Shown: positions 1 through 64,000 of the stretch, in pieces
Layout: each line of letters starts with the position of its first letter
Numbering within the stretch: position 1 is the first letter of the stretch
DNA from: a virus
Taxonomy: Duplodnaviria > Caudoviricetes
Reading direction: 5' to 3' (one strand)
Virus record (IMG/VR): IMGVR_UViG_3300025129_000005
Length of the DNA stretch: 64,000 nucleotides
Position numbers and translations under genes: made by a program
The notes under the pieces: model-generated
Seen by the model: only the letters and a program-made list of their open reading frames with translations
The model's database searches: none
What the model was told of the DNA's origin: nothing

Positions 1-1415
1 GTGTCAACAATCGGTGTTGTTATTAAAGTTTCATCCGCTGATAATATAGTGTGATCTGTTGTCCCATCCTGTATCAGAATTCCGTAATATTTTTTTATTT
101 TTGACAAATCGATATAATTCATATCTTCTGATAATAATGTCAAACCTTCGCCACCATCATAAACTTGAATTGATGTAATAACATCAACATCAGATTCATA
201 CAAAGGTGCGACCCCTATACCGGATGAAATAAAAGATCCAATATCTTGATAGGCATATACATAAGAAGAGGGCGATATATCTCTTCCCTGAAAATACAAA
301 GATTCTGTAATATAACCATCCAAAGGCATAACATCATCAACGGGACCATAAAAATCCTCACACCCCATAATTCTAGCGTCATAGTTTTGGTTATTTACAA
401 TTCTTCCGTTGAGATTTGTACAGTTAATAAGTTTACAATTTTTCGATACAATAATATCACCTTTATCAAAAACACAATCAACAAAGACATTATTACTATA
501 CATATACCCAATATCAAAATAACATCCAATTGCATAGAGTTTGGCAATATAAACTCCATTTAAACTCATAAAATTACAATTAATGGCTTGGCTACCAGCA
601 CCTTTTCCTGTTGTGGCAAATTCATTAAAATCCCCTCCATAAAAATCAAAAGTATCAAGATTATATGACATTGACACATAATAATTCCATTGATTTAACG
701 TAATACTACTTGATCTGTGAGAAAAAAATTCAACATTCTGGTTTATTATCTCTTGACCATCAACAGTCATCGCGAAATTCTTAAATTCTATACGACAATT
801 CTTTGAAACTCTCCAACCAATTTCTTCAACAAAATCAATAACATCGTTATGGTCTTCTATGGTCAAGAATGTACCAGACTCATCAATGGATTGTATTCTA
901 AAATATACTATTCCTTCACCAAGTTCTATGTAATCACCCACTTCAATGCGATAAGGTGTAAGTGAAGTTAAACCATCAGATGCAAGAGTATTCCAATTAA
1001 AATTATCAGCATAAACTCTATCGCCACCTAAACTACAGGAAATAGTCTTATAACCCGATTGTATAATTGTAGGAGGATTAACAGAATAATCATAGTAGTT
1101 TTGATAATCCTTATCATAATAAATTTTCATATTATGAAAAGTAGCGCCGTCATTAATAATAACTTTCGTTGTACTTCTACTCACACCATGGATACGTAAT
1201 ACGTCATCTGGTCTGTTATTCATATCCCTAAGTATATCTCTGGTTAACACGTGATTACCTTCTCGCAGAAAAATATTCCAGTCACCGGCATCATATGCAT
1301 CGTTGATTGAAGTGTAATCCCCTTTACCAGATAAATCAACAACCTTCCATTCCCCTGTCATTGGGTGAAGTGTTGTTTTTTTGTCTTTTATATAAAAATC
1401 ATTTAATTCTGACAT
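1..1415 (-). CDS. Third paralog of the tandem fibre/tailspike-like family, truncated by the window edge (absent from the ORF track)
   Basis: ATG at 1415 after an AAGGAG RBS. I translated both ends by hand: N-term MSELNDFYIKDKKTTLHPMTGEWKVVDLSGKGDYTSINDAYDAG, and YYGILIQDGTTDHTIL near the window start; both align with the two neighbouring paralogs. The middle was not checked codon by codon. Confidence 0.85.
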   Translation of the reverse strand, partial: MSELNDFYIKDKKTTLHPMTGEWKVVDLSGKGDYTSINDAYDAGDWNIFLREGNHVLTRDILRDMNNRPDDVLRIHGVSRSTTKVIINDGATFHNMKIYYDKDYQNYYDYSVNPPTIIQSGYKTISCSLGGDRVYADNFNWNTLASDGLTSLTPYRIEVGDYIELGEGIVYFRIQSIDESGTFLTIEDHNDVIDFVEEIGWRVSKNCRIEFKNFAMTVDGQEIINQNVEFFSHRSSSITLNQWNYYVSMSYNLDTFDFYGGDFNEFATTGKGAGSQAINCNFMSLNGVYIAKLYAIGCYFDIGYMYSNNVFVDCVFDKGDIIVSKNCKLINCTNLNGRIVNNQNYDARIMGCEDFYGPVDDVMPLDGYITESLYFQGRDISPSSYVYAYQDIGSFISSGIGVAPLYESDVDVITSIQVYDGGEGLTLLSEDMNYIDLSKIKKYYGILIQDGTTDHTILSADETLITTPIVD

Positions 1416-1435
1416 TATTATCTCCTTGAAAATAA

Positions 1436-3097
1436 TTAATAATAATCTATCCTTGGTATATGGAGAGGTTTTGGTTGAACTTGGACATAATAAACGTTAC
1501 CGAATCTATTCACCGAACCACCATCGTATACATAGGGAAAATATAGAGAAGATCCTTTTAACACACCATCATAGATAAAAGGTTCTAATATTGACCACGA
1601 ATCTTTTAACCTTATATTATAATAATCTATAGACTCAATTAAAAATGTTTCACTAACAGCGCCCTCATATTGACCTTGATACAACATACCTATATTATCA
1701 CTTTGTGTTATATTATTATTATGTAAAATGTTACCCTGATCAGATGTTAGAATAGTGTCATCCGTAAGACCATCACGGGTTAATATTCCATAATACCGTT
1801 TCATCCCAGAGAAATCAAATCCCTTTATATCATGATATGGTTGTATTGTTCCACTATTATACACATCGATAGCTGTTATAAGATCATGAGTAGCTTCATA
1901 TGCTCCGGTATTCGAGATAAACTGCCCTGCTTTATAAAAGCGATCTTTAGTTGAAACGATAGTTCTTCCTGAAAAAGTTAAAGTTTCGGTAAGTCTACCA
2001 TTTCTGGGAATAATACTATCAATTTTACCATCAACATCCAAACATCCAACGAATCTGACCTTATTATCATAATTATACAATTTACACTTTATACCTCTAC
2101 ACCCAATTAAGGATAAGTTTGTACCATCATCAATAAAAAAATTTTCATCAAAGATGCAATTAATAAAAGTTGAATTTCCATAACATACGATATCTTCAAA
2201 ATAACAATCAAAGAATTTACCTCTTGATATATAAGGGGATAGATCCTCAGAAAGAGTATTGAAATTTCTGATAGTACTACCAGAACCCATACCATCATAA
2301 CAAAAGTTGATAGAACCACCCGTGAGAGGCAAATAACCACCTGTGACATCAACATTATCTATTTTATATGCAACGGGACATGATACATTCCAGTCGTTAC
2401 TTCTGTTATCATGATTGATAAAATCTCGTCTACCAGAATCATAGGTATCAATTAATTCTGGATGATCCGCATATAAGTGGATGTTAGAAAGTTCTAGTTT
2501 GAATTCTTTGGTTATAAAGAAATAGTCATAATTGATGATATCTTCGCAGTCATTATGACCATCAATTACAAGGTAACTACCATCAGCGGATATCTCCCTT
2601 ATCCTGAAATATTGTGAATAAGTGAGTGATATATAACTTCCGACTTGTATACAAGGTCTTGTTTCTGATAACAAAATCCAATCAAAATTGTTTGCATAAA
2701 CTTTGTTATCACCAAGTGAACAAGATATAAATCTTTCTTTTATTGCGCCACTTGGTGGGTTTGTGTTATAATCATAACCGTTATCAAAATCTTCCGTAAA
2801 ATAAGGAATTATATTATACATAATATTACCATTAGTATATATCAACTTTGTCGTTGATTTACTCTCACCATGTATTCTAAGGGGTATATCACCTTGAACT
2901 GACAAGTCATAACGCATACTATCTGTCATGACATGATCACCTGTGGTTAAAAATAAGTTATAATGACCATCATTAAATGCATCTGTAACCGACACATAAT
3001 CACCGTCACCATTCACATCAACAATCGTCCAATCACCATACATTGGATGAAGTGTTGTTTTTTTATATTTTGTATATAAGTTATTTAATTGTGTCAT
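1436..3097 (-). CDS. Putative virion fibre/tailspike-like protein (paralog 2)
   Basis: 553 aa. The GDGDYVSVTDAFNDG motif resembles the start of beta-helix proteins, and later Cys/Asn-spaced repeats (FFDCYF, FINCIF, LIGCRG) fit a beta-helix. Paralogous to both neighbours. Function inferred. Confidence 0.6.
   Translation of the reverse strand: MTQLNNLYTKYKKTTLHPMYGDWTIVDVNGDGDYVSVTDAFNDGHYNLFLTTGDHVMTDSMRYDLSVQGDIPLRIHGESKSTTKLIYTNGNIMYNIIPYFTEDFDNGYDYNTNPPSGAIKERFISCSLGDNKVYANNFDWILLSETRPCIQVGSYISLTYSQYFRIREISADGSYLVIDGHNDCEDIINYDYFFITKEFKLELSNIHLYADHPELIDTYDSGRRDFINHDNRSNDWNVSCPVAYKIDNVDVTGGYLPLTGGSINFCYDGMGSGSTIRNFNTLSEDLSPYISRGKFFDCYFEDIVCYGNSTFINCIFDENFFIDDGTNLSLIGCRGIKCKLYNYDNKVRFVGCLDVDGKIDSIIPRNGRLTETLTFSGRTIVSTKDRFYKAGQFISNTGAYEATHDLITAIDVYNSGTIQPYHDIKGFDFSGMKRYYGILTRDGLTDDTILTSDQGNILHNNNITQSDNIGMLYQGQYEGAVSETFLIESIDYYNIRLKDSWSILEPFIYDGVLKGSSLYFPYVYDGGSVNRFGNVYYVQVQPKPLHIPRIDYY
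2966..3089. repeat. 124-bp exact direct repeat, copy 1
   Basis: Identical to 4680..4803 by direct comparison. Confidence 0.95.
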
Positions 3098-3128
3098 TAC
3101 GTTCTCCTACTTTCATGTGAATGATTGA

Positions 3129-4811
3129 TCATAAACTTAACCAAAACCTTGAAATATTGTCTCTTATCTGAGCTTGAACATAAAAGGTATAATATGGATT
3201 ATATACAGGGTTATACACATAAGGGAAGTATATAGATCTATTATTAATAAATTTACCCTCATATAAATAGGGGCTTAATATTGTCCATGAATTATTTAAC
3301 CTCATTTCTTGGTTAGGATCTAAATCACTAGTGTCAATAATAAATGATGTAGTTGTTTGTCCAGATGAAACAAGCCACACAGATAAATTATCGGATAACA
3401 ATACTTCATTATTAAAAAGAACATTATCAGTACCAAAATTAAAAATGGTATGGTCAGTAACACCATCTTGAGTGAATGTACCATAATAACGTTTTATTTT
3501 ACTGAAATCTAATTGATTATATTGATATTCATATCTAACACCTGTTGGTGTATATATTACTTCAACAGAAGTTATCATATCTTCATTACTTTCGTATGCA
3601 CGGTATAGGGATTTGAAATTATCAACAAAAACAAATTTATCTGCGACAGTCGCACCATTGGTACCAGTAAAAACAAGCAATTCAGTTTTCCTGCCCTGTG
3701 AGGGCATTACATCTTCAACATCACCGTTCACATCTCTACATCCTATTACTCTAGACGTGGAAGTAATATTAAGTATTCTGCTGTTAAGTAAACTACAACC
3801 TATAAGTGTACACCTATCAGACATATACAAATCATCACTGTCATCTATAACACAGTTTATTAGTGTAGAGTTATTATAAAGCTCAATTTCATCAAAATAA
3901 CAGTTTGTTGCTGACAACCCCGGTAGATATAATCGCCCTTTTGATAATGTATTAAAATTATTGACAGTTGAAATGCTCCCAACTCCATCATAAGAAAACC
4001 TGATAACGTCCCCGTTACCCGTATTGCCACCATAAAAATCAACGCATTTAATATCACATGATATTCCTGCTCCTACACACCAACTATTCGTTGCAATACC
4101 ATTTAAACTCCCACTCGGGAATATAATAAATTCGGTATTGTATTCCTCAAACGTATCAATTACTGACGCATCAGCAAATATAGTAATATTTTCAAGATTT
4201 AGTTTGATCTCTTTGGATATAATCCAATAAGTTTGATTAATAAAATCACCTGAAATATTATGCCTGTTTAGTACAATAAATGCACCAGCAGGATCAATTG
4301 AAATTATTTCATAAAACTCATTATTATTCAATACTATACAATCACCGACATTAATACTATATTTTGAGGGATAAGCTGTTGCCAGAGTATTCCAATTAAA
4401 ATTATCCGCGTAAACTTTATCAGAACCATTTATAACTGTTATACTATTTACCGATTCATAATAATCCGGCGTTTCCAATGAGTAATCATAATTTGAAGTA
4501 TATCCGGTTTGTGTATAAGGTACAAGTTGATGCATAACATTTGCAGTATTCAATATAAGTCTTGTTGTCGCTTTAGTTACTCCATGAATTCGTAATGGAA
4601 TGTTACCCATAGTATCAAGGTCGTAATATATACTTTCAGTTAAATAATGATCACCTTCTTGTAGAAATAAATCATATTTACCATCATTAAATGCATCTGT
4701 AACCGACACATAATCACCGTCACCATTCACATCAACAATCGTCCAATCACCATACATTGGATGAAGTGTTGTTTTTTTATATTTTGTATATAAGTTATTT
4801 AATCGGGCCAT
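3129..4811 (-). CDS. Putative virion fibre/tailspike-like protein (paralog 1)
   Basis: 560 aa; N-terminal ~41 aa identical to paralog 2; preceded by a GGAGG RBS and a CATAAATA late-type box. Confidence 0.6.
   Translation of the reverse strand: MARLNNLYTKYKKTTLHPMYGDWTIVDVNGDGDYVSVTDAFNDGKYDLFLQEGDHYLTESIYYDLDTMGNIPLRIHGVTKATTRLILNTANVMHQLVPYTQTGYTSNYDYSLETPDYYESVNSITVINGSDKVYADNFNWNTLATAYPSKYSINVGDCIVLNNNEFYEIISIDPAGAFIVLNRHNISGDFINQTYWIISKEIKLNLENITIFADASVIDTFEEYNTEFIIFPSGSLNGIATNSWCVGAGISCDIKCVDFYGGNTGNGDVIRFSYDGVGSISTVNNFNTLSKGRLYLPGLSATNCYFDEIELYNNSTLINCVIDDSDDLYMSDRCTLIGCSLLNSRILNITSTSRVIGCRDVNGDVEDVMPSQGRKTELLVFTGTNGATVADKFVFVDNFKSLYRAYESNEDMITSVEVIYTPTGVRYEYQYNQLDFSKIKRYYGTFTQDGVTDHTIFNFGTDNVLFNNEVLLSDNLSVWLVSSGQTTTSFIIDTSDLDPNQEMRLNNSWTILSPYLYEGKFINNRSIYFPYVYNPVYNPYYTFYVQAQIRDNISRFWLSL
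4680..4803. repeat. 124-bp exact direct repeat, copy 2
   Basis: Identical to 2966..3089. Confidence 0.95.
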
Positions 4812-4853
4812 ACAAGTGCGCCTCCTGTAATATAAAGAACTATGTCTTATGTA

Positions 4854-4861
4854 TATTTATG
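4854..4861 (-). promoter_or_regulatory. T4 late-promoter-like box CATAAATA
   Basis: One mismatch to TATAAATA, upstream of 4811. Confidence 0.5.
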
Positions 4862-4881
4862 AAAAAAAATAAATACACAAA

Positions 4882-4908
4882 AACCCTGACCAGTAAATGA
4901 TCAGGGTT
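4882..4908 (-). terminator. Intrinsic terminator
   Basis: AACCCTGA/TCAGGGTT stem followed by a T-run on the minus strand, downstream of NADAR. Confidence 0.6.
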
Positions 4909-4936
4909 ATAAAACGGAAGGGTGACGATATTATTA

Positions 4937-5440
4937 TTATTTGATGTAATGGGATCGTATTCTTTCTCGTATCAACATCAAAATTTTACCAAGAAAATTA
5001 TTTTTGGTATAACCGATACAATTAACACAGTAACAATGACCCCAATAGCAGTCATGCCACCAGTTACCTTCGATCAGTCTATCATCACCTGTATTCAATA
5101 ATTTTTCGCGTAATATCTTATCACTGAATTTCTCGACAATAATATCATACATAACAGAAACTTTTATTTTGTCCCAATCGTCACGCTTTTTTATTTTCTG
5201 ACCAAGCTTCTTTGATTCTTTGGGACTCAATTTAACAAATTCTTGGTGTAATTTTATATCCAAAGACTTATGTGCTTGATATGCGGTCTCAGATGAAGAA
5301 TATGTTAACCCTTTATAAGTCACCGGATTTTCATAAAAATTACTTAACCAATTGTATTCATTATGAAATTGTTTAACCGAATTCACAAAATTAACACCCC
5401 CTGAAAGGGTCTGTCCCGGTAAACCACTCCTTTTGATCAA
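4937..5440 (-). CDS. NADAR (YbiA-like) family hydrolase; true start probably GTG at 5386
   Basis: Motifs WLSNFY, SSETAYQAHK, KF..LREKLLNTG..LIEGN.WHD.YWG and NFLGKILMLIR are characteristic of NADAR. Confidence 0.9.
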   Translation of the reverse strand: MIKRSGLPGQTLSGGVNFVNSVKQFHNEYNWLSNFYENPVTYKGLTYSSSETAYQAHKSLDIKLHQEFVKLSPKESKKLGQKIKKRDDWDKIKVSVMYDIIVEKFSDKILREKLLNTGDDRLIEGNWWHDCYWGHCYCVNCIGYTKNNFLGKILMLIRERIRSHYIK

Positions 5441-5591
5441 TCATTGACTCAACGACAGCCATAGAAACATTGTTATAATTATATTCTCTACCATCACGTG
5501 AATTAAAGGTTACTCCGAATAGACCATTGTTAAGATCTTCAACAATACACCCTATGAACTTTTCTGAATAAAAGAAATCTCCAACTTTCAT
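5391..5591 (-). CDS. Hypothetical protein
   Basis: 66 aa, packed head-to-tail in the minus-strand operon. Confidence 0.6.
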   Translation of the reverse strand: MKVGDFFYSEKFIGCIVEDLNNGLFGVTFNSRDGREYNYNNVSMAVVESMIDQKEWFTGTDPFRGC

Positions 5592-5836
5592 GAAAACCCC
5601 CGTCTCCCACCTCGACTTTGATTTGTTTCGAATCGCTTGTCTTGTAACTCAAACCTCAATCGTTCATTTTCTTCTAGTAGAAATAAGTTATCTTCCTGCA
5701 GATCATCAACGATATCGATGCATTTTTCAACAATCATAGTCATATTTATAACTTTTTTATCAGTCGTGGTAGAACGAATGGATTCCATTAGTTCTGAAAT
5801 TTTGTTGATTGTTTTCTTATTCATTTTCAGATTCAT
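5588..5836 (-). CDS. Hypothetical coiled-coil protein
   Basis: 82 aa, overlaps the next gene by 4 nt. Confidence 0.6.
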   Translation of the reverse strand: MNLKMNKKTINKISELMESIRSTTTDKKVINMTMIVEKCIDIVDDLQEDNLFLLEENERLRFELQDKRFETNQSRGGRRGFS

Positions 5837-5935
5837 TGAGTGATACCTATATTAAAAATTTCAACTTTTTCATTTACCCGTTTATAATCAGAACCTCGTG
5901 ATTTTTGTTAACATCATTAAACTCAATAATTATTT

Positions 5936-6136
5936 TTAACCTTTTGTGGCAGGGATATTACCATCCATGTCCAGATTTTCGTAAGGATCAAGTCTACCCT
6001 CACATACAGGACAACTCCACTCATCAAACGATTCCTTATTTACAAAAAATGCATGCTGTGTATGTTCACATTTATCACATTTTTTGGGTATCATAACCAG
6101 TATAATTTTTTTAGGATCAATTGTTCTGTTAGTCAT
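5936..6136 (-). CDS. Small zinc-ribbon protein
   Basis: CDKC...CPVC motif pair. Confidence 0.65.
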   Translation of the reverse strand: MTNRTIDPKKIILVMIPKKCDKCEHTQHAFFVNKESFDEWSCPVCEGRLDPYENLDMDGNIPATKG

Positions 6137-6428
6137 GATTAAATTTATCTACTACCAGCATAATACCGTAAACAATTAACAATACGACAACAAACAGAAG
6201 GATAATTGATAGCAATACTAACAATGATCCAAGGACTACCGACAACGGAATCCATATAGGTGCTAATACAATAACCCAGCTAATGTCTGCTATACCGGTA
6301 ATTTTAATGATAGCCAAAATAAATAACATAATCCATAAAATATTTCCACTATAAAGTTCTGTAGAATTTTCTACAGTCTCATCCGGTTCAACAGTTTCAC
6401 TTGTTTTAACTTCATATTTAAATGACAT
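6129..6428 (-). CDS. Membrane protein (2-3 TM)
   Basis: Long hydrophobic stretches; AAGGA RBS. Confidence 0.7.
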   Translation of the reverse strand: MSFKYEVKTSETVEPDETVENSTELYSGNILWIMLFILAIIKITGIADISWVIVLAPIWIPLSVVLGSLLVLLSIILLFVVVLLIVYGIMLVVDKFNHD

Positions 6429-6596
6429 AATAATTCCTTTTTAATTTAAAATCCATTGGTGTTTCTTTTTAAAAGAACATCGGAAGATACGGAATGTATT
6501 GGTAGTAATAAGAAAAATAAAACACAATGTCAGCGGCACAATTGTATAGAGCGTTCTTCATTATAAATCTCCTTATGTTAGATTTGTTTGGTATTT

Positions 6597-6899
6597 TTAC
6601 CGAAGGTAGGCTGGACCGTAAGGACCCATAGTCGCAAGACCATTCTTCTCATCAAAAATGTTTCCCCTTGAATGTTTCGCGGGTTTCGACCAGCCCGCTG
6701 GCTTAAGAACATTACCGTTGGTCATATCAACAAAAGAATGAACACTCGAACCATTGATAACTTTGACGTACCTGTGACCAACTTTATAATCAAAGACACT
6801 CTTTTCGTGGATGAAACCGTTATTTTCCCAATATTGATCAAAAATATCTTTACATCCTTGGAGATACAGATCAAAAGACTTTTTAAATTCGGGGGTCAT
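6597..6899 (-). CDS. Conserved phage hypothetical protein (probably early)
   Basis: RYVKV..SVHSFVD..G.VLKPAGW.KPAKH.RGNIFD motif, which I recognise from large myoviruses; has its own sigma70-type promoter. Confidence 0.7.
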   Translation of the reverse strand: MTPEFKKSFDLYLQGCKDIFDQYWENNGFIHEKSVFDYKVGHRYVKVINGSSVHSFVDMTNGNVLKPAGWSKPAKHSRGNIFDEKNGLATMGPYGPAYLR

Positions 6900-6942
6900 C
6901 TTTTTTTTCCTTTCTCAAGGGGTTTTCGTCACCAACAAATAT

Positions 6943-6971
6943 ATAATACATCTATATTTCACGGTTGTCAA
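6943..6971 (-). promoter_or_regulatory. Sigma70-type promoter TTGACA-17-TATTAT
   Basis: -35 at 6966-6971, -10 at 6943-6948, 17-nt spacer. Confidence 0.75.
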
Positions 6972-7249
6972 CAAATACCTAGTCGTGATAGATAAGAATC
7001 ATGAATCTCGTCACCACAAGAACCGACATCAGAGAGTTTAGTGATAATTAATTTTTCCCCATTAGGCTGACCCACATTCATACTAAGTTTATTTAATTTT
7101 GATTTACAAATGGTACATGTTACGCGATCAGTGACTTTTGTGAACCGATATCTAGGCGTCATCTCACGGTTACATAAAGTTTTGATTGATGTATGCTCGT
7201 CATACGTCCGTGGATCTATTTCTGAATAATGAACAACTCGTCTATCCAT
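6968..7249 (-). CDS. Hypothetical protein with putative Zn-binding motif
   Basis: H...TLC...CTICK; AAGGA RBS. Confidence 0.6.
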   Translation of the reverse strand: MDRRVVHYSEIDPRTYDEHTSIKTLCNREMTPRYRFTKVTDRVTCTICKSKLNKLSMNVGQPNGEKLIITKLSDVGSCGDEIHDSYLSRLGIC

Positions 7250-7279
7250 ACAAATATCCTTTCGTTTGAGTTACTAATA

Positions 7280-7308
7280 ACAGTATCATGGTATAAACAC
7301 AAAGTCAA
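7280..7308 (-). promoter_or_regulatory. Sigma70-type promoter TTGACT-17-TACTGT
   Basis: Minus member of a divergent pair upstream of 7249. Confidence 0.55.
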
Positions 7309-7322
7309 CACAAAAATAATCA

Positions 7323-7351
7323 TTGACTATAAAATTCATCAGGTGTATTAT
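7323..7351 (+). promoter_or_regulatory. Sigma70-type promoter TTGACT-17-TATTAT
   Basis: Plus member of the divergent pair, upstream of 7399. Confidence 0.7.
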
Positions 7352-7398
7352 GTGTATGTATCAAGGGCTTGCGTGACAAAACATAATAGGAGTTTTAG

Positions 7399-7698
7399 AT
7401 GAAAAATCCTTTAATCGCAAAGACAATAGCTGAGCAAATGGGTGGGTTTGGTTGTCTCAAATGTATGGTGGGTGCTTATAATTTCATCGATTGTGGCGCA
7501 GGAGTTTCGTTCCGATTCAAGGGTTCAAAAATTGCCAATTACATTAAAGTAACCCTCACCCCCCTTGATGAGTATGATGTTGAAATTGGTAAAGTTTTCG
7601 GTACTAAATACACCATTAAGAAAGAATGTAAGGGTATATATTTTGATCAACTTAAACCTGTATTTGAAAGCACCACAAAACTCTACCTCTCTCTTTAA
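7399..7698 (+). CDS. Conserved phage hypothetical protein
   Basis: 99 aa; AGGAG RBS; own promoter. Confidence 0.75.
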   Translation: MKNPLIAKTIAEQMGGFGCLKCMVGAYNFIDCGAGVSFRFKGSKIANYIKVTLTPLDEYDVEIGKVFGTKYTIKKECKGIYFDQLKPVFESTTKLYLSL

Positions 7699-7736
7699 AG
7701 TTCAGTTGTAATTATCCCTAACACAAGGAGTTTTTT

Positions 7737-7847
7737 ATGTTTGAAGTATTGATGGTTTTAATGTTCCTCATTCTCCCCTTAACTCATATCATCCCAGAGG
7801 AAGGTCTCGTTTTGGTCAAAGTAAAGACCACACCAAATAAAAATTAA
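7737..7847 (+). CDS. Small hydrophobic protein (36 aa, not in track)
   Basis: AAGGAG RBS then MFEVLMVLMFLILPLTHIIPEEGLVLVKVKTTPNKN*. Confidence 0.55.
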   Translation: MFEVLMVLMFLILPLTHIIPEEGLVLVKVKTTPNKN

Positions 7848-7854
7848 AGGGAGG

Positions 7855-7883
7855 TTGACATATACATTTTTTCATGTTAGACT
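7855..7883 (+). promoter_or_regulatory. Sigma70-type promoter TTGACA-17-TAGACT (extended -10)
   Basis: -35 at 7855-7860, TG motif, -10 at 7878-7883. Confidence 0.55.
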
Positions 7884-7918
7884 AAGGTTATCCACCAAAG
7901 GGAAATATAATTATATAT

Positions 7919-7954
7919 AAGGGTATATATGAATTTTAATTCATATATACCCTT
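7919..7954. repeat. 17-bp perfect inverted repeat with 2-nt spacer
   Basis: AAGGGTATATATGAATT-tt-AATTCATATATACCCTT. Confidence 0.95.
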
Positions 7955-8021
7955 TTTAGTATCATTAGTGCATTTTAGATAAATAAAAGAAACGATAAAA
8001 AAAAAACACAAAGGAGAAAAA

Positions 8022-8186
8022 ATGGAATTTGATATAAAAAAATTAACTGATAAAATAACTGATAAGATGATCACTTTTGGAAAAGATGCTCTTGATTGGT
8101 TGGATATTAAATCAGAAAAAATTCGTAGATCATATTTGATTATTGCAGTGGTAGTTTTGCTAGTTGCATTTGTTATTGCACTTTAA
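8022..8186 (+). CDS. Small C-terminally anchored membrane protein (54 aa, not in track)
   Basis: AAGGAG RBS; MEFDIKKLTDK...YLIIAVVVLLVAFVIAL*. Confidence 0.65.
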   Translation: MEFDIKKLTDKITDKMITFGKDALDWLDIKSEKIRRSYLIIAVVVLLVAFVIAL

Positions 8187-8194
8187 TTATTTAA

Positions 8195-8225
8195 TTGAGA
8201 GGGCTTCTTAAAAAAGCCTTCTCAA
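8195..8225. terminator. Probable bidirectional terminator
   Basis: TTGAGAGGGCTT/AAGCCTTCTCAA stem between convergent genes. Confidence 0.65.
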
Positions 8226-8232
8226 AGTTTTA

Positions 8233-8541
8233 TCAGTCATGACAAGATGTACATCCTTGATCCTCTTGTATTTTCATCTCTTCTGGCGTAAGGACTGTTA
8301 AAGGTCTTAATCTTCCGTCTGGCTCCATTGCGAACTTACTTTGATAATCCCCCCAATGGGTGTCGTTATACCCCCATGATTTCATTTTATCTTCATCAGT
8401 GAGATATGGGTTGGTCTGATCATTTATGATCCATCCATAGGTAGGTGATTTGGATATTTTTTCAAAAACACCTAAATGTTCCAATCCGATTATTAAGCAT
8501 ATAGCTAATAACATGTATATAGTGAATTTACCATATATCAT
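8233..8541 (-). CDS. Membrane-anchored/exported protein with C-terminal CxxCH motif
   Basis: N-terminal hydrophobic helix; ends GCTSCHD*. Confidence 0.6.
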   Translation of the reverse strand: MIYGKFTIYMLLAICLIIGLEHLGVFEKISKSPTYGWIINDQTNPYLTDEDKMKSWGYNDTHWGDYQSKFAMEPDGRLRPLTVLTPEEMKIQEDQGCTSCHD

Positions 8542-8563
8542 GATTCTTTCCCCGTAACATTTT

Positions 8564-9085
8564 TCAAAAGTTTTTGGCTAACTCCTCGTTATCAGTATCA
8601 CCCATGGCATGAAGAGTGGCGATAATTTTAGTCATGTTTTTATATACATAGTCATGGTTTGATTGGAAATTATCATAAGTTGATATGGATATTCCTAGTA
8701 TATTTTGCATAATGTGTCGTGGTATAGAAGTTATACCCAGAAACGTTTTATCTATATTAACAATAAAAGAAATTATATCTTCTTTTTGAACTTTACTGAA
8801 CTGTAATTTAATATCTTTTTCCAGCTGTAATAAAGGTTCTTTATCTAAGATGTCAGCGTGTACGGAATAATCCAGTATTAATTTCATTAAATGGAGAACA
8901 CCTTTACCAGCTTTACCTAATTGCTCTTGAAATGTTTTTGATTTACGGACTTTTATGCCCATCTTTTGACCGAGTTTTTGAAGTGAAGCTAAAAACTCAT
9001 CAGAAACTTCATTAATTTCATTAGTTAGATATATAAATCCTAATATATTAAATTCACGTTCGTTTAAATATTGCTGAAATTTCAT
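8564..9085 (-). CDS. Putative internal head protein (CTS-like tag)
   Basis: Starts MKFQQYLNE; TATAAATA upstream; similar to 13444..14052. Confidence 0.6.
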   Translation of the reverse strand: MKFQQYLNEREFNILGFIYLTNEINEVSDEFLASLQKLGQKMGIKVRKSKTFQEQLGKAGKGVLHLMKLILDYSVHADILDKEPLLQLEKDIKLQFSKVQKEDIISFIVNIDKTFLGITSIPRHIMQNILGISISTYDNFQSNHDYVYKNMTKIIATLHAMGDTDNEELAKNF

Positions 9086-9117
9086 AAAAAATTAATATCC
9101 TTAATGTAATATAAACA

Positions 9118-9125
9118 TATTTATA
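9118..9125 (-). promoter_or_regulatory. T4-type late promoter TATAAATA
   Basis: Exact consensus upstream of 9085. Confidence 0.75.
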
Positions 9126-9131
9126 TATTAT

Positions 9132-9359
9132 CTACAAATAATTCATTTTAATATCATTCACATATTTTTTGTAATCATGGATTATCTCAAGGCGACCTTC
9201 TTCGAGAATAAAGCCATCATCATCAACGATGCGGTGGTACTCATACGGGCTAAAGCGATAAATTTTAACCCATAGATTATCCTTGATTTTCTCTTTGTAT
9301 AAGAGACCGAATTCGTTTCCTAGCACTTCATGGACAGGTTCTTTTTTCATCATAGTCAA
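9132..9359 (-). CDS. Hypothetical protein
   Basis: 75 aa; GGGAG RBS. Confidence 0.6.
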   Translation of the reverse strand: MTMMKKEPVHEVLGNEFGLLYKEKIKDNLWVKIYRFSPYEYHRIVDDDGFILEEGRLEIIHDYKKYVNDIKMNYL

Positions 9360-9386
9360 TGTCTCCCTTCACTGACATTATACACA

Positions 9387-10307
9387 TTATACCCTCTTAC
9401 GTCTACGAATATTTACGGTATCTGACGTTTTTGGAATATTATTTTTTATAAAGTCTCTCAGGTCATCCCAATTCAACATTTCATTTTCGAAATCTTTACT
9501 TGATTTCATGGGTTTACCTGACTCCTTAACGTTTATATATTTAAAGCTTTTGATTATAAAGGTCTTATCTTTGCTGTATTTTCCTATTTGTTCTATTCTT
9601 TCTCCGGGTTGTTGTATGTACTTATTTTTACCCTTCATCGTCTCTTTGGTATCACCTGTTGTCATATACACGGTGTTTTTGTTACCACCAAGAATAATAT
9701 TTATATCACCATCTATATGAGTTCCTATAATGTTATATTTATGTCTTAATATATCCGTAACTGTATTTGCGGCTCCAGAATGAGTTTTTAGCATAATATC
9801 ATAAGGAACCCTTCTTTCCCGTGTTTTATTTTGTTCCACTGCTACATAGAAGTCTGTCAGCACCCATGTTAAATGAACATCTTTTGGTTTATATCCCACT
9901 TCTAATAATTGAGGTATAATTTCAGTTATATCATTTATATCTTTCAACGTTACATCAAACATTATATTAGGTAGATTATTTTTTGATGCGCCTGCTAGAA
10001 GTAATTCAAGAGTTTCGTCTTTCCACCCTTTATCTTTTACAAATTGATGTAATCTTTTAATGTCATCTGGATTACTCCAAACTGTATTAGCAATTTCAGG
10101 ATTTTCTTTCTTTAGCTTTGATATTTTAACTGCCATTTTTTTTAATTCATCCACATCTCTGACCTTAAACTTGTTTTTTTCCATGAAATTGGACGAGGAG
10201 AATCCCTTTCCGCTCCCGGCACCTCCAGCGAGAAAAACAATTTGACCGTATGACTTTCCCCCGCCAACGATAATTTGTTTTTCTGTAATATAACTTTCAA
10301 AACGCAT
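9387..10307 (-). CDS. Zeta-toxin-like P-loop kinase with CTS-like tag
   Basis: IVFLAGGAGSGKG Walker A, VRDVDE, IMFDVT and AVEQNKTRERRVP follow the zeta/AAA_33 pattern; starts MRFESYITE. Confidence 0.75.
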   Translation of the reverse strand: MRFESYITEKQIIVGGGKSYGQIVFLAGGAGSGKGFSSSNFMEKNKFKVRDVDELKKMAVKISKLKKENPEIANTVWSNPDDIKRLHQFVKDKGWKDETLELLLAGASKNNLPNIMFDVTLKDINDITEIIPQLLEVGYKPKDVHLTWVLTDFYVAVEQNKTRERRVPYDIMLKTHSGAANTVTDILRHKYNIIGTHIDGDINIILGGNKNTVYMTTGDTKETMKGKNKYIQQPGERIEQIGKYSKDKTFIIKSFKYINVKESGKPMKSSKDFENEMLNWDDLRDFIKNNIPKTSDTVNIRRRKRV

Positions 10308-10343
10308 GATAAGACCCCTAATGTTATGATTGGTATTTAATGT

Positions 10344-10351
10344 TATTTATA
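10344..10351 (-). promoter_or_regulatory. T4-type late promoter TATAAATA
   Basis: Exact consensus upstream of 10307. Confidence 0.75.
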
Positions 10352-10355
10352 AAAA

Positions 10356-10385
10356 AATAGGGGTGACCCGAAGACCACCCCTATT
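10356..10385 (-). terminator. Intrinsic terminator
   Basis: AATAGGGGTG/CACCCCTATT stem with a minus-strand T-run. Confidence 0.75.
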
Positions 10386-10408
10386 GTATTACATTATATT
10401 ATAATGTT

Positions 10409-11974
10409 TTATTTAAAAACTACGGTAGGATCTTGTTGAAAGGATCCTTCGCGGTTATGTCCATCACCAAAATCAGCGCCATCATAACATGCACCGGCAA
10501 TCCATACATGACCTGCTGATATACAGTCTGCCTTTGTGGTAAGGACACTGTGATCAGAATCGGCAATACATGTACGAAGACCTGAATTCCAACGGTGACC
10601 GTATTGTTTACATGTCAACTCTGCGTATTGGAGAGCGGATGACGTGGTATTATAGTTAAAATTAACAAGACTAAAATTACCCGGCGTACTTGCATCAATA
10701 CACTCCGAACCAGCAACTGCTTTAGGCTCCCAATGATTACCTGATGCTATACATTCATCACGTTTGATTTGGGTGGATGATTGAGTCAAAGCATTAACTT
10801 CTGCCGCAGTATACTTTGTGCAACCAGTTCCACCATCAAATTTATATCCAACAGGGCAGTCGTCGTCGGATGCCGCGACTAGGGTGCAAACACCGCCACC
10901 CGAAACATACTCATTAACAGTCAGACCTGAAATTGCATTACATCCGGCTTGGTCATCGGTTGATCCAAGAGCAACAGGGTCAAATGTAACAGGGAGATCT
11001 TGACAATATCCATAATCACCTTGATTAGCATCACCTGTGTTGTTTGTTCCCGGATTCCAGAAAAATCCGTTTGCCTGACAGCGTGATTTGTCCACGATAT
11101 CTTCTGCGCGAACGGTATTTCCAACTACATATCCATTTTTATCGACAATTGTTGGTTCTGCGTATACAGTAACATTCCCGTTTACAATAGCAACCGTTTT
11201 TTTCTGAACAGACAATTGAGCCATATCAGGTTTTCTGACGGTTTTGATTGTAGGAGTATTATCTGTGGTATAAGGTGGAATTGTATATGATCCACTAGGA
11301 GTATATGAAGATGTTGTGTTGGGTGACAAATCTGCGTTTGTATATTCCGTAACTACCCCACCCAATTCATATAGATTATGATTAACATAATCTGTGGACG
11401 GAATTCCAACTTCACCTGTTCCTATATACGAGATTGTTTCAGTATCACCATCAACATAATTGATACCGGCATTAACAACGGTAAATCCAGAAACCACTCC
11501 AGCGTTCGCTGTTACTGTACCAGTAAGACCGGTACCAACAAGATCCGATTCAAGTTCATTAACAGAAATGATATCTCCTGTTAACCAACCAGTTCCACCA
11601 TCAGTAACAGTAACTGTATTAACCGCACCAGTGACAGATGATACGGTACTGTCGATAGTTCCTGTGTCTGCATCAGAAAAATCCAAAGATTCTGCGAGAG
11701 TGATTGAATCTCCTACAGCATATCCAATACCTTTTGTTACGATACTCAGTGTTGGGACAAGACCTGCGGTAACTTCCAGAGATACAGTACAGCCAGTACC
11801 ACCACCATCGGTTGTTGTTGCATAACCTAAACCACTATTATCATAAACACCTTCTACAAGTACTCCGCCAGCATTATCAACGGTTGCGCCTAAGCTAGTT
11901 GGTTCACCAACGATAGTGGTGATTGTAAACACAAAAGGTGTTACGGGACGATTTGATTGTTGACCTAAAGACAT
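10409..11974 (-). CDS. Putative virion surface protein: Gly-rich beta repeats plus Cys-rich C-x3-G-x2-W repeats
   Basis: GGTG..V....G.GY..GD repeats in the N-terminal half; CQANGFFW, CIASGNHW, CKQYGHRW and CISAGHVW in the C-terminal half; late promoter. Confidence 0.65.
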   Translation of the reverse strand: MSLGQQSNRPVTPFVFTITTIVGEPTSLGATVDNAGGVLVEGVYDNSGLGYATTTDGGGTGCTVSLEVTAGLVPTLSIVTKGIGYAVGDSITLAESLDFSDADTGTIDSTVSSVTGAVNTVTVTDGGTGWLTGDIISVNELESDLVGTGLTGTVTANAGVVSGFTVVNAGINYVDGDTETISYIGTGEVGIPSTDYVNHNLYELGGVVTEYTNADLSPNTTSSYTPSGSYTIPPYTTDNTPTIKTVRKPDMAQLSVQKKTVAIVNGNVTVYAEPTIVDKNGYVVGNTVRAEDIVDKSRCQANGFFWNPGTNNTGDANQGDYGYCQDLPVTFDPVALGSTDDQAGCNAISGLTVNEYVSGGGVCTLVAASDDDCPVGYKFDGGTGCTKYTAAEVNALTQSSTQIKRDECIASGNHWEPKAVAGSECIDASTPGNFSLVNFNYNTTSSALQYAELTCKQYGHRWNSGLRTCIADSDHSVLTTKADCISAGHVWIAGACYDGADFGDGHNREGSFQQDPTVVFK

Positions 11975-12028
11975 AATATTTCCTCCATATTATATTAATA
12001 TTATTTTTACCCAAAAGGGTCTTATTTT

Positions 12029-12036
12029 TATTTATA
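12029..12036 (-). promoter_or_regulatory. T4-type late promoter TATAAATA
   Basis: Exact consensus upstream of 11974. Confidence 0.75.
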
Positions 12037-12060
12037 AAAATATGAATATATTTTTTATAA

Positions 12061-12324
12061 TTAGAGGGAGATTATATGGGATAACTTCATGTTAACATTG
12101 ACTTTTTCAGCATCTATACCTAACTCATCAATAATATAAAATGCTATTAGACCGGGTAAATGTATGCTAGGATTACCTACATACATTTTATAAACTTCTT
12201 CTAAGGTGGAGTTTTCAGAGACCATCGCAATTTGTTCTGATAGAGTAATAAGGGGAGTTTCCATATCAAGAGTGTTGTATGTCACTCCCCAATTATTTTT
12301 TATGATTTTTAATAATTTTTTCAT
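12061..12324 (-). CDS. Hypothetical protein, probably leaderless
   Basis: 87 aa; ATG 7 nt after a TATAAT box; no SD. Confidence 0.6.
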   Translation of the reverse strand: MKKLLKIIKNNWGVTYNTLDMETPLITLSEQIAMVSENSTLEEVYKMYVGNPSIHLPGLIAFYIIDELGIDAEKVNVNMKLSHIISL

Positions 12325-12331
12325 GTATTAC

Positions 12332-12360
12332 ATTATATTATAATTAAATGCCCCTGTAAA
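12332..12360 (-). promoter_or_regulatory. Sigma70-type promoter TTTACA-17-TATAAT overlapping a terminator arm
   Basis: -35 at 12355-12360, -10 at 12332-12337. Confidence 0.65.
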
Positions 12361-12390
12361 CAGAACTCATGTAAACAGGGGCATTTAATT
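12342..12390. terminator. 16-bp stem terminator
   Basis: AATTAAATGCCCCTGT/ACAGGGGCATTTAATT perfect inverted repeat right after the 12391 stop. Confidence 0.75.
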
Positions 12391-12624
12391 TTATCGAGGT
12401 GCTACGGTTGATACTGCGACACTACCACTTTTCACGGGTTTTGATTTACTTTTTACAGACTCTTCTGAATCATCATCATCACTTTTCTTTTTCTTTTTAT
12501 TGATGATGTTATTACGTGTCTGTAATTTAGCAACATCCCCGGTAGTTGTTCCGGTTGAAATTCCTGTAGGTGTACCAGATATTTCTTCCCCTATGTATGT
12601 ACTAATCCTTTCCAATATATCCAT
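12391..12624 (-). CDS. Small hypothetical protein, possible internal head protein
   Basis: Starts MDILERISTYIGE; charged low-complexity tail. Confidence 0.55.
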   Translation of the reverse strand: MDILERISTYIGEEISGTPTGISTGTTTGDVAKLQTRNNIINKKKKKSDDDDSEESVKSKSKPVKSGSVAVSTVAPR

Positions 12625-12633
12625 GATATCCTC

Positions 12634-13434
12634 TTATGGTAGTGCCGGTATAGGATTAACAATCACAGGATCAACCACAACAGGATCAACCACAACAGGA
12701 TTAACGACTGTTGGTGTTGCTGTTTGATTTTCATAATCGTTACGATTATCGCTGTTATTGCTGTTATCACTGTTATCAGACAAATCATTTCCTTGATTGC
12801 TGTTATTACTGTTATCAGACAAATCATTTCCTTGATTGCTGTTATTACTGTTATCAGACAAATCATTTCCTTGATTGCTGTTATCACTTTGATTATTATA
12901 GCTATCAGCAATAGGAGATGTAGATGTCGTTGCTACACCATTAACACCATTGTTAACCGCTTGATCTCCTCCAGCAGTGTATACAGTAGATCTGGTTCCC
13001 ATAGCTCCTGTAACCCTATCCACAGCAAACCCCATTAAAGTGAATCGTGCTATATCTTTTACGACACCAAATCCCTCTTTTACCACAGAAGACTCTACAG
13101 GGGAATATCCATTTGTGGATGCTATAGCATGTAAGCCTGTTATTTCTGCGGTTTTGTCTGCTTTGTTGATAATTCCTTGACCGATAAATACTGTTTTTAA
13201 TTTACCTTCATCATCGGTTTCTACAAGAAAACCTGCACTTGAGTATTTACCATCGAGTTGTGATGGTTGTGGTTTTGGTGCGGCGGCTTTTGCTTCTTCG
13301 ATTGCTTGTATCGCCTCTATTCTTTTTTGGTCAAATTCTATTTTTTTCATCTGAACATCATTGAAATTCGTACCACATCCAACTAATAAAAAGATCATGA
13401 TAAAGCTTATTACATATTTGATATAATTCATCAT
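12634..13434 (-). CDS. Lipoprotein with Asn/Ser-rich tandem repeats
   Basis: Signal peptide with lipobox LVG-C; 13-aa repeat x3; PVVVD repeats. Confidence 0.8.
   Translation of the reverse strand: MMNYIKYVISFIMIFLLVGCGTNFNDVQMKKIEFDQKRIEAIQAIEEAKAAAPKPQPSQLDGKYSSAGFLVETDDEGKLKTVFIGQGIINKADKTAEITGLHAIASTNGYSPVESSVVKEGFGVVKDIARFTLMGFAVDRVTGAMGTRSTVYTAGGDQAVNNGVNGVATTSTSPIADSYNNQSDNSNQGNDLSDNSNNSNQGNDLSDNSNNSNQGNDLSDNSDNSNNSDNRNDYENQTATPTVVNPVVVDPVVVDPVIVNPIPALP
12770..12886. repeat. 39-bp tandem repeat x3 (coding)
   Basis: Unit CTGTTATCAGACAAATCATTTCCTTGATTGCTGTTATTA; one change in the third copy. Confidence 0.95.
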
Positions 13435-13443
13435 TTCACTCCT

Positions 13444-14052
13444 TTATATAGATTTAATTACTGACTGCAAATCATCAAGACCGAATAATCTTGCTATGCC
13501 ATGCATCAATTGCTTTAATTTATTCTTAACTTCATCGCCTGCCTCTTTTGCCGCATCTGTTAGGTTGGTTATGGCATTTTTAGCTTTAGTTAACATATCT
13601 TCACTTTTGGTTTTTATGTGTGCCCATATATGCCATCCAGTAACAGCGTCTATGAGATGTAAGGGTCCCGATACTAGATGAAGGGTTGCCATATCAAGTT
13701 TTAGAAGAAAATCCAAAACCTGTTCTTTTGTTATTTGGGTGTTGGCTAATTCTTTCATTCGAACTTTTGAATCTTCATTACCAGCAGCAGCCCGAAGTGT
13801 GTGCCAGATAAATTCTGCCATTAACTTTCCAGATTTGAGTGCGACCTGAATAAGACCGTCACCTGATTTATGTGCCCCTCCACCTATACTTTTAAGTAAG
13901 GCACCAGCCCCTTTTTTAAGGGTATTGAGATCGAATGCCTCGTTCATATTCGCGCTATCATCAAGTATCATTGATATTTCTAATACAATCTCCATGTCTC
14001 TATATTCCTCATGGGTGTATAGTCTCTGATTAATTTTGTTTAAAATATCCAT
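13444..14052 (-). CDS. Putative internal head protein, paralog of 8564..9085
   Basis: Starts MDILNKIN; MNE/A candidate gp21 site; shares KE.(I/V)..F...(I/L)D...L...S.P.H with 8564..9085. Confidence 0.55.
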   Translation of the reverse strand: MDILNKINQRLYTHEEYRDMEIVLEISMILDDSANMNEAFDLNTLKKGAGALLKSIGGGAHKSGDGLIQVALKSGKLMAEFIWHTLRAAAGNEDSKVRMKELANTQITKEQVLDFLLKLDMATLHLVSGPLHLIDAVTGWHIWAHIKTKSEDMLTKAKNAITNLTDAAKEAGDEVKNKLKQLMHGIARLFGLDDLQSVIKSI

Positions 14053-14119
14053 TAATTATAATCTCCTTCTACTGTATTAATATAACTATCAATCAGGATT
14101 ATATGACATCATTTACATG

Positions 14120-14572
14120 TCAGATTCCTGATTTATCTTCGTACATCTTCCATTTACTTTGTTCTTTTTTGGGAATGCGCTCATACGTTTCTTCTGGGGT
14201 CAGCCATTTTATTGAGTTTTTACTGGTTAATTCGATAGTGTCCTTCCAAGGATTTACAATATAAATATCTTTTCCATTTTTATCAGCATATTCACATTCA
14301 CGCCATGTACCATTACCCATTTTACCGTCTTTAAATGTCATAGCACATACATGTTCAACTGTATCAATAACTTTAAAGAATATATCAAACCCCATATCAT
14401 CAACTCGACCTTGTATCCAGTTAACATTGGGATTAACAATAATAAATTCTGGAAATTTTTCTGTTATGATGTTGATGGATTTTTTTTCTTCTGGTTTGTC
14501 ATAAAATGCACGTGGATGTGCAAAATATATTTTACGGCGGTTAGCCTCGGTTAAATAGTTGCTAAACTTCAT
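14120..14572 (-). CDS. Nucleoside 2-deoxyribosyltransferase (NDT)/N-glycosidase-like protein with CTS-like tag
   Basis: KIYFAHP strand 1 and GTWRECEYADKNGKDIY match the NDT KIYLAGP / GT..E..YA...GK pattern, including the catalytic Glu. Confidence 0.7.
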   Translation of the reverse strand: MKFSNYLTEANRRKIYFAHPRAFYDKPEEKKSINIITEKFPEFIIVNPNVNWIQGRVDDMGFDIFFKVIDTVEHVCAMTFKDGKMGNGTWRECEYADKNGKDIYIVNPWKDTIELTSKNSIKWLTPEETYERIPKKEQSKWKMYEDKSGI

Positions 14573-14581
14573 AATATCCTC

Positions 14582-15274
14582 TCATATTAGGTGTAAGTCT
14601 CCCTTATCGTCGATCCATAACGTATAGAAACTAATAGGTGGTATTTTTTCTGTTGTTATATCCAAATTGTATTTATTTATAACCTTATCTTCTATGTCCT
14701 TGGAAAGATTCTTTTCTATATCCTTCAATGCTTTAAGGTTAGGTTTGTGATCATCTATTAATCGAACACGTCTGAATTCCCCGGTTTTTATATACCTTAA
14801 CATGACATTTTTTTTAACACCATCAATCGTTTTTCCGGGCTTCCACTCATCACCTGACATTTCAACGTCAACAATCTTACCATCGATATTGACACCATTT
14901 TGAATAAACGTTTTCTTAAATTCATCCATATCATTAAATGATGCTCTTGCTGTGAGAAAAATAATCTTACTACCAGAGTCCATTTCTTTGATTTTAGCAA
15001 TCATATTTCTAATTCTGGTGAATGTTTTTGGTATAGGTATACTCGTTTCCCTAAATATCTTAGCACTACGAAATTGATGAAAGTCGTACTCTTCACCATC
15101 TTTTAATTTATAGCTATTATATTCTGTATTGGTTAACTCCCGTACAACTTTACCGTTCTTTTTTACTAATACTTTAGCAAAGGTCTTGAATATAGTTTCG
15201 TCGATATCAACAAAGGTAATACCTTTACCATAACGTTCACGTGAAAATTCATTTAAATATCTATCAAACCTCAT
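14582..15274 (-). CDS. HAD-superfamily phosphatase with CTS-like tag
   Basis: Motif I FVDIDET, motif II FLTAR, Lys (VKK), motif IV LIDD. Confidence 0.85.
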   Translation of the reverse strand: MRFDRYLNEFSRERYGKGITFVDIDETIFKTFAKVLVKKNGKVVRELTNTEYNSYKLKDGEEYDFHQFRSAKIFRETSIPIPKTFTRIRNMIAKIKEMDSGSKIIFLTARASFNDMDEFKKTFIQNGVNIDGKIVDVEMSGDEWKPGKTIDGVKKNVMLRYIKTGEFRRVRLIDDHKPNLKALKDIEKNLSKDIEDKVINKYNLDITTEKIPPISFYTLWIDDKGDLHLI

Positions 15275-15642
15275 TTATATAACTTTCCTTTGTTTATTAA
15301 GTCGTTATATTTTTCTTTACCATAATAATTGTATAGAACCATATGTACATATTCATGACCTGTTACTTCAAAGTCTAGTAAGCTATGCACTATAATTGTT
15401 TGTCTATTATCAACACCAGAAAAGAAAAAATATCCAGTATTAATGAAATCTTTTCTTACTATTAGTCTATGCTCGGGTATTATTATCTCAAAATTAATTG
15501 GGGTATTTGACCCAAACTGTTCAATTCTTTGTTTATATAAAGGATCTCCTTTTCTAATATCCAGAGGTGTTGGATTAGATACATCACAACTCGGTATTAA
15601 TATAAAGAGTAATACACTAATTATTGATATTATATATTTCAT
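15271..15642 (-). CDS. Lipoprotein with HExxH metallopeptidase-like motif
   Basis: Signal peptide ending IPS-C; GHEYVH. Confidence 0.6.
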   Translation of the reverse strand: MKYIISIISVLLFILIPSCDVSNPTPLDIRKGDPLYKQRIEQFGSNTPINFEIIIPEHRLIVRKDFINTGYFFFSGVDNRQTIIVHSLLDFEVTGHEYVHMVLYNYYGKEKYNDLINKGKLYK

Positions 15643-16136
15643 TATGCCTCTAAAGCGTAACTCTCTAGTACCTTTTCCCCTGCTATATAATTTCTTGATG
15701 CTGATATTACCGAATCAGCCCCTATATCAGGTTTACGACCGACTACAGGGCATGATTGTCCATCAGTAACTGTCAAATTACTATCAACTGTTATATCATA
15801 CACGCCTGTTTTGTTGTTTCTGTATATTGAAGTTACTGTTGCAACATTAGAGCCGTCAGTGATAACAAATCGACCTATACCAGTAAAACCGGTGTCCATT
15901 CTGGTATCAAAATTCACAAAATTTGCAGTGAATGTTGTTCCTGCTATAACACCCGTATCAACTCTTAGAAATAATCCTGAGTTTTTCCATTCAGTGTTGT
16001 CTATTGATACTATACCTACACCTAATCCATCATAGTCCAACGAATCAAGTTTAGTGTTTAATGTTATAGGGATAGATGTAATGAATGGTTCTGTGTATCC
16101 CGTTCCTTGATAACCGTTTTTTCCTAAGTCGGCCAT
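15642..16136 (-). CDS. Putative virion structural protein
   Basis: Beta-rich 164 aa directly downstream of a late promoter; GGAGG RBS. Confidence 0.55.
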   Translation of the reverse strand: MADLGKNGYQGTGYTEPFITSIPITLNTKLDSLDYDGLGVGIVSIDNTEWKNSGLFLRVDTGVIAGTTFTANFVNFDTRMDTGFTGIGRFVITDGSNVATVTSIYRNNKTGVYDITVDSNLTVTDGQSCPVVGRKPDIGADSVISASRNYIAGEKVLESYALEA

Positions 16137-16174
16137 ATTATAAAATCCTCCGTTTAATATATAATGTTCATATG

Positions 16175-16194
16175 TATTTATAAAAACATAAATA
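16175..16194. promoter_or_regulatory. Back-to-back late promoters: TATAAATA (-, 16175-16182) and CATAAATA (+, 16187-16194)
   Basis: Located at the strand switch between the two gene blocks. Confidence 0.75.
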
Positions 16195-16224
16195 CACTTA
16201 ACTGGTAGAGTGAGGAGTTAATAT

Positions 16225-16734
16225 ATGAAATTTGGTACATTTATTTTAAACGAAAATATGATAGATAAATCCAAATCATTTTTAAAAAAAATGGATTTTT
16301 CAAAGTCAAAGAATTTCCTTAAAAATGAATTTGATAAGTTTGTGCATGCATCGATATCCAGTGGTATAGAAGAACAGGTTATATCTCTGATCAACAAAGC
16401 CTTTGGTACACATTTTCGTAATCTAAACCAACTAAAAAAAGAAAGATTGAAAGAATCGGATGAATTGATTAACGAAGACCTTGCTCATTGGTGGGATGTA
16501 GTTAAAACAGAGGCATTTCCTACCTTAGCATTTTATCCGGCATTAACGGTTTGGTTAGAGATTGATAAACTGTTCAAAATGCAGGACATGGATATAACTA
16601 AAACTATTGTGTATTCTTTGTTTTGGATATTACTTATAAGCGGTAAATACGTAAAGGGTTGGTCACAATGGAAAAAACAAAACCCTGATGAATATAATGC
16701 TGAAAGGTTACAAGGTAAAGGAGGAATAATATAA
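16225..16734 (+). CDS. Putative internal head protein with hydrophobic C-terminal half
   Basis: Starts MKFGTFILNE; LKE/S and INE/D candidate gp21 sites. Confidence 0.55.
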   Translation: MKFGTFILNENMIDKSKSFLKKMDFSKSKNFLKNEFDKFVHASISSGIEEQVISLINKAFGTHFRNLNQLKKERLKESDELINEDLAHWWDVVKTEAFPTLAFYPALTVWLEIDKLFKMQDMDITKTIVYSLFWILLISGKYVKGWSQWKKQNPDEYNAERLQGKGGII

Positions 16735-16911
16735 TTAGTAAAATCGGAAGGCTATTAAAACGATTGGGTTGAATATGGATGTTGACACTAAAACACTCAC
16801 AGATCCAACGATACTTTGAAACGTTGGTATGACGATACATCAAAAATGGATACAGGAATAAGAAAATTACAAGATAAACTGATTCATAGTGAAATAAAAA
16901 AATGAGGCTTA

Positions 16912-17304
16912 TTGGAGGATAAAATGGATTTATTGAATAAGATTGATATGTTTGTTGGTTATACTGTTGAGGATATCAACGAGGAAACTGAGTACCAAAA
17001 ATTTTTCAAAAAGAAGTTGAAGGCATATAATATATCTTCACCTTCTGAACTTGATGACGAAAAGAAGAAGAAATTCTTTGATGAGATTAAAAAAGAGTGG
17101 ACTTCTGGCAAAGGTGAGAAAAAAACCAACGAAGGTGAACTACCACCCGCATTGAAGAAGGCCATTGAAGCGAAAAAGAAGAAAGATGGTGATGATGGTG
17201 ATGGGGAAGAGGGTGAGTCCAAAAAACATGAAGACTCTGAGTCTGATAAAGAAGAAAAAGAGGAACACAAGAAAGGATCTAAAAAAGACAAAGCCGATAA
17301 ATAA
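16912..17304 (+). CDS. Putative prohead core/internal protein (true start probably ATG 16924)
   Basis: INE/E site; YQKFFKKKLK...SPSEL..KKKFF..I..EW and GELPPALKKAI motifs familiar from T4-like head-region proteins; highly charged. Confidence 0.55.
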   Translation: MEDKMDLLNKIDMFVGYTVEDINEETEYQKFFKKKLKAYNISSPSELDDEKKKKFFDEIKKEWTSGKGEKKTNEGELPPALKKAIEAKKKKDGDDGDGEEGESKKHEDSESDKEEKEEHKKGSKKDKADK

Positions 17305-17780
17305 TGAACAATCGTTCTATTAAGAGTCATATAACATCAGGTTGTACAAAGTATGTCCCTGTATACCCTGAGAAGTATAAAGGCAAACCACCCATTATAT
17401 GTAGATCGGGTTGGGAAGAGGTATTCTGTCGATGGGCTGATCACTCAGGAGGCATCAAATCTTGGGCGAGCGAAGAGGTTTCGATTAGATATCAAGACCC
17501 CATTCAGCCCATCAAGAATAATAAACCACATTTCAAGACCTATTGGCCTGATTATGTGATTGAGACAATACATGATGAGATATATCTTATTGAGGTCAAG
17601 CCCTTTAAGTATACAAAACCACCAACAAAAAACAAGAATAAATCTCGAAAGACAATTATGACTGAGAACAAATCTTGGTTGGTTAATCAGGCTAAATGGA
17701 AAGCAGCCGACGTATACTGTTTTAAGAAGGGCTGGATATTTAAAATAATCACGGAAAAGGAATTATTTGGGAAATTATAA
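17304..17780 (+). CDS. gp4: Head completion nuclease gp4
   Basis: KYKG..PIICRSGWE..FC.W.D....WASEE..I.Y...Y.PD....LIEVKP...NQAKW.AA..C..GW.F.IITE. Confidence 0.9.
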   Translation: MNNRSIKSHITSGCTKYVPVYPEKYKGKPPIICRSGWEEVFCRWADHSGGIKSWASEEVSIRYQDPIQPIKNNKPHFKTYWPDYVIETIHDEIYLIEVKPFKYTKPPTKNKNKSRKTIMTENKSWLVNQAKWKAADVYCFKKGWIFKIITEKELFGKL

Positions 17781-18298
17781 TGGCTATTAGGGTAATCATG
17801 AGAAAGAATTTCCAGAATGTCGCATGGCGTTCTGGTCATATCTATAAATTTAAATATCAGGCATGGTCGAATGATCCAGAACCTGTGATAATTCTAATGT
17901 ATGCGTTGAGTGGTACACATCCTAACACTGGTCATGAGTGGAGATTTTTTCAGGGAATAAATTTCACTTATATAGATAGGTCTCATCGCAGACAATTTGC
18001 AAAGTCATGGGTCAGGGAATGGGAAACTACAGGTGGAAGTTTTCAGTTCACCTATGAGAGGGTGAAGAGACAATATCCCTATCTACAGACGGCGGTTAGG
18101 AGGTATTTCTTTAGCCCTGCTTATTATATACAAAACCCTATAGAAGTGCCATTAGAGGATATAGAAAGTGTCATTGTTAGTACATGGTCTAAAGATTTTA
18201 GTAAAAAATTAAGAACCAATCTTGTTCAAAAGTTTAAAGGGGCAAAACAAAGAATTGCACAGGGGTTGGAGACAGGTATATTCAAATCAAGACGATGA
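17780..18298 (+). CDS. gp2: DNA end protector gp2-like
   Basis: GHIYKFKY...P.P.I....F.GINF.Y; follows gp4 as in T4-like phages. Confidence 0.7.
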   Translation: MAIRVIMRKNFQNVAWRSGHIYKFKYQAWSNDPEPVIILMYALSGTHPNTGHEWRFFQGINFTYIDRSHRRQFAKSWVREWETTGGSFQFTYERVKRQYPYLQTAVRRYFFSPAYYIQNPIEVPLEDIESVIVSTWSKDFSKKLRTNLVQKFKGAKQRIAQGLETGIFKSRR

Positions 18299-18528
18299 AA
18301 TATGTAAAGTTAAACTTGACATTTGGGGATAAACTTAAAATGTTGTTATTTGGTTTGGTGCCAGAGGACAAACTCCCCGTCAAAGAAGTCGTCCGTGAAG
18401 ATATTGTCGAAAATGAGATTCGGCGTGTATATAATGACCATAAAGAAGTTATAAATACAAAAGATGATGAGAAATTTCATGTTCCATTTTTTGAGTTACA
18501 AGACGATGACGTGAAGAGTAATTTCTAA
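18295..18528 (+). CDS. Hypothetical protein
   Basis: 77 aa, overlapping in the operon. Confidence 0.6.
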   Translation: MKYVKLNLTFGDKLKMLLFGLVPEDKLPVKEVVREDIVENEIRRVYNDHKEVINTKDDEKFHVPFFELQDDDVKSNF

Positions 18529-18537
18529 GGAGTTTTT

Positions 18538-18975
18538 ATGAAAATAGATGAAGTTATAGATAGATATTTGGTGGAAATGGATATTGATAAAGTACTTAAA
18601 TCTTTGTTTGATGGTAAAACTAAAAGAAAAGCTTTAATAAAAAAATCTAGTTTTATTGATAAACTATTAGGTATTTTTGTCGATGTTAATTCAATTGATG
18701 GTGAACTTGGATTGAATGCCGACGCTATGCGAGATGTGTTAGATAGTGAAGGTTTCACTGATGAGGAAATAAAAGCCATAAGAGAAGTTGTTATTAAAGC
18801 ATCTAAGACTGTATCACGTTATATTGCGAACAAATATAAAATGAAGGTGTCAGAAATACCATCAAATTTTGGTGTTTATACTGTAGTTAATATGTCCCTT
18901 TCTGATAGTAAAATGGAGAAAGAATTTAACGATCTATTAAAGAAACAGGTATATCAAAGATTGAATAAGATATAA
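18538..18975 (+). CDS. Hypothetical protein, possible internal head protein
   Basis: Starts MKIDEVIDRYLVE; AAGGAG RBS. Confidence 0.6.
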   Translation: MKIDEVIDRYLVEMDIDKVLKSLFDGKTKRKALIKKSSFIDKLLGIFVDVNSIDGELGLNADAMRDVLDSEGFTDEEIKAIREVVIKASKTVSRYIANKYKMKVSEIPSNFGVYTVVNMSLSDSKMEKEFNDLLKKQVYQRLNKI

Positions 18976-18997
18976 GAGCAATTTCTAAGGTGTAAAT

Positions 18998-20113
18998 ATG
19001 TATGATATCGACAATATGATATTTCAGGATAAGGAGAAAATAGAAATGAGTGATACACAAACTGTTACCGAAAAAAGAACCGTTGTGAAAAGTGAAACTA
19101 AGGCTAAGAAAAACAAGCCGGGTATTGGATTAGATGTTGGTACAGGGTTTCTTGTTGGCGCGGGTTATGATGGAGCAAAAGTAAAATTCGCACCTCTCAG
19201 GGACGCATTTTATACTTTAGATAAAGATACATTTAATCGTTCAATGTTTGATAAGGGTAGTATGAAATATATAGAAATAGGTGGTAGTGTTCATGTTATT
19301 GGTGAGGATGCGTTAACTCTTGCCAAGATTAGAAATACTTCTGCCTCTCGTCCTTTGAGTGAAGGTGTAATTAACCCTAAAGAAAGGAATGCTGCACCTA
19401 TTTTAAAAGAAATGTTCAGATATTGTGTACAACCATTCATAAATCGAGAAGGAGAGACAATAGTTTTTTCTGTGCCTGCACAAAAGATTGGTGATGAAGG
19501 ATTTAACGTTGATTATCACTCTATGTCTATACAGTCATTGGCAAAAACCTTTGGACTTAATGCGGTACCTTTAAACGAAGCGTATGCTGTAATTCTTTCT
19601 GAGATGGAAAGTACTGATGATGTTACTGGATTAGGGTTTTCTTTCGGCGCAGGTTTAGTAAATGTGTGTTTTGTGTATAAATCTATGTTGTTGTTTGAAT
19701 TCAGCATAGGAAAATCAGGTGATTTTATTGATACAGAATCAGCAAAAGCGTGTGGAATTTCCACTTCTGTAATAAATCATATTAAAGAGAAGGAATTAGT
19801 TTTGACAGCTGATGAATTTTCTGCCTCTCCTGAAATTAGAGCGTTGATTTTTACTTATAGATACGTGATTAAGAATACCCTAAAAGAGGTACTCAGAGCA
19901 TTTACTACAACAAGTGATATTAATGTTATTGATCCAATTCCGATTGTTATTTCAGGTGGAACGAGTATTCCAGAGGGGTTTATTGATTTATTTCAAGAAG
20001 AGCTTAAAAACGTTAACTTGCCGTTCAAGGTAACAGAAGTTATCCCGGCTAAAAATAGGTTGGCGGCGGTTGCGCATGGCTGTTTGATCTGGGCGAACCA
20101 CCTAGAAAAATAA
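18998..20113 (+). CDS. Actin-like ATPase (actin/Hsp70 superfamily; ParM/MreB/MamK-like)
   Basis: Phosphate-1 GLDVGTG, connect NEAYA, phosphate-2 FSFGAG, adenosine ISGGTS, C-terminal AVAHGC. Confidence 0.85.
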   Translation: MYDIDNMIFQDKEKIEMSDTQTVTEKRTVVKSETKAKKNKPGIGLDVGTGFLVGAGYDGAKVKFAPLRDAFYTLDKDTFNRSMFDKGSMKYIEIGGSVHVIGEDALTLAKIRNTSASRPLSEGVINPKERNAAPILKEMFRYCVQPFINREGETIVFSVPAQKIGDEGFNVDYHSMSIQSLAKTFGLNAVPLNEAYAVILSEMESTDDVTGLGFSFGAGLVNVCFVYKSMLLFEFSIGKSGDFIDTESAKACGISTSVINHIKEKELVLTADEFSASPEIRALIFTYRYVIKNTLKEVLRAFTTTSDINVIDPIPIVISGGTSIPEGFIDLFQEELKNVNLPFKVTEVIPAKNRLAAVAHGCLIWANHLEK

Positions 20114-20126
20114 GAGAGAGGTAGTT

Positions 20127-20495
20127 ATGTCAGATGACAAAACGCCCATTCATTCCGAAGGCTGGAAGCAATGGTCAATGCAGGTAAAAGAGTCCCTTGA
20201 AAAATTAGAGAAGAAAGTAGAATTGTTAGAGGGTCGTACTACAAAACACAGAGAAGAATTTTTAGTTGAAACAACTACGCTAAAGGTTAAAGCTGGTGTT
20301 GTAGGTACGGTTGCAGGTATTATAGCATCTTTGGTGACTACTATTATGGGGGGTTTTATTGTATACCAGTTAACTACCGCTAGACATAGTAGCCCCCCTG
20401 AAACCTACAAACATCCATCACAGACAGAGCAGCCAGTCGGTATGATATCCCCTAGCTCACTAAATATTTTGAATATAAAGGGGGATATTAGCTAA
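20127..20495 (+). CDS. Coiled-coil plus single-TM protein (holin/XhlA-like)
   Basis: W..W...V..SLEKLEKKV coiled coil, then Gly-rich TM KAGVVGTVAGIIASLVTTIMGGFIVY. Confidence 0.55.
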   Translation: MSDDKTPIHSEGWKQWSMQVKESLEKLEKKVELLEGRTTKHREEFLVETTTLKVKAGVVGTVAGIIASLVTTIMGGFIVYQLTTARHSSPPETYKHPSQTEQPVGMISPSSLNILNIKGDIS

Positions 20496-21622
20496 TGGGG
20501 TGGATTGATAATTTATCGAGACGTATCGGCGAAAGAAAGGTTAAATCAATGATAGAAAAGGAACATCAGGAAACTCCTATGCCAGATATCAAAAAAGATC
20601 TTGATGACCTTGAAGAGTTGAGATTACAGTTGGTAAAAAAAGACGAGGAACTCGAAAAAACTCGCCTCGAATGGGATCGGACTTTTGATTCAATCATCGA
20701 TAACATAGTATTAATTGACAGGGATATGTGTATAACAAAGGCTAACAATTCTTTCCATGATTGCATGGAAAGAGAGGTTGGTCATATAGAATATCTGGGT
20801 ATGAGATGGTCTGATTTTAGAAGCATTTCGGGTATACCAAGTGACGTATGTCCTGTAGAAAGATGCTTTGAAACCGGAGTTCATCAAGAAGCAACTATTC
20901 CGATTCGAGGTAAAATAGTGGCTGTCACGGTTAATCCTATATATATTAACACAACAATGGGTAAAGAGATACTTGGTGTCGTTCGTGTATCAAGAGATAT
21001 AACCTCTGTGGAGAAGATTAAAACCACATTAGAGAGACGATCTACTATATACCACGCTATATCAGAAATGAGTAAAATATTAGTTAATCATAGGAATTGG
21101 AGTTCTGCTGTTAATTTGATCCTTGGTGATCTCGGTAGAGCAATAGGTGCTAGCAGGGTATATATTTTTAAAAATGAAATAAGGGGTGATTGTATCTGTT
21201 CAATCCGACAGAGTGTTTTTCATAACAAACAAAGGGATTATTGTGATTCTGGTGATTTAACTGATTGTATTAATTATGATTTATTACCGGAATGGCGTTC
21301 TAAAATGGAACATGGTTTGTCTGTTGAGGGGAGTATCATAGATTGTGATTTGTGTCCCAATAAACATGCATGTAAATGCTCGGATGAGGTCTTGGTTTGC
21401 GCTGTCCCTGTTTTTGTTGATGGTAGCTGGTGGGGTTTTATTGGATTTGACTATCAGAACGGAACACGTATTTGGAAGGACGAGGATGCCACTTTGTTAC
21501 GAATTGCGGCAGATATCCTTGGTGGCGTCATTTATCACCGCAGTAGATATTTTGATGCTTTGAATGCTTTGAATGGTTTGGAAGATTGTGTAGATGAACT
21601 GGTTCATGAAAGGGAATTATAG
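20495..21622 (+). CDS. Stand-alone coiled-coil-PAS-GAF sensor protein with no output domain
   Basis: EWDRTFDSIIDNIVLID...KAN...CP...C...VRVSRDIT (PAS with DIT motif); LGRAIGASRVYIF...AVPVFVDGSWWGFIGFD...W..EDATLLRIAADILG (GAF). Confidence 0.9.
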   Translation: MGWIDNLSRRIGERKVKSMIEKEHQETPMPDIKKDLDDLEELRLQLVKKDEELEKTRLEWDRTFDSIIDNIVLIDRDMCITKANNSFHDCMEREVGHIEYLGMRWSDFRSISGIPSDVCPVERCFETGVHQEATIPIRGKIVAVTVNPIYINTTMGKEILGVVRVSRDITSVEKIKTTLERRSTIYHAISEMSKILVNHRNWSSAVNLILGDLGRAIGASRVYIFKNEIRGDCICSIRQSVFHNKQRDYCDSGDLTDCINYDLLPEWRSKMEHGLSVEGSIIDCDLCPNKHACKCSDEVLVCAVPVFVDGSWWGFIGFDYQNGTRIWKDEDATLLRIAADILGGVIYHRSRYFDALNALNGLEDCVDELVHEREL

Positions 21623-21625
21623 GTT

Positions 21626-23071
21626 ATGGCGGTAACAGTAAATACCAGTAATTATTCACTATTAAGTAACTGTGATTCATTAACCAGTGGTGGGACGTGG
21701 ACTGGCGGTAATGCCAGAACCATTGAAACAGATTTTTATAAATTTGATGGTGGTGGTGGTACACCCGCGTGTATCGCTTATACAATAAGAACTATCTCAA
21801 ACTATCAGCTGAATTTTTCACCAACGACCTCCGTTAATTTAACAGTAGGATCTCCTATTATACGATTGTGGTTCTTGTCGTCTCAACAATTTGCTTCTCA
21901 AGCATTAGGTGGTATTAGATTTTATATAACCAATGGTGTAAACACAGCGTACTGGAATGTATTAGGAGGGGACACGTACCCCGGTGGTTGGTATATGATT
22001 GCTGTTGACACTGACACAACACAAACCAGCGGAACAAAACCTACCATGACATCCATCACCGGGATCGGTTTGGATATCACGACAACAGCCGCTTCAAAGA
22101 ATATTCCCACTACATATATAGATCATTTGCATAGGTTGGATAGTTTGATTACATATGGTGATGTTGGAGGTGTAAGCCCGTATGGTATAGAAGAGGTATA
22201 TCAGGCACAGAATACAACCACAACAGCATATGGTGTAATAAGAAAGGTTAACTCTGTTTATTTCCTCGCAGGTTCTTATGGTATAGGTGATGCCACTGGT
22301 GCAAACAATACGGATTACGCTGATAGTGATGAAGTTATCATATATGACGGATCGCCTATGGCCGATGGTAAATTCAATATAATCGTGGTTGAGGGAACCG
22401 GTGTAACCGATGCATCATTTAACCAATGTGTTATAAAAGCATCAGGAAATCCTTTTGATTTTAATGGTACGGACACTGGTGTACCTATATCACTAACTGG
22501 TAACAGTTTCATTAATTGTCGATTGCCTGAGTTTTCCTCTGATGATACTGTAACAAGCAATAATTTTATTGGTTGTAATGCAGTATATCCATATTCAAGT
22601 ACTTTTGAGAATAATACAATTTCTGCCAGTATTGAGACTGTCACGGGATCGTTATATATAGATTCTACATCAACGGCAACTAATTGTGTTAATTTAACAT
22701 TTAATACTTATAGTGGAAAATATGCGGTTTATATTCCGGCAACGGTAACGGGATCTATAACATTTGATAATTGGCAGTTTGATGGTAGCGGTACGGATGC
22801 TTATTCAGGGAACATGCTTGATGCTGCTAAACCTTCAACTGGTGTGTTTGGTATGACCTCTCAGGCAAATACCATGTATACTACATTGATGAAAGATGGT
22901 TATGTTCAACTTGATCTTAGAGAACACTTTGAACGTAATACAGAATTGATGTATAGAAAGGCAGAGTTAGACGACGAGCCGGACAATTGGGCTATACGAG
23001 TTAAAACATTTAATGATGCGGATACAGCACAGCTGGCATTTGCTATTTCGTGGTTGGAAATTAGAGCCTAA
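21626..23071 (+). CDS. Putative virion structural protein with beta-helix-like middle
   Basis: Thr/Gly/Asn-rich; FNQC, FINC, FIGC and FENN spaced repeats. Confidence 0.55.
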   Translation: MAVTVNTSNYSLLSNCDSLTSGGTWTGGNARTIETDFYKFDGGGGTPACIAYTIRTISNYQLNFSPTTSVNLTVGSPIIRLWFLSSQQFASQALGGIRFYITNGVNTAYWNVLGGDTYPGGWYMIAVDTDTTQTSGTKPTMTSITGIGLDITTTAASKNIPTTYIDHLHRLDSLITYGDVGGVSPYGIEEVYQAQNTTTTAYGVIRKVNSVYFLAGSYGIGDATGANNTDYADSDEVIIYDGSPMADGKFNIIVVEGTGVTDASFNQCVIKASGNPFDFNGTDTGVPISLTGNSFINCRLPEFSSDDTVTSNNFIGCNAVYPYSSTFENNTISASIETVTGSLYIDSTSTATNCVNLTFNTYSGKYAVYIPATVTGSITFDNWQFDGSGTDAYSGNMLDAAKPSTGVFGMTSQANTMYTTLMKDGYVQLDLREHFERNTELMYRKAELDDEPDNWAIRVKTFNDADTAQLAFAISWLEIRA

Positions 23072-23904
23072 TGTTACAGAGTATTGCTTGGGGTAACCAA
23101 TGGGATTACTGGAAATACTTTGATGGTGAAGTTGATGACCATAGAGTCATGTTTGATGGTCCCACAAAAACTATTTGGATACTTGAAGGAATTTCTGAGA
23201 TCTTTGTTAAAGAACATCTTTATTCTGATTGGAAAGAGTGGATTTCTTTATACGATCATACCAAGTACCCACAAGCATTTGAAACAGAGGGCGGTAGACC
23301 CATTTCTGCAACAGAACGATTAGGTGATTCCTATCTCTTGATCAACGATTGGACTATTAGACAAAGAGATTCAAGAACTACGGTTAATGTCATAGGAAAC
23401 CTATATGCATATGATTCTAATAACGAGGCAAAAGATCCATACGGTGTTGATCCATATGGAGGTAGGAGTATCACATCAAAGGTTTCCAGTATAGTGAATA
23501 CCATATCACCTGATGTTAGTGGTATAGTAATAGATTACAATCAGGTTGCTTCTGCTGTTTGGAATGCGATGAAAATATCACATACGTCCAATGGCACGAT
23601 GGGACAACAAATGTCCAACATCCCCACAACGCAGCAAATTGTTAATGGTGTTTGGGATGAGAGCGCAACTAATCACAGGGGCGTTGGAAGTATTGGTGAA
23701 CAACAATATTTAACACATGAAGAATCAAAACGATCCAGACAGATGGCAACCAACAATGTTGAGATATCAAGGATTGGTTCTGGTGTATCACAAGTTGATA
23801 TGATTAATGTTTATGATGATGACGGTATAACTCTATTATACACTATTAAAGTAACAGGTGAGGATGCTGACAACAGAGAAGTCACTTACACTAAACCGTA
23901 TTAA
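23071..23904 (+). CDS. Putative virion structural protein
   Basis: LYSDWKEW and GG.PI motifs; two xVW(N/D)x..H..G.(M/I)G repeats. Confidence 0.55.
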   Translation: MLQSIAWGNQWDYWKYFDGEVDDHRVMFDGPTKTIWILEGISEIFVKEHLYSDWKEWISLYDHTKYPQAFETEGGRPISATERLGDSYLLINDWTIRQRDSRTTVNVIGNLYAYDSNNEAKDPYGVDPYGGRSITSKVSSIVNTISPDVSGIVIDYNQVASAVWNAMKISHTSNGTMGQQMSNIPTTQQIVNGVWDESATNHRGVGSIGEQQYLTHEESKRSRQMATNNVEISRIGSGVSQVDMINVYDDDGITLLYTIKVTGEDADNREVTYTKPY

Positions 23905-23916
23905 GGGGATTTATTA

Positions 23917-24174
23917 ATGGGCGTATATCCAATGTGGATGAATAGAAGGGGCTGTAAACCCATTACTATCGAAATCCCTGTCCCCGGTAACGGCGGTAGT
24001 GGAGGTGGCGGTAGTGGAGGTGGCGGTAGTGGAGGTGGCGGTGGTGCAGTTATACCAATAAAACAACCACTCCCTAAAGTAAGGATTAAGAAAGTCATCG
24101 TAATGGATGAGTATGAACATATGAATGTAACGGTATTACAGGTAATTGACCTGTCATTGAATGGAGGAATATAA
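23917..24174 (+). CDS. Small protein with (GGGGS)-type linker
   Basis: 85 aa with GGSGGGGSGGGGSGGGGG. Confidence 0.65.
   Translation: MGVYPMWMNRRGCKPITIEIPVPGNGGSGGGGSGGGGSGGGGGAVIPIKQPLPKVRIKKVIVMDEYEHMNVTVLQVIDLSLNGGI
23992..24042. repeat. 15-bp tandem repeat GGCGGTAGTGGAGGT x3.4
   Basis: Exact copies in sequence. Confidence 0.95.
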
Positions 24175-24665
24175 TGTTAACGTTTGAAAAGAGGAAGACA
24201 AAGAAATTGTCCATGCCTGTTCTCGTTGAAGGTATTGATCAATCATTCCTTAGATTCAAGTTTGTTATTGAATCAAATGGAGTAGAATATGCCTTCCCTG
24301 CAGAGAGAGGTGGTGATAGCGTAAACTTCATCATCCCGCCTTTGGATACAGTTATTAGAGATATTGAGGATGGTACCTATAATGCCAAACTCGAAGTTTC
24401 TGCTATCACAGAGGGTGACAGAGGATTTTTTATGCAGCCATGGGGCGAGCAGATCAGGGTTAAGAATTCGGTTATGGTTAAACTTGAAGACCCGGTAGTG
24501 GAAGAGGATAAAATCGAAGAGGCTCCTTCCGAAAAGGTCAAACTTAAGATTACCAGTATATTTACAGAAGAAGATATTAGCACTCCAGTTAAAGAGGAAT
24601 GTGACGACGATAATAATAATGAAAAGAAAAAGAAAAATGACAAAATGAGAAAGAAATTTCTCTAA
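24174..24665 (+). CDS. Hypothetical protein
   Basis: 163 aa; GGAGG RBS; acidic/basic tail. Confidence 0.7.
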   Translation: MLTFEKRKTKKLSMPVLVEGIDQSFLRFKFVIESNGVEYAFPAERGGDSVNFIIPPLDTVIRDIEDGTYNAKLEVSAITEGDRGFFMQPWGEQIRVKNSVMVKLEDPVVEEDKIEEAPSEKVKLKITSIFTEEDISTPVKEECDDDNNNEKKKKNDKMRKKFL

Positions 24666-24670
24666 TAAAG

Positions 24671-24699
24671 TTTACATATATGGTAAAAATTGCTATCAT
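24671..24699 (+). promoter_or_regulatory. Sigma70-type promoter TTTACA-17-TATCAT (extended -10)
   Basis: -35 at 24671-24676, TG motif, -10 at 24694-24699. Confidence 0.6.
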
Positions 24700-24719
24700 A
24701 TGATTAAATTAAATAATTT

Positions 24720-25088
24720 GTGGAGGTTTGTAATATGAAGTTTGCGTTAGGTGAAATCCGAGGAATGAAAGATCCTCTTACGGTGTTAATCGAAAAGCAG
24801 ATACCCATTAAAGCGGCGTGGAAACTAAATCGTCTCATTAAGTCTTTTGATAAAGAACTCGGAGAAATCGAAGAATTTCGTGTTAACCTAGTTCAAAAAC
24901 TAGGCGATACGGGTGAGGACGGTAATATACAAGTACCTAAAGATAAAATGTCAATTTTTGTAGAAGAGTTCAATGAACTTCTTTCTCAAGAAGTTGATAT
25001 TGAATTTGATCCAATTGATATTGATGTTTTCGGTGATGTCTCGCTCAGTGCCAAGGATATGTTATTGTTAGATAAAATTTTTAAATAG
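24720..25088 (+). CDS. Helical phage protein (DUF1617-like); true start probably ATG 24735
   Basis: L..L....IPIKAAWKL.R.IK....EL..IEE.R..L..K.G pattern. Confidence 0.55.
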   Translation: MEVCNMKFALGEIRGMKDPLTVLIEKQIPIKAAWKLNRLIKSFDKELGEIEEFRVNLVQKLGDTGEDGNIQVPKDKMSIFVEEFNELLSQEVDIEFDPIDIDVFGDVSLSAKDMLLLDKIFK

Positions 25089-25115
25089 AAAATTTACAAA
25101 AAAATGAACAATTAT

Positions 25116-25143
25116 AGGGATGCCTGATGGTATCCTTTTTTTT
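25116..25143 (+). terminator. Intrinsic terminator
   Basis: AGGGATGCC-tgat-GGTATCCT plus a long T-run. Confidence 0.8.
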
Positions 25144-25246
25144 ATGTCAAAAGAGTATTTATACACTATATGTATATTTTTAAAACTTGTTGAAAAAGTC
25201 AATCATTAAACAATAAATGAGAAACCACGATGAGTGTTATTTTTTT

Positions 25247-25254
25247 TATAAATA
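25247..25254 (+). promoter_or_regulatory. T4-type late promoter TATAAATA
   Basis: Exact consensus upstream of 25291. Confidence 0.8.
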
Positions 25255-25290
25255 ACTTATAGATGAAATTAAGTTATTGGAGACACTAAT

Positions 25291-28200
25291 ATGGCTGATA
25301 CATTATATAAGTTTTACGTAAGAAACACAACAGATGATGGTTGGGTTAATATCCTAACAGAAGATAACATAAGTGTTGTCGATTCTAATAATATATTTTT
25401 GGGTAATAGATTAGATGAGGTTCTATATGAACTTAACACAAAATTAGAAAGCATTGATGGTGGTGGACCTGGATGGGATGGAAGTCCTGTACATATCATA
25501 GAAACAGGAAATACATCAGGTTTTAATGATAACACTGCTTCCTTCTCAACAGAAGGGGGCGCTACTATATTTTTGGATGCTAACATTGGCGGTAATCTCG
25601 GAGTTCAAGGAACATCATCTTTTAGTGGTGATATGACCCTTGTAGGATCTGATATTAATATCGGTGGTGATATATTTTCTGTTGTGAACATTTCAGGTGA
25701 TGGCACTGGTGACATTGATGGATTTGTTAATGCAACAGTAACTGGTACTATAGAAGGTAATGTCCTTATTGTAACAGGAACCGTAAAATCCGATCTCATT
25801 CCCGATGAGACTGATATGTATGACCTTGGTTCTAGTGGGGTGGTATGGAATAACATCTACGCTGCAATATATAACGGTGATCTTAAAGGTAATATTCGTA
25901 ACGGAAACGATACAATAATTCTTACTGTTGGTGATGATCTTACTCCTGCTGAATTCATAGGTAATGTTACAGGTAGTGTAACCGGCGATTTGATAGGTAA
26001 TGTCACAGGTGATGTTACTGGTAGTATTTTAAATACTGACCTGACTGTGATCCTTGATTCTGGTGATGATTTGATTCCTGCCATATTTACAGGTAACGTT
26101 ACCGGCGATTTGACCGGTAACGTTACCGGAAACATTATTGGTGATGTGACCGGTGATCTTACAGGAAATATACTATCCGATGGTGGTCAGTTAGTTATAA
26201 ACAATGGTACCGATGGTACGGATGCATTCTTTATCGGCGCTTTAACAGGAAATGTTACAGGTGATGTAACAGGTGATGTAACAGGTGACACTTTTGGTTT
26301 TCATACAGGTGATGTTACAGGTGATGTTACAGGTGATACTTTTGGTCTTCACACAGGTAACGTTATCGGTGATGTAACTGGTGACACTAACGGTCTCCAT
26401 ACTGGTAACGTGAGTGGTTATATTCTAGCATCAAATAATATTTCTGTAATTCTTGATAACGGTACCAATGGAACCGATGCTACATTTTATGGTGACGTAA
26501 CCGGTAATGTAACCGGTGACCTTACTGGTGACATTTTTAATGTTGACGATACTTTAATTTTCACCTCTGGTAGCAACGGGGTTCCTGCAGAATTTATTGG
26601 TAATGTAACAGGTGATTTAACTGGTGACACTAACGGTCTTCATACAGGAAATGTTACAGGTGATGTAACAGGTGATACTTTTGGTCTTCACACAGGTAAC
26701 GTTATCGGTGATGTAACTGGTGACACCAGTGGTCTTCATACTGGCGATGTTATTGGTAATGTGGATGGTAATCTCGAAGGTGATGTAACTGGTAACACTA
26801 ACGGTCTTCATACAGGTAATGTTATAGGAGATGTCACTGGTGATGTCACTGGTAACACTAACGGTCTCCATACCGGTAATGTTATAGGAGATGTTTTTTC
26901 CTCAGATGGTATTAATAAGATATTAGATAACGGTACCAATGGAACCGATGCCACCTTTGTGGGAACAACCACAGGTTATCATAATGGTAATGTGACAGGA
27001 AATGTAGTTGCGTCCGATGCCCCCTATCCTATTATTCTCAATAACGGAACAGATGGGACAGATGCAACTTTTCAGGGCGATGTATTAAATTCCGATTCAT
27101 CAATAGTTGTGAATGTTGGCTCTAATGCAATTCCAGCCGAATTTACCGGTAATTTAATAGGTAATGTTAATGGAAATACAGTAGGCGTCCATACAGGAGA
27201 ATCAAATGGTCTTCATACAGGTGATGTCACTGGTGATGTAACAGGTGATACTTTTGGTATCCATACAGGTAACGTTGTTGGTAACGTATCAGGTGACACC
27301 AGTGGTCTCCATACCGGGAACGTTGTTGGTAATGTAACAGGTGCAACTAACGGTCTTCATACCGGTAATGTTGTTGGTAATGTGACAGGTAACCTCGAAG
27401 GTGACGTAACCGGAGATTTAACTGGTGATACTTTTGGTACTCATACTGGTAGTGTTTTTGGTGATGTTACAGGTAACCTTAGCGGGGACACTGTCGGTAC
27501 GCATACCGGTAGTGTTATAGGTAATGTATCTGGAAATTTGACGGGTAATGTTACTGGTGATCTTGACGGTAATGTATTGAATGAAGATCTCACCATAATC
27601 CTTTCTTCTGGTTCTGATGTAACTCCTGCGGTGTTCGTTGGTAATGTGACAGGGAACGTGACAGGAACGTTAAATGGAAACTCAAACGGTCTTCATACAG
27701 GTAATGTCACTGGTGATGTAACTGGTGATACTTTTGGTATCCATACAGGTGATGTCGTTGGTAATCTCACTGGAGCATCAAATGGTCTTCATACTGGCGA
27801 CGTTATTGGTAACACTAATGGTCTTCATACAGGTAATGTTGTTGGTAATGTAACAGGTAATACTACTGGTAATATTCTTTCTGATAACGGCTTGGTGACA
27901 ATACTTAGTAACGGAGTATCACCTGATGGTGCTGATGCTATCTTTGTTGGTAGTGTAAACGGTAATGTAACAGGTAATACCTCGGGTATACATACAGGAA
28001 AAGTGGTAGGCGACCTTGACGGTAATGTATTAAACGAAGATCTCACCATAATTCTTTCTTCTGGTTCTGATGTAACTCCTGCAATTTTTGTTGGTAATGT
28101 TACAGGGAACGTGACCGGTGATCTTGATGGTGATGTAAACGGTAACGTTACAGGCAACACTTTTGGTATACATACCGGAGATGTTACAGGTAACGTAACT

Positions 28201-31200
28201 GGTGATACTTTCGGTTCACATACAGGCTCGACCAATGGTCTTCACACAGGTAATGTCGTTGGTAATGTAACAGGTGACACCACAGGAACACACATAGGAC
28301 CTGTTACCGGAGATGTTACAGGTAATCTTGTTGCGGCTATGACAACTGCCCATGATATGTCGGTTAGTGACATAGATGCTGTTAGTGTAACAACAGGTTC
28401 ACTCTCAACCTCATCTGTTAATTCAAGTTTCATCCCTTCAAGTCCTTTTAACTTGGGTTCAGCTGTTAATTCTTGGGGTGATTTACATATTAGTAGAATA
28501 TTAGGTGCTGTTAATATAGAATCGACCGTTGCCACAATTGGAACATTAAACGTATCTTCGATTAGCGGCGCAACTCTGACAGGATCATTTATAGGAAATT
28601 TAACAGGTGACGTTGATGCTGATATGGTTACAGCAAACACTTTGACAGGAAATTTCAATGGTAATATTGAGGGTGATACGACTCAGGTGACTTCTGGATG
28701 GGATCTGGTTAACGGAGTGGGATCAGCTAATGCGTTTGATGTTGTCGGTGGAGTTAGTATCGGAAAAAATTTAACAGTATCAGAAAGTGTTATGGTTGGT
28801 GGGGGTGTTACTGTAACAGGTGACGTTTTAGCGAATAATCTAGACTTTGCTAATTTCAACTCAGATATCATACCTGTCACTGATGATACATACAATTTAG
28901 GGTCTCCTACTCATAGATGGTCAAGCGTAAACGCGAATCAAATAACTGTTGATACCTTAGCGTTTAGCTTACTGTCCGGTGATATCATGGGTGACGTTCA
29001 ATCTGGGAATGGTGATATCGTTCTTGATAACGGGGTTGACGGAACCGATGCAACTTTTCAGGGTGATATAATTTCTCCTGATGGGACGACAATCTTTAGT
29101 AACGGTGATCTTATTGATGGTTCTGATTCTTTATTAACAAGTAATGTAATAGGTAATGTAACAGGGGGTATTACGGCAACTTCACTGAATGTTACTGGTA
29201 ATATCACATCAAATATTATACCGAATGTTACAAACACCTATACATTAGGTGACAATACCCATAGATGGGCTAATGTATATACCGGAACAATAACATCAGG
29301 GACAATTATTTCTACAAGCATCATAGGTACTGTTATTGGCGATTTAACTGGTGATTTGATTGCTATAACAACAAATGCTGTTAATATAACAACAACAGGT
29401 GATATTAATGTTGGTGGGACGTTAACATCTGATATTATTATAACACCACAACTTGACGGTAATATCAAGGGTAATATTTTAAATTCTGATGATGTTTTCA
29501 TTTTTAACAGTGGCGGTAATGGAAATGATGCTGAGTATACAGGCAACGTAACCGGTGATATAAGGTCTGGTAACGGTGTTGTTATATTAGATAACGGGTC
29601 TGATGGTACTGATGCAGTTTTTGTAGGTAATCTAACAAAGACAACAGGTGTTAGTGTTACGAGTGTATCAAACTCAGTGGATCAATATACAGGCGCTCTT
29701 AGGGTTGCTGGTGGTATTTCACTGGAAAAAGATATATGGATTGGAGGAACTGCACACGTTCTTGGTTCATTCATACTCTCAGGTGCATTCAGTGTCCCTT
29801 ATGCCACGATAGTTCAGGCTGAAATTACAAGTACAGCATCATCATTTGATAAAAATACAGGGGCTTTGGTTCTTACACACGGAGGTCTTGGTGTTGAAGA
29901 AAATGCCAACATAGGCGGTTACGTCACTATAGGCGAAACTCTCGATGTCATTGGTTCTACATATCTTCACAGCACGTTAAGAGTTGACGGTTCTGTTGAT
30001 ATAAACAATTACATTGACATAGATATAACTGGCGCTCCGGGTGACGCATTTTCACTTAACACTGATGGTTCTGTTACATTCGTTAACAATTCGTTTGATA
30101 TAGACAGTAACGATGTGATTGGTATTGATACAGACACAACCCTTACACTAACAGGTACAACTAATCTCGATATAAATGGTGGAGATGTAACTTTTGACAG
30201 CACTGGAACTATGGTTATAGGTTCTATAGGGTCAACTACTATAACATCGGGTGATACTTACAGTATAACCGCAGATAATCAACTTAACATCACAAGTACA
30301 GTTGGAGATTTGTGGTTGTATTCTGGTGACAATTTTAAAGTGGTAGGCTATAACACACTTAATATTGAAAGTCCTGTCTCAACCATCGGATTAAATAATA
30401 CTCAACTTCTTAACATAACTTCCAAGGTTAATAGTAATATTATACCAAGCGGTACAAATACGTTAGATATTGGTGGTGTTGGAGAAGCTTGGAGAGATTT
30501 TTATGTTAACAGAGTATTAGTTGAAGGTGGTAACACAACAACTAATAACAACACAGGAGACGTTATTGTTATCGGTGGTATTGCGACCCAGAATAATTTA
30601 TGGGTTGATGGTAACACTGATATCATTGGAACACTTGATGTTGTAAGTAATACAACTATTGGTGGAACACTTGATGTTGTAAGTAATACAACTATTGGTG
30701 GAACACTTGATATATCTGGCATCACAACCATAACAAATACAACACAATCAGTAGATGTTGCTACAGGTGCGTTGGTTGTTGATGGTGGTGTGGGTATAGC
30801 GAAAAATGTATTCATAGGTGGTAATATAGAAGCCGGTGATATTACGGCACATATAAGTTTTCATGGTCAATTAATCGGAAATGTCATTGGTAATGTTACA
30901 GGAACTCTTGATGGTGATCTTCTCAACATGGTGACACATGGTGTTGCAATGGAGCTTGCTGATTATTTAGCTGTTGGTACATCACTAAGTGTTAATGGTA
31001 TCTCAACACTAAATGATGATCTTTATGTTGATGGTAATACAACAGTTACCGGTAATTTAGATGTTATTGGTGATCTTATTGTTCAGGGAACTCAGACAAT
31101 AATTAACACCGAAACTATAACTTTACAAGATAATATGATCATCTTAAATAATGGTCAAACTGGTATTCCATCTACATCACTGGTATCAGGATTTGAAGTT

Positions 31201-31863
31201 AATCGTGGAACAGAAGATAATTATAGATTTATGTTCCGTGAAACTGATGACACTTTCCGTGTTGGTGCCGGGTTCTTATCAATAGAAGTTTCGCCGGGTG
31301 AAGGGGCTTTATTCCAAGTTGGTGAATTGGTAACAGATATAACCACAGGTGCTTCTGGTACTGTAATATTAATTACAGGTGATATTCTTGATATTAATAA
31401 AACAGCCAATACAGCTGATTTTGTAAACGGAAACACTATTGATAGTGCAAGTGTAGGAGCATCATCAACTATAGTATCAGTTATATATGGTGATCAAACA
31501 CAAGCTGTTGCGACAAGAGAGGATGTACCTCTTGATACTGGTATTGCGACATGGGATTCATCACAACAAATGTTTGTCGCCCTTTTATGGGAAACAGCGA
31601 CTGATGCAATGGAGTTGATTCTTGGTCGTAAATATATTGTTGATGATTCAGTTTCCACGTTAACATTACCTGCATCACCGTCAGAGGTCGGGCAAATTGT
31701 GACATTAAAAGACCTTGATGGTGTTTGGTTTTCTAACCCGGTAACACTAGGATCAAATGGTAACAACATTATGGGATCTGTACAAGATATAATTCTTAAT
31801 GTCACAGGTGATACCCTTGAATTAGTGTGGTCTGGTAATGTTCAGGGATGGATAATTTTATAA
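25291..31863 (+). CDS. Giant tail-fibre-like protein (2190 aa)
   Basis: Long G(N/D)(V/L)TG and GLHTG repeats; repeated ILDNG..GTDA.F.G and IIP...Y.LG....W motifs; GAL.V.GG.GI repeats; C-terminal gp34-like domain. Confidence 0.8.
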   Translation: MADTLYKFYVRNTTDDGWVNILTEDNISVVDSNNIFLGNRLDEVLYELNTKLESIDGGGPGWDGSPVHIIETGNTSGFNDNTASFSTEGGATIFLDANIGGNLGVQGTSSFSGDMTLVGSDINIGGDIFSVVNISGDGTGDIDGFVNATVTGTIEGNVLIVTGTVKSDLIPDETDMYDLGSSGVVWNNIYAAIYNGDLKGNIRNGNDTIILTVGDDLTPAEFIGNVTGSVTGDLIGNVTGDVTGSILNTDLTVILDSGDDLIPAIFTGNVTGDLTGNVTGNIIGDVTGDLTGNILSDGGQLVINNGTDGTDAFFIGALTGNVTGDVTGDVTGDTFGFHTGDVTGDVTGDTFGLHTGNVIGDVTGDTNGLHTGNVSGYILASNNISVILDNGTNGTDATFYGDVTGNVTGDLTGDIFNVDDTLIFTSGSNGVPAEFIGNVTGDLTGDTNGLHTGNVTGDVTGDTFGLHTGNVIGDVTGDTSGLHTGDVIGNVDGNLEGDVTGNTNGLHTGNVIGDVTGDVTGNTNGLHTGNVIGDVFSSDGINKILDNGTNGTDATFVGTTTGYHNGNVTGNVVASDAPYPIILNNGTDGTDATFQGDVLNSDSSIVVNVGSNAIPAEFTGNLIGNVNGNTVGVHTGESNGLHTGDVTGDVTGDTFGIHTGNVVGNVSGDTSGLHTGNVVGNVTGATNGLHTGNVVGNVTGNLEGDVTGDLTGDTFGTHTGSVFGDVTGNLSGDTVGTHTGSVIGNVSGNLTGNVTGDLDGNVLNEDLTIILSSGSDVTPAVFVGNVTGNVTGTLNGNSNGLHTGNVTGDVTGDTFGIHTGDVVGNLTGASNGLHTGDVIGNTNGLHTGNVVGNVTGNTTGNILSDNGLVTILSNGVSPDGADAIFVGSVNGNVTGNTSGIHTGKVVGDLDGNVLNEDLTIILSSGSDVTPAIFVGNVTGNVTGDLDGDVNGNVTGNTFGIHTGDVTGNVTGDTFGSHTGSTNGLHTGNVVGNVTGDTTGTHIGPVTGDVTGNLVAAMTTAHDMSVSDIDAVSVTTGSLSTSSVNSSFIPSSPFNLGSAVNSWGDLHISRILGAVNIESTVATIGTLNVSSISGATLTGSFIGNLTGDVDADMVTANTLTGNFNGNIEGDTTQVTSGWDLVNGVGSANAFDVVGGVSIGKNLTVSESVMVGGGVTVTGDVLANNLDFANFNSDIIPVTDDTYNLGSPTHRWSSVNANQITVDTLAFSLLSGDIMGDVQSGNGDIVLDNGVDGTDATFQGDIISPDGTTIFSNGDLIDGSDSLLTSNVIGNVTGGITATSLNVTGNITSNIIPNVTNTYTLGDNTHRWANVYTGTITSGTIISTSIIGTVIGDLTGDLIAITTNAVNITTTGDINVGGTLTSDIIITPQLDGNIKGNILNSDDVFIFNSGGNGNDAEYTGNVTGDIRSGNGVVILDNGSDGTDAVFVGNLTKTTGVSVTSVSNSVDQYTGALRVAGGISLEKDIWIGGTAHVLGSFILSGAFSVPYATIVQAEITSTASSFDKNTGALVLTHGGLGVEENANIGGYVTIGETLDVIGSTYLHSTLRVDGSVDINNYIDIDITGAPGDAFSLNTDGSVTFVNNSFDIDSNDVIGIDTDTTLTLTGTTNLDINGGDVTFDSTGTMVIGSIGSTTITSGDTYSITADNQLNITSTVGDLWLYSGDNFKVVGYNTLNIESPVSTIGLNNTQLLNITSKVNSNIIPSGTNTLDIGGVGEAWRDFYVNRVLVEGGNTTTNNNTGDVIVIGGIATQNNLWVDGNTDIIGTLDVVSNTTIGGTLDVVSNTTIGGTLDISGITTITNTTQSVDVATGALVVDGGVGIAKNVFIGGNIEAGDITAHISFHGQLIGNVIGNVTGTLDGDLLNMVTHGVAMELADYLAVGTSLSVNGISTLNDDLYVDGNTTVTGNLDVIGDLIVQGTQTIINTETITLQDNMIILNNGQTGIPSTSLVSGFEVNRGTEDNYRFMFRETDDTFRVGAGFLSIEVSPGEGALFQVGELVTDITTGASGTVILITGDILDINKTANTADFVNGNTIDSASVGASSTIVSVIYGDQTQAVATREDVPLDTGIATWDSSQQMFVALLWETATDAMELILGRKYIVDDSVSTLTLPASPSEVGQIVTLKDLDGVWFSNPVTLGSNGNNIMGSVQDIILNVTGDTLELVWSGNVQGWIIL
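30628..30711. repeat. 36-bp tandem repeat x2.3 within the fibre gene
   Basis: GGAACACTTGATGTTGTAAGTAATACAACTATTGGT twice plus a partial copy. Confidence 0.9.
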
Positions 31864-31866
31864 ATA
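31859..31866 (+). promoter_or_regulatory. T4-type late promoter overlapping the fibre stop codon
   Basis: TATAAATA exact. Confidence 0.65.
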
Positions 31867-31884
31867 AAGAGTAGGAGATAATAT

Positions 31885-32322
31885 ATGTTATACCTGAGTA
31901 ATTTTAAGACGTACCCGAAGGTTGTTACAAATAACCAAACGTCAGGTACCGTGACTATTGACTCGCTTGATGCGAGTATGTATAGGATGATTAAATATGA
32001 CATTTTGATAGAAGATTTTTATACAAACTCTATATATCAAGGTCGATTTACAGTAACACATGATAGTTTGGACACTATAGTATCAGGGTTTGATTTGGTT
32101 ATAGGGGGTGTTGATATAACATTAGATGCTGTTTATACAACAATCGTGGACTATTATCCAACGGTTATAGATATTAATCTAACCTTTCCTGCTAATTTTA
32201 ACGGAAGTTGGTCATTAACCAAAGAAGTTTTTATAAATATTTCAAATATACAACGTGATGGATTTGATGGACCTGGAGATGGTCTTTTCCCCGGTCCTTA
32301 CTTGTATCCGAACAATAGTTAA
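31885..32322 (+). CDS. Putative virion structural protein
   Basis: 145 aa in the fibre cluster; AGGAG RBS. Confidence 0.65.
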   Translation: MLYLSNFKTYPKVVTNNQTSGTVTIDSLDASMYRMIKYDILIEDFYTNSIYQGRFTVTHDSLDTIVSGFDLVIGGVDITLDAVYTTIVDYYPTVIDINLTFPANFNGSWSLTKEVFINISNIQRDGFDGPGDGLFPGPYLYPNNS

Positions 32323-32339
32323 TACAGGAGGAACAATAA

Positions 32340-32762
32340 ATGTCTTACACAAAAACAACATGGGTGGATGGTCCTGGTGGTGGTACACCAATCAACGCTG
32401 TCACTTTAAATAATATCGAGGACGGTATCGAATCCGTTGAAATGAAGTCTGTAGGAGGGTGGGTCACAAAAACATTTGCGGATGATGGTACAAGTATCGT
32501 ACCATTTCAGAAAGTTTTTGTTGATACAACAGGCGGAGCATTTGGTTTGGTATTACCTCTTACACCCGAAAACGGAACGACTGTTAAATTTGTTGATGTT
32601 AAAAGTAACTTTTCAACAAATAAGTTCACTATAAATGTGGGGGCAGGGGTTCTTTTGATGGGTGTAGCTGATGATTTCCTTGACCTTGTATCTGATAATG
32701 ATTTTCTTGATATTACATATTTCAGTGCCGACGATAATTGGGTTGTGACAAACAAACCATAA
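32340..32762 (+). CDS. Small fibre-associated protein with gp34-like domain
   Basis: TPINAVTLNNIEDGI N-term; VDTTGG..L.LP..P..G..V...D...F..N...I motif. Confidence 0.7.
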   Translation: MSYTKTTWVDGPGGGTPINAVTLNNIEDGIESVEMKSVGGWVTKTFADDGTSIVPFQKVFVDTTGGAFGLVLPLTPENGTTVKFVDVKSNFSTNKFTINVGAGVLLMGVADDFLDLVSDNDFLDITYFSADDNWVVTNKP

Positions 32763-32819
32763 AAATAGATCATAAATTATTCTTTTTATAGATAATATAA
32801 TAAAACTCATAGTGGAGGT

Positions 32820-34436
32820 TTGGAAGCTATGTCAAACATAGATTTTAAAGTAAAAAAAGGTATTAATGTTAATAATGGATTGTTTGTGGCGAATGAACAC
32901 GGAGTCCACATTAACAATACTCCCGTCACAACACAAACAGATATTAATAATCTCAAATCAACATTGGATGCTGATATATCTAGCGTACAAACACAAGTCA
33001 CAACTATACTTGATAAAGGTGTTGACACTCTAACTGAATCTGAATTAACCCAATTAAATAACATTGATTCAACCACAATATCATCCACTCAATGGGGGTA
33101 TGTTGGTACATTGGATCAGGGTTTAACTACTAGAACCAGAACAAACTTTGGTGGTCTTACTATCAAACCCGTTGTTGTTGATAGTAGTTTACCGGAATTC
33201 TCTTTAAGGGGTTTACAAAATCAGGCTAGGAACCTGTTGGAGATAAAAGAACCTGTATCTGTCAGTGAAAATGTCATCTTAAGTATTGAGTCGAGTGGTC
33301 GCATGATCTTTAATAACTATGAGGATCAACAGGCTTTTTCTATAACTCAACATACGGATAATGGCGTATTAGAATTAAATAATACCCCTACAAGTTCGGG
33401 TGGATCATTTTTAACAATATATAATAATAGTGATATGTGGGGTGATGTATTTATTGATTGTATATACACTTTAACAGGAGATTCTCTATTTACTGTTGAC
33501 GGATCAGGTAATGTTGCAGCTAATAGCTTAGATGTTACTACTGATATCATACTTAAAGGTGATAATAATGCAACATCAATGATTATAGATTATATAGGTA
33601 CTGGTGGAGAAGGTGGTTATGGTTACATTAATCTTACGTATGATGAGCCTTCTGATCTACGAATACAAACTGGTGTCACTAATTATGTAACAATGGATGG
33701 TGGTTTAAGTGTTGCGGGTAATGTTATATCTGGTACATGGAATGCTACTGCTATCGGCGCTACTTACGGAGGTACGGGACAAACATCATATACTGTTGGT
33801 GATATTATTTATGCTGACACAACAACAACATTAACCGTACTACCAGATGTTGATGTAGGTAGCGTGTTGATATCAGGTGGGGAGGGTGCAATCCCTTCAT
33901 ATGGCAAGGTTGATTTAACTTTACATGTCTCTGGTACATTGCCTGTCACGAGTGGAGGTACGGGGTTATCTACTGTTGTCTCGGGTGACATTATATACGC
34001 AAGTGCTAATGATACTATATCATCACTTGCGAAGACGGTTGATGGTCAGGTATTAAATCTTAGTTCGGGGTTACCTTCTTGGACTGATTCTATTAGTGTT
34101 AGAGAACCTTGGGTTGTTATTACAGCAACCGCTGATTCTACAACAGCGGATGATTTTACTGCACTTCCTAACAAAAAATATATGGTTGATAGCAATCTGA
34201 GAACGGGTGGTTTTATTACTATGACTCTTCCTACTTTGACTACAGAGGTTGGAACTACCGTCACTGTTACGGACATGAAAGGTGATTTTGCTGTTGCCGG
34301 TACAAAAAATGTTATATCTAATGTTACAACAATAAATGGATTAAGTCAGGCATGGGAATTTGATATTATTAATTCAACAACTCAATTGGTTTGGACAGGT
34401 GTGGATTATGGATGGAAGGTAATATCTGTTCAATAA
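32820..34436 (+). CDS. Tail fibre-like protein with C-terminal gp34-like domain (true start probably ATG 32829)
   Basis: DFKVKKG N-term; GTW.A..IG..YGGTGQTSY..GDI.YA and GTLPV..GGTG motifs. Confidence 0.75.
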   Translation: MEAMSNIDFKVKKGINVNNGLFVANEHGVHINNTPVTTQTDINNLKSTLDADISSVQTQVTTILDKGVDTLTESELTQLNNIDSTTISSTQWGYVGTLDQGLTTRTRTNFGGLTIKPVVVDSSLPEFSLRGLQNQARNLLEIKEPVSVSENVILSIESSGRMIFNNYEDQQAFSITQHTDNGVLELNNTPTSSGGSFLTIYNNSDMWGDVFIDCIYTLTGDSLFTVDGSGNVAANSLDVTTDIILKGDNNATSMIIDYIGTGGEGGYGYINLTYDEPSDLRIQTGVTNYVTMDGGLSVAGNVISGTWNATAIGATYGGTGQTSYTVGDIIYADTTTTLTVLPDVDVGSVLISGGEGAIPSYGKVDLTLHVSGTLPVTSGGTGLSTVVSGDIIYASANDTISSLAKTVDGQVLNLSSGLPSWTDSISVREPWVVITATADSTTADDFTALPNKKYMVDSNLRTGGFITMTLPTLTTEVGTTVTVTDMKGDFAVAGTKNVISNVTTINGLSQAWEFDIINSTTQLVWTGVDYGWKVISVQ

Positions 34437-34468
34437 TAAAATATGATATTTATGAGTAATTTAAAATA

Positions 34469-34476
34469 TATAAATA
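34469..34476 (+). promoter_or_regulatory. T4-type late promoter TATAAATA
   Basis: Exact consensus about 110 nt upstream of 34587. Confidence 0.7.
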
Positions 34477-34484
34477 ACAACAAA

Positions 34485-34555
34485 CTCTAATGACTGACTG
34501 ATTAAGTTCAGGTTTCTCTACCTAACCTTTCGGGGAAGAGTAACACAGATTAGAG
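34485..34555 (+). ncRNA. Candidate structured 5' leader (three-way junction)
   Basis: Pairings read by eye: CUCUAAU/AUUAGAG, CUG/CAG, CUGA/UCAG, GUU.CUCU/AGAG.AAC and a UUCG-capped hairpin. Confidence 0.4.
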
Positions 34556-34586
34556 ATAGAAGGGAATAAATTATTGGAGAAAGGAT

Positions 34587-35423
34587 ATGAAATTTTACGG
34601 AATAGACGTACAGGGTTATTTTAAATTAAAGGAGTATGTGGATCTATTACCTATTTATGACGGTGAAATTCACCGCAGAGATTTAGTTTATCTCAATGAT
34701 AGTGTTTCGGGTAATGATAGAATATATATAGGGGGGAGAAGAGCAGGAAATTGGGTTGAAGTCATAACATCCCAAATCCTTAATAATAATTATTATACAG
34801 TAGACGCATCAAATTTGAAATTTTTATCAACATCAAATACTGGTGTGTTAGACGCGGATCAATGGATTGGTAAGGTTGTATTTGACCCTACACAATCAGG
34901 TTCTTATGTCATACCTTCAGGTTCAACTATCTGTAATGTTGCTAATTCAGGTGTATTTTATAATAATGCACAAGGGGCCAATCAGGTTGTGAAACGAGAT
35001 TCTTCTGGTGATATATTTGCCAATATCGGACACTTAACTGCAACTGCTGCTCAATATGCTGACTTAGCCGAAAAATATACATGTGATGAATCTATCCCTA
35101 CGGGCACTGTTATGGAAGTTGATTTTAATTCAGATGACGAGGTAGTTGAATGTCAGTTTGAATTATCAACATCCGTTGTTGGTATAGTATCAGATAATCC
35201 TGCATATTTAATGAACTCTTCAAGTGAAGGTTTACCTATAGCATTAACAGGTAAAGTTCCTGTGAGGATAATTGGATCAATTTCAAAGGGTGATTTTATC
35301 GTTTCCGCTGGAAATGGGTTAGCTCGTAAAGGACATAAATTAGAACTTCTCTATAAAATTGGTATAGCTTTAGAAAGTAATCTCGTTGATGAAGAAAAGT
35401 TAGTAACATGTATTATAAAATAA
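34587..35423 (+). CDS. Fibre/baseplate-associated protein with C-terminal peptidase G2-like (IMC autocleavage) domain
   Basis: YADLAEKY....I..GTV...VVGIVSDNPAYLMN...IALTGKVPV.IIG.I.KGD.IVS. Confidence 0.7.
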   Translation: MKFYGIDVQGYFKLKEYVDLLPIYDGEIHRRDLVYLNDSVSGNDRIYIGGRRAGNWVEVITSQILNNNYYTVDASNLKFLSTSNTGVLDADQWIGKVVFDPTQSGSYVIPSGSTICNVANSGVFYNNAQGANQVVKRDSSGDIFANIGHLTATAAQYADLAEKYTCDESIPTGTVMEVDFNSDDEVVECQFELSTSVVGIVSDNPAYLMNSSSEGLPIALTGKVPVRIIGSISKGDFIVSAGNGLARKGHKLELLYKIGIALESNLVDEEKLVTCIIK

Positions 35424-35441
35424 AATGTATTGGAGTAAAAA

Positions 35442-37013
35442 ATGGGATGGCTGGCTAAACTAAAAAATAAAGATACTCCTATAGAAAGAATTGATGAGCA
35501 GTTGGATGCATTCAAGCCTAGACGAGAGAGAGCCTCAACAAAAAAGGCAAAATCTGGTGAAGGTCTTGAGGATATGGATTTTATCCTACAAGGTAATTAC
35601 AATGCCTTGGGATTTAATAGCTTTTATCGTACATATATAAACAAAACCTTTCAAAATGAGTTGGAGCGTCTTAAATATTATCGTGAAATGTCACAATATC
35701 CAGAGATTGCTGATGTTATAGAAGATGCCGCCATGGAATCTACTCAAGAAGACTACGAAGGGCGTACCGTTAGATTAGAGGTCATCGACGAAGATTTTGC
35801 TTCTAATAAAAACATTGTAACAAATTTGCAGAAAGAATTCAACGATTTGTTTTACAAGAAGATGAAAATTAAATGGGAAATGTGGAACCTGATGTATAAC
35901 TATTTTGTTGACGGTAAGGTTTATTTTGAACATTTGATTAATAAAAATCGACCTAAACAGGGAATTATAGGAATAAAAAGATTGCCTTCGGAAACAATGG
36001 ATTTTGTATATGATCCGGTTACAGGGGAAATTGTTGCCTATTATCAGTATTTGTCACTCAAACCAAGGCAACAACCACCTACAGTTGAAGATGCAATTAA
36101 AGATCCTAATATTATTGTATTTTATCCAGATCAAGTATCATTGGTACATTATGGATATCAAGGCGAGACTAAACGCGAGTTTCTTGGTTATCTCGAAAAA
36201 GCCAAACAACCATATAACAATTTAAGACTTCTTGAAACCTCTGTTGTTATATATCGTTTAATTCGTGCCCCTGAGAGATTCGTATTTTCAATTGATACGG
36301 GTAATATGCCTAAAGATAAGGCTATGAAATATGTAGAGAAGATGAAGCAAAAATTTCAGAAAAAACAAACATATGATGCTGGTACTGGTAAATTAACAAA
36401 TGAACCAGAAGTGTTTTCGATTCTTGAAAATTTTTTCTTACCCCAATCAGCTGATGGTCGCGGTTCAAGTGTTGATTCTGTTGGGGGAAACCCTAGCGGT
36501 TTTGCTGAGTTAGATGATTTGTATTACTTTCAAAGAAAAATGTATAAATCATTAAAATATCCAGCTTCGCGTGTAAGTTCATTACAGGAACGTGCAGAAT
36601 CAGACATACTTTTTAATAACGGTCAAATGGGGGAAATAACTCGCGACGAAATTAAGTGGGCTAAATTCCTTGAAAGACAACAGATGAGATTTTGTAATGA
36701 ATTTCTTAATCTATTTTTAATACACTTGGATTTAAAAGGTCTAAAGAAACAATATGATGTAAGTGAGGATAAAATAAGAGTTACTATGACCTCACCTAAC
36801 CAATATCGTGATCATATGAGACAGGGCTTACAGGAAACTAATTTTAATAACTATAATCAGTTAGCAAATAATGAAGAATTCTCTAAATACTATTTAATGA
36901 AGAGATATTTAAAATGGACTGATGTTGAAATAGATGCAAATGCTGCAGGTTTTAAGAGAGATAAAGAATTGATGCCAAGTGATGATGAATCGGGTGGCGG
37001 ATTTGGATTTTAG
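35442..37013 (+). CDS. gp20: Portal protein gp20
   Basis: YREM..YPEI, VDGK.YF, KP.N.LRLLE.S.VIYRL.RAPER..F.IDTGNMPK.KA..Y, ENFFLP..GRGS.V, YFQRKMYKSL.YP.SR. Confidence 0.97.
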   Translation: MGWLAKLKNKDTPIERIDEQLDAFKPRRERASTKKAKSGEGLEDMDFILQGNYNALGFNSFYRTYINKTFQNELERLKYYREMSQYPEIADVIEDAAMESTQEDYEGRTVRLEVIDEDFASNKNIVTNLQKEFNDLFYKKMKIKWEMWNLMYNYFVDGKVYFEHLINKNRPKQGIIGIKRLPSETMDFVYDPVTGEIVAYYQYLSLKPRQQPPTVEDAIKDPNIIVFYPDQVSLVHYGYQGETKREFLGYLEKAKQPYNNLRLLETSVVIYRLIRAPERFVFSIDTGNMPKDKAMKYVEKMKQKFQKKQTYDAGTGKLTNEPEVFSILENFFLPQSADGRGSSVDSVGGNPSGFAELDDLYYFQRKMYKSLKYPASRVSSLQERAESDILFNNGQMGEITRDEIKWAKFLERQQMRFCNEFLNLFLIHLDLKGLKKQYDVSEDKIRVTMTSPNQYRDHMRQGLQETNFNNYNQLANNEEFSKYYLMKRYLKWTDVEIDANAAGFKRDKELMPSDDESGGGFGF

Positions 37014-37046
37014 AATATGTGAATACATAAAAAAGGAGAATATGTT

Positions 37047-37247
37047 ATGCCAATAGACAACAAAAATATCAAAAAAGCAATGGACGATTTTGAAAATGAT
37101 GACTTTATTAGTGCCAAGGATATCATTAAAGCAGAAATCAAGGGCGCTGTTAGTGATTATTTTAAAGATAAATTAGAACTACAAAATGATTTGGATCCAA
37201 AGACCGGAGTTGATACTACCAAAGCTGATAGTGACTCCGATGAATAA
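37047..37247 (+). CDS. Prohead core protein gp67-like
   Basis: Small acidic protein between portal and protease. Confidence 0.6.
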   Translation: MPIDNKNIKKAMDDFENDDFISAKDIIKAEIKGAVSDYFKDKLELQNDLDPKTGVDTTKADSDSDE

Positions 37248-37259
37248 GGAGTAAATAAT

Positions 37260-37877
37260 ATGAAAAAGGGTTTTCTGATTACAGAATACAACCATGACCT
37301 TCAAATAAATGAAGGTAAAGATAAAAACTTATATGTAACCGGTATATTTTCTTCATTTGGTGATCGTAACAATAATGGTCGTGTTTATGAAGAGGATACA
37401 ATGAAGCGTGAGGTTGATAAAATCTTAGGTAAAATAGAGAAAAAGTGTTTATGGGGGGAGCTTGGTCACCCACCTAATCCCGAAATCAACCCCGACAAAA
37501 TTGCCATTAGAGTGGAATCTTTGGAATGGGAAGGTAAACATTTATATGGTAAAGCTAAAATACTCAACACACCACAAGGTCAGATTGCGAAAGAATTAGT
37601 AAAAGAAGGGATGATTGGTATTTCTTCGCGAGGTCTTGGTACAGTATCGGAAGATGGAACTGTAAACGAAGATTATAATCTTTTGACATGGGATTTGGTT
37701 ACTGACCCATCAAATGGACCATCATGGGTTAATGGTATATTTGAAGGTCGTACATGGGAAATATCCAAAGAAAAAGAATCTGAACCAGATGTTCCTCAGA
37801 TCACTGAATCACAAGCAAAAGAAGAGTATTTTAGGTATATTATAGATTCTATTCGTTGTATTGAAAAGAACTTATAG
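37260..37877 (+). CDS. gp21: Prohead protease gp21
   Basis: N.NGRVY, WGELGHP, G.AKIL.TP.G, GISSRGLG, WDLV.DPS. Confidence 0.97.
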   Translation: MKKGFLITEYNHDLQINEGKDKNLYVTGIFSSFGDRNNNGRVYEEDTMKREVDKILGKIEKKCLWGELGHPPNPEINPDKIAIRVESLEWEGKHLYGKAKILNTPQGQIAKELVKEGMIGISSRGLGTVSEDGTVNEDYNLLTWDLVTDPSNGPSWVNGIFEGRTWEISKEKESEPDVPQITESQAKEEYFRYIIDSIRCIEKNL

Positions 37878-38015
37878 AAATCACGATAATGTGAATCCTT
37901 GGAAATAAAGGAAAAAATGGTTGTAGATATTATTGACTAACAGTTTCACTAAATATATATAGAGATTAGAAGGGTTTATTAACCTTTATTAAATATTCTA
38001 AGGAGGAATCCACAA

Positions 38016-38798
38016 ATGAATTTAAAAAAAATTCTAGAAATGCTTGAAGTAGAAAAGATTGATGAATCCAAACAATCTGAAATTAAAGATATCCTTAATA
38101 CTATTATCGAATCAAAAGCGAAAGAAATTTCCGATAAAAGAATTGAAGAGTCATTAATTGTAGAAAAGGATAAGTTGGTCGAAGAGTTTGAAACCAAGTT
38201 TGAAGATTACAAAGAGGATGTTACATCAAAGTTTAGTAATTTTGTTGATAGTATTCTTGAAGAAGAGATGATTATTCCTGATAAAATTATCAAATATGCT
38301 CGTTTAGGTGAACTGTATGAAGATTTGATTGACCAATTCAAAGTTCGTCTTGCTATTGATGAAGGTTTGCTTGATCAAGAAGTCAAATCTATCCTCAGTG
38401 AAGCAAAATCTGAAATTGAAACTCTTCGTAACAATGTCAATGAACTTACCGGTCAAAAACTTACACTTGAAAGGGATGCACGTGATCTTGCAACGCACGT
38501 ATATTTGCGTAAGAAATGTGATGGTCTTACTGAGTCCCAAAAAACATCAGTAATGAGTATTTTAGAAGGATCATCCAAGGATGATATTGATAAAAAGTTT
38601 GAAATTGTACTTGAATCTATCAGATCTACCGATGATAAAGAGGAAATAAAAGAAGAAGTGAAAGTTGAAACAAAAATAGAGACAACCGAAGTAAAAGAAT
38701 CGACAACCGAAGCTTCGGAGGAAGTGAAGGAAAAAATGAACGAAAGCAATTCCATGATGTCTCAGTGGAAAAAAATGCTTCGTGAAAACAAATTTTAA
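38016..38798 (+). CDS. gp22: Prohead scaffold protein gp22
   Basis: Acidic coiled coil with several [IL]xE/S sites, between gp21 and gp23. Confidence 0.9.
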   Translation: MNLKKILEMLEVEKIDESKQSEIKDILNTIIESKAKEISDKRIEESLIVEKDKLVEEFETKFEDYKEDVTSKFSNFVDSILEEEMIIPDKIIKYARLGELYEDLIDQFKVRLAIDEGLLDQEVKSILSEAKSEIETLRNNVNELTGQKLTLERDARDLATHVYLRKKCDGLTESQKTSVMSILEGSSKDDIDKKFEIVLESIRSTDDKEEIKEEVKVETKIETTEVKESTTEASEEVKEKMNESNSMMSQWKKMLRENKF

Positions 38799-38826
38799 TT
38801 TAAATTAATTTAGGAGGAATTTTATA

Positions 38827-40131
38827 ATGAGTGCATATGTAGAAAATCTTGTTAAAAATTGGGGAGAAATCCTCGATGAAGGACAAAAAATTAATAATCG
38901 TAAGGTAAGACGTGCTACCGCTGTTATGCTTGAAAACCAAGCAAAATACCTTACAGGTCGTTCAGGAATGAACGAGTCCAGCGCCACTGCGTCTACAGTT
39001 GGACCAGAAGGTGGTGGTACTTTTTATAATGGTGGTAATGCTGATTATCAAACGAGTGGTGAGTTTCACAAAATTGCGATTCCTATGGTTCGTCGTACCT
39101 TCCCCGAACTGATCGCTCATGATATCGTTGGTGTTCAGCCCATGACTGGACCTGTTGGTCTTGCGTTTGCTCTTCGTTTCCGCGCAGATCAAGAATATGC
39201 CGGAACTGCTACCGGTCAGGAAATAGGATACAACACTGTTGATCCTTATTACACCGGTGATAATCAAAATCAAGAACGTATGACCACAGTTAACGCCGAG
39301 GGTCTTGGTTCTCGTGCTGCAGATGCTGCTAATACATCTGTTGACGGACATTTGTCTCAAGATACAGGTGCTGCTGGCACTGGTGATCGCGGTCTTGGTA
39401 TTGGTTCAGGAAAGCAAATCAAAGAACTTAGCATGACAGTTGAAAAGGCTCAAGTTGAAGCGGGTACCCGTAAGTTGCGTTCTCGTTGGAGTCTTGAAGT
39501 CGCTCAAGATCTAAAGGCGATGCATGGTCTTGATCTCGAAGAAGAAATGATGGACGTTCTTGCTTACGAAATCACCGCTGAAATTGACCGTGAACTTATC
39601 AACACAATTCGTTCGGTTTCCGCTAATAACGCATCATCAACCGCTTGGAATTATGCTACTGCTGATGGTCGTTGGGAAGCAGAAAAATATCGCAATTTCT
39701 ACAACCTGATTATTCGTAAAGCAAACCGCATTGCTGTTGATACTCGTCGTGGTGCTGGTAACTTTACTGTAGCGGCTCCTTCGTTGTGTGCTGCCCTTGA
39801 AACTACATCGTCTTTTACAATTCAACCTGTAAATGCCGCTGTAAATACCGCAGTAACAGGTGTAGCAAAGATTGGGTCTCTCGATGGTCGTATGACTGTA
39901 TATCGTGATACTTTTGCTACAATTGATGATATCATCATTGGCTACAAAGGACCTAGTGAGTATGACACCGGTATTATATATCTTCCTTATATTCAGCTTC
40001 TTGTTTCTAAGGCTGTTTTTGAGGATAGCTTTAATCCTACCGTTGGTCTGATGAGTCGTTATGCTATTCATCAACACATTTTTGGTGCTGAAAACTACTA
40101 CATTCAGGTTGCTGTTCAAAATCTGCCTTAA
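38827..40131 (+). CDS. gp23: Major capsid protein gp23
   Basis: W..ILD, A.MLENQ, IPMVRR.FP.LIA.DIVGVQPMTGPVGL.FALR, TRKLR.RWS.E.AQDL.A.HG.D.E.E, EITAEIDRE. Confidence 0.98.
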   Translation: MSAYVENLVKNWGEILDEGQKINNRKVRRATAVMLENQAKYLTGRSGMNESSATASTVGPEGGGTFYNGGNADYQTSGEFHKIAIPMVRRTFPELIAHDIVGVQPMTGPVGLAFALRFRADQEYAGTATGQEIGYNTVDPYYTGDNQNQERMTTVNAEGLGSRAADAANTSVDGHLSQDTGAAGTGDRGLGIGSGKQIKELSMTVEKAQVEAGTRKLRSRWSLEVAQDLKAMHGLDLEEEMMDVLAYEITAEIDRELINTIRSVSANNASSTAWNYATADGRWEAEKYRNFYNLIIRKANRIAVDTRRGAGNFTVAAPSLCAALETTSSFTIQPVNAAVNTAVTGVAKIGSLDGRMTVYRDTFATIDDIIIGYKGPSEYDTGIIYLPYIQLLVSKAVFEDSFNPTVGLMSRYAIHQHIFGAENYYIQVAVQNLP

Positions 40132-40153
40132 AATGTATAGTTATCTATAATTC

Positions 40154-40188
40154 AAGGGTGATACCCAGAAGGGTATCACCCTTTTTTA
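40154..40188 (+). terminator. Intrinsic terminator after gp23
   Basis: AAGGGTGATACCC-agaa-GGGTATCACCCTT plus T-run. Confidence 0.9.
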
Positions 40189-40240
40189 TTAACATTCGGT
40201 TGGTTCAACGATATTCATAAACTCATATAACTCTCACCTT
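40189..40240. repeat. 52-bp imperfect direct repeat, copy 1
   Basis: 46/52 identical to 40739..40790. Confidence 0.9.
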
Positions 40241-40249
40241 ACGTCTTTT

Positions 40250-40257
40250 TATAAATA
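40250..40257 (+). promoter_or_regulatory. T4-type late promoter, 5 nt before the ATG
   Basis: TATAAATA-catat-ATG. Confidence 0.75.
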
Positions 40258-40262
40258 CATAT

Positions 40263-40742
40263 ATGAAATTACTGAAATATATCAATGAATCCTTTGATAA
40301 ACCATACCCTTTCGATTGGAGAAGAATTCCCCATGACAACAAAGGTATCGGTTTCAGAGGTTCATTTAAGTCATCTAAGCATACTATTGAAGTCGCTCTT
40401 ACCCCTGATCTTGATAAAGAAAATGAGTGGGAACTTTTCTTCTTTATCAAAAATAAAGATATATCTGGTAACTTCGATCTTACTAATGATGGCGATGCAT
40501 TCAGAATCTTTGCCACAGTTATCGCTATGACCAATGATGCACTTGATATTATACAGAAATCTAAAAAACTCTCCATTGATACCCTCTTCTTTACTGCAAG
40601 TAAAGAAAAAAGTGATAATGAAAAAATTACCTCCGATGCACGTTCCAAACTCTATGTCAGAATCGTTAAAAAACTTATTAAACCCAAAAATATCAGAATC
40701 GTTGACTTATATGATAAAACTAAATTCTATATCATAATTTAA
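40263..40742 (+). CDS. Hypothetical protein with CTS-like tag, flanked by direct repeats
   Basis: Starts MKLLKYINE/S; FDLT..GDAFRIFATV...FTA...RSKLY.R motif. Confidence 0.75.
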   Translation: MKLLKYINESFDKPYPFDWRRIPHDNKGIGFRGSFKSSKHTIEVALTPDLDKENEWELFFFIKNKDISGNFDLTNDGDAFRIFATVIAMTNDALDIIQKSKKLSIDTLFFTASKEKSDNEKITSDARSKLYVRIVKKLIKPKNIRIVDLYDKTKFYIII

Positions 40743-40790
40743 CCTTCGGTTGGTTCAACGATATTCGTAAACTCATATCCTTTTCACCTT
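40739..40790. repeat. 52-bp imperfect direct repeat, copy 2
   Basis: 46/52 identical to 40189..40240. Confidence 0.9.
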
Positions 40791-40950
40791 CATTTAGATT
40801 TACATCTCTTTTGATAAATAGAAGTATAAACTGTGATTTATTGATTTATTAATAAAAACTATATACCCTTTATATAATATATATTATCCGTGGTTAGATA
40901 ACCTTATTCTACACCATAAATCAAAATTTGTAAATATGGAGAAAAAATAA

Positions 40951-41505
40951 ATGAGTTATGATGAAGACCCCGCTAACAGTCAAGTCAACCAAAACACTCT
41001 CGAACAAGAATTCAACATAAATACCAGTGAAGATAGGCGATTGGAAATAGAATCAATTAGGGATATGAGAAAACAGTTAATGACTGTCAGTAACGAACCC
41101 GATGCGGATAGTATATTGATATCTAACATTGAAAGAGCTAATTCTTTATTGGATGTAGCACAAAACTCAATAATAAATGGCGGAGAAACAAATGCAAGAT
41201 TATTTGAGGTGTGTTCTCAGCTTATAAATGCAATCACATCAGCATCAACCTCTTTACAAAATAGTACTTTTGGCACACAAAAACACCAATATAATATGAA
41301 AATGGTGGAGGTTAAAGAGCAAGAACTCCTTGTAAAACAAGCTATAGCTCAAGGTAAGCTTGATAGCTATAATAAAGAAAAAAATAAAAAAAGTAATGGT
41401 ACATTGGTTGTTATGAATAGAGAAGAATTATTAAGAATGATCGAAAAGGAGGATACTGAGGTAGAAATAACTTCAACAGATAAATCAAATTCAGATCAAG
41501 AGTGA
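40951..41505 (+). CDS. gp16: Terminase small subunit gp16
   Basis: ARLFEVCSQLINA and VVMNREELLRMI resemble gp16 motifs (PR.(Y/F)EV..QL; V.S..EL..ML); lies upstream of gp17. Confidence 0.75.
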   Translation: MSYDEDPANSQVNQNTLEQEFNINTSEDRRLEIESIRDMRKQLMTVSNEPDADSILISNIERANSLLDVAQNSIINGGETNARLFEVCSQLINAITSASTSLQNSTFGTQKHQYNMKMVEVKEQELLVKQAIAQGKLDSYNKEKNKKSNGTLVVMNREELLRMIEKEDTEVEITSTDKSNSDQE

Positions 41506-41651
41506 TAGGAGAATTTCTTTATGTATAAACTATTAACCGAAAAATATGTATATACAATGGTATCAAAATAATAAAATCATGGGATTTATATTAAAAGCCT
41601 GATTAACCGAGTAAAGACCATTTTTAAATAATATTTGATAAAGGAGATACC

Positions 41652-42839
41652 GTGATCAAAAAAAATTATGTTATAGATACAAATGTTTTGCTGGAGAATG
41701 AGAAGTGCATTGAAATTTTAAGGAACGGTGAAGATAATAACATATTTATTCCTTATACTGTAATAGAAGAGTTAGATAAATTAAAAGGAAATAAAAGAAA
41801 GAGACACCAAGTTACAAGAGCAGTAAATGTCCTCAGAGATAATGCTGATTATATAACAGTTATATCAAATGGGATTAAACATGAATCCCCTGATAACTTT
41901 ATTATAAAAGAAATACTATCAAATTTAGACAAAATTCCTGATGCGATATTTGTTACAAACGATAACCTGTTAAGGTTTAAGGCTCAAAAACAAGGAATAA
42001 TGTCAGAGGAATTTAGAGATAGCAATCCATTTCAATCTGAGTCCCAAAGATATACAGGATTTGTTAATGTTGAAAATGGTGAAATGATAGAAAAAAATTG
42101 TTTTTATTGGAAGGATGGTAAATTATTCTTCAATAATAGATATGGAGAGGAAAGGTTAGTCGAGGATCGTGAGGTTTGGAAAGTTTCCCCGAGAAATCAA
42201 TACCAGAAAGCGGCTATGGATTTAATATTGAATGACGATATTGATTTGGTCACCATTCAGTCAGATGCTGGATTTGGAAAAACCTTTTTGGCATTAACTG
42301 CTATGTTTGACCAAGTGTTCGAAAAAAAGAAATTCAAAAAGATTTTCGTTTTTAAGGCTAATATAGAAATTGGCAATGAATTAGGATTTTTGCCCGGTGA
42401 TATGAATGACAAAATGTATCCGTATTTTAGACCAATTCAGGATCTTATGGAAAAGCTTCATGACCTGAGAATTTGTAATTCTGCATGGGAAGATCCTCAA
42501 TCAATGAAGCTGGAATTGAACAGACGTAAGATCGAAATGTTGCCAATAAACTTCTTGAGAGGGATGAATATAGATGATGCTATTGTATTGATAGATGAGG
42601 TTCAAAATTTATCTAGAGATGAATTAAGGACTGTTTTGAGCCGTATGGGGGAAAAAGTAAAGGTTATATGCACAGGCGATGTTAGGCAGATAGATAATAT
42701 TCATTTGAACCAAGATAATAATGGATTAAATTGGATGGTTAGATTATTTAAAGGTCAAGATAACTATGGTCATGTTGTTTTGGCTGGAAATAAATCAAGA
42801 GGACCAATTGCTGACCTAGTGAGAGAGAGTGGAATGTAG
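41652..42839 (+). CDS. phoH: PIN-PhoH fusion protein (PhoH2/YlaK-like)
   Basis: PIN YVIDTNVLL...VIEELD...VTND; PhoH AGFGKT, LGFLPG, LRG, IDEVQN, SRMGE, TGD..QID. Confidence 0.92.
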   Translation: MIKKNYVIDTNVLLENEKCIEILRNGEDNNIFIPYTVIEELDKLKGNKRKRHQVTRAVNVLRDNADYITVISNGIKHESPDNFIIKEILSNLDKIPDAIFVTNDNLLRFKAQKQGIMSEEFRDSNPFQSESQRYTGFVNVENGEMIEKNCFYWKDGKLFFNNRYGEERLVEDREVWKVSPRNQYQKAAMDLILNDDIDLVTIQSDAGFGKTFLALTAMFDQVFEKKKFKKIFVFKANIEIGNELGFLPGDMNDKMYPYFRPIQDLMEKLHDLRICNSAWEDPQSMKLELNRRKIEMLPINFLRGMNIDDAIVLIDEVQNLSRDELRTVLSRMGEKVKVICTGDVRQIDNIHLNQDNNGLNWMVRLFKGQDNYGHVVLAGNKSRGPIADLVRESGM

Positions 42840-42877
42840 ATTCTGTAATAACAAGCTGTTTGGTATACCGTACAGTA

Positions 42878-42912
42878 CAGTCAGTTTTTCTGAATCACAG
42901 AAAAACTGACTG
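42878..42912. repeat. 15-bp perfect inverted repeat upstream of gp17
   Basis: CAGTCAGTTTTTCTG-aatca-CAGAAAAACTGACTG. Confidence 0.95.
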
Positions 42913-42946
42913 ATGAATTATAACACCAATCAGTGGGAGGTGTATT

Positions 42947-44497
42947 ATCGGTGGTAATGTAAAGTACGATTCATATGTAAAAGCCCCCAATCTTGAATGG
43001 GAATATACACATGATCAGATAAGAGAGTTGAATAAATGTAAAAATGACCCTCTATATTTTATCAGCAATTATATTAAAATTGTTTCGCAAGACAGTGGGG
43101 TTATAATTTTCAATCCATATCCCTATCAAATAGATTTAATTAATCAATTTGTAGAGAATAGATTCAACATATGTCTCCTTTCACGACAGTCTGGTAAATC
43201 AACCATTGTTGCAGCATATGCATTATGGTTTGCTTGTTTTAACAGTCACAAGAATATTGGTGTTGTTTCTAACAAAGCAGAGGCAGCTAAGAATTTCTTA
43301 TCTCGCCTGAAATATATGTATGAACTTTTACCTTCTTGGTTAAAACCGGGGGTACCGGGATGGGCGCAAACTACCGTTGAATTTGACAACCATACGAAAT
43401 TATATACAGCCGCTACATCAAAAGATTCGTTTCGTGGTGAGCCTATGGGTATGTTGATATGTGACGAGTTTGCATTCGTTGAGCCATCATGGAAAGCAGA
43501 TGAGTTCTGGGCATCAAACTATCCAACAGTTTCAGCGTCACAGAACTCCAAGATTATCATTATATCAACCCCTAATGGTATGTACAATAAGTTTCATGAG
43601 ATTTATACCAATGCAGAAGAAGGTAGAAACACATTTAAACATGCTCGTTATAATTATAGAGTTGTTCCGGGTCGTGACGAAGAGTGGGCTAAGGCTCAAA
43701 TACAGAACCTTGGTAAAATCAAATTTAATCAAGAATTTGGTTGTGAATTCATTGGTTCTAGTGCAACGGTTATTGATTCTGAGACTCTCGAATATTTATT
43801 TAAACGAAGAGTTGACCCTGAGTGGTTAGATCAAAAAGGAAAGATGAGAATATGGGAAAAACCTGTTGATGGTGCGACTTATGTTTTGGGTGTTGATACC
43901 GCTAAAGGTACCGGTGAAAACTTTTCCGTTATACAAGTAATGAGGGTTCATGGTATTTCACCCGTTCGAATGCAACAGGTCGCTGTATGGGAAGATAATT
44001 ATACAGATGTATATACTTTTTCGTCAGTTGTTAACAAGATGTCATATTATTATAACAATGCATATATGATGGTTGAAAATAATGGTGAGGGTTCGCCGGT
44101 CGTTAATAGATTGTGGTGGGAATATGAGAATAGCAATTTGATAAATACTGGTAGTAAAGAGCGGGATTTGGGTATAAGAGCAACAAATAAAACCAAAAAT
44201 CTTGCTGTTCTCTTAATGAAGAAGTTGATTGAAGATAAAAATGTGGAGTTATATGATCCTAGAACTATCGAACAATTGGCTGATTTTCAGGATTTGGGTC
44301 ACGATAAATACGGTGGCGTGAACATTGCCGATGACTGTGTATCCGCGCTGTATTGGAGTATATTTGTTTTGGAACAAGAGGTTTTTGATGAGTCTTATTC
44401 TTTCACTCCCGAAGAAAATACTGACGAAGAAGCATGGGGGATATTATCGGATATTAACGAATATCAGGAGGATTGGAGTTGGTTAACTGAAAAGTAA
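42947..44497 (+). CDS. gp17: Terminase large subunit gp17 (track start 43028; frame open to 42917; proposed non-AUG start about 42944-42947)
   Basis: KCKNDPLYF..NY, RQSGKS, Walker B ICDEFAF, F.QEF.C.F.GS, YVLGVD.A.G.G..FS, DDCV.AL. Confidence 0.95.
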   Translation: MGGNVKYDSYVKAPNLEWEYTHDQIRELNKCKNDPLYFISNYIKIVSQDSGVIIFNPYPYQIDLINQFVENRFNICLLSRQSGKSTIVAAYALWFACFNSHKNIGVVSNKAEAAKNFLSRLKYMYELLPSWLKPGVPGWAQTTVEFDNHTKLYTAATSKDSFRGEPMGMLICDEFAFVEPSWKADEFWASNYPTVSASQNSKIIIISTPNGMYNKFHEIYTNAEEGRNTFKHARYNYRVVPGRDEEWAKAQIQNLGKIKFNQEFGCEFIGSSATVIDSETLEYLFKRRVDPEWLDQKGKMRIWEKPVDGATYVLGVDTAKGTGENFSVIQVMRVHGISPVRMQQVAVWEDNYTDVYTFSSVVNKMSYYYNNAYMMVENNGEGSPVVNRLWWEYENSNLINTGSKERDLGIRATNKTKNLAVLLMKKLIEDKNVELYDPRTIEQLADFQDLGHDKYGGVNIADDCVSALYWSIFVLEQEVFDESYSFTPEENTDEEAWGILSDINEYQEDWSWLTEK

Positions 44498-44499
44498 AC

Positions 44500-44507
44500 C
44501 ATAAATA
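44500..44507 (+). promoter_or_regulatory. Late-type box CATAAATA, 5 nt before the ATG
   Basis: CATAAATA-cttat-ATG. Confidence 0.6.
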
Positions 44508-44512
44508 CTTAT

Positions 44513-44857
44513 ATGAGATTTGTCAATTACATAACAGAAGACTATGAGACGGTTCGGGATTATAAAAAAGCAATCTTTGACTTGAAGGTTGCTTTGGGTG
44601 AAATAGATTTTCATGAAGATGAAAAGGTGCCTAGTGATCCTGAGAAGCATAAGTTATTTAAACAGAAAAAGTTAGGTCTTAAACTTAAAGTTATAGCGTT
44701 AAAAGAAAAAATTCAGAAATTAGCTAAGGTTTTGGGTGAGTCAGGGGAAGAGGTTCCTCAAGTAGAAGGTCTTAAAGATTTTCTTGATAGAGTTCCTGAT
44801 AAAGATAGTGAAGAATCACAAACTCTACTAAAAAAGAGAGAGAGGTTTAGTAAATAA
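44513..44857 (+). CDS. Hypothetical protein with CTS-like tag
   Basis: Starts MRFVNYITE/D. Confidence 0.7.
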   Translation: MRFVNYITEDYETVRDYKKAIFDLKVALGEIDFHEDEKVPSDPEKHKLFKQKKLGLKLKVIALKEKIQKLAKVLGESGEEVPQVEGLKDFLDRVPDKDSEESQTLLKKRERFSK

Positions 44858-46605
44858 TGGCTATTTCACGTACACAATTAATGGATAAAGTTAAGAGACG
44901 ATTGGGTGCCCCGATGGTTAAAGTGGAACTTTGTGATGAGCAGATTATTGACCATATAGACTATGCTCGACAAAAATGGATTAAATGGGCTATAGGAAAT
45001 GCAACTCAAGAGACGTATTTTACTGTTATGTTACAGGCCGGTAAGAGATTTTACGATCTACCTGCAGGAGTTCAAGAGGTCGTTTCGTATGATGACTCCC
45101 CTATTAAATCAGGTGGTATTAACACACTTTTTACTATTGATAACTTTATGTTTTCTAATGGGTTTTATGGAAACGCTTTTCAAGGTGGATATGATTTAGT
45201 TTCATATCACCTCGTTTTGGATTTTATGACCACTTTATCAAAATATAGAACAACACCTTATAATTATAAGTATCATAAATCTACTAATCAGATAGAGATT
45301 GATCCTGCGCCACCCTTTGACGGAAAACAGAAGAGTGTTAATATCAACCATCCAGTTACAGGTTTGCCTACAAAAATGTATGTTGATTCACCCGGATGGG
45401 TTTTATTGAGAACTTATATGATACAGGGTGCCACGCTTCCAAATTATACCCCTGATTGGAGTATGATCCTCAAAGAACGCAAGACCATAGTTGAACAAAG
45501 GACATTAACAGAGGTGGAGGTTTTGAATAAATCAATCCTCTTGAATCATACCCCATTAGATGATGATGTTGATAGAACCGACTTTAATATTGAAGAAGAT
45601 ACTACTGTTACTATCGGAGGTCTTGCGTCTGTGAAGGGCGTGGATTGGGACTTTCATTTTTATAATCCAAGGGTTATAACTTGGGCCCAACCAGAAAGAC
45701 AGGATCCTTATGGATTTGACGGAAATGTTAGTGTTGGTGATCAAATAACCATCACATATCCAGTCATATTTAATTCACAACACTATCCTGATGAATGGGA
45801 TAATGTAACTGCCACTTCTACTGAGGTTGAACAGTATGTTTTGACACAATCAGACATAGATAGAGGGTTTGTGAAGCTACAGAAGAAGGTGTTTAATAAT
45901 AACATTAAAATGTCTATCGGCGGTATAGATCATTTATATGGTGAAGATTTTATTGTTATTAATAATAAAATTCTTGATTGGAATGGTTTGTCCATCCAAC
46001 CGGTGTTGACTGTTGGTGATGTCATTGTTGTTACATATGTGACGGTTACCAGTATGAAACCGTCAGGTGGATCTACAGCCAAAATGCATGGTGTTAAAAA
46101 ACAGTACACAACGAGAATAGAAAATTTTAATATCACACAAGATAATATTGATTCTAAATCAATAACATTAGAAGAACCTATTTCTATGTATGACGGAGTT
46201 AAGCTTTCAGCGGGAGGTTTCGCTAAAGTTCTTGGTATTGATTTTAAAATTGACTCGTATGACCCAAATGTTATTACTTGGAATGGTTTACAGATGGACG
46301 GTGATATATCACTTGACGATAATATTGTTGTTACGTATACATCAGCAAATCCTATTATAACCGAACTCGAAGAACAGTTATACGATGAGGATTGGATTCT
46401 TGATTATGTTACAGCTTTATCAAAGATATCTCTTGGTATGATTAGACGTAAGCCGAGTACGTTTTCGGGTCTTGGTAGTTCTGGTGTAGGTCTTGATGGA
46501 TCTGATCTTATATCGGAAGGTAAAGAAGAAAAAGATGATCTTGAGACTAGATTGCGTGATGAAGAAGCATATGAGGGTTACGGTATTGAAATAGGATTAA
46601 TGTAA
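44857..46605 (+). CDS. gp13: Neck protein gp13 with a three-repeat insertion
   Basis: L...V.RRLGAP.V.VEL..EQI.D.I..A N-term; W..DY..AL.K..LG..R.K C-term. Confidence 0.88.
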   Translation: MAISRTQLMDKVKRRLGAPMVKVELCDEQIIDHIDYARQKWIKWAIGNATQETYFTVMLQAGKRFYDLPAGVQEVVSYDDSPIKSGGINTLFTIDNFMFSNGFYGNAFQGGYDLVSYHLVLDFMTTLSKYRTTPYNYKYHKSTNQIEIDPAPPFDGKQKSVNINHPVTGLPTKMYVDSPGWVLLRTYMIQGATLPNYTPDWSMILKERKTIVEQRTLTEVEVLNKSILLNHTPLDDDVDRTDFNIEEDTTVTIGGLASVKGVDWDFHFYNPRVITWAQPERQDPYGFDGNVSVGDQITITYPVIFNSQHYPDEWDNVTATSTEVEQYVLTQSDIDRGFVKLQKKVFNNNIKMSIGGIDHLYGEDFIVINNKILDWNGLSIQPVLTVGDVIVVTYVTVTSMKPSGGSTAKMHGVKKQYTTRIENFNITQDNIDSKSITLEEPISMYDGVKLSAGGFAKVLGIDFKIDSYDPNVITWNGLQMDGDISLDDNIVVTYTSANPIITELEEQLYDEDWILDYVTALSKISLGMIRRKPSTFSGLGSSGVGLDGSDLISEGKEEKDDLETRLRDEEAYEGYGIEIGLM

Positions 46606-46616
46606 AGGAGAATATT

Positions 46617-46904
46617 ATGATTGATGAACTGGTAGAAAAATATATTAACGAGTCAACAGAATGGTTTTATGTTGTTGATGATAAGACCAAAGAGGTTATG
46701 CATGACCTAAAAACAGGTGGAGTTGCAACTTTTGATACTCTGTTTAATACGAACCATAGTAAGGTTATCGCCTACAAGACACGGAAGGGTGCGGATAATA
46801 AGATAAAAAATATATCAACAAAGTCTAAATTGACCGTGATGAGTAGAAGTGAACTAAAAGATTATTATGATAAAATGGGTGTGTTAAGTAAGGGAGGTTC
46901 ATAA
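46617..46904 (+). CDS. Hypothetical protein, possible internal head protein
   Basis: Starts MIDELVEKYINE/S; AAGGAG RBS. Confidence 0.65.
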   Translation: MIDELVEKYINESTEWFYVVDDKTKEVMHDLKTGGVATFDTLFNTNHSKVIAYKTRKGADNKIKNISTKSKLTVMSRSELKDYYDKMGVLSKGGS

Positions 46905-47128
46905 TGAGTACAATTGACCCTAAATGGCTACAGTATGATGAGAATAAGCTATCAATTATTGATGATGGTGGTATTAATAAATTGAGCATTAAATCTGGTA
47001 TCATACTTGATAGTGTATCTGTAGAGAAGGTTAACGATTCTAAAATTGAAATCAGAGAAACAAGACAGGGTGCCCCACTTAACCCTGGTCCGTTGGATTT
47101 TTATATCGAAGTACCAGATAAGGTTTAA
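46904..47128 (+). CDS. Hypothetical protein
   Basis: 74 aa; GGGAGG RBS. Confidence 0.65.
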   Translation: MSTIDPKWLQYDENKLSIIDDGGINKLSIKSGIILDSVSVEKVNDSKIEIRETRQGAPLNPGPLDFYIEVPDKV

Positions 47129-47138
47129 GGAGTTTTAA

Positions 47139-48263
47139 ATGGCAATATCCTGTCCACCAAACTGCGTTAAGGGTACCCCTTTATGGGATCTTTATGATGT
47201 AACGGATCAGAATCCCGAGTTTTGTTTATATGATTCTATTATATCAGAGTATGTGGACATGGCGGGATTCCCTGTTATGTATTATCGTGCAAAATCTAAA
47301 ATGGATCGCCTTTATGGGGAAGATCCTAATCAAGATTTTTATGAACCAGTACGCACAAAGCTTTATTATGAACCAACAGATGAACCTAACATTATAGATA
47401 TGTTTGGAATTAGATCAGACGAAACTTTGGAATATTCTTTGATGCCTAAGTCAACGTTTTCTCGTGATGTTGTTGGTGTGGTACAAGGGATCCCTAAATC
47501 ATTGAGTGTTGTTTTTGCTGGGAACGGATATTTTAATTCACAGTCAGTTCATACAATTGGTGGATCAGGTGAGGGTTTGAGAGTTGACATTAATGTAACT
47601 AATGGAGTTATTACTAAAATCAAAGTTAACACATTCAACAAGGGTTTTGGTTACAAAGTAGGTGACATTGTTTTGATTGATTCTGGTAACATTAATGCGG
47701 AATTTACAATAACATCAACAGTGGTTGAGGAAGTTATCCCGAGTCCGGGAGATGTTATTAAGACATTATGGAATAATAGAAATTATGAGATAGTTGATGT
47801 GGGCGCTGAACAAAATGTTTTCATGGCAAAAAAATTAGTATGGGAATTCATTTTGAGACCATATCGTTTTAGTGAGCAGTCATTAAGATCTGAGGAAATA
47901 CACAGAAGTTCTCCGGGATGGAATTATATATACATATATCCAGATGGTGTGTTGGCGGATGTTATGTACTCTGATGGAAGTGAGGTTACAGGCATTCCTA
48001 TAGATACTTTGGATATAGACCTTTCAGTATTGGAATGTGGATATAAATACAAGAGAAATGAAGACGGAAGTGTTGAATTGATAGAGGAAGTCCTTATTTT
48101 TGATCCAGATGATTCATCTGATACTCATACCGGTCAGTCAGGGGAAACATCGAATCTTAAAGATAAAAGTTCTCGTGTTTATGGTGATGATTCTTGGGTC
48201 GAAGTTGAGTCTGATAAAATTGATGATTATTCGGATGTTGATTCGAAAATATTTGGATATTAA
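47139..48263 (+). CDS. gp14: Neck protein gp14 with a beta-domain insertion
   Basis: E.....G..V.Y....D.LYGED....F, FG....E.L.., P.PGDVI..L....YEI..V, W...L.P. Confidence 0.85.
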   Translation: MAISCPPNCVKGTPLWDLYDVTDQNPEFCLYDSIISEYVDMAGFPVMYYRAKSKMDRLYGEDPNQDFYEPVRTKLYYEPTDEPNIIDMFGIRSDETLEYSLMPKSTFSRDVVGVVQGIPKSLSVVFAGNGYFNSQSVHTIGGSGEGLRVDINVTNGVITKIKVNTFNKGFGYKVGDIVLIDSGNINAEFTITSTVVEEVIPSPGDVIKTLWNNRNYEIVDVGAEQNVFMAKKLVWEFILRPYRFSEQSLRSEEIHRSSPGWNYIYIYPDGVLADVMYSDGSEVTGIPIDTLDIDLSVLECGYKYKRNEDGSVELIEEVLIFDPDDSSDTHTGQSGETSNLKDKSSRVYGDDSWVEVESDKIDDYSDVDSKIFGY

Positions 48264-48296
48264 TCTCCAAATGTTCGGATACTATGGAGACATATA

Positions 48297-49025
48297 ATGC
48301 CATTATTAGCTATAAAATCATTTGCCAAGAAGATAGGAAAACCGGAATCAACCGTCGAGAAGTATTGGGAAGAAGCTAAGACTGAATCAGGGAAAGAATA
48401 TAATAAGGAGACAGAGTCCAGAAAGTTCTACGGAACCGCTATGAAGATTCTTAAAAATAAATTGAAAAAACATGAAGGCTTAACTGAATCGAGATTTTTT
48501 AACTTCATCACTAAAGATGACGGTATTCACGAAGATAAATTTAATGGATATGTTGATCTTGATCATAAAGATATGGAACTCATAAAATTGTTTTCTGGTG
48601 ACAAGAAAATAAATGATCACAAGGATTTTCATAAATTAGCAGAAGATTTAGGCTTAAAAGAGGCAGCTGAATTAGAGGAGAGAGCTTATGCGATGCTTCA
48701 ATCTTTCTGGTCACAGGGTCGTGCTATGAAAAAGGGCATGGATTTCAAGGTTGATGAAAAGGAAGTTAAAATGGGGATGGAGGTAGAAAAAGAGCATACT
48801 GATAATCCTGTTATCGCATATCGTATTGCAATGGATCATTTAGCCGAAATGCCTGATTATTATACCAAGCTTGCGAAGATGGAAAGTGAGGGTGGAGTAA
48901 ATGAGTCAGACGAGATTTGGCATTGTGATGAATGTGGATGGGAAGGACCAAAATCCAAATTAAAACAACCCGGTGATAAGTGCCCCAAGTGTGGTGCAAA
49001 GCCCCCTGTTGTTCATAAAAAATAA
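48297..49025 (+). CDS. Multidomain protein: ChaB-like N-term, DUF5661-like domain, Zn ribbon
   Basis: VEKYWEEAK; MG.EVE.EHTD...A..IA.DHL.E.PDYY.KL..ME; CDEC...CPKC; LTE/S and VNE/S sites. Confidence 0.6.
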   Translation: MPLLAIKSFAKKIGKPESTVEKYWEEAKTESGKEYNKETESRKFYGTAMKILKNKLKKHEGLTESRFFNFITKDDGIHEDKFNGYVDLDHKDMELIKLFSGDKKINDHKDFHKLAEDLGLKEAAELEERAYAMLQSFWSQGRAMKKGMDFKVDEKEVKMGMEVEKEHTDNPVIAYRIAMDHLAEMPDYYTKLAKMESEGGVNESDEIWHCDECGWEGPKSKLKQPGDKCPKCGAKPPVVHKK

Positions 49026-49034
49026 GGAATAGTT

Positions 49035-49883
49035 ATGCCGAGACAACATTATTTTTATAATGTGATGCGTAAAACAATCATTCAGTTTCTTGATATGTTT
49101 AATGATATTGTTATAGCTAGATATAATCAGGATACAGGTGCTGTAATTAAATACATTAAAGTTCCATTAAAATTTTCCCCTAAAACAAAACAGTGGTATT
49201 GGACTGAATTAAGGGAATCCGGTGATAGAAGAGATCAGGTACTTCCTATGATGGCTATTAATCTTGAGAATGTAGAATTTTCGTCAGATAGACAGGTCAA
49301 TCGTAATGCAAAAATAGAAGCATTGAGTGAAGGTAGTAATTCAACCCAATTTTTTAATCCCGTACCTTATGATTTTTCTTTTAGTCTACAGATAGCGGCG
49401 GAGTATATGGTCGACGTTACGCAAATCGTTGAACAAATATTTCCATTTTTTACACCAGAGGCGTGGATTAGGGTTACTATACCAGAATTGAGTATAGACG
49501 GTCTTGCCAACAAAGACCAGTCTGGTTCTGATAAATTGGAGTTGAGAGTTACTTATGAGGGATCAAGTAAAGAGTCCCCGGTTGAATTGGATGAGGCTGG
49601 ATATAGAGTTCTTCTCTGGAAATTGGATTTTAAGGTTCAGGGCTATCTATTTTCACCTATTACTGAAAGTAAACCAATTCATAAAGTTATTCAGAGTTAT
49701 TATATAACAGAAGATGCGTGGAACAGACAGGTGTCTGATAATGTGAATGAACCTGCGGAACTAGGGTCATCTGCCATGCACGGGGTAACAAGTGCCTCAT
49801 ACATTCCACCAGAAGGTATTCCGGTGGACGATGAAATTAGAATGATGTACAAATATGAACATTTTATAGAAGGTGAGGGATAG
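49035..49883 (+). CDS. gp15: Tail sheath stabiliser / neck protein gp15
   Basis: FY..MRK.I..F..MFNDI.I.R...KVPL.F.PK.K..LP.M....YD..F.L.I.....D..QIVEQI.PFFTP. Confidence 0.92.
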   Translation: MPRQHYFYNVMRKTIIQFLDMFNDIVIARYNQDTGAVIKYIKVPLKFSPKTKQWYWTELRESGDRRDQVLPMMAINLENVEFSSDRQVNRNAKIEALSEGSNSTQFFNPVPYDFSFSLQIAAEYMVDVTQIVEQIFPFFTPEAWIRVTIPELSIDGLANKDQSGSDKLELRVTYEGSSKESPVELDEAGYRVLLWKLDFKVQGYLFSPITESKPIHKVIQSYYITEDAWNRQVSDNVNEPAELGSSAMHGVTSASYIPPEGIPVDDEIRMMYKYEHFIEGEG

Positions 49884-50383
49884 TGAGACAAAACTTAAAT
49901 AAAGCTACAGCAAGTAATTTTCAATTAATATTTCCAAAGATTCCTACTGGCAGCACTATAAAAGATATGAAACAGTTGACGATGAATATTCATTCAACTG
50001 TTATACCGTCTCTGACCCTTGAAACAACAGATATATCATGGCAGGGTGGTATCTATCGACAGGATATCGGAAGTCTTACATTTGAACCATGGTATGTAAA
50101 TTTTACAGTCGATTCAACTTTTTCTAACTGGTTGACGTTATATAAATGGCTTACTTTTATAAATAATAATAAGGATACATATGGACGTGCAACCAACGAG
50201 TATAAAGTTGATGCGACGTTACAAATTTTGGACAATTATAGACAAGAGATTCTCGTTATGGATATCCACGGGATATTTATAAATATGTTAGGTGAGATTA
50301 CACTGACGTATCGAGAGGGAACTCAGAATCTAGAATCTAGTGCAAATTTTACTTACGATAGATATGAAATTAGAAATATCTGA
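49883..50383 (+). CDS. gp3: Tail tube terminator gp3-like
   Basis: NFQL.FPKIP, IPS.TL, L.FE...V.F.VD...NW..LY.W, F.YD.YE. Confidence 0.75.
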   Translation: MRQNLNKATASNFQLIFPKIPTGSTIKDMKQLTMNIHSTVIPSLTLETTDISWQGGIYRQDIGSLTFEPWYVNFTVDSTFSNWLTLYKWLTFINNNKDTYGRATNEYKVDATLQILDNYRQEILVMDIHGIFINMLGEITLTYREGTQNLESSANFTYDRYEIRNI

Positions 50384-50408
50384 TAATAATTAGGAGGATA
50401 ACAATATT

Positions 50409-52721
50409 ATGGCTTTCTACCTTTCCCCACTCGTAGACGTGAATGAAATTGATTTGTCTACAACGATCCCAGCAGTTGCAACCAGTATAGGTGTGATTGT
50501 GCTTAGAAATACGTTTAAAGGACCAGAAAACACAAAACAACTGGTTACAGATGAAAATGACTTGATCCGTACTTTTGGTGAACCGACAGGAACATCTTAT
50601 GAGGATATTATGTCGGCTACAGGGTTTTTAAAGTTTGGTAATAAATTATACTGTACAAGGGTTATGCCTGATGACGCGAGATTTGCATCAGTTAAAATAG
50701 ATGATGCGGGTGTATCTGGAAGACTTGAGACAGGTGGTGTAGGTCTTACGATAACATTTGGCGATGAGACTGGAAATGTTTCAACCCTTACCAGTGGAAC
50801 ACCACTATCAACTTTTTCTGGAGTTTCTAATGGTGTTCATGAAGTAACTCTAAATGGTGGTTTACTTGGTACAGGTATTAAATTAGAAATTACCGTTTCT
50901 GCTAACAGTATAACAAACACCACTATTCTTGATGGTGGTCAAGGGTTTGTTGCTGGAGAACCGATAATTGTTAACGGAACTGATATCGGTGGATCTGGCG
51001 GTTCTGCCACTTACACCGTTGCGGTCGGAGGTCTTAGTGCTAATGCCGCAGGAGTTATTGATGCGGGCGAGTTGACACTTAACGATGGTGGTATTCGTTA
51101 CGCAGCAGGTCAGGTTTATGAGGTAATGGGAACTGTAAGTGGCGGTGATGTTAATCCTGCAGGTAGTGGAGCATTTATCACTATTGATACTGTTGATGCG
51201 GTCGGAACTGTTCTTACTTATTCTATAACTTCACCCGGTAGTGAATATCAGGGTGGTCAATTGTCATTGGCAGCTGTAACTAAAGCTGATGACCCTAATT
51301 CCATTATAGATATAGCAACCGCAACACTTGATGATTTGCCAACAGGGGACCCTGATAATTTTGGTGATGATATGTCGGTTGCCGGTGGTGACCTCATGTG
51401 GTTTATTTCTTCGTCAAGAGGAGCTTGGGGTGACGAAATTCGTGTTGCTATTATTGATCAACCGACACAACAGGATCTTTTGTATGGAGTGACAAATGAT
51501 ACTCCGGGTTTGCCGTCAGAAGTATTCAGTTCTATTGATAGTCAACTTGAAAAAGCTAATGACTTTTTGGTCATTGTTCAAGCTAAAGCACAAAGAAAAA
51601 ATACATGGTCAACTGTTGAAATATTTAACGTTTCTTCTGACCCGAATGCACTTGATGACACAGGTACTACACGTTATGTTGAGAGTGTAATCAATCAAAC
51701 ATCGGAATATGTTCGAGTTGCTATTTCTTCCAATATTATCGGTGATGATGTTGATGCAGCCGTTCAAGCACATCTCGCAACTCTTTCCGCTGATGTTTGG
51801 TATAATTTTGGTGACGGTTTTAATGGAACAGGTCTCGCTGACGATGGTAATATAATTAACGCTTATCGTCTTTATGAAAATTCTGAGGAAATTGATGTTA
51901 ATCTTTTCATTGATTCAGGAAAGCCTGATACCGTTAAATCCGATCTTATTTCTTTATGTGAAGAGCGTCTTGACTGTATGGCAATTCTTGATTGTCCTAA
52001 AAACCTCATTCTTAATAATAGAGGAAATGAGGCACTTAATCTTCGTGATTGGAGAAATATGACCATCGGAACATCTACATCATATGCGTCGTTGTATGGT
52101 AACTGGTTAGAAGTTTATGATAAGTTTAATCAGAAATATAGATGGATTCCTTCTTCTGGTTTTGTTGCTGGTGTTTATGCGAAAACTGATGATGTTCGTG
52201 ATCCTTGGTGGGCACCCGCTGGTCTGAACCGAGCAATTTTAACCTCTGTTCGTAGACTGGCTTGGAATCCTAAACTTGGATATCGCGATATTCTATACGC
52301 AAATGGTATTAATCCGATTGTAACATTCCCCGGAGAAGGCAAAGTTATTTGGGGACAAAAAACAATGTTGTCCAAAGAATCTGCATTCAATCGTGTTAAT
52401 GTTCGTAGATTGTTTTTGGTTCTTGAGAAGGCGATTTCTACCGCTGCGGTTTATTTCTTATTTGAGCCTAATGACGCGGCTACAAGGAACTTGCTGGTTA
52501 ATATGATTAATCCGTTCCTTCGTGATGTTAAGTCAAGAAGAGGTATTTACGATTTCAAGGTTGTTTGTGATGAAACTAACAACACACCAGCCCGTGTTGA
52601 TAGAAATGAGTTGTGGTGTAATATTTTTATTAAACCCACTCGTACTGCTGAATTCATCGTTCTGAACTTTGTCGCAACAGCAACAGGCGCATCGTTCGAA
52701 GAAGCGGCTGCGGCTGTTTAA
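50409..52721 (+). CDS. gp18: Tail sheath protein gp18
   Basis: LSP.V.VNEIDL, FG.P, WIP.SG.VAG..A.TD...PW.APAG.NR, LY..GINPI..FPG.G..IWG.KT, F.R.NVRRLF. Confidence 0.97.
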   Translation: MAFYLSPLVDVNEIDLSTTIPAVATSIGVIVLRNTFKGPENTKQLVTDENDLIRTFGEPTGTSYEDIMSATGFLKFGNKLYCTRVMPDDARFASVKIDDAGVSGRLETGGVGLTITFGDETGNVSTLTSGTPLSTFSGVSNGVHEVTLNGGLLGTGIKLEITVSANSITNTTILDGGQGFVAGEPIIVNGTDIGGSGGSATYTVAVGGLSANAAGVIDAGELTLNDGGIRYAAGQVYEVMGTVSGGDVNPAGSGAFITIDTVDAVGTVLTYSITSPGSEYQGGQLSLAAVTKADDPNSIIDIATATLDDLPTGDPDNFGDDMSVAGGDLMWFISSSRGAWGDEIRVAIIDQPTQQDLLYGVTNDTPGLPSEVFSSIDSQLEKANDFLVIVQAKAQRKNTWSTVEIFNVSSDPNALDDTGTTRYVESVINQTSEYVRVAISSNIIGDDVDAAVQAHLATLSADVWYNFGDGFNGTGLADDGNIINAYRLYENSEEIDVNLFIDSGKPDTVKSDLISLCEERLDCMAILDCPKNLILNNRGNEALNLRDWRNMTIGTSTSYASLYGNWLEVYDKFNQKYRWIPSSGFVAGVYAKTDDVRDPWWAPAGLNRAILTSVRRLAWNPKLGYRDILYANGINPIVTFPGEGKVIWGQKTMLSKESAFNRVNVRRLFLVLEKAISTAAVYFLFEPNDAATRNLLVNMINPFLRDVKSRRGIYDFKVVCDETNNTPARVDRNELWCNIFIKPTRTAEFIVLNFVATATGASFEEAAAAV

Positions 52722-52736
52722 TTAAAATAAGATAAA

Positions 52737-52758
52737 AGGGGGAGTTAATTCTCCCCCT
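52737..52758 (+). terminator. Hairpin / probable terminator after gp18
   Basis: AGGGGGAG-ttaatt-CTCCCCCT. Confidence 0.6.
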
Positions 52759-52783
52759 GTTAGATAATTAGGAGGATACAAAC

Positions 52784-53320
52784 ATGGGATTTAATCTTGA
52801 TGACATGATCGGTAAATATAGTGATTATGCTAGAGGGTATTTGTTTTACGCTCAAATAACAAACCCTAAAGGCGGTGTTCCCGGCGACCACCCCTATCTA
52901 GTTAGTTCGACACAATTACCGACACAGACATTAGGTACAACAGAAGTTCAATGGCAAGGAAGTGTTTATAAATTCGGAACTACTCATGAATTTGAGACCA
53001 TCGACATTACCTTCCGATCTGATACAGACCAAGAGTTGAGACGTTCGTTTTTGAGATGGCAACAAATAGCACATGATCCTGTAACAAATATGCACGGGAA
53101 CCCGATTGATTATTTTGGAACGGTCGGACTGTCACAACTTGACGGTAAAGGTGAACCTATTATGAAGTATGACCTGATTAATTGTTTTCCTAGTGTGGTA
53201 GGTGAAATTTCGTTGGATTATAGTTCAAAAGAAGTTTCTACTTTTAGTGTTACATTTGTATATCAATATCACACTGTTGATGATGTTTTTGATACAGGTG
53301 CTAGTGGAGCAAGTGTTTAA
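52784..53320 (+). CDS. gp19: Tail tube protein gp19
   Basis: AR.YLF, S..LP..TL...V..QG..YK..T.E...I.I.F..D, Y.L..CFP..VGEI.LDY, F.VTF.YQY. Confidence 0.88.
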   Translation: MGFNLDDMIGKYSDYARGYLFYAQITNPKGGVPGDHPYLVSSTQLPTQTLGTTEVQWQGSVYKFGTTHEFETIDITFRSDTDQELRRSFLRWQQIAHDPVTNMHGNPIDYFGTVGLSQLDGKGEPIMKYDLINCFPSVVGEISLDYSSKEVSTFSVTFVYQYHTVDDVFDTGASGASV

Positions 53321-53347
53321 GTTAAAATAAAAAAAGGAGTTTTATAA

Positions 53348-54097
53348 ATGAGTGATATTAAATCTGTGGATATCAGGGGACTACTTGATATATATGAATT
53401 CCCATATATTCTTCCCGGTAGTAGAAAGGAATTATTGATCAGACCTATTACTACAGGTCAAATGAAGAAAGTATTGGCATATGAGGACGAGACTGACCCC
53501 TATATCATCGAAGAAGCATTGGATAAATTGATTTCTGACTGTGTTGTTACGCCCGAATTTGATATTGGGAAAACCTATTTACAGGACAGGTTTTCCCTGT
53601 TACTTGAAATTCGTAGAGTCACTAAAGGTGATAATTATAATTTCACTAGAAAGTGTCATTCATGTGGACTGATGAATGTAGAGAGTATCAAAATTTCGGA
53701 ACTAGATGTGAAGCCCTTTATAAAAGTAGATAATATCTTGGTTATAAACGAAAGGCTAAAGTTTGAAGTTGATTTTCCAACACGAAATGATCAAAAGGAT
53801 TCTATAAGAAGGAATAATGATAGTAGTATGAGTTTAAGATCTCGACACGCCGAGGTTCAAACAGGAACTTATGCGAATTCTATAAAAAAGGTGCATACCC
53901 CGGAAGGAGTGTTCGAGGATGTGTCTTATGAAGATAAGGTCTATATTTTAGAGAACATTTCAAGTGATGTTTTTGAGAGGTTCACCAAATGGTTCACTGA
54001 ACATGATTTTGGTGTACAGTTTAAACAGGAACTTGTCTGTGTTGGATGCGGAAAGAAAGAAATAATCGAAATACCGTTATCCGATTTTTTCGTCTAA
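53348..54097 (+). CDS. gp26: Baseplate hub assembly protein / tail chaperone gp26-like
   Basis: Y.LP.S.K....RP.T...K..L, L..QD..LLL.IR....G, C..CG; ends C..CG.....IPL.DFF. Confidence 0.85.
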   Translation: MSDIKSVDIRGLLDIYEFPYILPGSRKELLIRPITTGQMKKVLAYEDETDPYIIEEALDKLISDCVVTPEFDIGKTYLQDRFSLLLEIRRVTKGDNYNFTRKCHSCGLMNVESIKISELDVKPFIKVDNILVINERLKFEVDFPTRNDQKDSIRRNNDSSMSLRSRHAEVQTGTYANSIKKVHTPEGVFEDVSYEDKVYILENISSDVFERFTKWFTEHDFGVQFKQELVCVGCGKKEIIEIPLSDFFV

Positions 54098-54279
54098 TAT
54101 TCGTTCTCTGTAATGATTGTGATCTTGAGTCTATACTCAAGGAGCAATACTTTCTGGCAAGGGGATCGAATATAACAATAACAGATAGTAATTTAATGCC
54201 AGAGTTTGAAAGGAAGATCATTTTTGGTATGCTGTTAAAAGATCTTAAAGAAGAATCTAACGCATATAAACAAAAATAA
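54046..54279 (+). CDS. gp51: gp51-like baseplate assembly catalyst, probably expressed as a -1 frameshift extension of gp26
   Basis: L..Q(Y/F).L......T....M..FER.I...ML...LKEE pattern; T TTT TTC slippery site at 54085-54091. Confidence 0.7.
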   Translation: MRKERNNRNTVIRFFRLIFVLCNDCDLESILKEQYFLARGSNITITDSNLMPEFERKIIFGMLLKDLKEESNAYKQK

Positions 54280-54317
54280 CCATATTCTTAGGGATTGACC
54301 CTAATGAGGCTCTATTT

Positions 54318-54359
54318 ATGGGTCTAAGAGACTAAATACTCTTAGACCCATTTGTTTTT
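54318..54359 (+). terminator. 13-bp perfect stem with ACTAAATA loop and T-rich tail
   Basis: ATGGGTCTAAGAG-actaaata-CTCTTAGACCCAT-ttgttttt. Confidence 0.65.
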
Positions 54360-54371
54360 ACCTTATATTTT

Positions 54372-57300
54372 TTGCGGAGACAGATCATGGCTGGAAATTA
54401 TGGATTAGATATCAAAAGATACCTCGAAAGTGAAAAGAAAAATATTAAAGCCAGAAGTGAAGCTTTGAGATTACAAGCCGAAGCCGAGGAAAATCTATCC
54501 GCCGAGAAACTTAAGATGAGAGAAAAGGGTCTCAAGGTGGCAAAGGAATACGAGAAAGCTGAGAGCGAAAGGGATGATCTTGCAATAAAAAAACTTAAGG
54601 ATGAGATAGAGAATTCTAAACGGATTATTGAAGGTATTGAGGAGAGTAAAAAACACCATGAAGAGATTATAAGACAAACTAGACTGGAATCTTTGAGATT
54701 AGAAAAAAGATCGGAGAAATATAAAGATCTAGGTGGTCAAATTTCAAACTTAGCCGGAACAATATCTAAATCCTTGGGGGCAGAAGAGGCATATAAACGA
54801 ACTCTTTCTGAAATGGTTATTGATGAAATACGCGAAAATAAGGAGATAGCTAAGGTCTATAAAACAGGATCAGCTGAGGATAAGGATGTTGTTTTTGATC
54901 AAATGTTCAATAAACTTAGGGAAGTATTAGAAAAAAATAACCCAGAAGACAAAGATTTGATAGAGAACGCAATAAAAGAACTTACCGATACTCATATGGA
55001 TGAACTTGTCAGTAAAAGTGAGAATATGTTTCATCCATTAATCAAACAGTTAAAATCAACTGCCGGTGCCGTTAGGAAACAAATGCAGAATATACCTTTA
55101 ATAGGAAGATTGATGTCAGATGAGATGACGGAGCATTGGAGGTCTGCTGGTAAAGATATATTGGGTGAGATGAACACACATCTTGGATCTATACTGAAAC
55201 CGATTGATGTTCTTGTTGGACCTTTTAGGTCTATAGGTAAAAGTCTTATGGTCGCATTTAAATCCTTGACAAGTGGACCGACAGAATATGAAAAGAGTGT
55301 TGTTGTGTATTTAAAGAAAATAGCGGGTGATGTATCAGAAGATAGATCGGTTGGTATTAAGGGATGGATGGAACAAAAGAAGCAATGGATTGGTGAGAAA
55401 AAACAATGGCTGTTTAGCAGAAAGCAGTGGGCTATAAGTCAAAGAGACAAAGCAAGGGAGTTATATGGAAGGAAGGATGAAGTGCTTGATGGTGTTAAAA
55501 AATTCTTTAAAAAGGGATTAATGTTTGTTATAGCGGCAGTTGGGCTTGCTGCGGGTGCCCTTGTTAAACAGATAATATACCCATTTGAGATTATGTTTAA
55601 ATCTCTTAGAGCTATAGCTAAATTTCCTTTAATCTCAAATTTTATAACACAAGCTAGTAAATTTATCAATAGTTTACCGGTAATGGGCAAGGTTCTAGCA
55701 AACATCGGCGGTGTTATTGGGAAAGTTATAGGTATATTTAGTAGGGTTGGCTCATCTATTGGTGGTTATATTAGAATAGGTTTAGATTTTTTGAAAAAGT
55801 CATCTCTGATTGCGGAATCTATGGGAAAATTTGTTAAAGGGTTTAAATTAGGGTTGGGTATTATAGGTAAAGCTTTGTTTTGGGTCACAGCTATATTTGA
55901 TTTTGTTAAAGGGTTCCTGAACACAGAAGGAACCATCCTTGATAAATTGTGGGGTGGTATTGAGGGTGTCATTATAGGCTTTGTGAAGGCACCCGTAGTG
56001 ATATTGAGTTGGTTGTTTGAAAAGGTTATGGGTTTCTTTGGCGTCGAAATTAAAGGTACCGCAGATAGTATTATGTCTGGTGTAAAAAATATCCTTGGTT
56101 TCGTTAAAGACTCTATAGGGTTCTTATTCAAACCTCTGATGCTTTGGTGGGGTTTTATAAAGGATATGATAGTGATACCTTTTACTGCCGTATTTAATAC
56201 CATAAAATCAGTGTTCACTGGTGTATGGGATGGTCTGGAGAAAATTTTTAGCGGTGACGTGGTAGAAGGTCTTTGGGAGATTATAAAATCAATCAATCCT
56301 ATATCTATATTAGGTGATTTTTTGTATAACATATTTGACTCTATTGTTGATGTTTTTTCTGGAATAGTAGATAAGGTAAAAGATTTTTCTGGTAAGATTG
56401 GAGATTTTATTTCTAATTTAATACCGGATTGGGCTAAAAATTTATTAGGTATGGGAAAAGAAAAAAAAGATAAAGCTTATGAAGCTATGTCAGATTCATT
56501 GAATATGTATGACGAGGTTTCAAATGCCGGTGCGGTTGGTGTAAACGAAAGAGGCATGTCTTTTGGTACGGCCATGAAAAATGGTTATATTGATATTGAT
56601 GAGTCACGTGAACTTGCATCACAGGACGGTAAATATAAGGTTCTTTCTAGGGAAGAGAAGAGTGAGTTAGAGAAATTATACAAGGCAGATTATGAGAGAA
56701 AAAGAGACGAGTATCTAGAGTTATCAAAACAACTCAAGTCGTCAGATGTTATGGGAGGTATTAAAGATTTCTTTGTTGGAATATGGAATGATATCTCAAA
56801 CTTCTTTGGTAAGGTTGGAGAGGTTTTTACTGACATTAAAAATGGTTTATTTGATGCAATATCTACAATATTTAACAGAGTTCCTGAGATTCTATCTGAT
56901 GTAAAAAATGGTATTTTTGGTGCGATATCATCGGTAGTTGATAGCTTTTCCGAAGTTTTTGTTGTAATGAGAGATGGTCTTTTTGATTCAATATCATCCA
57001 TAGTTGATAAGATTGGAGGTATTTTTTCTAAGATAAAAGATGGTCTTTTTGGTGCAGCGAGTAAGATAGTAGATAAAGTGGTTAACATTTTTGGTTTTGG
57101 TGGTGATGATGAGGGTGATGAGAAAGAAGTTTCTACTAAAATTAACCTCCCCGAAACAATTAAATCACCTGATATACCTGAAAGGAAGTGGCGTGGTGTA
57201 GAAGAAAAAGATCGCTTATATAACAATCAGACCAAAGATGAAGTTATTCCTAGAAGTAGATTGGACGGTGATAATAAAATTATAAACAAAGATCAGACTT

Positions 57301-57551
57301 CTATGGTAGATGTTGCTGCCGCTAAGATTAAATATGAAGATGATCGCAATAAAAAAACACAGGAAGAAATGGGAAGTGTTAATAAGGCGTTGAAGGAGAG
57401 TATCAATGTTATGAATAATAACACAGAAAAACAGATTTCTGTTATCAATAATAATAGTTCTACTAATAGTGTGGTAAATAAAAAACAGATACCTGATGGT
57501 GTTGAGAGTATAGCCGTTATGTTTGTTAATAAATCATGGGGGATGACATAA
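54372..57551 (+). CDS. Tape measure protein (true start probably ATG 54387)
   Basis: Over 1050 aa, helical; coiled-coil N-term, Gly/hydrophobic middle, 11/22-aa periodic repeats; follows tube and chaperone genes. Confidence 0.88.
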   Translation: MRRQIMAGNYGLDIKRYLESEKKNIKARSEALRLQAEAEENLSAEKLKMREKGLKVAKEYEKAESERDDLAIKKLKDEIENSKRIIEGIEESKKHHEEIIRQTRLESLRLEKRSEKYKDLGGQISNLAGTISKSLGAEEAYKRTLSEMVIDEIRENKEIAKVYKTGSAEDKDVVFDQMFNKLREVLEKNNPEDKDLIENAIKELTDTHMDELVSKSENMFHPLIKQLKSTAGAVRKQMQNIPLIGRLMSDEMTEHWRSAGKDILGEMNTHLGSILKPIDVLVGPFRSIGKSLMVAFKSLTSGPTEYEKSVVVYLKKIAGDVSEDRSVGIKGWMEQKKQWIGEKKQWLFSRKQWAISQRDKARELYGRKDEVLDGVKKFFKKGLMFVIAAVGLAAGALVKQIIYPFEIMFKSLRAIAKFPLISNFITQASKFINSLPVMGKVLANIGGVIGKVIGIFSRVGSSIGGYIRIGLDFLKKSSLIAESMGKFVKGFKLGLGIIGKALFWVTAIFDFVKGFLNTEGTILDKLWGGIEGVIIGFVKAPVVILSWLFEKVMGFFGVEIKGTADSIMSGVKNILGFVKDSIGFLFKPLMLWWGFIKDMIVIPFTAVFNTIKSVFTGVWDGLEKIFSGDVVEGLWEIIKSINPISILGDFLYNIFDSIVDVFSGIVDKVKDFSGKIGDFISNLIPDWAKNLLGMGKEKKDKAYEAMSDSLNMYDEVSNAGAVGVNERGMSFGTAMKNGYIDIDESRELASQDGKYKVLSREEKSELEKLYKADYERKRDEYLELSKQLKSSDVMGGIKDFFVGIWNDISNFFGKVGEVFTDIKNGLFDAISTIFNRVPEILSDVKNGIFGAISSVVDSFSEVFVVMRDGLFDSISSIVDKIGGIFSKIKDGLFGAASKIVDKVVNIFGFGGDDEGDEKEVSTKINLPETIKSPDIPERKWRGVEEKDRLYNNQTKDEVIPRSRLDGDNKIINKDQTSMVDVAAAKIKYEDDRNKKTQEEMGSVNKALKESINVMNNNTEKQISVINNNSSTNSVVNKKQIPDGVESIAVMFVNKSWGMT

Positions 57552-58282
57552 TGCCAGATTTTTTTCCAGATTTTTATGACGCTAAGTTCAAAGGATCCCC
57601 TGATACTTTATGGTTAAGAGTTAGACCTAAAGAATTTAGACCTAACATACAAAAACAGACCGGTGCTAATGAGGGATCTATCGTGGATGGTATTGATTAT
57701 AGGTTCCTATTATCAGGATCTGTTAATATAGGCATCGATCATACTTGGACTTCTCTTGATACAATTTCTGGTGAGATTCGAAACCTTAAAGCGAATGTGT
57801 CGAAAGCTGTAGCTCAAGCCGGTGCTGCCGGTGGTTCTTCGGCTGGTAATATTTTTAGTCAGGGTATCAGCAGTAAAAACGATAATCCTTTTATATACGA
57901 AGATACTCAGAGAAGAACTGTTAATATTGAATTGAAATTTGCCACATATAAAGATGCTTCGAAAGAGGTGTGGACTCCTATACAGAATCTTATGAGGTGG
58001 TCTTGTGCCGAATCTACCGAATCAGGGTCACTTGCCACTAATTTCAAATTTCCTTATGTATTCGAGCTTAGAACTGTAACAGGTTCGGGTGAACTGACAG
58101 GTATGATAAATATACCAAATGCTGCATTGACGCAAATACTACCTACATACGAGGCACCTTATAAGAATGGATACCCCATGAGCGCCACTGTATCGGTGAC
58201 ATTTTCGGAAATAGATCCTGTGTACAGAAGTTCCTTGGTTATCAGAAAAAGTAAAGTTAGCTCTAATGTTCAAGGTGGGTGA
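57536..58282 (+). CDS. Baseplate tail-tube cap gp48-like
   Basis: RRTV...LKF, F.FP..F.L, A.LT.I...Y, GYP....V.V.F.EI; follows the tape measure gene. Confidence 0.7.
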   Translation: MGDDIMPDFFPDFYDAKFKGSPDTLWLRVRPKEFRPNIQKQTGANEGSIVDGIDYRFLLSGSVNIGIDHTWTSLDTISGEIRNLKANVSKAVAQAGAAGGSSAGNIFSQGISSKNDNPFIYEDTQRRTVNIELKFATYKDASKEVWTPIQNLMRWSCAESTESGSLATNFKFPYVFELRTVTGSGELTGMINIPNAALTQILPTYEAPYKNGYPMSATVSVTFSEIDPVYRSSLVIRKSKVSSNVQGG

Positions 58283-58653
58283 TTATAATGACGATTAAAA
58301 GAGTTGAGAATGTTTTTAGGAATTTGCCTGTTAACTCAATGTTAAGGGCTTTTCCTGTTATGGAAGATGAAGATAAAGTGCAACTTCTTAATATTTTCAG
58401 ACCTTATACCATATCAGCGTTATCCAAAGAGAACCCCTATTTGTTTGAGTATTATCAGGTAGAAGAGAATGACTTTTTGGATACAATTGCATATAAGTTC
58501 TATGGTAACTCTGCTCTATGGTGGGTTGTGGCGGATTTTAATGACATAACTAATCCATATGAGGCTCTTGAGGCAGGAACTTTACTAAAACTTATGCGTA
58601 GTGATTATTTGTATATATTATATGACGATGTTCAACTTATCGGAGATTTATAA
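58279..58653 (+). CDS. gp53: Baseplate wedge protein gp53 (LysM-like)
   Basis: YYQVEE.D.LD.IAYKFYG..LWWVV..FNDI.NP. Confidence 0.85.
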   Translation: MIIMTIKRVENVFRNLPVNSMLRAFPVMEDEDKVQLLNIFRPYTISALSKENPYLFEYYQVEENDFLDTIAYKFYGNSALWWVVADFNDITNPYEALEAGTLLKLMRSDYLYILYDDVQLIGDL

Positions 58654-59978
58654 TGTCTAATTCTACCGGATGGGAGATTATTGACATTGAGATATATACT
58701 ACAGGTGTGTTTGAGAGTAAATGGACGTTAAGTTTTACTTCAATAGAACAAGCTTATATCATTGAGGATATGTTTTCGTTTAGTATGACTGGTAAGATAT
58801 CTTTTCATGACAGAATAGGTGTATCTGAGATAGGTCCATTGACAGGCGAAGAAAAAGTTAAAATAAAGTATGGTAACACAGACGGTGATGGTAAATATAA
58901 GGAGTATACTTTTCATATACTGGAAATACAAAGATTTGAGAGGAATATAACACTAAATCCCGCAGGTAATGATCTTATAACTCTGATATTGGTTGATGAA
59001 TATTACCATAAATGGCATTCACATTTTTGGAGTAAATCTTGGAAGGATACAAAGATAGGTGATATTATTAAAGATATATCAGAAAATCATCTTGGTATAA
59101 CAGTATTTAATGAGTTTGAATCAACGAAAGAGAAAATAGAGTATTTCGATACTCACCAAAGAACTCCCGCAGAATGTATCACATGGTTGATGAATAGGGC
59201 AAGTGGATCCATATCAGGCCAACCGGGATACCTGTATTGGATGTCTGGTGTAGCAGATTCTACGGAATTTAAACATTCATTTGTTACCATTGAGAAAATG
59301 CTGGCTAAGACTGGTTGGATGAAACCTTATGTTGAAACATCAGGTCTATATTCAGATGGGAATGGTATAGGGTCATATATATTTGATGGCAAAAATCCTG
59401 ATTTTATCAATAAAATTCGTGATCATGAGGTTAGGAATGTTGACTTAAGTTCACTTAAAACCCTTACTGGCGGTAAAGCTTTGGGGTATGATTCGAAGAG
59501 AAAAAAACTAATAAAACAAGAGTATACCTATCAAGACGCTCTGTCTAGATATACTTTGTTAGGAAAATTTTCATTATTTCCTTCGAGTCTTGAGATATCA
59601 AAACCTGTCATTATAATAGATGGATGTCATGACGAAAAGATTTTGGATAACATATGGTACGGTAATTGGATAAAAGAGTATTCTAATCAATTACTGGTAA
59701 GTATAACAGTGGACGGTCATGTTGATAGGCATGCAGGAGGAATGATTCGTATTATTTGGCCGAGTCATGCCGAAAAGGATTCGGTGTCTGGGTTGTGGAC
59801 ACCCAAAGAAGAGGAATTTAATAAACAGCTTGATGGTAGATATATGGTTAAAAGTATAACACATTATTTTGATAAAAATCAATCATATGGATGGCAACAG
59901 AAATTAGTGTGTATAAAGAATGGGTACAAAGACACTTTTAATAAAAACCTCATACCTGCGTCTAAGAAAAATTTGTAA
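58653..59978 (+). CDS. Baseplate hub protein (gp27/VgrG-like)
   Basis: I.EDMFS..MTG.I.F.D, G.E.V.I, I.DI...L, W...GG.I.I, G.Y.V..I.H; lies between gp53 and gp5. Confidence 0.75.
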   Translation: MSNSTGWEIIDIEIYTTGVFESKWTLSFTSIEQAYIIEDMFSFSMTGKISFHDRIGVSEIGPLTGEEKVKIKYGNTDGDGKYKEYTFHILEIQRFERNITLNPAGNDLITLILVDEYYHKWHSHFWSKSWKDTKIGDIIKDISENHLGITVFNEFESTKEKIEYFDTHQRTPAECITWLMNRASGSISGQPGYLYWMSGVADSTEFKHSFVTIEKMLAKTGWMKPYVETSGLYSDGNGIGSYIFDGKNPDFINKIRDHEVRNVDLSSLKTLTGGKALGYDSKRKKLIKQEYTYQDALSRYTLLGKFSLFPSSLEISKPVIIIDGCHDEKILDNIWYGNWIKEYSNQLLVSITVDGHVDRHAGGMIRIIWPSHAEKDSVSGLWTPKEEEFNKQLDGRYMVKSITHYFDKNQSYGWQQKLVCIKNGYKDTFNKNLIPASKKNL

Positions 59979-59987
59979 GGAGAGTCC

Positions 59988-61061
59988 ATGTCAAGAATCG
60001 ATTTAGCTCACATGCAACTAAAAACCAATAAATTTCACGGTATATATCGTGGGGTGGTGGAAGACAATGTTGACCCTGATATGATGGGGAGATGTCGTAT
60101 TAGGGTTTGGGGTCTACATGATGACGTTAAAGTTTCTACCCCAGAGGAGGGTATACCTACTGACCAATTACCTTGGGCCGAACCATGTCTTGGTCTTATA
60201 GAAGGGTCTGTGAGTGGGTTGGGATGTTTTTCCGTGCCATTACAAGGGTCACATGTTTTTATGTTCTTTGAGGGTGGTAATTGGGGATGTCCGAGGTTTT
60301 TCGCAACCGTACCAGGTAGACCTGTTGATGCCCCTGACACATCCAAAGGGTTTAATGATCCTGACGGGGTTTACCCAAAATCCGATAGACTTGATGAACC
60401 AGATTATCCTAGACTTTCTCGTGGAGATATTACTGATACAATAATCGAAACTCGGAACAACAATCTTGACACGGGCGTATCACTTGCCGGGGGTGGTAGT
60501 TGGGATGAACCACAATCAGCTTATGCGGCTGAATATCCTCAGAATATAGTCATTTCGACTCACGGTGGAATAACCATAGAGATTGATAATACTCTTGATG
60601 CCGAAAGGTTACATGTATATCACCCATCAAACACATATATAGAGATAGATGTTGATGGTAATGTTGTGTTTGGGAATGAGGGTGACAGGTTTGAAATTAC
60701 GAGACAGACACGGAATAAGCATATAATGGTGGATGATAACGAAACTATTGATGGGAATAAAACTTCAAAAGTTGGTAGTGACAGAACATCTCATATTATA
60801 AGTAATGATGATTTAACTGTTGGTAGTAACTGGTCTATAAACGTTGGTGGAAATATTAGCATTAGTGCCGGTGGTAATATAACAATGGACTCAGGTGGAA
60901 GTACGGAGATATCAGCGGGTAGTTCTTTAAGTGCTTCGGCTAGTAGCACTTTCAGTGCATCGGCTGGTAGCACCGCAACAGTATCAGCGTCTGGACCAGC
61001 GACATTAGAAGGTTCTGTTGGTGTTGTTAAAGGAACCGCAAAAACTTTTACGGTGGCATGA
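59988..61061 (+). CDS. gp5: Baseplate central spike gp5 (OB fold plus beta-helix; no lysozyme domain)
   Basis: YRGVVED..DP...GRCR.RV.G.H, LPWA, G..V..FF..G....P; TH.G..IEID.T...ER....HPS.TY.EI; beta-helix repeats. Confidence 0.9.
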   Translation: MSRIDLAHMQLKTNKFHGIYRGVVEDNVDPDMMGRCRIRVWGLHDDVKVSTPEEGIPTDQLPWAEPCLGLIEGSVSGLGCFSVPLQGSHVFMFFEGGNWGCPRFFATVPGRPVDAPDTSKGFNDPDGVYPKSDRLDEPDYPRLSRGDITDTIIETRNNNLDTGVSLAGGGSWDEPQSAYAAEYPQNIVISTHGGITIEIDNTLDAERLHVYHPSNTYIEIDVDGNVVFGNEGDRFEITRQTRNKHIMVDDNETIDGNKTSKVGSDRTSHIISNDDLTVGSNWSINVGGNISISAGGNITMDSGGSTEISAGSSLSASASSTFSASAGSTATVSASGPATLEGSVGVVKGTAKTFTVA

Positions 61062-61062
61062 T

Positions 61063-61371
61063 ATGGGATATGATATTTTACAGGTTGGTGATTCTGGTTC
61101 GGGTGTTTGTACGTCACATAAAAGCCCAAAATCCGTTGTAGGGACTATAACAACAGGGATAGATGGTGCTGATAAGGATGGTATTTTGTTGGCAAAGGAA
61201 GGATCGGTTGTTAATTTAACATGTGGTCATACAGGGACTTTGATTGCGTCAGAATCCTCTATGAATGTTAGCGGTGATATTTTAGCAAAATTAGGGGACT
61301 CATGGGGTCCAGGTTCTGGTGCTACGACAGGGACAATTACATCAACATTAGGTGGAATTTCTGGAGAATAG
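61063..61371 (+). CDS. PAAR-like spike tip protein (track start 61018)
   Basis: GD...G.C..H...G.I.TG...DG..LA..G.V...CGH.G.L......V.G..LA..GD. Confidence 0.75.
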   Translation: MGYDILQVGDSGSGVCTSHKSPKSVVGTITTGIDGADKDGILLAKEGSVVNLTCGHTGTLIASESSMNVSGDILAKLGDSWGPGSGATTGTITSTLGGISGE

Positions 61372-61410
61372 GTTTACATGCCTATGGTTTTTAAATAAAT
61401 AAGACAGAGG

Positions 61411-61809
61411 ATGTTTATGTCAAAGATAACATATTGGAAAGACTTTGATAACAACTTTACTAGAAAATCTGGTGGAGATGTTAATACTATGTCGAATATT
61501 GAAGCCATTTATAATTCGCTGACCAATATTTTTGAAACACTGAAAGGTGGTAGGCGCATGTTACCGGAGTTTGCTCTACCTTTACATAATATACTATTTG
61601 AGCCTATAGATGACATGACCTCACAGGAACTTGGTGAGATGATATTAGCCGCTGTTCATTTATGGGAAACTCGTATAGAGGTTGACAATGTTAATGTTAT
61701 AGGTAGACCTGATAGAAATTACTATGAAATAAATTTAGAATTTAGAATAGTTAATGACCCTAGTTCTGATACCACAGAGGTATTTACTAGCGTTCTAAGG
61801 ACAACATAA
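61411..61809 (+). CDS. gp25: Baseplate wedge protein gp25
   Basis: D.D.NF...GDV....EAI.NSL.NI..T.KG.R.M.PEF..L..LFEP, WE.RI.V. Confidence 0.92.
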   Translation: MFMSKITYWKDFDNNFTRKSGGDVNTMSNIEAIYNSLTNIFETLKGGRRMLPEFALPLHNILFEPIDDMTSQELGEMILAAVHLWETRIEVDNVNVIGRPDRNYYEINLEFRIVNDPSSDTTEVFTSVLRTT

Positions 61810-63833
61810 TGAGTGTAAAATTTACCCCGGATTATAGAGATATTGATTACAAGACAATGGTAGCAAGGCTTAAAACCTTGTTATCAAAATTGGATTCTTT
61901 TAAGGATTATAATTTTGAAGGTTCTAATATATCAATGCTTATAGAACTTGTCTCATATGTCGGTGATCTCAATACATATTTTACCAATAAATTGGCACAG
62001 AACTTACATCCAGAGACTGCAAATGTTTATGAAATAGTCCATTCTTTGGTCAAACAACAGGGTTACAATCCAGTGGGGTATGTTGCTTCTGAATTGACGG
62101 TTACGATCAGAGTTTACAGGGTTGCTCTTGATGAGTTTGAGGCTGTATATAATGCTAATGATCAAATATTCATACCACAGTGGTCAATCATTGACACTGG
62201 TATAAAGGATGATGTTAATGGTGATAATATTTATTACACTCTTACTGACTCATATAATTATACTGTAACGGATGATGATGTTACGAATGGTTATATTGAA
62301 TTTGATGTGGTTTTGAAACAAGGGGTTCCCGTAACATCACCTTTAACATACACGGGTTCTGATATAGTTGATAATCAGATTATCCTTCCGTTTAAGCAGT
62401 ATGATATGGGAACATATCCTTATGATTTTTATACACCATCTATTGAGGTTCGTGTAGGAACTGGTCAGGATAAATGGGTTCGTATCAATGACTTTTTTGA
62501 TGGTATTTCTGGTCTTTTGGGTGAAAATAATACCTATATGTTTTCATATGACAAATATAGACGATATGTTATAAATTTTTCTAATACGAGAAATATACCT
62601 GATGTGTCAGATTCTATTCTAGTTTATCCCATAGAAACGCTAGGTTCTCTTGGTGCTGTTACAGCAAACACATTTTCTGTTGATAGAGATTCAGTAGCTA
62701 CACATTATATACAAGATAGAGGGATTAGACCGGAAACAACTGATATATTGGGGATTGAAACCCCTTTTATGACGAATTTAAGGACATCAACGGTTATTCC
62801 TGTTGATAACTATGTAATATATAATGTATCTGGTTCTTCTGGTGGTTCGGATCCACAAACAATAGATGATCTTAAAATATCAGGATCCTCTGCAGCACAA
62901 AATCAACAAAGAAATTGTACGAGATATGATTATAAGGGTAATCTTGAATCTAGAGGGGATGTGATTGTTGCCAATGCTTGGGGTGAACAAGAGGCGAATC
63001 CCGGAGCATTATATCTTGAAAACTATAACAAGGCATATATATCAGTTATACCAGCAGAGTGGTCAAATGGTGTTGCTAATAATGTAACGTTGAAACAATT
63101 AAGTGGTAGTGATATTGATGCTTATTTTACTGGTGGTGTGAATGTAACATTAGATTTCCCCCTTTCATATAATCCAGTGTGGGTTAATGATATATTATCA
63201 TATATAGAGCCGAGAAAAATGATAGGTATATATGAGATATTTGTTACTCCCGAGGTGGTTAAATTTAGAATCGATTTTGGTCTTAAAATCAAAAGAACTT
63301 ACAACTGGATAGAAGTCAAAGAAACAGTTCTTCGTAAATTAGAATATTACTTTTCCCCTGACAATAGAGAGTTTGGTGAGGTTATAGATTTTAGAGAAAT
63401 AATCAATTATTTATTGGATCCTAGTGTAGCATCTAATACAGATGATTTTATGTTGGTTCGTGGTATAGATAGTTTGGTTATACGAGACATAATGATACAT
63501 CGTGATCCTGAGTTGGTTGAAAGACTTAATGTTCAGAATGTATGTAATTTTATGGGTGGCAATATGATTGGTCAGTGTAGCAATACAAATTTCAGTGATG
63601 AAGCATCATGTAATGCTGCCGGTGAAGCGTGGAGTCTTGTGTGTAGCTTGGTTCCAGACTCAATGTATATTTACCCGGAGAATGAATTGAGTTATTTTCC
63701 TCATTATATAGATCTTGGGTATACACATAGCACTAACGATGAAACTTATAATGATCTATTACCCATACAATTAGGGTATAAACAATTTCCGCAGCTTGTT
63801 AAAGACTTGTGCGTATTTGTAAACGAAGGATAA
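61809..63833 (+). CDS. gp6: Baseplate wedge protein gp6
   Basis: D.D(Y/F).....LK..L....F.DYNFEGSN.S.LI.L.SY; GG.DP..I..L.....Q.R..T..DY. Confidence 0.9.
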   Translation: MSVKFTPDYRDIDYKTMVARLKTLLSKLDSFKDYNFEGSNISMLIELVSYVGDLNTYFTNKLAQNLHPETANVYEIVHSLVKQQGYNPVGYVASELTVTIRVYRVALDEFEAVYNANDQIFIPQWSIIDTGIKDDVNGDNIYYTLTDSYNYTVTDDDVTNGYIEFDVVLKQGVPVTSPLTYTGSDIVDNQIILPFKQYDMGTYPYDFYTPSIEVRVGTGQDKWVRINDFFDGISGLLGENNTYMFSYDKYRRYVINFSNTRNIPDVSDSILVYPIETLGSLGAVTANTFSVDRDSVATHYIQDRGIRPETTDILGIETPFMTNLRTSTVIPVDNYVIYNVSGSSGGSDPQTIDDLKISGSSAAQNQQRNCTRYDYKGNLESRGDVIVANAWGEQEANPGALYLENYNKAYISVIPAEWSNGVANNVTLKQLSGSDIDAYFTGGVNVTLDFPLSYNPVWVNDILSYIEPRKMIGIYEIFVTPEVVKFRIDFGLKIKRTYNWIEVKETVLRKLEYYFSPDNREFGEVIDFREIINYLLDPSVASNTDDFMLVRGIDSLVIRDIMIHRDPELVERLNVQNVCNFMGGNMIGQCSNTNFSDEASCNAAGEAWSLVCSLVPDSMYIYPENELSYFPHYIDLGYTHSTNDETYNDLLPIQLGYKQFPQLVKDLCVFVNEG

Positions 63834-63837
63834 GATA

Positions 63838-64000
63838 ATGAATAATTTTTGTGATTCACCTTATTTTCTACTAAAAGATTTTGTACTGGAATTAACAAAG
63901 CCTTCAATTACTACAACAAACATTCCGTTGTATGTAAATCTCATACCTGAGATTAGGTTTAATGATATAATTTATGTCGGAAATGTTGATTATTATAATA
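63838..64000 (+). CDS. Start of the next baseplate gene (partial)
   Basis: ATG at 63838 open to the window end: MNNFCDSPYFLLKDFVLEL... Confidence 0.6.
   Translation, partial: MNNFCDSPYFLLKDFVLELTKPSITTTNIPLYVNLIPEIRFNDIIYVGNVDYYN

Follow-up and report, generated by a model that had tools for sequence, protein, structure and literature searches.

Candidate capsid-targeting tags on a dispersed set of unrelated proteins of an uncultured T4-like phage

Introduction

Injected proteins that accompany the DNA are the phage's first move against host defences; among those of T4 are an inhibitor of restriction and an enzyme that modifies RNA polymerase. The T4 internal proteins IPI, IPII and IPIII carry the capsid targeting sequence MKTYQEFIAE (Mullaney and Black, 1996; reviewed in PMC9026906, PMC3012670), and reviews of T4 have already described this tag as the means by which T4-like phages load varied proteins into the head. 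Mutagenesis of the T4 leader has assigned residues 4 and 7 to targeting and residues 8 and 10 to processing or cleavage (PMC9026906). The question raised by the 64,000-nucleotide stretch of phage DNA analyzed here (the window) is whether the closely similar N-termini of a dispersed set of unrelated proteins mark a set of this kind.

Two Classes of N-Terminal Tag

All seven N-termini listed by a first-pass annotation of the window are found where it had placed them. With the pattern M[KR][FL]xx[YF][IL]xE, searched in all six frames of the window, six matches were obtained, every one at the first methionine of an open reading frame, and no further match was seen in any frame; the 10-residue form MKFGTFILNE at 16225 is additional to these six. 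The class-1 genes, with the promoter boxes discussed below, are as follows:

8564..9085 (-), 173 aa, MKFQQYLNE; no family found; TATAAATA at 9118-9125 (-)
9387..10307 (-), 306 aa, MRFESYITE; P-loop kinase (Zeta_toxin, phrog_5268); TATAAATA at 10344-10351 (-)
14120..14572 (-), 150 aa, MKFSNYLTE; model weakly like nucleoside 2-deoxyribosyltransferase/DNPH1 fold
14582..15274 (-), 230 aa, MRFDRYLNE; likely HAD-type phosphatase, DIDET motif; PHROG 'polynucleotide kinase' family
16225..16734 (+), 169 aa, MKFGTFILNE (10-residue form); hydrophobic helices, conserved; CATAAATA at 16187-16194
40263..40742 (+), 159 aa, MKLLKYINE; DUF6934/GNAT-like fold lead; directly 3' of the capsid gene; TATAAATA at 40250-40257, 5 nt ahead of the start codon
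44513..44857 (+), 114 aa, MRFVNYITE; flanked by the large terminase and a tail/baseplate-module gene; CATAAATA at 44500-44507, 5 nt ahead of the start codon

A second, longer class, MxI[DE]EKIxKYLxE, has a leader of 12-14 residues ending in K-Y-[LI]-x-E, with three clear members in the window and one more by orthology. The looser forms that had been noticed at 12624, 18538 and 46617 are present and belong to this recurrent class, for which 64 N-terminal matches, some of them redundant copies, were found in related loci. With the members listed below, the window holds 7 class-1 and 3-5 class-2 candidates.

12391..12624 (-), class 2, 77 aa, MDILERISTYIGE; body basic, low-complexity
18538..18975 (+), class 2, 145 aa, MKIDEVIDRYLVE
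46617..46904 (+), class 2, 95 aa, MIDELVEKYINE
16924..17304 (+), probable class 2 by orthology, 126 aa; degenerate leader, DINE end at residue 20; orthologues begin MRILEKIDNYLSE or MKIDEVVNKYLTE
13444..14052 (-), uncertain loose member, 202 aa, MDILNKINQRLYTHEE; orthologue in the relative G001 begins MDIIHKLTQYQYTIEE

A motif enrichment test had been proposed as a check, and the six class-1 gene starts of the window compare with 0.0006 predicted by composition, an excess of about 10,000-fold (Poisson tail about 1e-20). When the reversed pattern was run as a control on the DNA of five related genomes, 0 matches were obtained vs 21 with the true pattern. Conservation was confirmed to be at the protein level, as synonymous codons vary at the fixed residues (Arg CGT/AGG/AGA, Ile ATT/ATC/ATA, Tyr TAT/TAC, Glu GAA/GAG), and the bodies behind the tag are indeed unrelated, the 54 tagged proteins of the window and its relatives falling into 38 BLASTP clusters. 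The class-1 logo is defined by F/L3, Y/F6, L/I7 and E9, with no conservation seen after Glu9, and two AlphaFold models place the tag, at low confidence, outside the fold.

Conservation Among Relatives

In uncultured relatives whose capsid protein is 53-87% identical, each genome has 10-13 genes with the class-1 tag, and in a 99.9% identical strain six further genes of this class lie immediately upstream of the window. The same phage is present in dozens of metagenome assemblies; near-identical DNA was not found in the phage collection. The tag is kept in orthologues with Glu9 invariant: for the 14572 gene, 24/24 metagenomic orthologues have it, and positions 4, 5 and 8 are free. Since Glu9 and the aromatics are invariant in orthologues 52-89% identical while positions 4, 5 and 8 drift, the alignments indicate purifying selection on the tag peptide itself.

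Late-Promoter Boxes

The claim that five of the seven class-1 genes lie directly behind a promoter box holds: TATAAATA or CATAAATA is found 5-36 nt upstream of the ATG in 5/7, vs 5/66 untagged genes of the window (Fisher P = 3e-4). The other two (15274 and 14572) form an operon behind one further box:

16175..16182 (-), TATAAATA box heading the minus-strand unit with tagged genes 15274 and 14572

Pooled counts give 11/30 tagged vs 53/739 untagged genes (P = 9e-6), and gp55 homologues are present in relatives. These sequence associations point toward expression of the tagged genes late, with the head genes.

Head Module and Cleavage Site

The window encodes the following genes relevant to head assembly and processing:

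35442..37013 (+), gp20-type portal protein
37260..37877 (+), gp21-type prohead protease, 205 aa; N-terminus MKKGFLITE; [IL]xE sites also at residues 18 and 183
38016..38798 (+), gp22-type scaffold, 260 aa; scaffold PHROG match; 18 [ILM]xE sites
38827..40131 (+), gp23-type major capsid protein; predicted propeptide site GMNE|S at residue 50

The protease matches phrog_207 at 1.7e-52 and T4 gp21 with a BLASTP E of 2e-21, and the capsid protein matches T4 gp23 at 1e-45. The [ILM]xE sites reported earlier in gp21, gp22 and gp23 were recovered in all three proteins, the first 17 residues of the scaffold alone holding ILE, MLE and IDE. The GMNE site of the window's capsid protein aligns to YL[TNM]E|[AST]G in many relatives, so that a Y-[LI]-x-E core is common to the end of the tag and to the capsid propeptide site of these relatives. 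The window's own GMNE fits [ILM]xE only, not YLxE, which counts against the capsid-targeting reading of the tag. When the protease was modelled in complex with residues 1-40 of the 44513 protein, the score was 0.00, which speaks neither for nor against.

Predicted Functions of the Tagged Proteins

Three nucleotide-acting enzymes had been proposed among the tagged proteins, and the support differs for each. The kinase is solid: on its sequence, the 9387-10307 product is a Zeta-type P-loop kinase, with a Walker A motif GGAGSGKG, PF06414 at 23.7 bits vs a cut-off of 22.3 and phrog_5268 at 2.7e-50. T4-style leaders are found on members of this family in the phages RB43, leB, Matisse and CC2, and in Matisse and CC2, whose flanks were examined, the leader-bearing kinase genes adjoin the head genes hoc and inh. 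When other MKSF-type leaders were sought throughout the Matisse genome, only the kinase was retained, the two other matches being an antisense site and a UvsW fragment. A homologue in two Klebsiella phage records is labelled 'anti-RM protein dam3'; the source of this label was not traced in the literature.

The 14582-15274 product is likely a HAD phosphatase: its DIDET motif is invariant in orthologues and it matches the PHROG 'polynucleotide kinase' family at 7e-6, the Pfam score of 18.3 being below the cut-off of 27. The third enzyme is a weakly supported candidate. The model of the 14572 protein (pLDDT 83) has the nucleoside 2-deoxyribosyltransferase/DNPH1 fold as its top Foldseek match, a weak one (E about 3e-3, TM 0.45-0.5), with an Atlas score of 0.83-0.85 for the same fold. 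Sequence searches of these three proteins against solved structures returned nothing useful. For a tagged paralogue family upstream, nothing was found with Foldseek against the PDB, and a slower aligner gave weak rows for the ADP-ribosyltransferase fold (Z 3-5).

The hydrophobic helices of the 16225 family would be odd for soluble head cargo, an observation that runs against packaging as the general role of the tag; because of them, the 16225 protein may be other than simple soluble cargo.

Capsid Targeting and Alternative Explanations

The class-1 leader and its longer variant are probably this clade's version of the T4 capsid-targeting sequence, marking proteins that would be packaged, cleaved and injected. 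Residues F3, Y6, [LI]7 and E9 of the tag match positions 4, 7, 8 and 10 of the T4 leader, one residue out of register. From these likenesses and by analogy with T4, we infer packaging of the tagged proteins, cleavage after the Glu and injection. The tagged genes would be transcribed late from T4-type TATAAATA promoters, as the box association suggests. During prohead assembly, the two aromatics of the leader would dock the protein onto the scaffolding core, as T4 mutagenesis implies, and the gp21-type protease would cut after the invariant Glu by way of the Y-[LI]-x-E core, as the match with the capsid propeptide boundary suggests. The mature, mostly basic proteins (predicted pI 7.9-9.6 in 8/10 with the tag removed) would then be retained with the DNA and ejected at infection, by analogy with T4 IPI-III and Alt.

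It is unlikely that the leader is instead a propeptide for the prohead protease, borne by accessory proteins of the core or scaffold, which would be loaded, cut and then degraded or expelled like T4 gp22, gp67 and gp68 instead of staying in the head as injected cargo. Such a role would fit a cleavage core that is the same as in the scaffold and capsid protein, the very small size and charge of several class-2 bearers, and the position of the 44513 and 46617 genes within the structural module; as a conserved resident of that module, the 44513 gene could therefore encode an assembly factor rather than cargo. However, several bearers are predicted to be folded enzymes (kinase, HAD phosphatase, deoxyribosyltransferase-like), the tagged gene sets are hyperplastic across relatives, as is typical of host-interaction genes, and internal [YF][ILM]xE sites are absent from the tagged proteins, although only about 1.7 would be expected. 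It appears more improbable again that the shared N-terminus is unrelated to the capsid and serves initiation of translation or some feature of the mRNA, directs the protein to a chaperone or a membrane, or acts as an N-degron. Highly expressed genes commonly have Lys or Arg as their second codon, the 16225 bearer has the look of a membrane-associated protein, and in two tagged genes the box is only 5 nt from the ATG, which makes for an unusual start region. None of these roles would account for the coincidence of the fixed positions with those functional in the T4 leader and with the capsid cleavage core, and residues 3, 6, 7 and 9 are fixed despite varying synonymous codons.

Two further explanations are very improbable. 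One is that the leader is a recognition sequence for a modifying enzyme of the radical-SAM type; within the window no such enzyme adjoins any tagged gene, and these genes are dispersed. Nor is the leader at all likely to be a functionless relic, a shared 5' gene end spread by duplication, recombination or cassette exchange. Four adjacent tagged genes of the relative G002 do share an identical 17-nt start, ATGAAATTTAAACAATA, but the tags of the window differ at the DNA level, and a relic would not account for the pattern of invariant and drifting positions in orthologues described above.

Comparison with Known Packaging Systems

As in T4 IPI-III, a leader of ~10 residues is found at the N-terminus of unrelated proteins, with an MK start, aromatics three apart and an [IL]-x-Glu end; the phage encodes a protease of the gp21 type, the tagged genes have the look of late genes and, judged here from sequence, the mature proteins are mostly basic. 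Unlike the T4 leader, the tag is one residue shorter, lacking Thr3, and its consensus is F..Y[LI]xE vs Y..FIAE in T4. Bearers number 13 or more in this phage, several of them predicted enzymes, vs three or four in T4, and the capsid protein is about 30-35% identical to those of T4 and cyanophages. In the T4 sequence record, FLTE is found in gp23 and FIAE in the internal-protein leader, a parallel to the core that tag and capsid propeptide site have in common in this clade. In the same record, gp61.1 has a leader-like start and is annotated only as hypothetical; the motif alone is therefore no proof of packaging. A precedent for a packaged enzyme is T4 Alt, an ADP-ribosyltransferase that is packaged, processed by gp21 and injected. 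Its leader, MELITELFDE, is of a second type, acidic and hydrophobic and ending in aromatic-x-Glu, and resembles the class-2 tag. The tagged proteins that were compared with Alt, two encoded upstream, have no similarity to it by BLASTP, and the ADP-ribosyltransferase-like fold upstream is a weak structural lead.

The propeptides of phiKZ and SPN3US are long and heterogeneous with a cleavage motif [SAG]-x-E, unlike the single short near-uniform tag reused here. Loading of the P1 Dar and polyvalent proteins depends on protein-protein dependencies or on fusion into giant polyproteins, again unlike a short N-terminal tag that is predicted to be cleavable. In the giant phages phiKZ and SPN3US (PMC5694885, PMC7411985) many different head proteins are loaded, trimmed by a T4-related prohead protease and ejected into the host; in the Dar system of P1 and among polyvalent proteins (PMC9024508, PMC5512222), anti-defence proteins travel inside the capsid and enter the cell along with the DNA. 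The set proposed here would resemble both.

Implications

As the tag is shared by at least seven unrelated proteins, a packaged and, by analogy, probably injected set should be predictable from sequence. The rule (the first nine residues, with invariant Glu9) would yield a testable candidate list for a widespread uncultured T4-like lineage, and it also points to the kinase family with a T4-style leader in the cultured phages RB43, Matisse and CC2. As the principle is already established in T4, what is gained is breadth and a list of candidates, with no new mechanism.

A tentative and somewhat doubtful extension is that the tagged proteins are not only stoichiometric inhibitors but a large set of enzymes, packaged in advance and turning over fast in evolution. 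Its candidates would be the P-loop kinase, the HAD phosphatase, the N-glycosidase-like and GNAT-like proteins and an array of possible ADP-ribosyltransferase-fold paralogues. If so, such enzymes would act on DNA entry, e.g., against nucleotide-signalling or RNA-damaging host defences, and the entire injected-protein sets of the uncultured T4-like clade, and of cultured phages such as RB43 and Slopekviruses, could be readable from sequence. In the engineering of related phages, the tag could also provide a handle for loading proteins.

Phage and Head Module

The window is from a distant T4-like myophage. Identity of the major capsid protein reaches about 35% at best with cyanophage gp23 and 30% with T4 gp23; a search of the phage collection with the window DNA gave no near match. 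The same phage (99.9% DNA identity) is present in many metagenome assemblies, for instance in JGI samples 3300025839 and 3300025844. Its head module is intact:

Head module genes of the window
35442-37013, portal
37260-37877, gp21-type protease (phrog_207 at 1.7e-52; T4 gp21 by BLASTP at 2e-21)
38016-38798, scaffold
38827-40131, capsid protein

Elsewhere in the window, a PhoH-like ATPase (41652-42839) has a GTG start and carries about 150 additional residues at the N-terminus, a domain for which a PIN-like nature can be guessed from a VIDTNVLLE motif. Three paralogues of 553-561 aa, arranged in tandem and almost identical at their N-termini, lie at 1436-3097, 3129-4811 and, in a further locus, L123:11683-13368.

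The N-Terminal Tag in the Window and Its Relatives

All seven tagged N-termini listed in the first-pass annotation can be found in the window. The strict pattern M[KR][FL]..[YF][IL].E (class 1) has six matches across all six reading frames, each beginning at an ORF's first Met, and a 10-residue form of the pattern adds the gene starting at 16225. The motif is enriched at gene starts, six strict matches standing against 0.0006 expected from amino-acid composition in the window.

Class-1 tagged genes of the window
8564-9085 (-), no assignment from family searches
9387-10307 (-), Zeta_toxin-type P-loop kinase; Pfam match just above the cut-off, PHROG match strong
14120-14572 (-), model with pLDDT 83; best neighbours are nucleoside 2-deoxyribosyltransferases/DNPH1, weak (E about 3e-3, TM 0.45-0.5)
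14582-15274 (-), HAD DxDxT motif; matches a PHROG labelled polynucleotide kinase
16225-16734 (+), conserved family whose hydrophobic helices span about residues 96-112 and 127-143; tail basic
40263-40742 (+), similar to DUF6934 and GNAT-like folds
44513-44857 (+), no assignment from family searches

Two lipoprotein-like genes, at 12634-13434 and 15271-15642, lie among the tagged genes, with lipoboxes LLVGC and LIPSC; in the former, NSNQGNDLSD repeats stand in tandem and PVVVD repeats make up the tail. A strain of 99.9% identity carries six further class-1 tagged genes directly upstream of the window (L125:1555-7131); they form a tandem array, with an untagged papain-like peptidase gene among them. 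Their tags are MRLEHYLTE, MKLEHYLNE, MRLENFLIE, MRFEQYINE, KFEQYITD...LITE (GTG start) and MRLVRYITE.

The tag extends across the clade. In 80 related IMG/VR loci, whose capsid proteins are 53-87% identical, 24 more tagged ORFs were found, all with the tag at the ORF start, and a degenerate DNA form of the pattern has 21 matches in five related genomes, against none for the same pattern reversed. Two large uncultured relatives, G001 (236 kb, 98% complete) and G002 (204 kb), harbor 10 and 13 class-1 tagged genes, respectively. The bodies are unrelated, as initially proposed: 54 tagged proteins from the window and its relatives fall into 38 BLASTP-unrelated clusters, and Pfam searches returned no family for most of them. 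In a sequence logo of the tagged proteins, M1, K/R2, F/L3, Y/F6, L/I7 and E9 are fixed, with no conservation beyond E9. The tag is retained in orthologues of tagged genes; for the gene starting at 14572, Glu9 is invariant in 24/24 metagenomic orthologues (52-89% identical) and positions 4, 5 and 8 drift. At G002 26750-29472 (L096:6750-9472), four tagged genes in a row begin with the same 17 nt, ATGAAATTTAAACAATA, and have unrelated bodies; this suggests tag-anchored duplication or cassette exchange.

The looser forms pointed out alongside these tags also proved real. Their core, [YF][ILM].E, occurs 7.8 times per 1000 residues when ending at residues 6-10 and 3.9 times at residues 11-15, over a background of 1.15. 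A Glu-anchored search of related loci gave 64 N-terminal matches, a count that includes redundant copies of one gene in overlapping contigs, with the consensus M-x-I-[DE]-E-K-I-x-K-Y-L-x-E (class 2). In the window, the genes starting at 12624, 18538 and 46617 belong to this class; by orthology the gene at 16924 would be a member too, and membership of the gene at 14052 is doubtful.

Late-Promoter Boxes

The reported association with T4 late-promoter boxes was borne out, five of the seven tagged genes having a box at a distance of 5-36 nt upstream and the remaining two lying behind a box at 16175(-). Within the window, such boxes precede 5/7 tagged and 5/66 other genes (P = 3e-4); with two relatives pooled in, the counts are 11/30 and 53/739, respectively (P = 9e-6). 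Relatives also encode gp55-like late sigma factors. The boxes TATAAATA (window 40250-40265) and CATAAATA (44500-44515) stand exactly 5 nt upstream of the ATG of the genes at 40263 and 44513, which lack a Shine-Dalgarno sequence. T4 late transcription begins about 6 nt past the box; if the same holds here, the late mRNAs of these two genes would therefore be leaderless. Orthologues in two related loci (L005 and L007) have a normal spacer with a Shine-Dalgarno sequence. A TATAAATA box is also found at 25247, immediately before a 2190-residue ORF (25291-31863) that probably encodes a large structural protein such as a fibre.

Likeness to the T4 Capsid-Targeting Sequence

In the T4 record, IPII and IPIII begin MKTYQEFIAE, and IPI begins MKTFKEFTS...ITE. 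According to a T4 review, suppressor analysis of the leader assigned residues 4 and 7 to targeting and 8 and 10 to processing (PMC9026906); the fixed tag positions F3, Y6, [LI]7 and E9 correspond to these functional positions, offset by one residue. The cut in the T4 capsid protein, FLTE|A, resembles that in the T4 leader, FIAE|A. At the corresponding boundary in the clade's capsid proteins, where the conserved ENQ helix meets the mature domain, the alignment shows YL[TNM]E in many relatives, with A, S or T next; this is the core of the clade's own tag. The window capsid protein has an insertion at this boundary and reads GMNE|S, with the predicted cut after residue 50. The window protease begins MKKGFLITE and the scaffold begins with ILE, MLE and IDE sites, in parallel with T4 gp21 (LIE at residue 9) and T4 gp22 (LIAE). 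Two AlphaFold models show the tag, at low confidence, as an N-terminal extension of the fold, whose first strand starts a few residues past the Glu. The predicted mature forms are mostly basic, as T4 internal proteins are, with a pI between 7.9 and 9.6 in 8/10.

Interpretation and Alternatives

The evidence supports the tag as the clade's capsid-targeting sequence, from which we infer packaging, cleavage and ejection of the tagged proteins; on every point of membership that sequence can test, the set agrees with the T4 capsid-targeting/internal-protein system. Reviews of T4 describe the internal proteins of T-even phages as diverse, with only the leader in common, and suggest that the leader may be a general head-loading route for T4-like phages (PMC3012670; PMC9026906); the principle of tag-loaded head proteins is already known from T4. 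The clade differs from T4 in tag length and consensus, in its parallel longer tag class, in the size of its repertoire, which is larger (13 or more class-1 genes in this phage), and in the share of enzymes among the putative cargo.

A shared N-terminus could also be a translation signal. The codons at conserved tag positions vary, as first remarked (Arg CGT/AGG/AGA, Ile ATT/ATC/ATA, with Tyr, Asn, Thr and Glu varying too), so that the constraint is on the peptide, not the DNA; a translation signal explains the data poorly, as do recognition of the tag by a modifying enzyme and a recombination relic. The main rival is that some tag bearers are core proteins, which are cut and discarded. The 16225 protein, with its hydrophobic helices, may be membrane-inserting and would then be unusual head cargo; it and the 44513 protein, which resides in the structural module, may serve in assembly or at the membrane instead of being injected. 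In T4, the 54-residue hypothetical protein gp61.1 (L112:967-1131) starts with MKTFKEFIKE, almost an internal-protein leader, and therefore the motif alone is no proof of packaging. With the capsid-targeting reading, a list of likely injected proteins becomes readable from sequence, and cultured phages offer homologues on which it can be tested.

Putative Cargo and Homologues in Cultured Phages

Three nucleotide-acting enzymes had been proposed among the cargo. This stands for the kinase at 9387-10307 and is likely, by the DxDxT motif and PHROG match, for the HAD-type phosphatase candidate at 14582-15274; for 14120-14572 the fold match is weak, a language-model search also pointing to nucleoside 2-deoxyribosyltransferase/DNPH1. 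Among the upstream tagged genes, 4/6 match phrog_11975. Three of these proteins, aligned with relatives, share with them a conserved late Glu and the motifs YRG, R..R.P and RSEGV..T[ST], and the best structural neighbours of the family model are mostly ADP-ribosyltransferase-fold proteins, at a weak Z of 3-5. Such a fold, only a lead from this model, would recall T4 Alt; two of the upstream tagged proteins have no sequence similarity to T4 Alt by BLASTP. NADAR-domain and RtcB RNA-ligase genes (L123:7658-8161 and L123:19820-20950) lie within or just upstream of the window start and, with the tagged kinase and phosphatase, hint at an investment in RNA or ADP-ribose repair.

Kinase homologues (phrog_5268) in cultured T4-like phages carry T4-style leaders:

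Kinase family loci in cultured phages
Matisse, L001:3977-4816, leader MKSFKQFTESTLTE|A
RB43, L117:392-1225, leader MKSFKDFVSLDE|A
leB, L118:371-1204, leader MKSFKDFTSLDE|A
CC2, L119:436-1287, leader MKMKFSEFVQLEE

An untagged HAD-type gene comes next after the kinase in Matisse, RB43 and leB; Matisse has the head genes hoc and inh close by, and in CC2 the kinase is followed by a hoc-like gene. Two Klebsiella phage records label the kinase homologue 'anti-RM protein dam3', a label whose source could not be traced in the literature. Vibrio phage 6E35.1a has a homologue of the 40263 protein, which begins MKFEQFMES.

Follow-up and report, generated by a model that had tools for sequence, protein, structure and literature searches.

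What use would a T4-like phage from an aquifer have for a sensor protein that ends without an output domain, and why should the gene for this sensor be tied to that of a small membrane protein? The two genes lie next to one another in the 64,000-nucleotide stretch of viral DNA analysed here (the window), where a first reading made from the sequence alone had described a holin-like ORF with a single transmembrane (TM) helix, running into a gene for a coiled coil-PAS-GAF protein. Both ORFs and both architectures were confirmed (Table 1), as was the TAATG overlap, in which the TAA stop codon of the membrane gene (20493-20495) shares one base with the ATG of the sensor gene (20495-20497), and a Shine-Dalgarno sequence, AAGGGGGA, is found 12 nt upstream of this ATG. 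The arrangement is not confined to the window: the membrane gene lies directly upstream of the sensor gene in all 13 loci examined, all of them on contigs of T4-like phages, and in each a TM gene of 120-132 aa is followed by the PAS-GAF gene with stop and start overlapping or nearly abutting, the gap being 7 nt in one case. Given this recurrence the pair is more than a chance feature and can be regarded as a conserved, translationally coupled unit in phages, and we propose that the two genes form one functional unit that is made late in infection.

Table 1. Coordinates of the gene pair and of associated features in the window
Feature	Position	Strand	Basis or remark
77-aa ORF, candidate actin partner	18295..18528	+	present in 7/7 loci with volactin and 0/6 without
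TATAAATA, T4-type late-promoter-like	18450..18457	+	sole + strand copy between 14268 and 25246
Volactin-type actin-fold gene	18998..20113	+	PF25216
Membrane-protein ORF	20127..20495	+	122 aa
Predicted cytoplasmic N-terminal part (aa 1-54), Trp motif GW..W then heptad helix	20127..20288	+	conservation
Juxtamembrane TLKVKAG and single TM helix (aa 55-82), small-residue zipper	20289..20372	+	conservation, hydropathy
Variable 40-aa tail, presumably periplasmic, and stop codon	20373..20495	+	alignment
PAS-GAF sensor ORF	20495..21622	+	375 aa
Sensor N-terminal helices (aa 1-66)	20495..20692	+	AlphaFold2; helix 32-66 is a candidate docking helix
PAS domain (aa 67-169), with C119 and invariant C124	20693..21001	+	PAS_4, AlphaFold2
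GAF domain (aa 199-328)	21089..21478	+	Pfam, phmmer, AlphaFold2
GAF Cys cluster (C235, C250, C258, C284, C287, C293, C295)	21197..21379	+	conservation
C-terminal helix past GAF (aa 329-375)	21479..21622	+	AlphaFold2 helix 329-374; no output domain after it

In the membrane protein a single hydrophobic helix (residues 61-79, Kyte-Doolittle 2.03) comes after about 54 hydrophilic residues with a heptad pattern. Over 16 long forms of the protein there is conservation of W13, W16, V20, L27, E28, K30 and V31, whilst K55, A56, G60, G64 and G76 are invariant and the C-terminal tail shows little conservation except for P97. Pairs of small residues occur in the TM region at 56/57, 60/61, 63/64, 67/68, 71/72 and 75/76, and this spacing of small residues at every three to four positions along the helix suggests that the protein self-associates in the membrane. 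There are also short forms of 70-103 aa, which have the GW..W motif and an invariant TLKVKAGVWG and end 3-8 residues past the TM helix without the 40-aa tail. Numbering about 35 in the long form and over 60 in the short, and having in common GW..W, the coiled coil and TLKVKAGVWG, the sequences define what is here newly described as a wide, phage-only family of predicted tail-anchored proteins with the motif TLKVKAGVWG; its members were seen on viral-type contigs only, the nearest Atlas clusters are 91-100% viral and the TM gene has a dN/dS of 0.16-0.27. No match was found in 50,697 deposited phage genomes by tblastn for either of two short-form membrane proteins or for the sensor, and neither the membrane protein nor the sensor matched PHROGs at E up to 0.01. 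An Atlas lead to DUF7201 (PF23831) was dropped when no profile match appeared in five phage records carrying the family at E up to 10. An amphipathic N-terminal helix was likewise rejected, its moment being only at about the 95th percentile of shuffled sequences and not clearly above them, and the C-terminal tail of the membrane protein is not basic, nor was a dual-start motif found.

In the sensor of the window Pfam recognises only two domains, PAS_4 (E 0.0012, 19.5 bits) and GAF (PF01590; E 0.0018, 19.3 bits), both below their curated cut-offs of 23.1 and 22.4 bits respectively. The AlphaFold2 model (pLDDT 83.7) consists of helices at residues 2-26 and 32-66, a PAS fold at 70-168, a helix at 170-198, a GAF fold at 202-321 and a last helix at 329-374, and this model, together with Foldseek matches to PAS-GAF proteins, confirms both folds. 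A precomputed GAF match (PF01590) is present in ~20 relatives of the sensor, six of which also have PAS_4 (PF08448), and from profile and modelled fold the protein is assigned to both the PAS-domain and the GAF-domain proteins. The earlier description of a sensor with no output stands, as Pfam finds no kinase, GGDEF or HTH domain in the 375 aa and the protein ends 47 residues past the GAF; with no Pfam match to HisKA/DHp or HATPase_c it does not classify as a histidine kinase. It also has no TM helix, the hydropathy maximum of 1.59 sitting on core strands of the GAF, and in its C-terminal helix ILGGVIYHR is conserved and the remainder variable.

A phmmer search with the sensor returned 6914 proteins, nearly all of them aligned to residues about 165-350, and 1225 at E up to 1e-10 on the same residues. 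These residues have true sequence homologues in the WWGFIGFD-core GAFs of large bacterial multi-sensor proteins, with which they have in common the motifs LG.A...RVYIF and VPIFV..WWGFIGFD; the cellular GAFs, however, are repeats in proteins of 600-3600 aa that have output domains, whereas the phage sensor has none. The best Swiss-Prot fold matches found with Foldseek are the PAS-GAF input modules of the methanogen sensor kinases MsmS/RdmS and FilI, which cover sensor residues 37-373 with a TM-score by query of 0.57-0.59 at a sequence identity of 16-20%. Titles cited in one study (PMC11784639) name MsmS and RdmS as redox sensors based on haem and thiol. Unlike these kinases the phage sensor carries neither a kinase nor any other output, and its cysteine pattern is its own. 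It had been allowed that the gene could be a recently truncated host gene under relaxed selection, which is excluded by the existence of 37 full-length relatives (38-71% identity, 330-383 aa) and by a pN of 0.19-0.27 against a pS of 0.75-0.84, with synonymous sites saturated; on these comparisons the sensor is under purifying selection and is not a decaying host fragment.

The cysteines of the sensor had been counted as 14, nine of them inside the GAF, which is correct, and they are at positions 79, 90, 119, 124, 233, 235, 250, 258, 284, 287, 293, 295, 302 and 365. In the PAS domain C124 is found in 36 of 36 sequences and C119 in 31, and in the GAF the six core cysteines are kept in 33-36 of the 36 sequences and C295 in 26. 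C235, C250, C258, C284, C287 and C293 are absent from the cellular GAF relatives compared, and in one subclade of sensors three cysteines of the cluster are lost and two gained nearby, as in ligand swapping. As six cysteines are near-invariant, specific to phages and swapped in one subclade, they suggest a metal or redox site; the region of the cluster has a lower pLDDT in the AlphaFold2 model, 64-71.

Is the membrane protein a holin? As a small phage protein with one TM helix it does resemble one, which is the part of the holin-like label that holds; the part that does not is membership, as no member of the family matches a holin family in Pfam or PHROGs, an XhlA-type PHROG being matched only weakly and at the level of architecture. 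No endolysin was seen among the scanned neighbouring genes in the window. A link of the family to lysis is nevertheless plausible, because in two unrelated phages soluble lysozymes are encoded no more than about 1 kb from distant members. In four further phages, none related to another, the TM gene overlaps with or adjoins the gene for a small stand-alone ligand-binding protein, which is a PAS protein in L093/L097, a coiled coil-PAS protein in L114, a PAS-PAS protein in L099 and a Cupin_2 protein in L124. Of the three loci with a sensor partner whose flanks are readable, two, L093 and L124, have a soluble Phage_lysozyme within about 1 kb of the TM gene (E 7e-8 by hmmscan in L124), and the two lysozymes are unrelated to each other. 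A lysozyme search over five more records gave no match, yet it missed the L124 lysozyme that was later found by hmmscan and its negative is therefore unreliable. In a relative of the window phage that is 98% complete there is no match to Phage_lysozyme or Amidase_2, nor, at E up to 1, to Phage_holin_T, and for want of the last the role of holin is unfilled there. The L093 phage, a carrier of the family that is 93% complete, has several other small TM ORFs, so that the family member is not its only holin candidate. Amongst the partner proteins, that of L099 aligns by its N-terminus with residues 33-79 of the window's sensor (hhalign probability 87%, 43% identity), and such an alignment of coiled coils is what would be expected for a shared docking helix; for the PAS partners in L093 and L114 a kinship with the PAS-GAF family was discarded, the likeness being no more than that of generic PAS.

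The sequence-only reading had taken as established a GAF-like fold in the soluble domain of T4 holin T and pictured a split holin/sensor pair as one possibility. Class III (T-type) holins are among the BFVD Foldseek matches of the sensor model (E about 1e-3), the sole and weak support for such a fold; the T4 literature covered does not use the term GAF. A split holin T fails on topology because the soluble domain of holin T is periplasmic and the sensor has no signal peptide. A different likeness is to be found in the control of T, which is a single-pass, N-in holin with a critical cytoplasmic N-terminal helix and is controlled by the soluble cytoplasmic protein RIII (PMC12162936, PMC11413866). 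T has a second, periplasmic regulator in RI. Both systems would consist of a membrane protein and a separate soluble cytoplasmic protein, the latter a prediction for the pair studied here, and both occur in T4-like phages. The two systems differ in several ways: the window's membrane protein has no Pfam profile match to holin T (PF11031, class III), T has a large periplasmic domain where the 122-aa protein has only a variable tail of 40 aa, the soluble partner is a 375-aa PAS-GAF sensor and not the 82-aa RIII, and the T4 system responds to superinfection whereas the signal of the phage sensor would be intracellular.

Two other systems deserve comparison. XhlA of Bacillus subtilis PBSX and SPP1 gp24.1 are also small phage proteins, in which a cytoplasmic coiled coil at the N-terminus is followed by a C-terminal TM anchor, and proteins of this type act in lysis jointly with other proteins. 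One short-form member matches the XhlA-type PHROG 1193 at E 0.002, and an XhlA cluster is found at rank 42 in the Atlas; recurrent weak matches to phrog_1193 and to phrog_1103, of unknown function, at E 0.002-0.6 were treated as compositional. XhlA (PF10779) gave no Pfam match in seven short forms at E up to 1 or in the window's protein at E up to 0.1, and hhalign of SPP1 gp24.1 against both family alignments gave 24 TM columns (probability 55%) or nothing. Homology was rejected, and architecture alone is in common. SPP1 gp24.1 is without the GW..W and TLKVKAGVWG motifs, and no pairing of XhlA proteins with sensor proteins is known. In vibriophage VP882 the protein VqmA-Phi is a phage-encoded PAS sensor through which a small-molecule signal reaches a lysis decision; VqmA-Phi has a DNA-binding output, acts on transcription and belongs to a temperate phage, whereas the sensor described here lacks any output domain and comes from a T4-like phage, in which it is tied to a membrane protein.

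The timing of expression may be indicated by TATAAATA, a putative late-type promoter. In relatives without the actin gene that precedes the pair in the window this sequence is 61-68 nt before the membrane gene, and in four relatives that carry the actin gene it is just upstream of that gene; it is present ahead of the pair or of the preceding actin gene in L001, L009, L007, L010, L011 and L092.

The reading that we tentatively prefer, and which we regard as possible rather than probable, is that of a holin-like lysis unit gated by a sensor, for which T4 holin T and its cytoplasmic antiholin RIII offer the analogy. The 122-aa protein would be a tail-anchored protein of the inner membrane whose N-terminal heptad helix faces the cytoplasm, and the 375-aa protein would be a soluble, probably dimeric PAS-GAF sensor in which the lid of the GAF has been remodelled as a site of six cysteines, which most likely serve a metal or Fe-S centre or act as redox-active thiols, the cofactor being a guess from sequence. 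The sensor may dock with its N-terminal coiled coil on the membrane protein's cytoplasmic helix; a complex prediction for the sensor and membrane-protein residues 1-85 scored 0.00, which counts neither for nor against docking. Responding to redox conditions or a ligand in the infected anaerobic host, the sensor would then restrain or free a holin-like permeabilisation and so set the time of lysis, which would be the logic of T4 holin T and RIII with a genuine sensor replacing RIII.

A broader form of this reading is a modular lysis clock, in which one family of tail-anchored effectors is gated by interchangeable cytoplasmic PAS, PAS-PAS and cupin proteins and, in aquifer phages of the T4 type, by a PAS-GAF protein whose cysteines form a metal or redox centre, and lysis is timed on metabolic or redox state; we consider it rather doubtful, although if true the timing would not depend on holin accumulation or superinfection alone. 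Lysis timing is the main life-history trait of a lytic phage, and to our knowledge what its known regulators (T4 RI and RIII, lambda S107) react to is superinfection or holin dosage, not the internal chemistry of the host. A holin-type effector combined with a small-molecule or redox sensor would, if true, be a new viral way to read the state of the host, one of greatest consequence in subsurface communities that grow slowly and are redox-stratified. Genes of the membrane-protein family are common in phages, many uncultured ones having one between terminase and portal, and unannotated, so that finding their function would supply an annotation in hundreds of genomes, and should the sensor bind a defined ligand or metal the pair could be used as a compact ligand-gated lysis switch.

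Four other explanations have to be weighed against a sensor-gated lysis unit. The genomic position of the family speaks for a role in morphogenesis, with the tail-anchored protein as a membrane anchor or chaperone for portal and prohead assembly or for packaging and the PAS-GAF protein as an accessory or checkpoint. The proheads of T4 start on the inner membrane, and in 62 of the 77 IMG/VR loci of the family the gene, a short form with no sensor or lysin in view, overlaps the stop of TerL and is followed by a T4-type portal, an order also seen in L095 that fits morphogenesis at least as well as lysis. In L099 the pair comes directly after the portal gene, in relatives of the window it immediately follows gp4 and gp2, the head-completion genes, and precedes the portal by 3-6 genes, and other members sit after SU10-type adaptor or portal-like genes. 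Lysis genes amid packaging genes nevertheless have a precedent in T7 genes 17.5 and 18.5, an assembly chaperone would not be expected to have small-molecule sensors as partners or lysozymes adjoining it, and T4 gp40, the known membrane-associated portal chaperone, shows no likeness to the family; having no TM helix, and no match in the genome of a relative, gp40 was set aside as a model for the membrane protein. We consider morphogenesis unlikely, and still more improbable is a membrane effector other than a holin, by which the phage would bring about a late, sensor-controlled change in host membrane physiology, for example control of the proton-motive force or respiration, or exclusion of superinfecting phage. 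It draws on the same coupling and sensor evidence as the lysis reading and would account for the want of a holin family match, but it leaves the closeness of the lysozymes in L093 and L124 unexplained, and the exclusion genes of T4 are early whereas the putative promoter ahead of the pair is of late type.

The suggestion, already made from the sequence, that the sensor is a dominant-negative decoy is weak and we think it very improbable. The output-less PAS-GAF protein would form heterodimers with multi-sensor kinases of the host and silence them, with the membrane protein merely localising it, and it is true that the cellular sequences closest to it are PAS/GAF repeats within sensor proteins of very large size and that the GAF core motifs and a C-terminal helix of signalling type are kept. 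Identity to cellular GAF proteins is, however, only about 22-31%, the cysteine cluster is lineage-specific and found in phages only, the constant partner is encoded by the phage and comes from a family that also pairs with unrelated sensors such as the cupin, and the putative promoter, being of late type, suggests that the gene is expressed too late to serve in host takeover. Slightly less credible again is a cytoskeletal module in which the pair anchors or regulates filaments of the upstream volactin-type actin, and as the core function this is largely refuted; it could at most be an added one. PF25216 matches the product of the upstream gene over profile positions 3-321 of 321 (E 5.8e-59; 200.6 bits, cut-off 35), the gene has 83-89% aa identity among the relatives compared with a dN/dS of about 0.035-0.04, and in bacteria an actin-fold protein is commonly paired with a bitopic anchor, as in PilM-PilN and FtsA-FtsN. 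In 7 of the 13 loci the actin gene adjoins the TM and PAS-GAF genes and is apparently transcribed together with them, down to 50% sensor identity. Against this the actin gene is absent from the other six loci, one of which has a sensor 67% identical to that of the window, and volactin is found nowhere in the 98%-complete, 235-kb relative that has the pair. Of the three genes that it had been suggested might belong to one module, the membrane and sensor genes recur together in all 13 loci, and the actin gene is not part of the core. The actin gene always travels instead with a small ORF of its own, which is 75-93 aa long and has a conserved acidic C-terminus, VPFF-ELQDDDVKSNF.

A T4-like jumbo phage is represented in the window by its late, structural region, with genes for head closure (gp4), DNA-end protection (gp2), the portal, the major head protein, the large terminase and PhoH; the public runs that contain this stretch are aquifer and spring metagenomes. 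The + strand genes around the pair are tightly packed from gp4 to the sensor gene (see table). The sequence-only reading described both ORFs of the pair correctly in every checkable detail: one base is common to the stop of the first and the start of the second (TAATG, with a strong Shine-Dalgarno closely upstream), the first product has one TM helix, and the second is a PAS-GAF protein lacking an output domain, with 14 Cys of which nine lie in the GAF domain.

Features of the window and of other phage loci compared with it (L-numbers)
Locus	Feature	Position	Strand	Remark
window	gp4	17304-17780	+	first in gene row before pair
window	gp2	17780-18298	+	after gp4
window	77-aa ORF	18295-18528	+	after gp2
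window	145-aa ORF	between 77-aa ORF and volactin gene	+	
window	volactin-type actin gene	18998-20113	+	PF25216, E 5.8e-59
window	122-aa membrane-protein ORF	20127-20495	+	directly before sensor ORF
window	375-aa PAS-GAF sensor ORF	20495-21622	+	overlaps 122-aa ORF stop
window	85-aa ORF with Gly/Ser run (GGSGGGGSGGGGSGGGGG)	23917-24174		low complexity; putative coding; Pro-rich ORFs on opposite strand
window	copy of MKF.LGEIRNMKDPL ORF	24720-25088		
L001	prohead protease gene	15704-17416		apparently intein-interrupted
L002	T4-type portal gene	12448-14457		split by intein
L090	T4-type portal gene	10054-12090		split by intein
L099	T4-type portal gene	30-2807		split by intein with HNH endonuclease domain
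L093	trypsin-like protease gene	6222-6911		adjoins tail-anchored protein gene (predicted)
L133	trypsin-like protease gene	3025-3834		adjoins tail-anchored protein gene (predicted)
L124	ECF-type sigma-70-like gene	4683-5234		uncultured phage

The predicted structure of the sensor (model me0a8ee5392fb, pLDDT 83.7) begins with two helices, continues with PAS and GAF domains joined by a linker helix, and ends in a long C-terminal helix; hydropathy and a Pfam scan found neither a TM helix nor an output domain in its 375 residues. A search of 5.8 billion proteins returned 37 relatives, all of 330-383 aa and 38-71% identical; when 1.84 billion representatives were scanned in full, only a handful of sensor-type clusters came up, followed by thousands of cellular proteins that match the GAF part alone (residues ~165-350, ~22-31% identity), mostly as repeats inside sensor proteins of 600-3600 aa. 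At all 13 loci examined a 120-132-aa homologue of the membrane gene lies directly before the sensor gene, the two overlapping or nearly abutting with a single gap, of 7 nt, and gp4 and gp2 are upstream. The possibility raised earlier, that the sensor is a host gene that was truncated recently and is under relaxed selection, is excluded because the pair is conserved in 13/13 loci and pN against four relatives (0.19-0.27) is far below pS (0.75-0.84, synonymous sites being saturated); dN/dS of the membrane gene is 0.16-0.27. Judged by these comparisons, the sensor is a conserved phage protein and not a decaying host fragment.

Among the 36 sensor sequences over which Cys conservation was counted, C124 (in the PAS domain), C287 and C293 are invariant, C250 is kept in 35, C235, C258 and C284 in 33, C119 in 31, and C295 and C90 in 26; the three sequences without C235, C258 and C284 have two new Cys beside C250, making six again in that stretch. 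The core motifs LG.A...RVYIF and VPIFV..WWGFIGFD of the phage sensor recur in cellular GAF homologues, but those compared have none of its conserved Cys. The Cys-bearing segments have the lowest pLDDT of the GAF domain (64-71). Six conserved, lineage-specific Cys that swap positions would be expected if the usual GAF pocket were covered by redox-active thiols or by a metal or Fe-S site. Among reviewed proteins the methanogen sensor kinases FilI and MsmS give the top fold matches, through their PAS-GAF parts; titles cited by PMC11784639 describe MsmS and RdmS as haem- and thiol-based redox sensors.

The 122-aa membrane protein has ~54 hydrophilic residues before its TM helix (residues ~55-82) and 40 after it, and the helix carries paired small residues every 3-4 positions, as is typical of TM helices that pack tightly into oligomers. 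A profile built from 16 long forms retrieved over 60 proteins of 70-88 aa besides ~35 long forms, all with an N-terminal GW..W motif, a heptad helix and an almost invariant TLKVKAGVWG..GG..P where the TM helix begins. Since the short forms stop a few residues past the TM helix, the family is predicted to be tail-anchored with the heptad helix in the cytoplasm. In an IMG/VR scan 77 loci carry the family, and in 62 of these a large terminase gene and a T4-type portal gene flank it and usually overlap it, the other 15 having varied surroundings. The gene for this putatively tail-anchored 70-88-aa protein, wedged between terminase and portal and left without annotation, occurs in many uncultured phages (the 62 loci, L103-L173, and L095).

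At four of the 15 varied loci the gene directly upstream, overlapping or abutting the membrane gene, encodes a small ligand-binding protein: a 135-aa PAS protein (L093/L097), a 172-aa coiled coil-PAS protein (L114; PAS E 1e-14), a 397-aa PAS-PAS protein (L099; E 6e-18) and a 155-aa Cupin_2 protein (L124; E 3e-9). The phages concerned are diverse, with G+C from 24% to 49% and L093 and L124 membrane proteins only 37% identical, and their gene order is reversed relative to the PAS-GAF lineage. The membrane protein is therefore coupled to an output-less sensor in five cases, four with short forms and one in the PAS-GAF lineage. The L099 partner begins with a coiled coil that can be aligned with residues 33-79 of the PAS-GAF family (hhalign 87%, 43% identity), as would be expected of a docking helix common to both. 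We consider it likely that the pair makes up a phage-specific unit of sensor and membrane effector. By their BFVD names, other phages also encode PAS and GAF proteins that stand alone; our literature searches returned no report of either kind coupled to a phage protein resembling a holin.

[quoted passage not shown] By analogy with holin T and RIII, the tail-anchored protein would oligomerise via the small-residue face of its TM helix, its cytoplasmic helix would be required for its membrane action, and the sensor, docked via its N-terminal coiled coil, would hold or release that helix according to the state of the Cys centre or of a bound ligand.

Whether such a unit acts in lysis is a more tentative matter. 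In L093 tail-fibre genes are followed by the PAS gene, the membrane gene, a trypsin-like protease gene and a convergent soluble Phage_lysozyme, and in L124 the cupin and membrane genes are followed by a sigma-70-like gene and, ~1 kb away, a soluble Phage_lysozyme (E 7e-8) unrelated to that of L093. The L114 contig stops right after the membrane gene, and in L099 the portal gene precedes the pair and unknown genes follow it, so a soluble endolysin lies within ~1 kb in two of the three informative sensor-paired loci; on a rough estimate, chance would place one so close in a 50-65-kb genome at a few per cent of loci. TATAAATA, the late-promoter motif of T4, occurs 61-68 nt ahead of the membrane gene in two relatives without the actin gene, just upstream of the actin gene in four that have it, and at 18450 in the window, so the pair is likely expressed late. 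BFVD structural matches of the sensor model include Proteus and Serratia phage holins of class III (T-type; E ~1e-3 to 1e-2), a hint that holin T may have a PAS/GAF-like periplasmic domain. The lysis timer first proposed gains from the neighbouring lysozymes, but neither the membrane protein nor its family has a profile match to any holin family, and most members sit by terminase and portal genes; holin-antiholin-type control of lysis is a possibility to which we give somewhat less than even weight. Homology to the holin-like proteins XhlA and SPP1 gp24.1 was rejected, the likeness being limited to architecture, and holin T has no match in a 98%-complete, 235-kb relative. A role of the membrane protein in morphogenesis, to which that same position beside terminase and portal points, seems to us rather unlikely. 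The other alternative first offered, that the sensor is a decoy of host signalling proteins, is weak because its identity to cellular proteins is low, its Cys site is phage-specific, its partner is itself phage-encoded and the pair lies behind a late-type promoter.

The protease of L093 has a lipoprotein signal (LAIASC) and lies between membrane gene and lysozyme; L093 and L133, which both have such a protease, are unrelated phages.

The upstream actin gene had been suggested as a possible part of the same module. Membrane and sensor genes occur together at all 13 loci, but volactin at only seven; it is missing from one locus whose sensor is 67% identical to that of the window and from the whole of a 98%-complete relative, and does not qualify as a core component. 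The volactin family is named after a Haloferax cell-shape protein. Phage volactin has a conserved 16-residue N-terminal extension and is 83-89% identical (dN/dS ~0.035-0.04) among relatives whose sensors share just 58-70%; its sole matches in deposited phage genomes are in two huge uncultured phages (LR756511, LR745208; ~30% identity). An ORF of 75-93 aa, with an N-terminus like MKYVKLNLSFGDKL and an acidic C-terminus like VPFFELQDDDVKSNF, accompanies volactin at 7/7 loci (the window, where it is the 77-aa ORF, L007, L008, L010, L011, L091 and L092) and is found at 0/6 without it, and may be an adaptor or partner of the volactin filament.

Directly 3' of the pair, relatives L001, L002, L006 and L090 have a conserved 117-122-aa ORF with the N-terminus MKF.LGEIRNMKDPL; in the window ~3 kb of extra genes (481, 277, 85 and 163 aa) lie between the pair and its copy.
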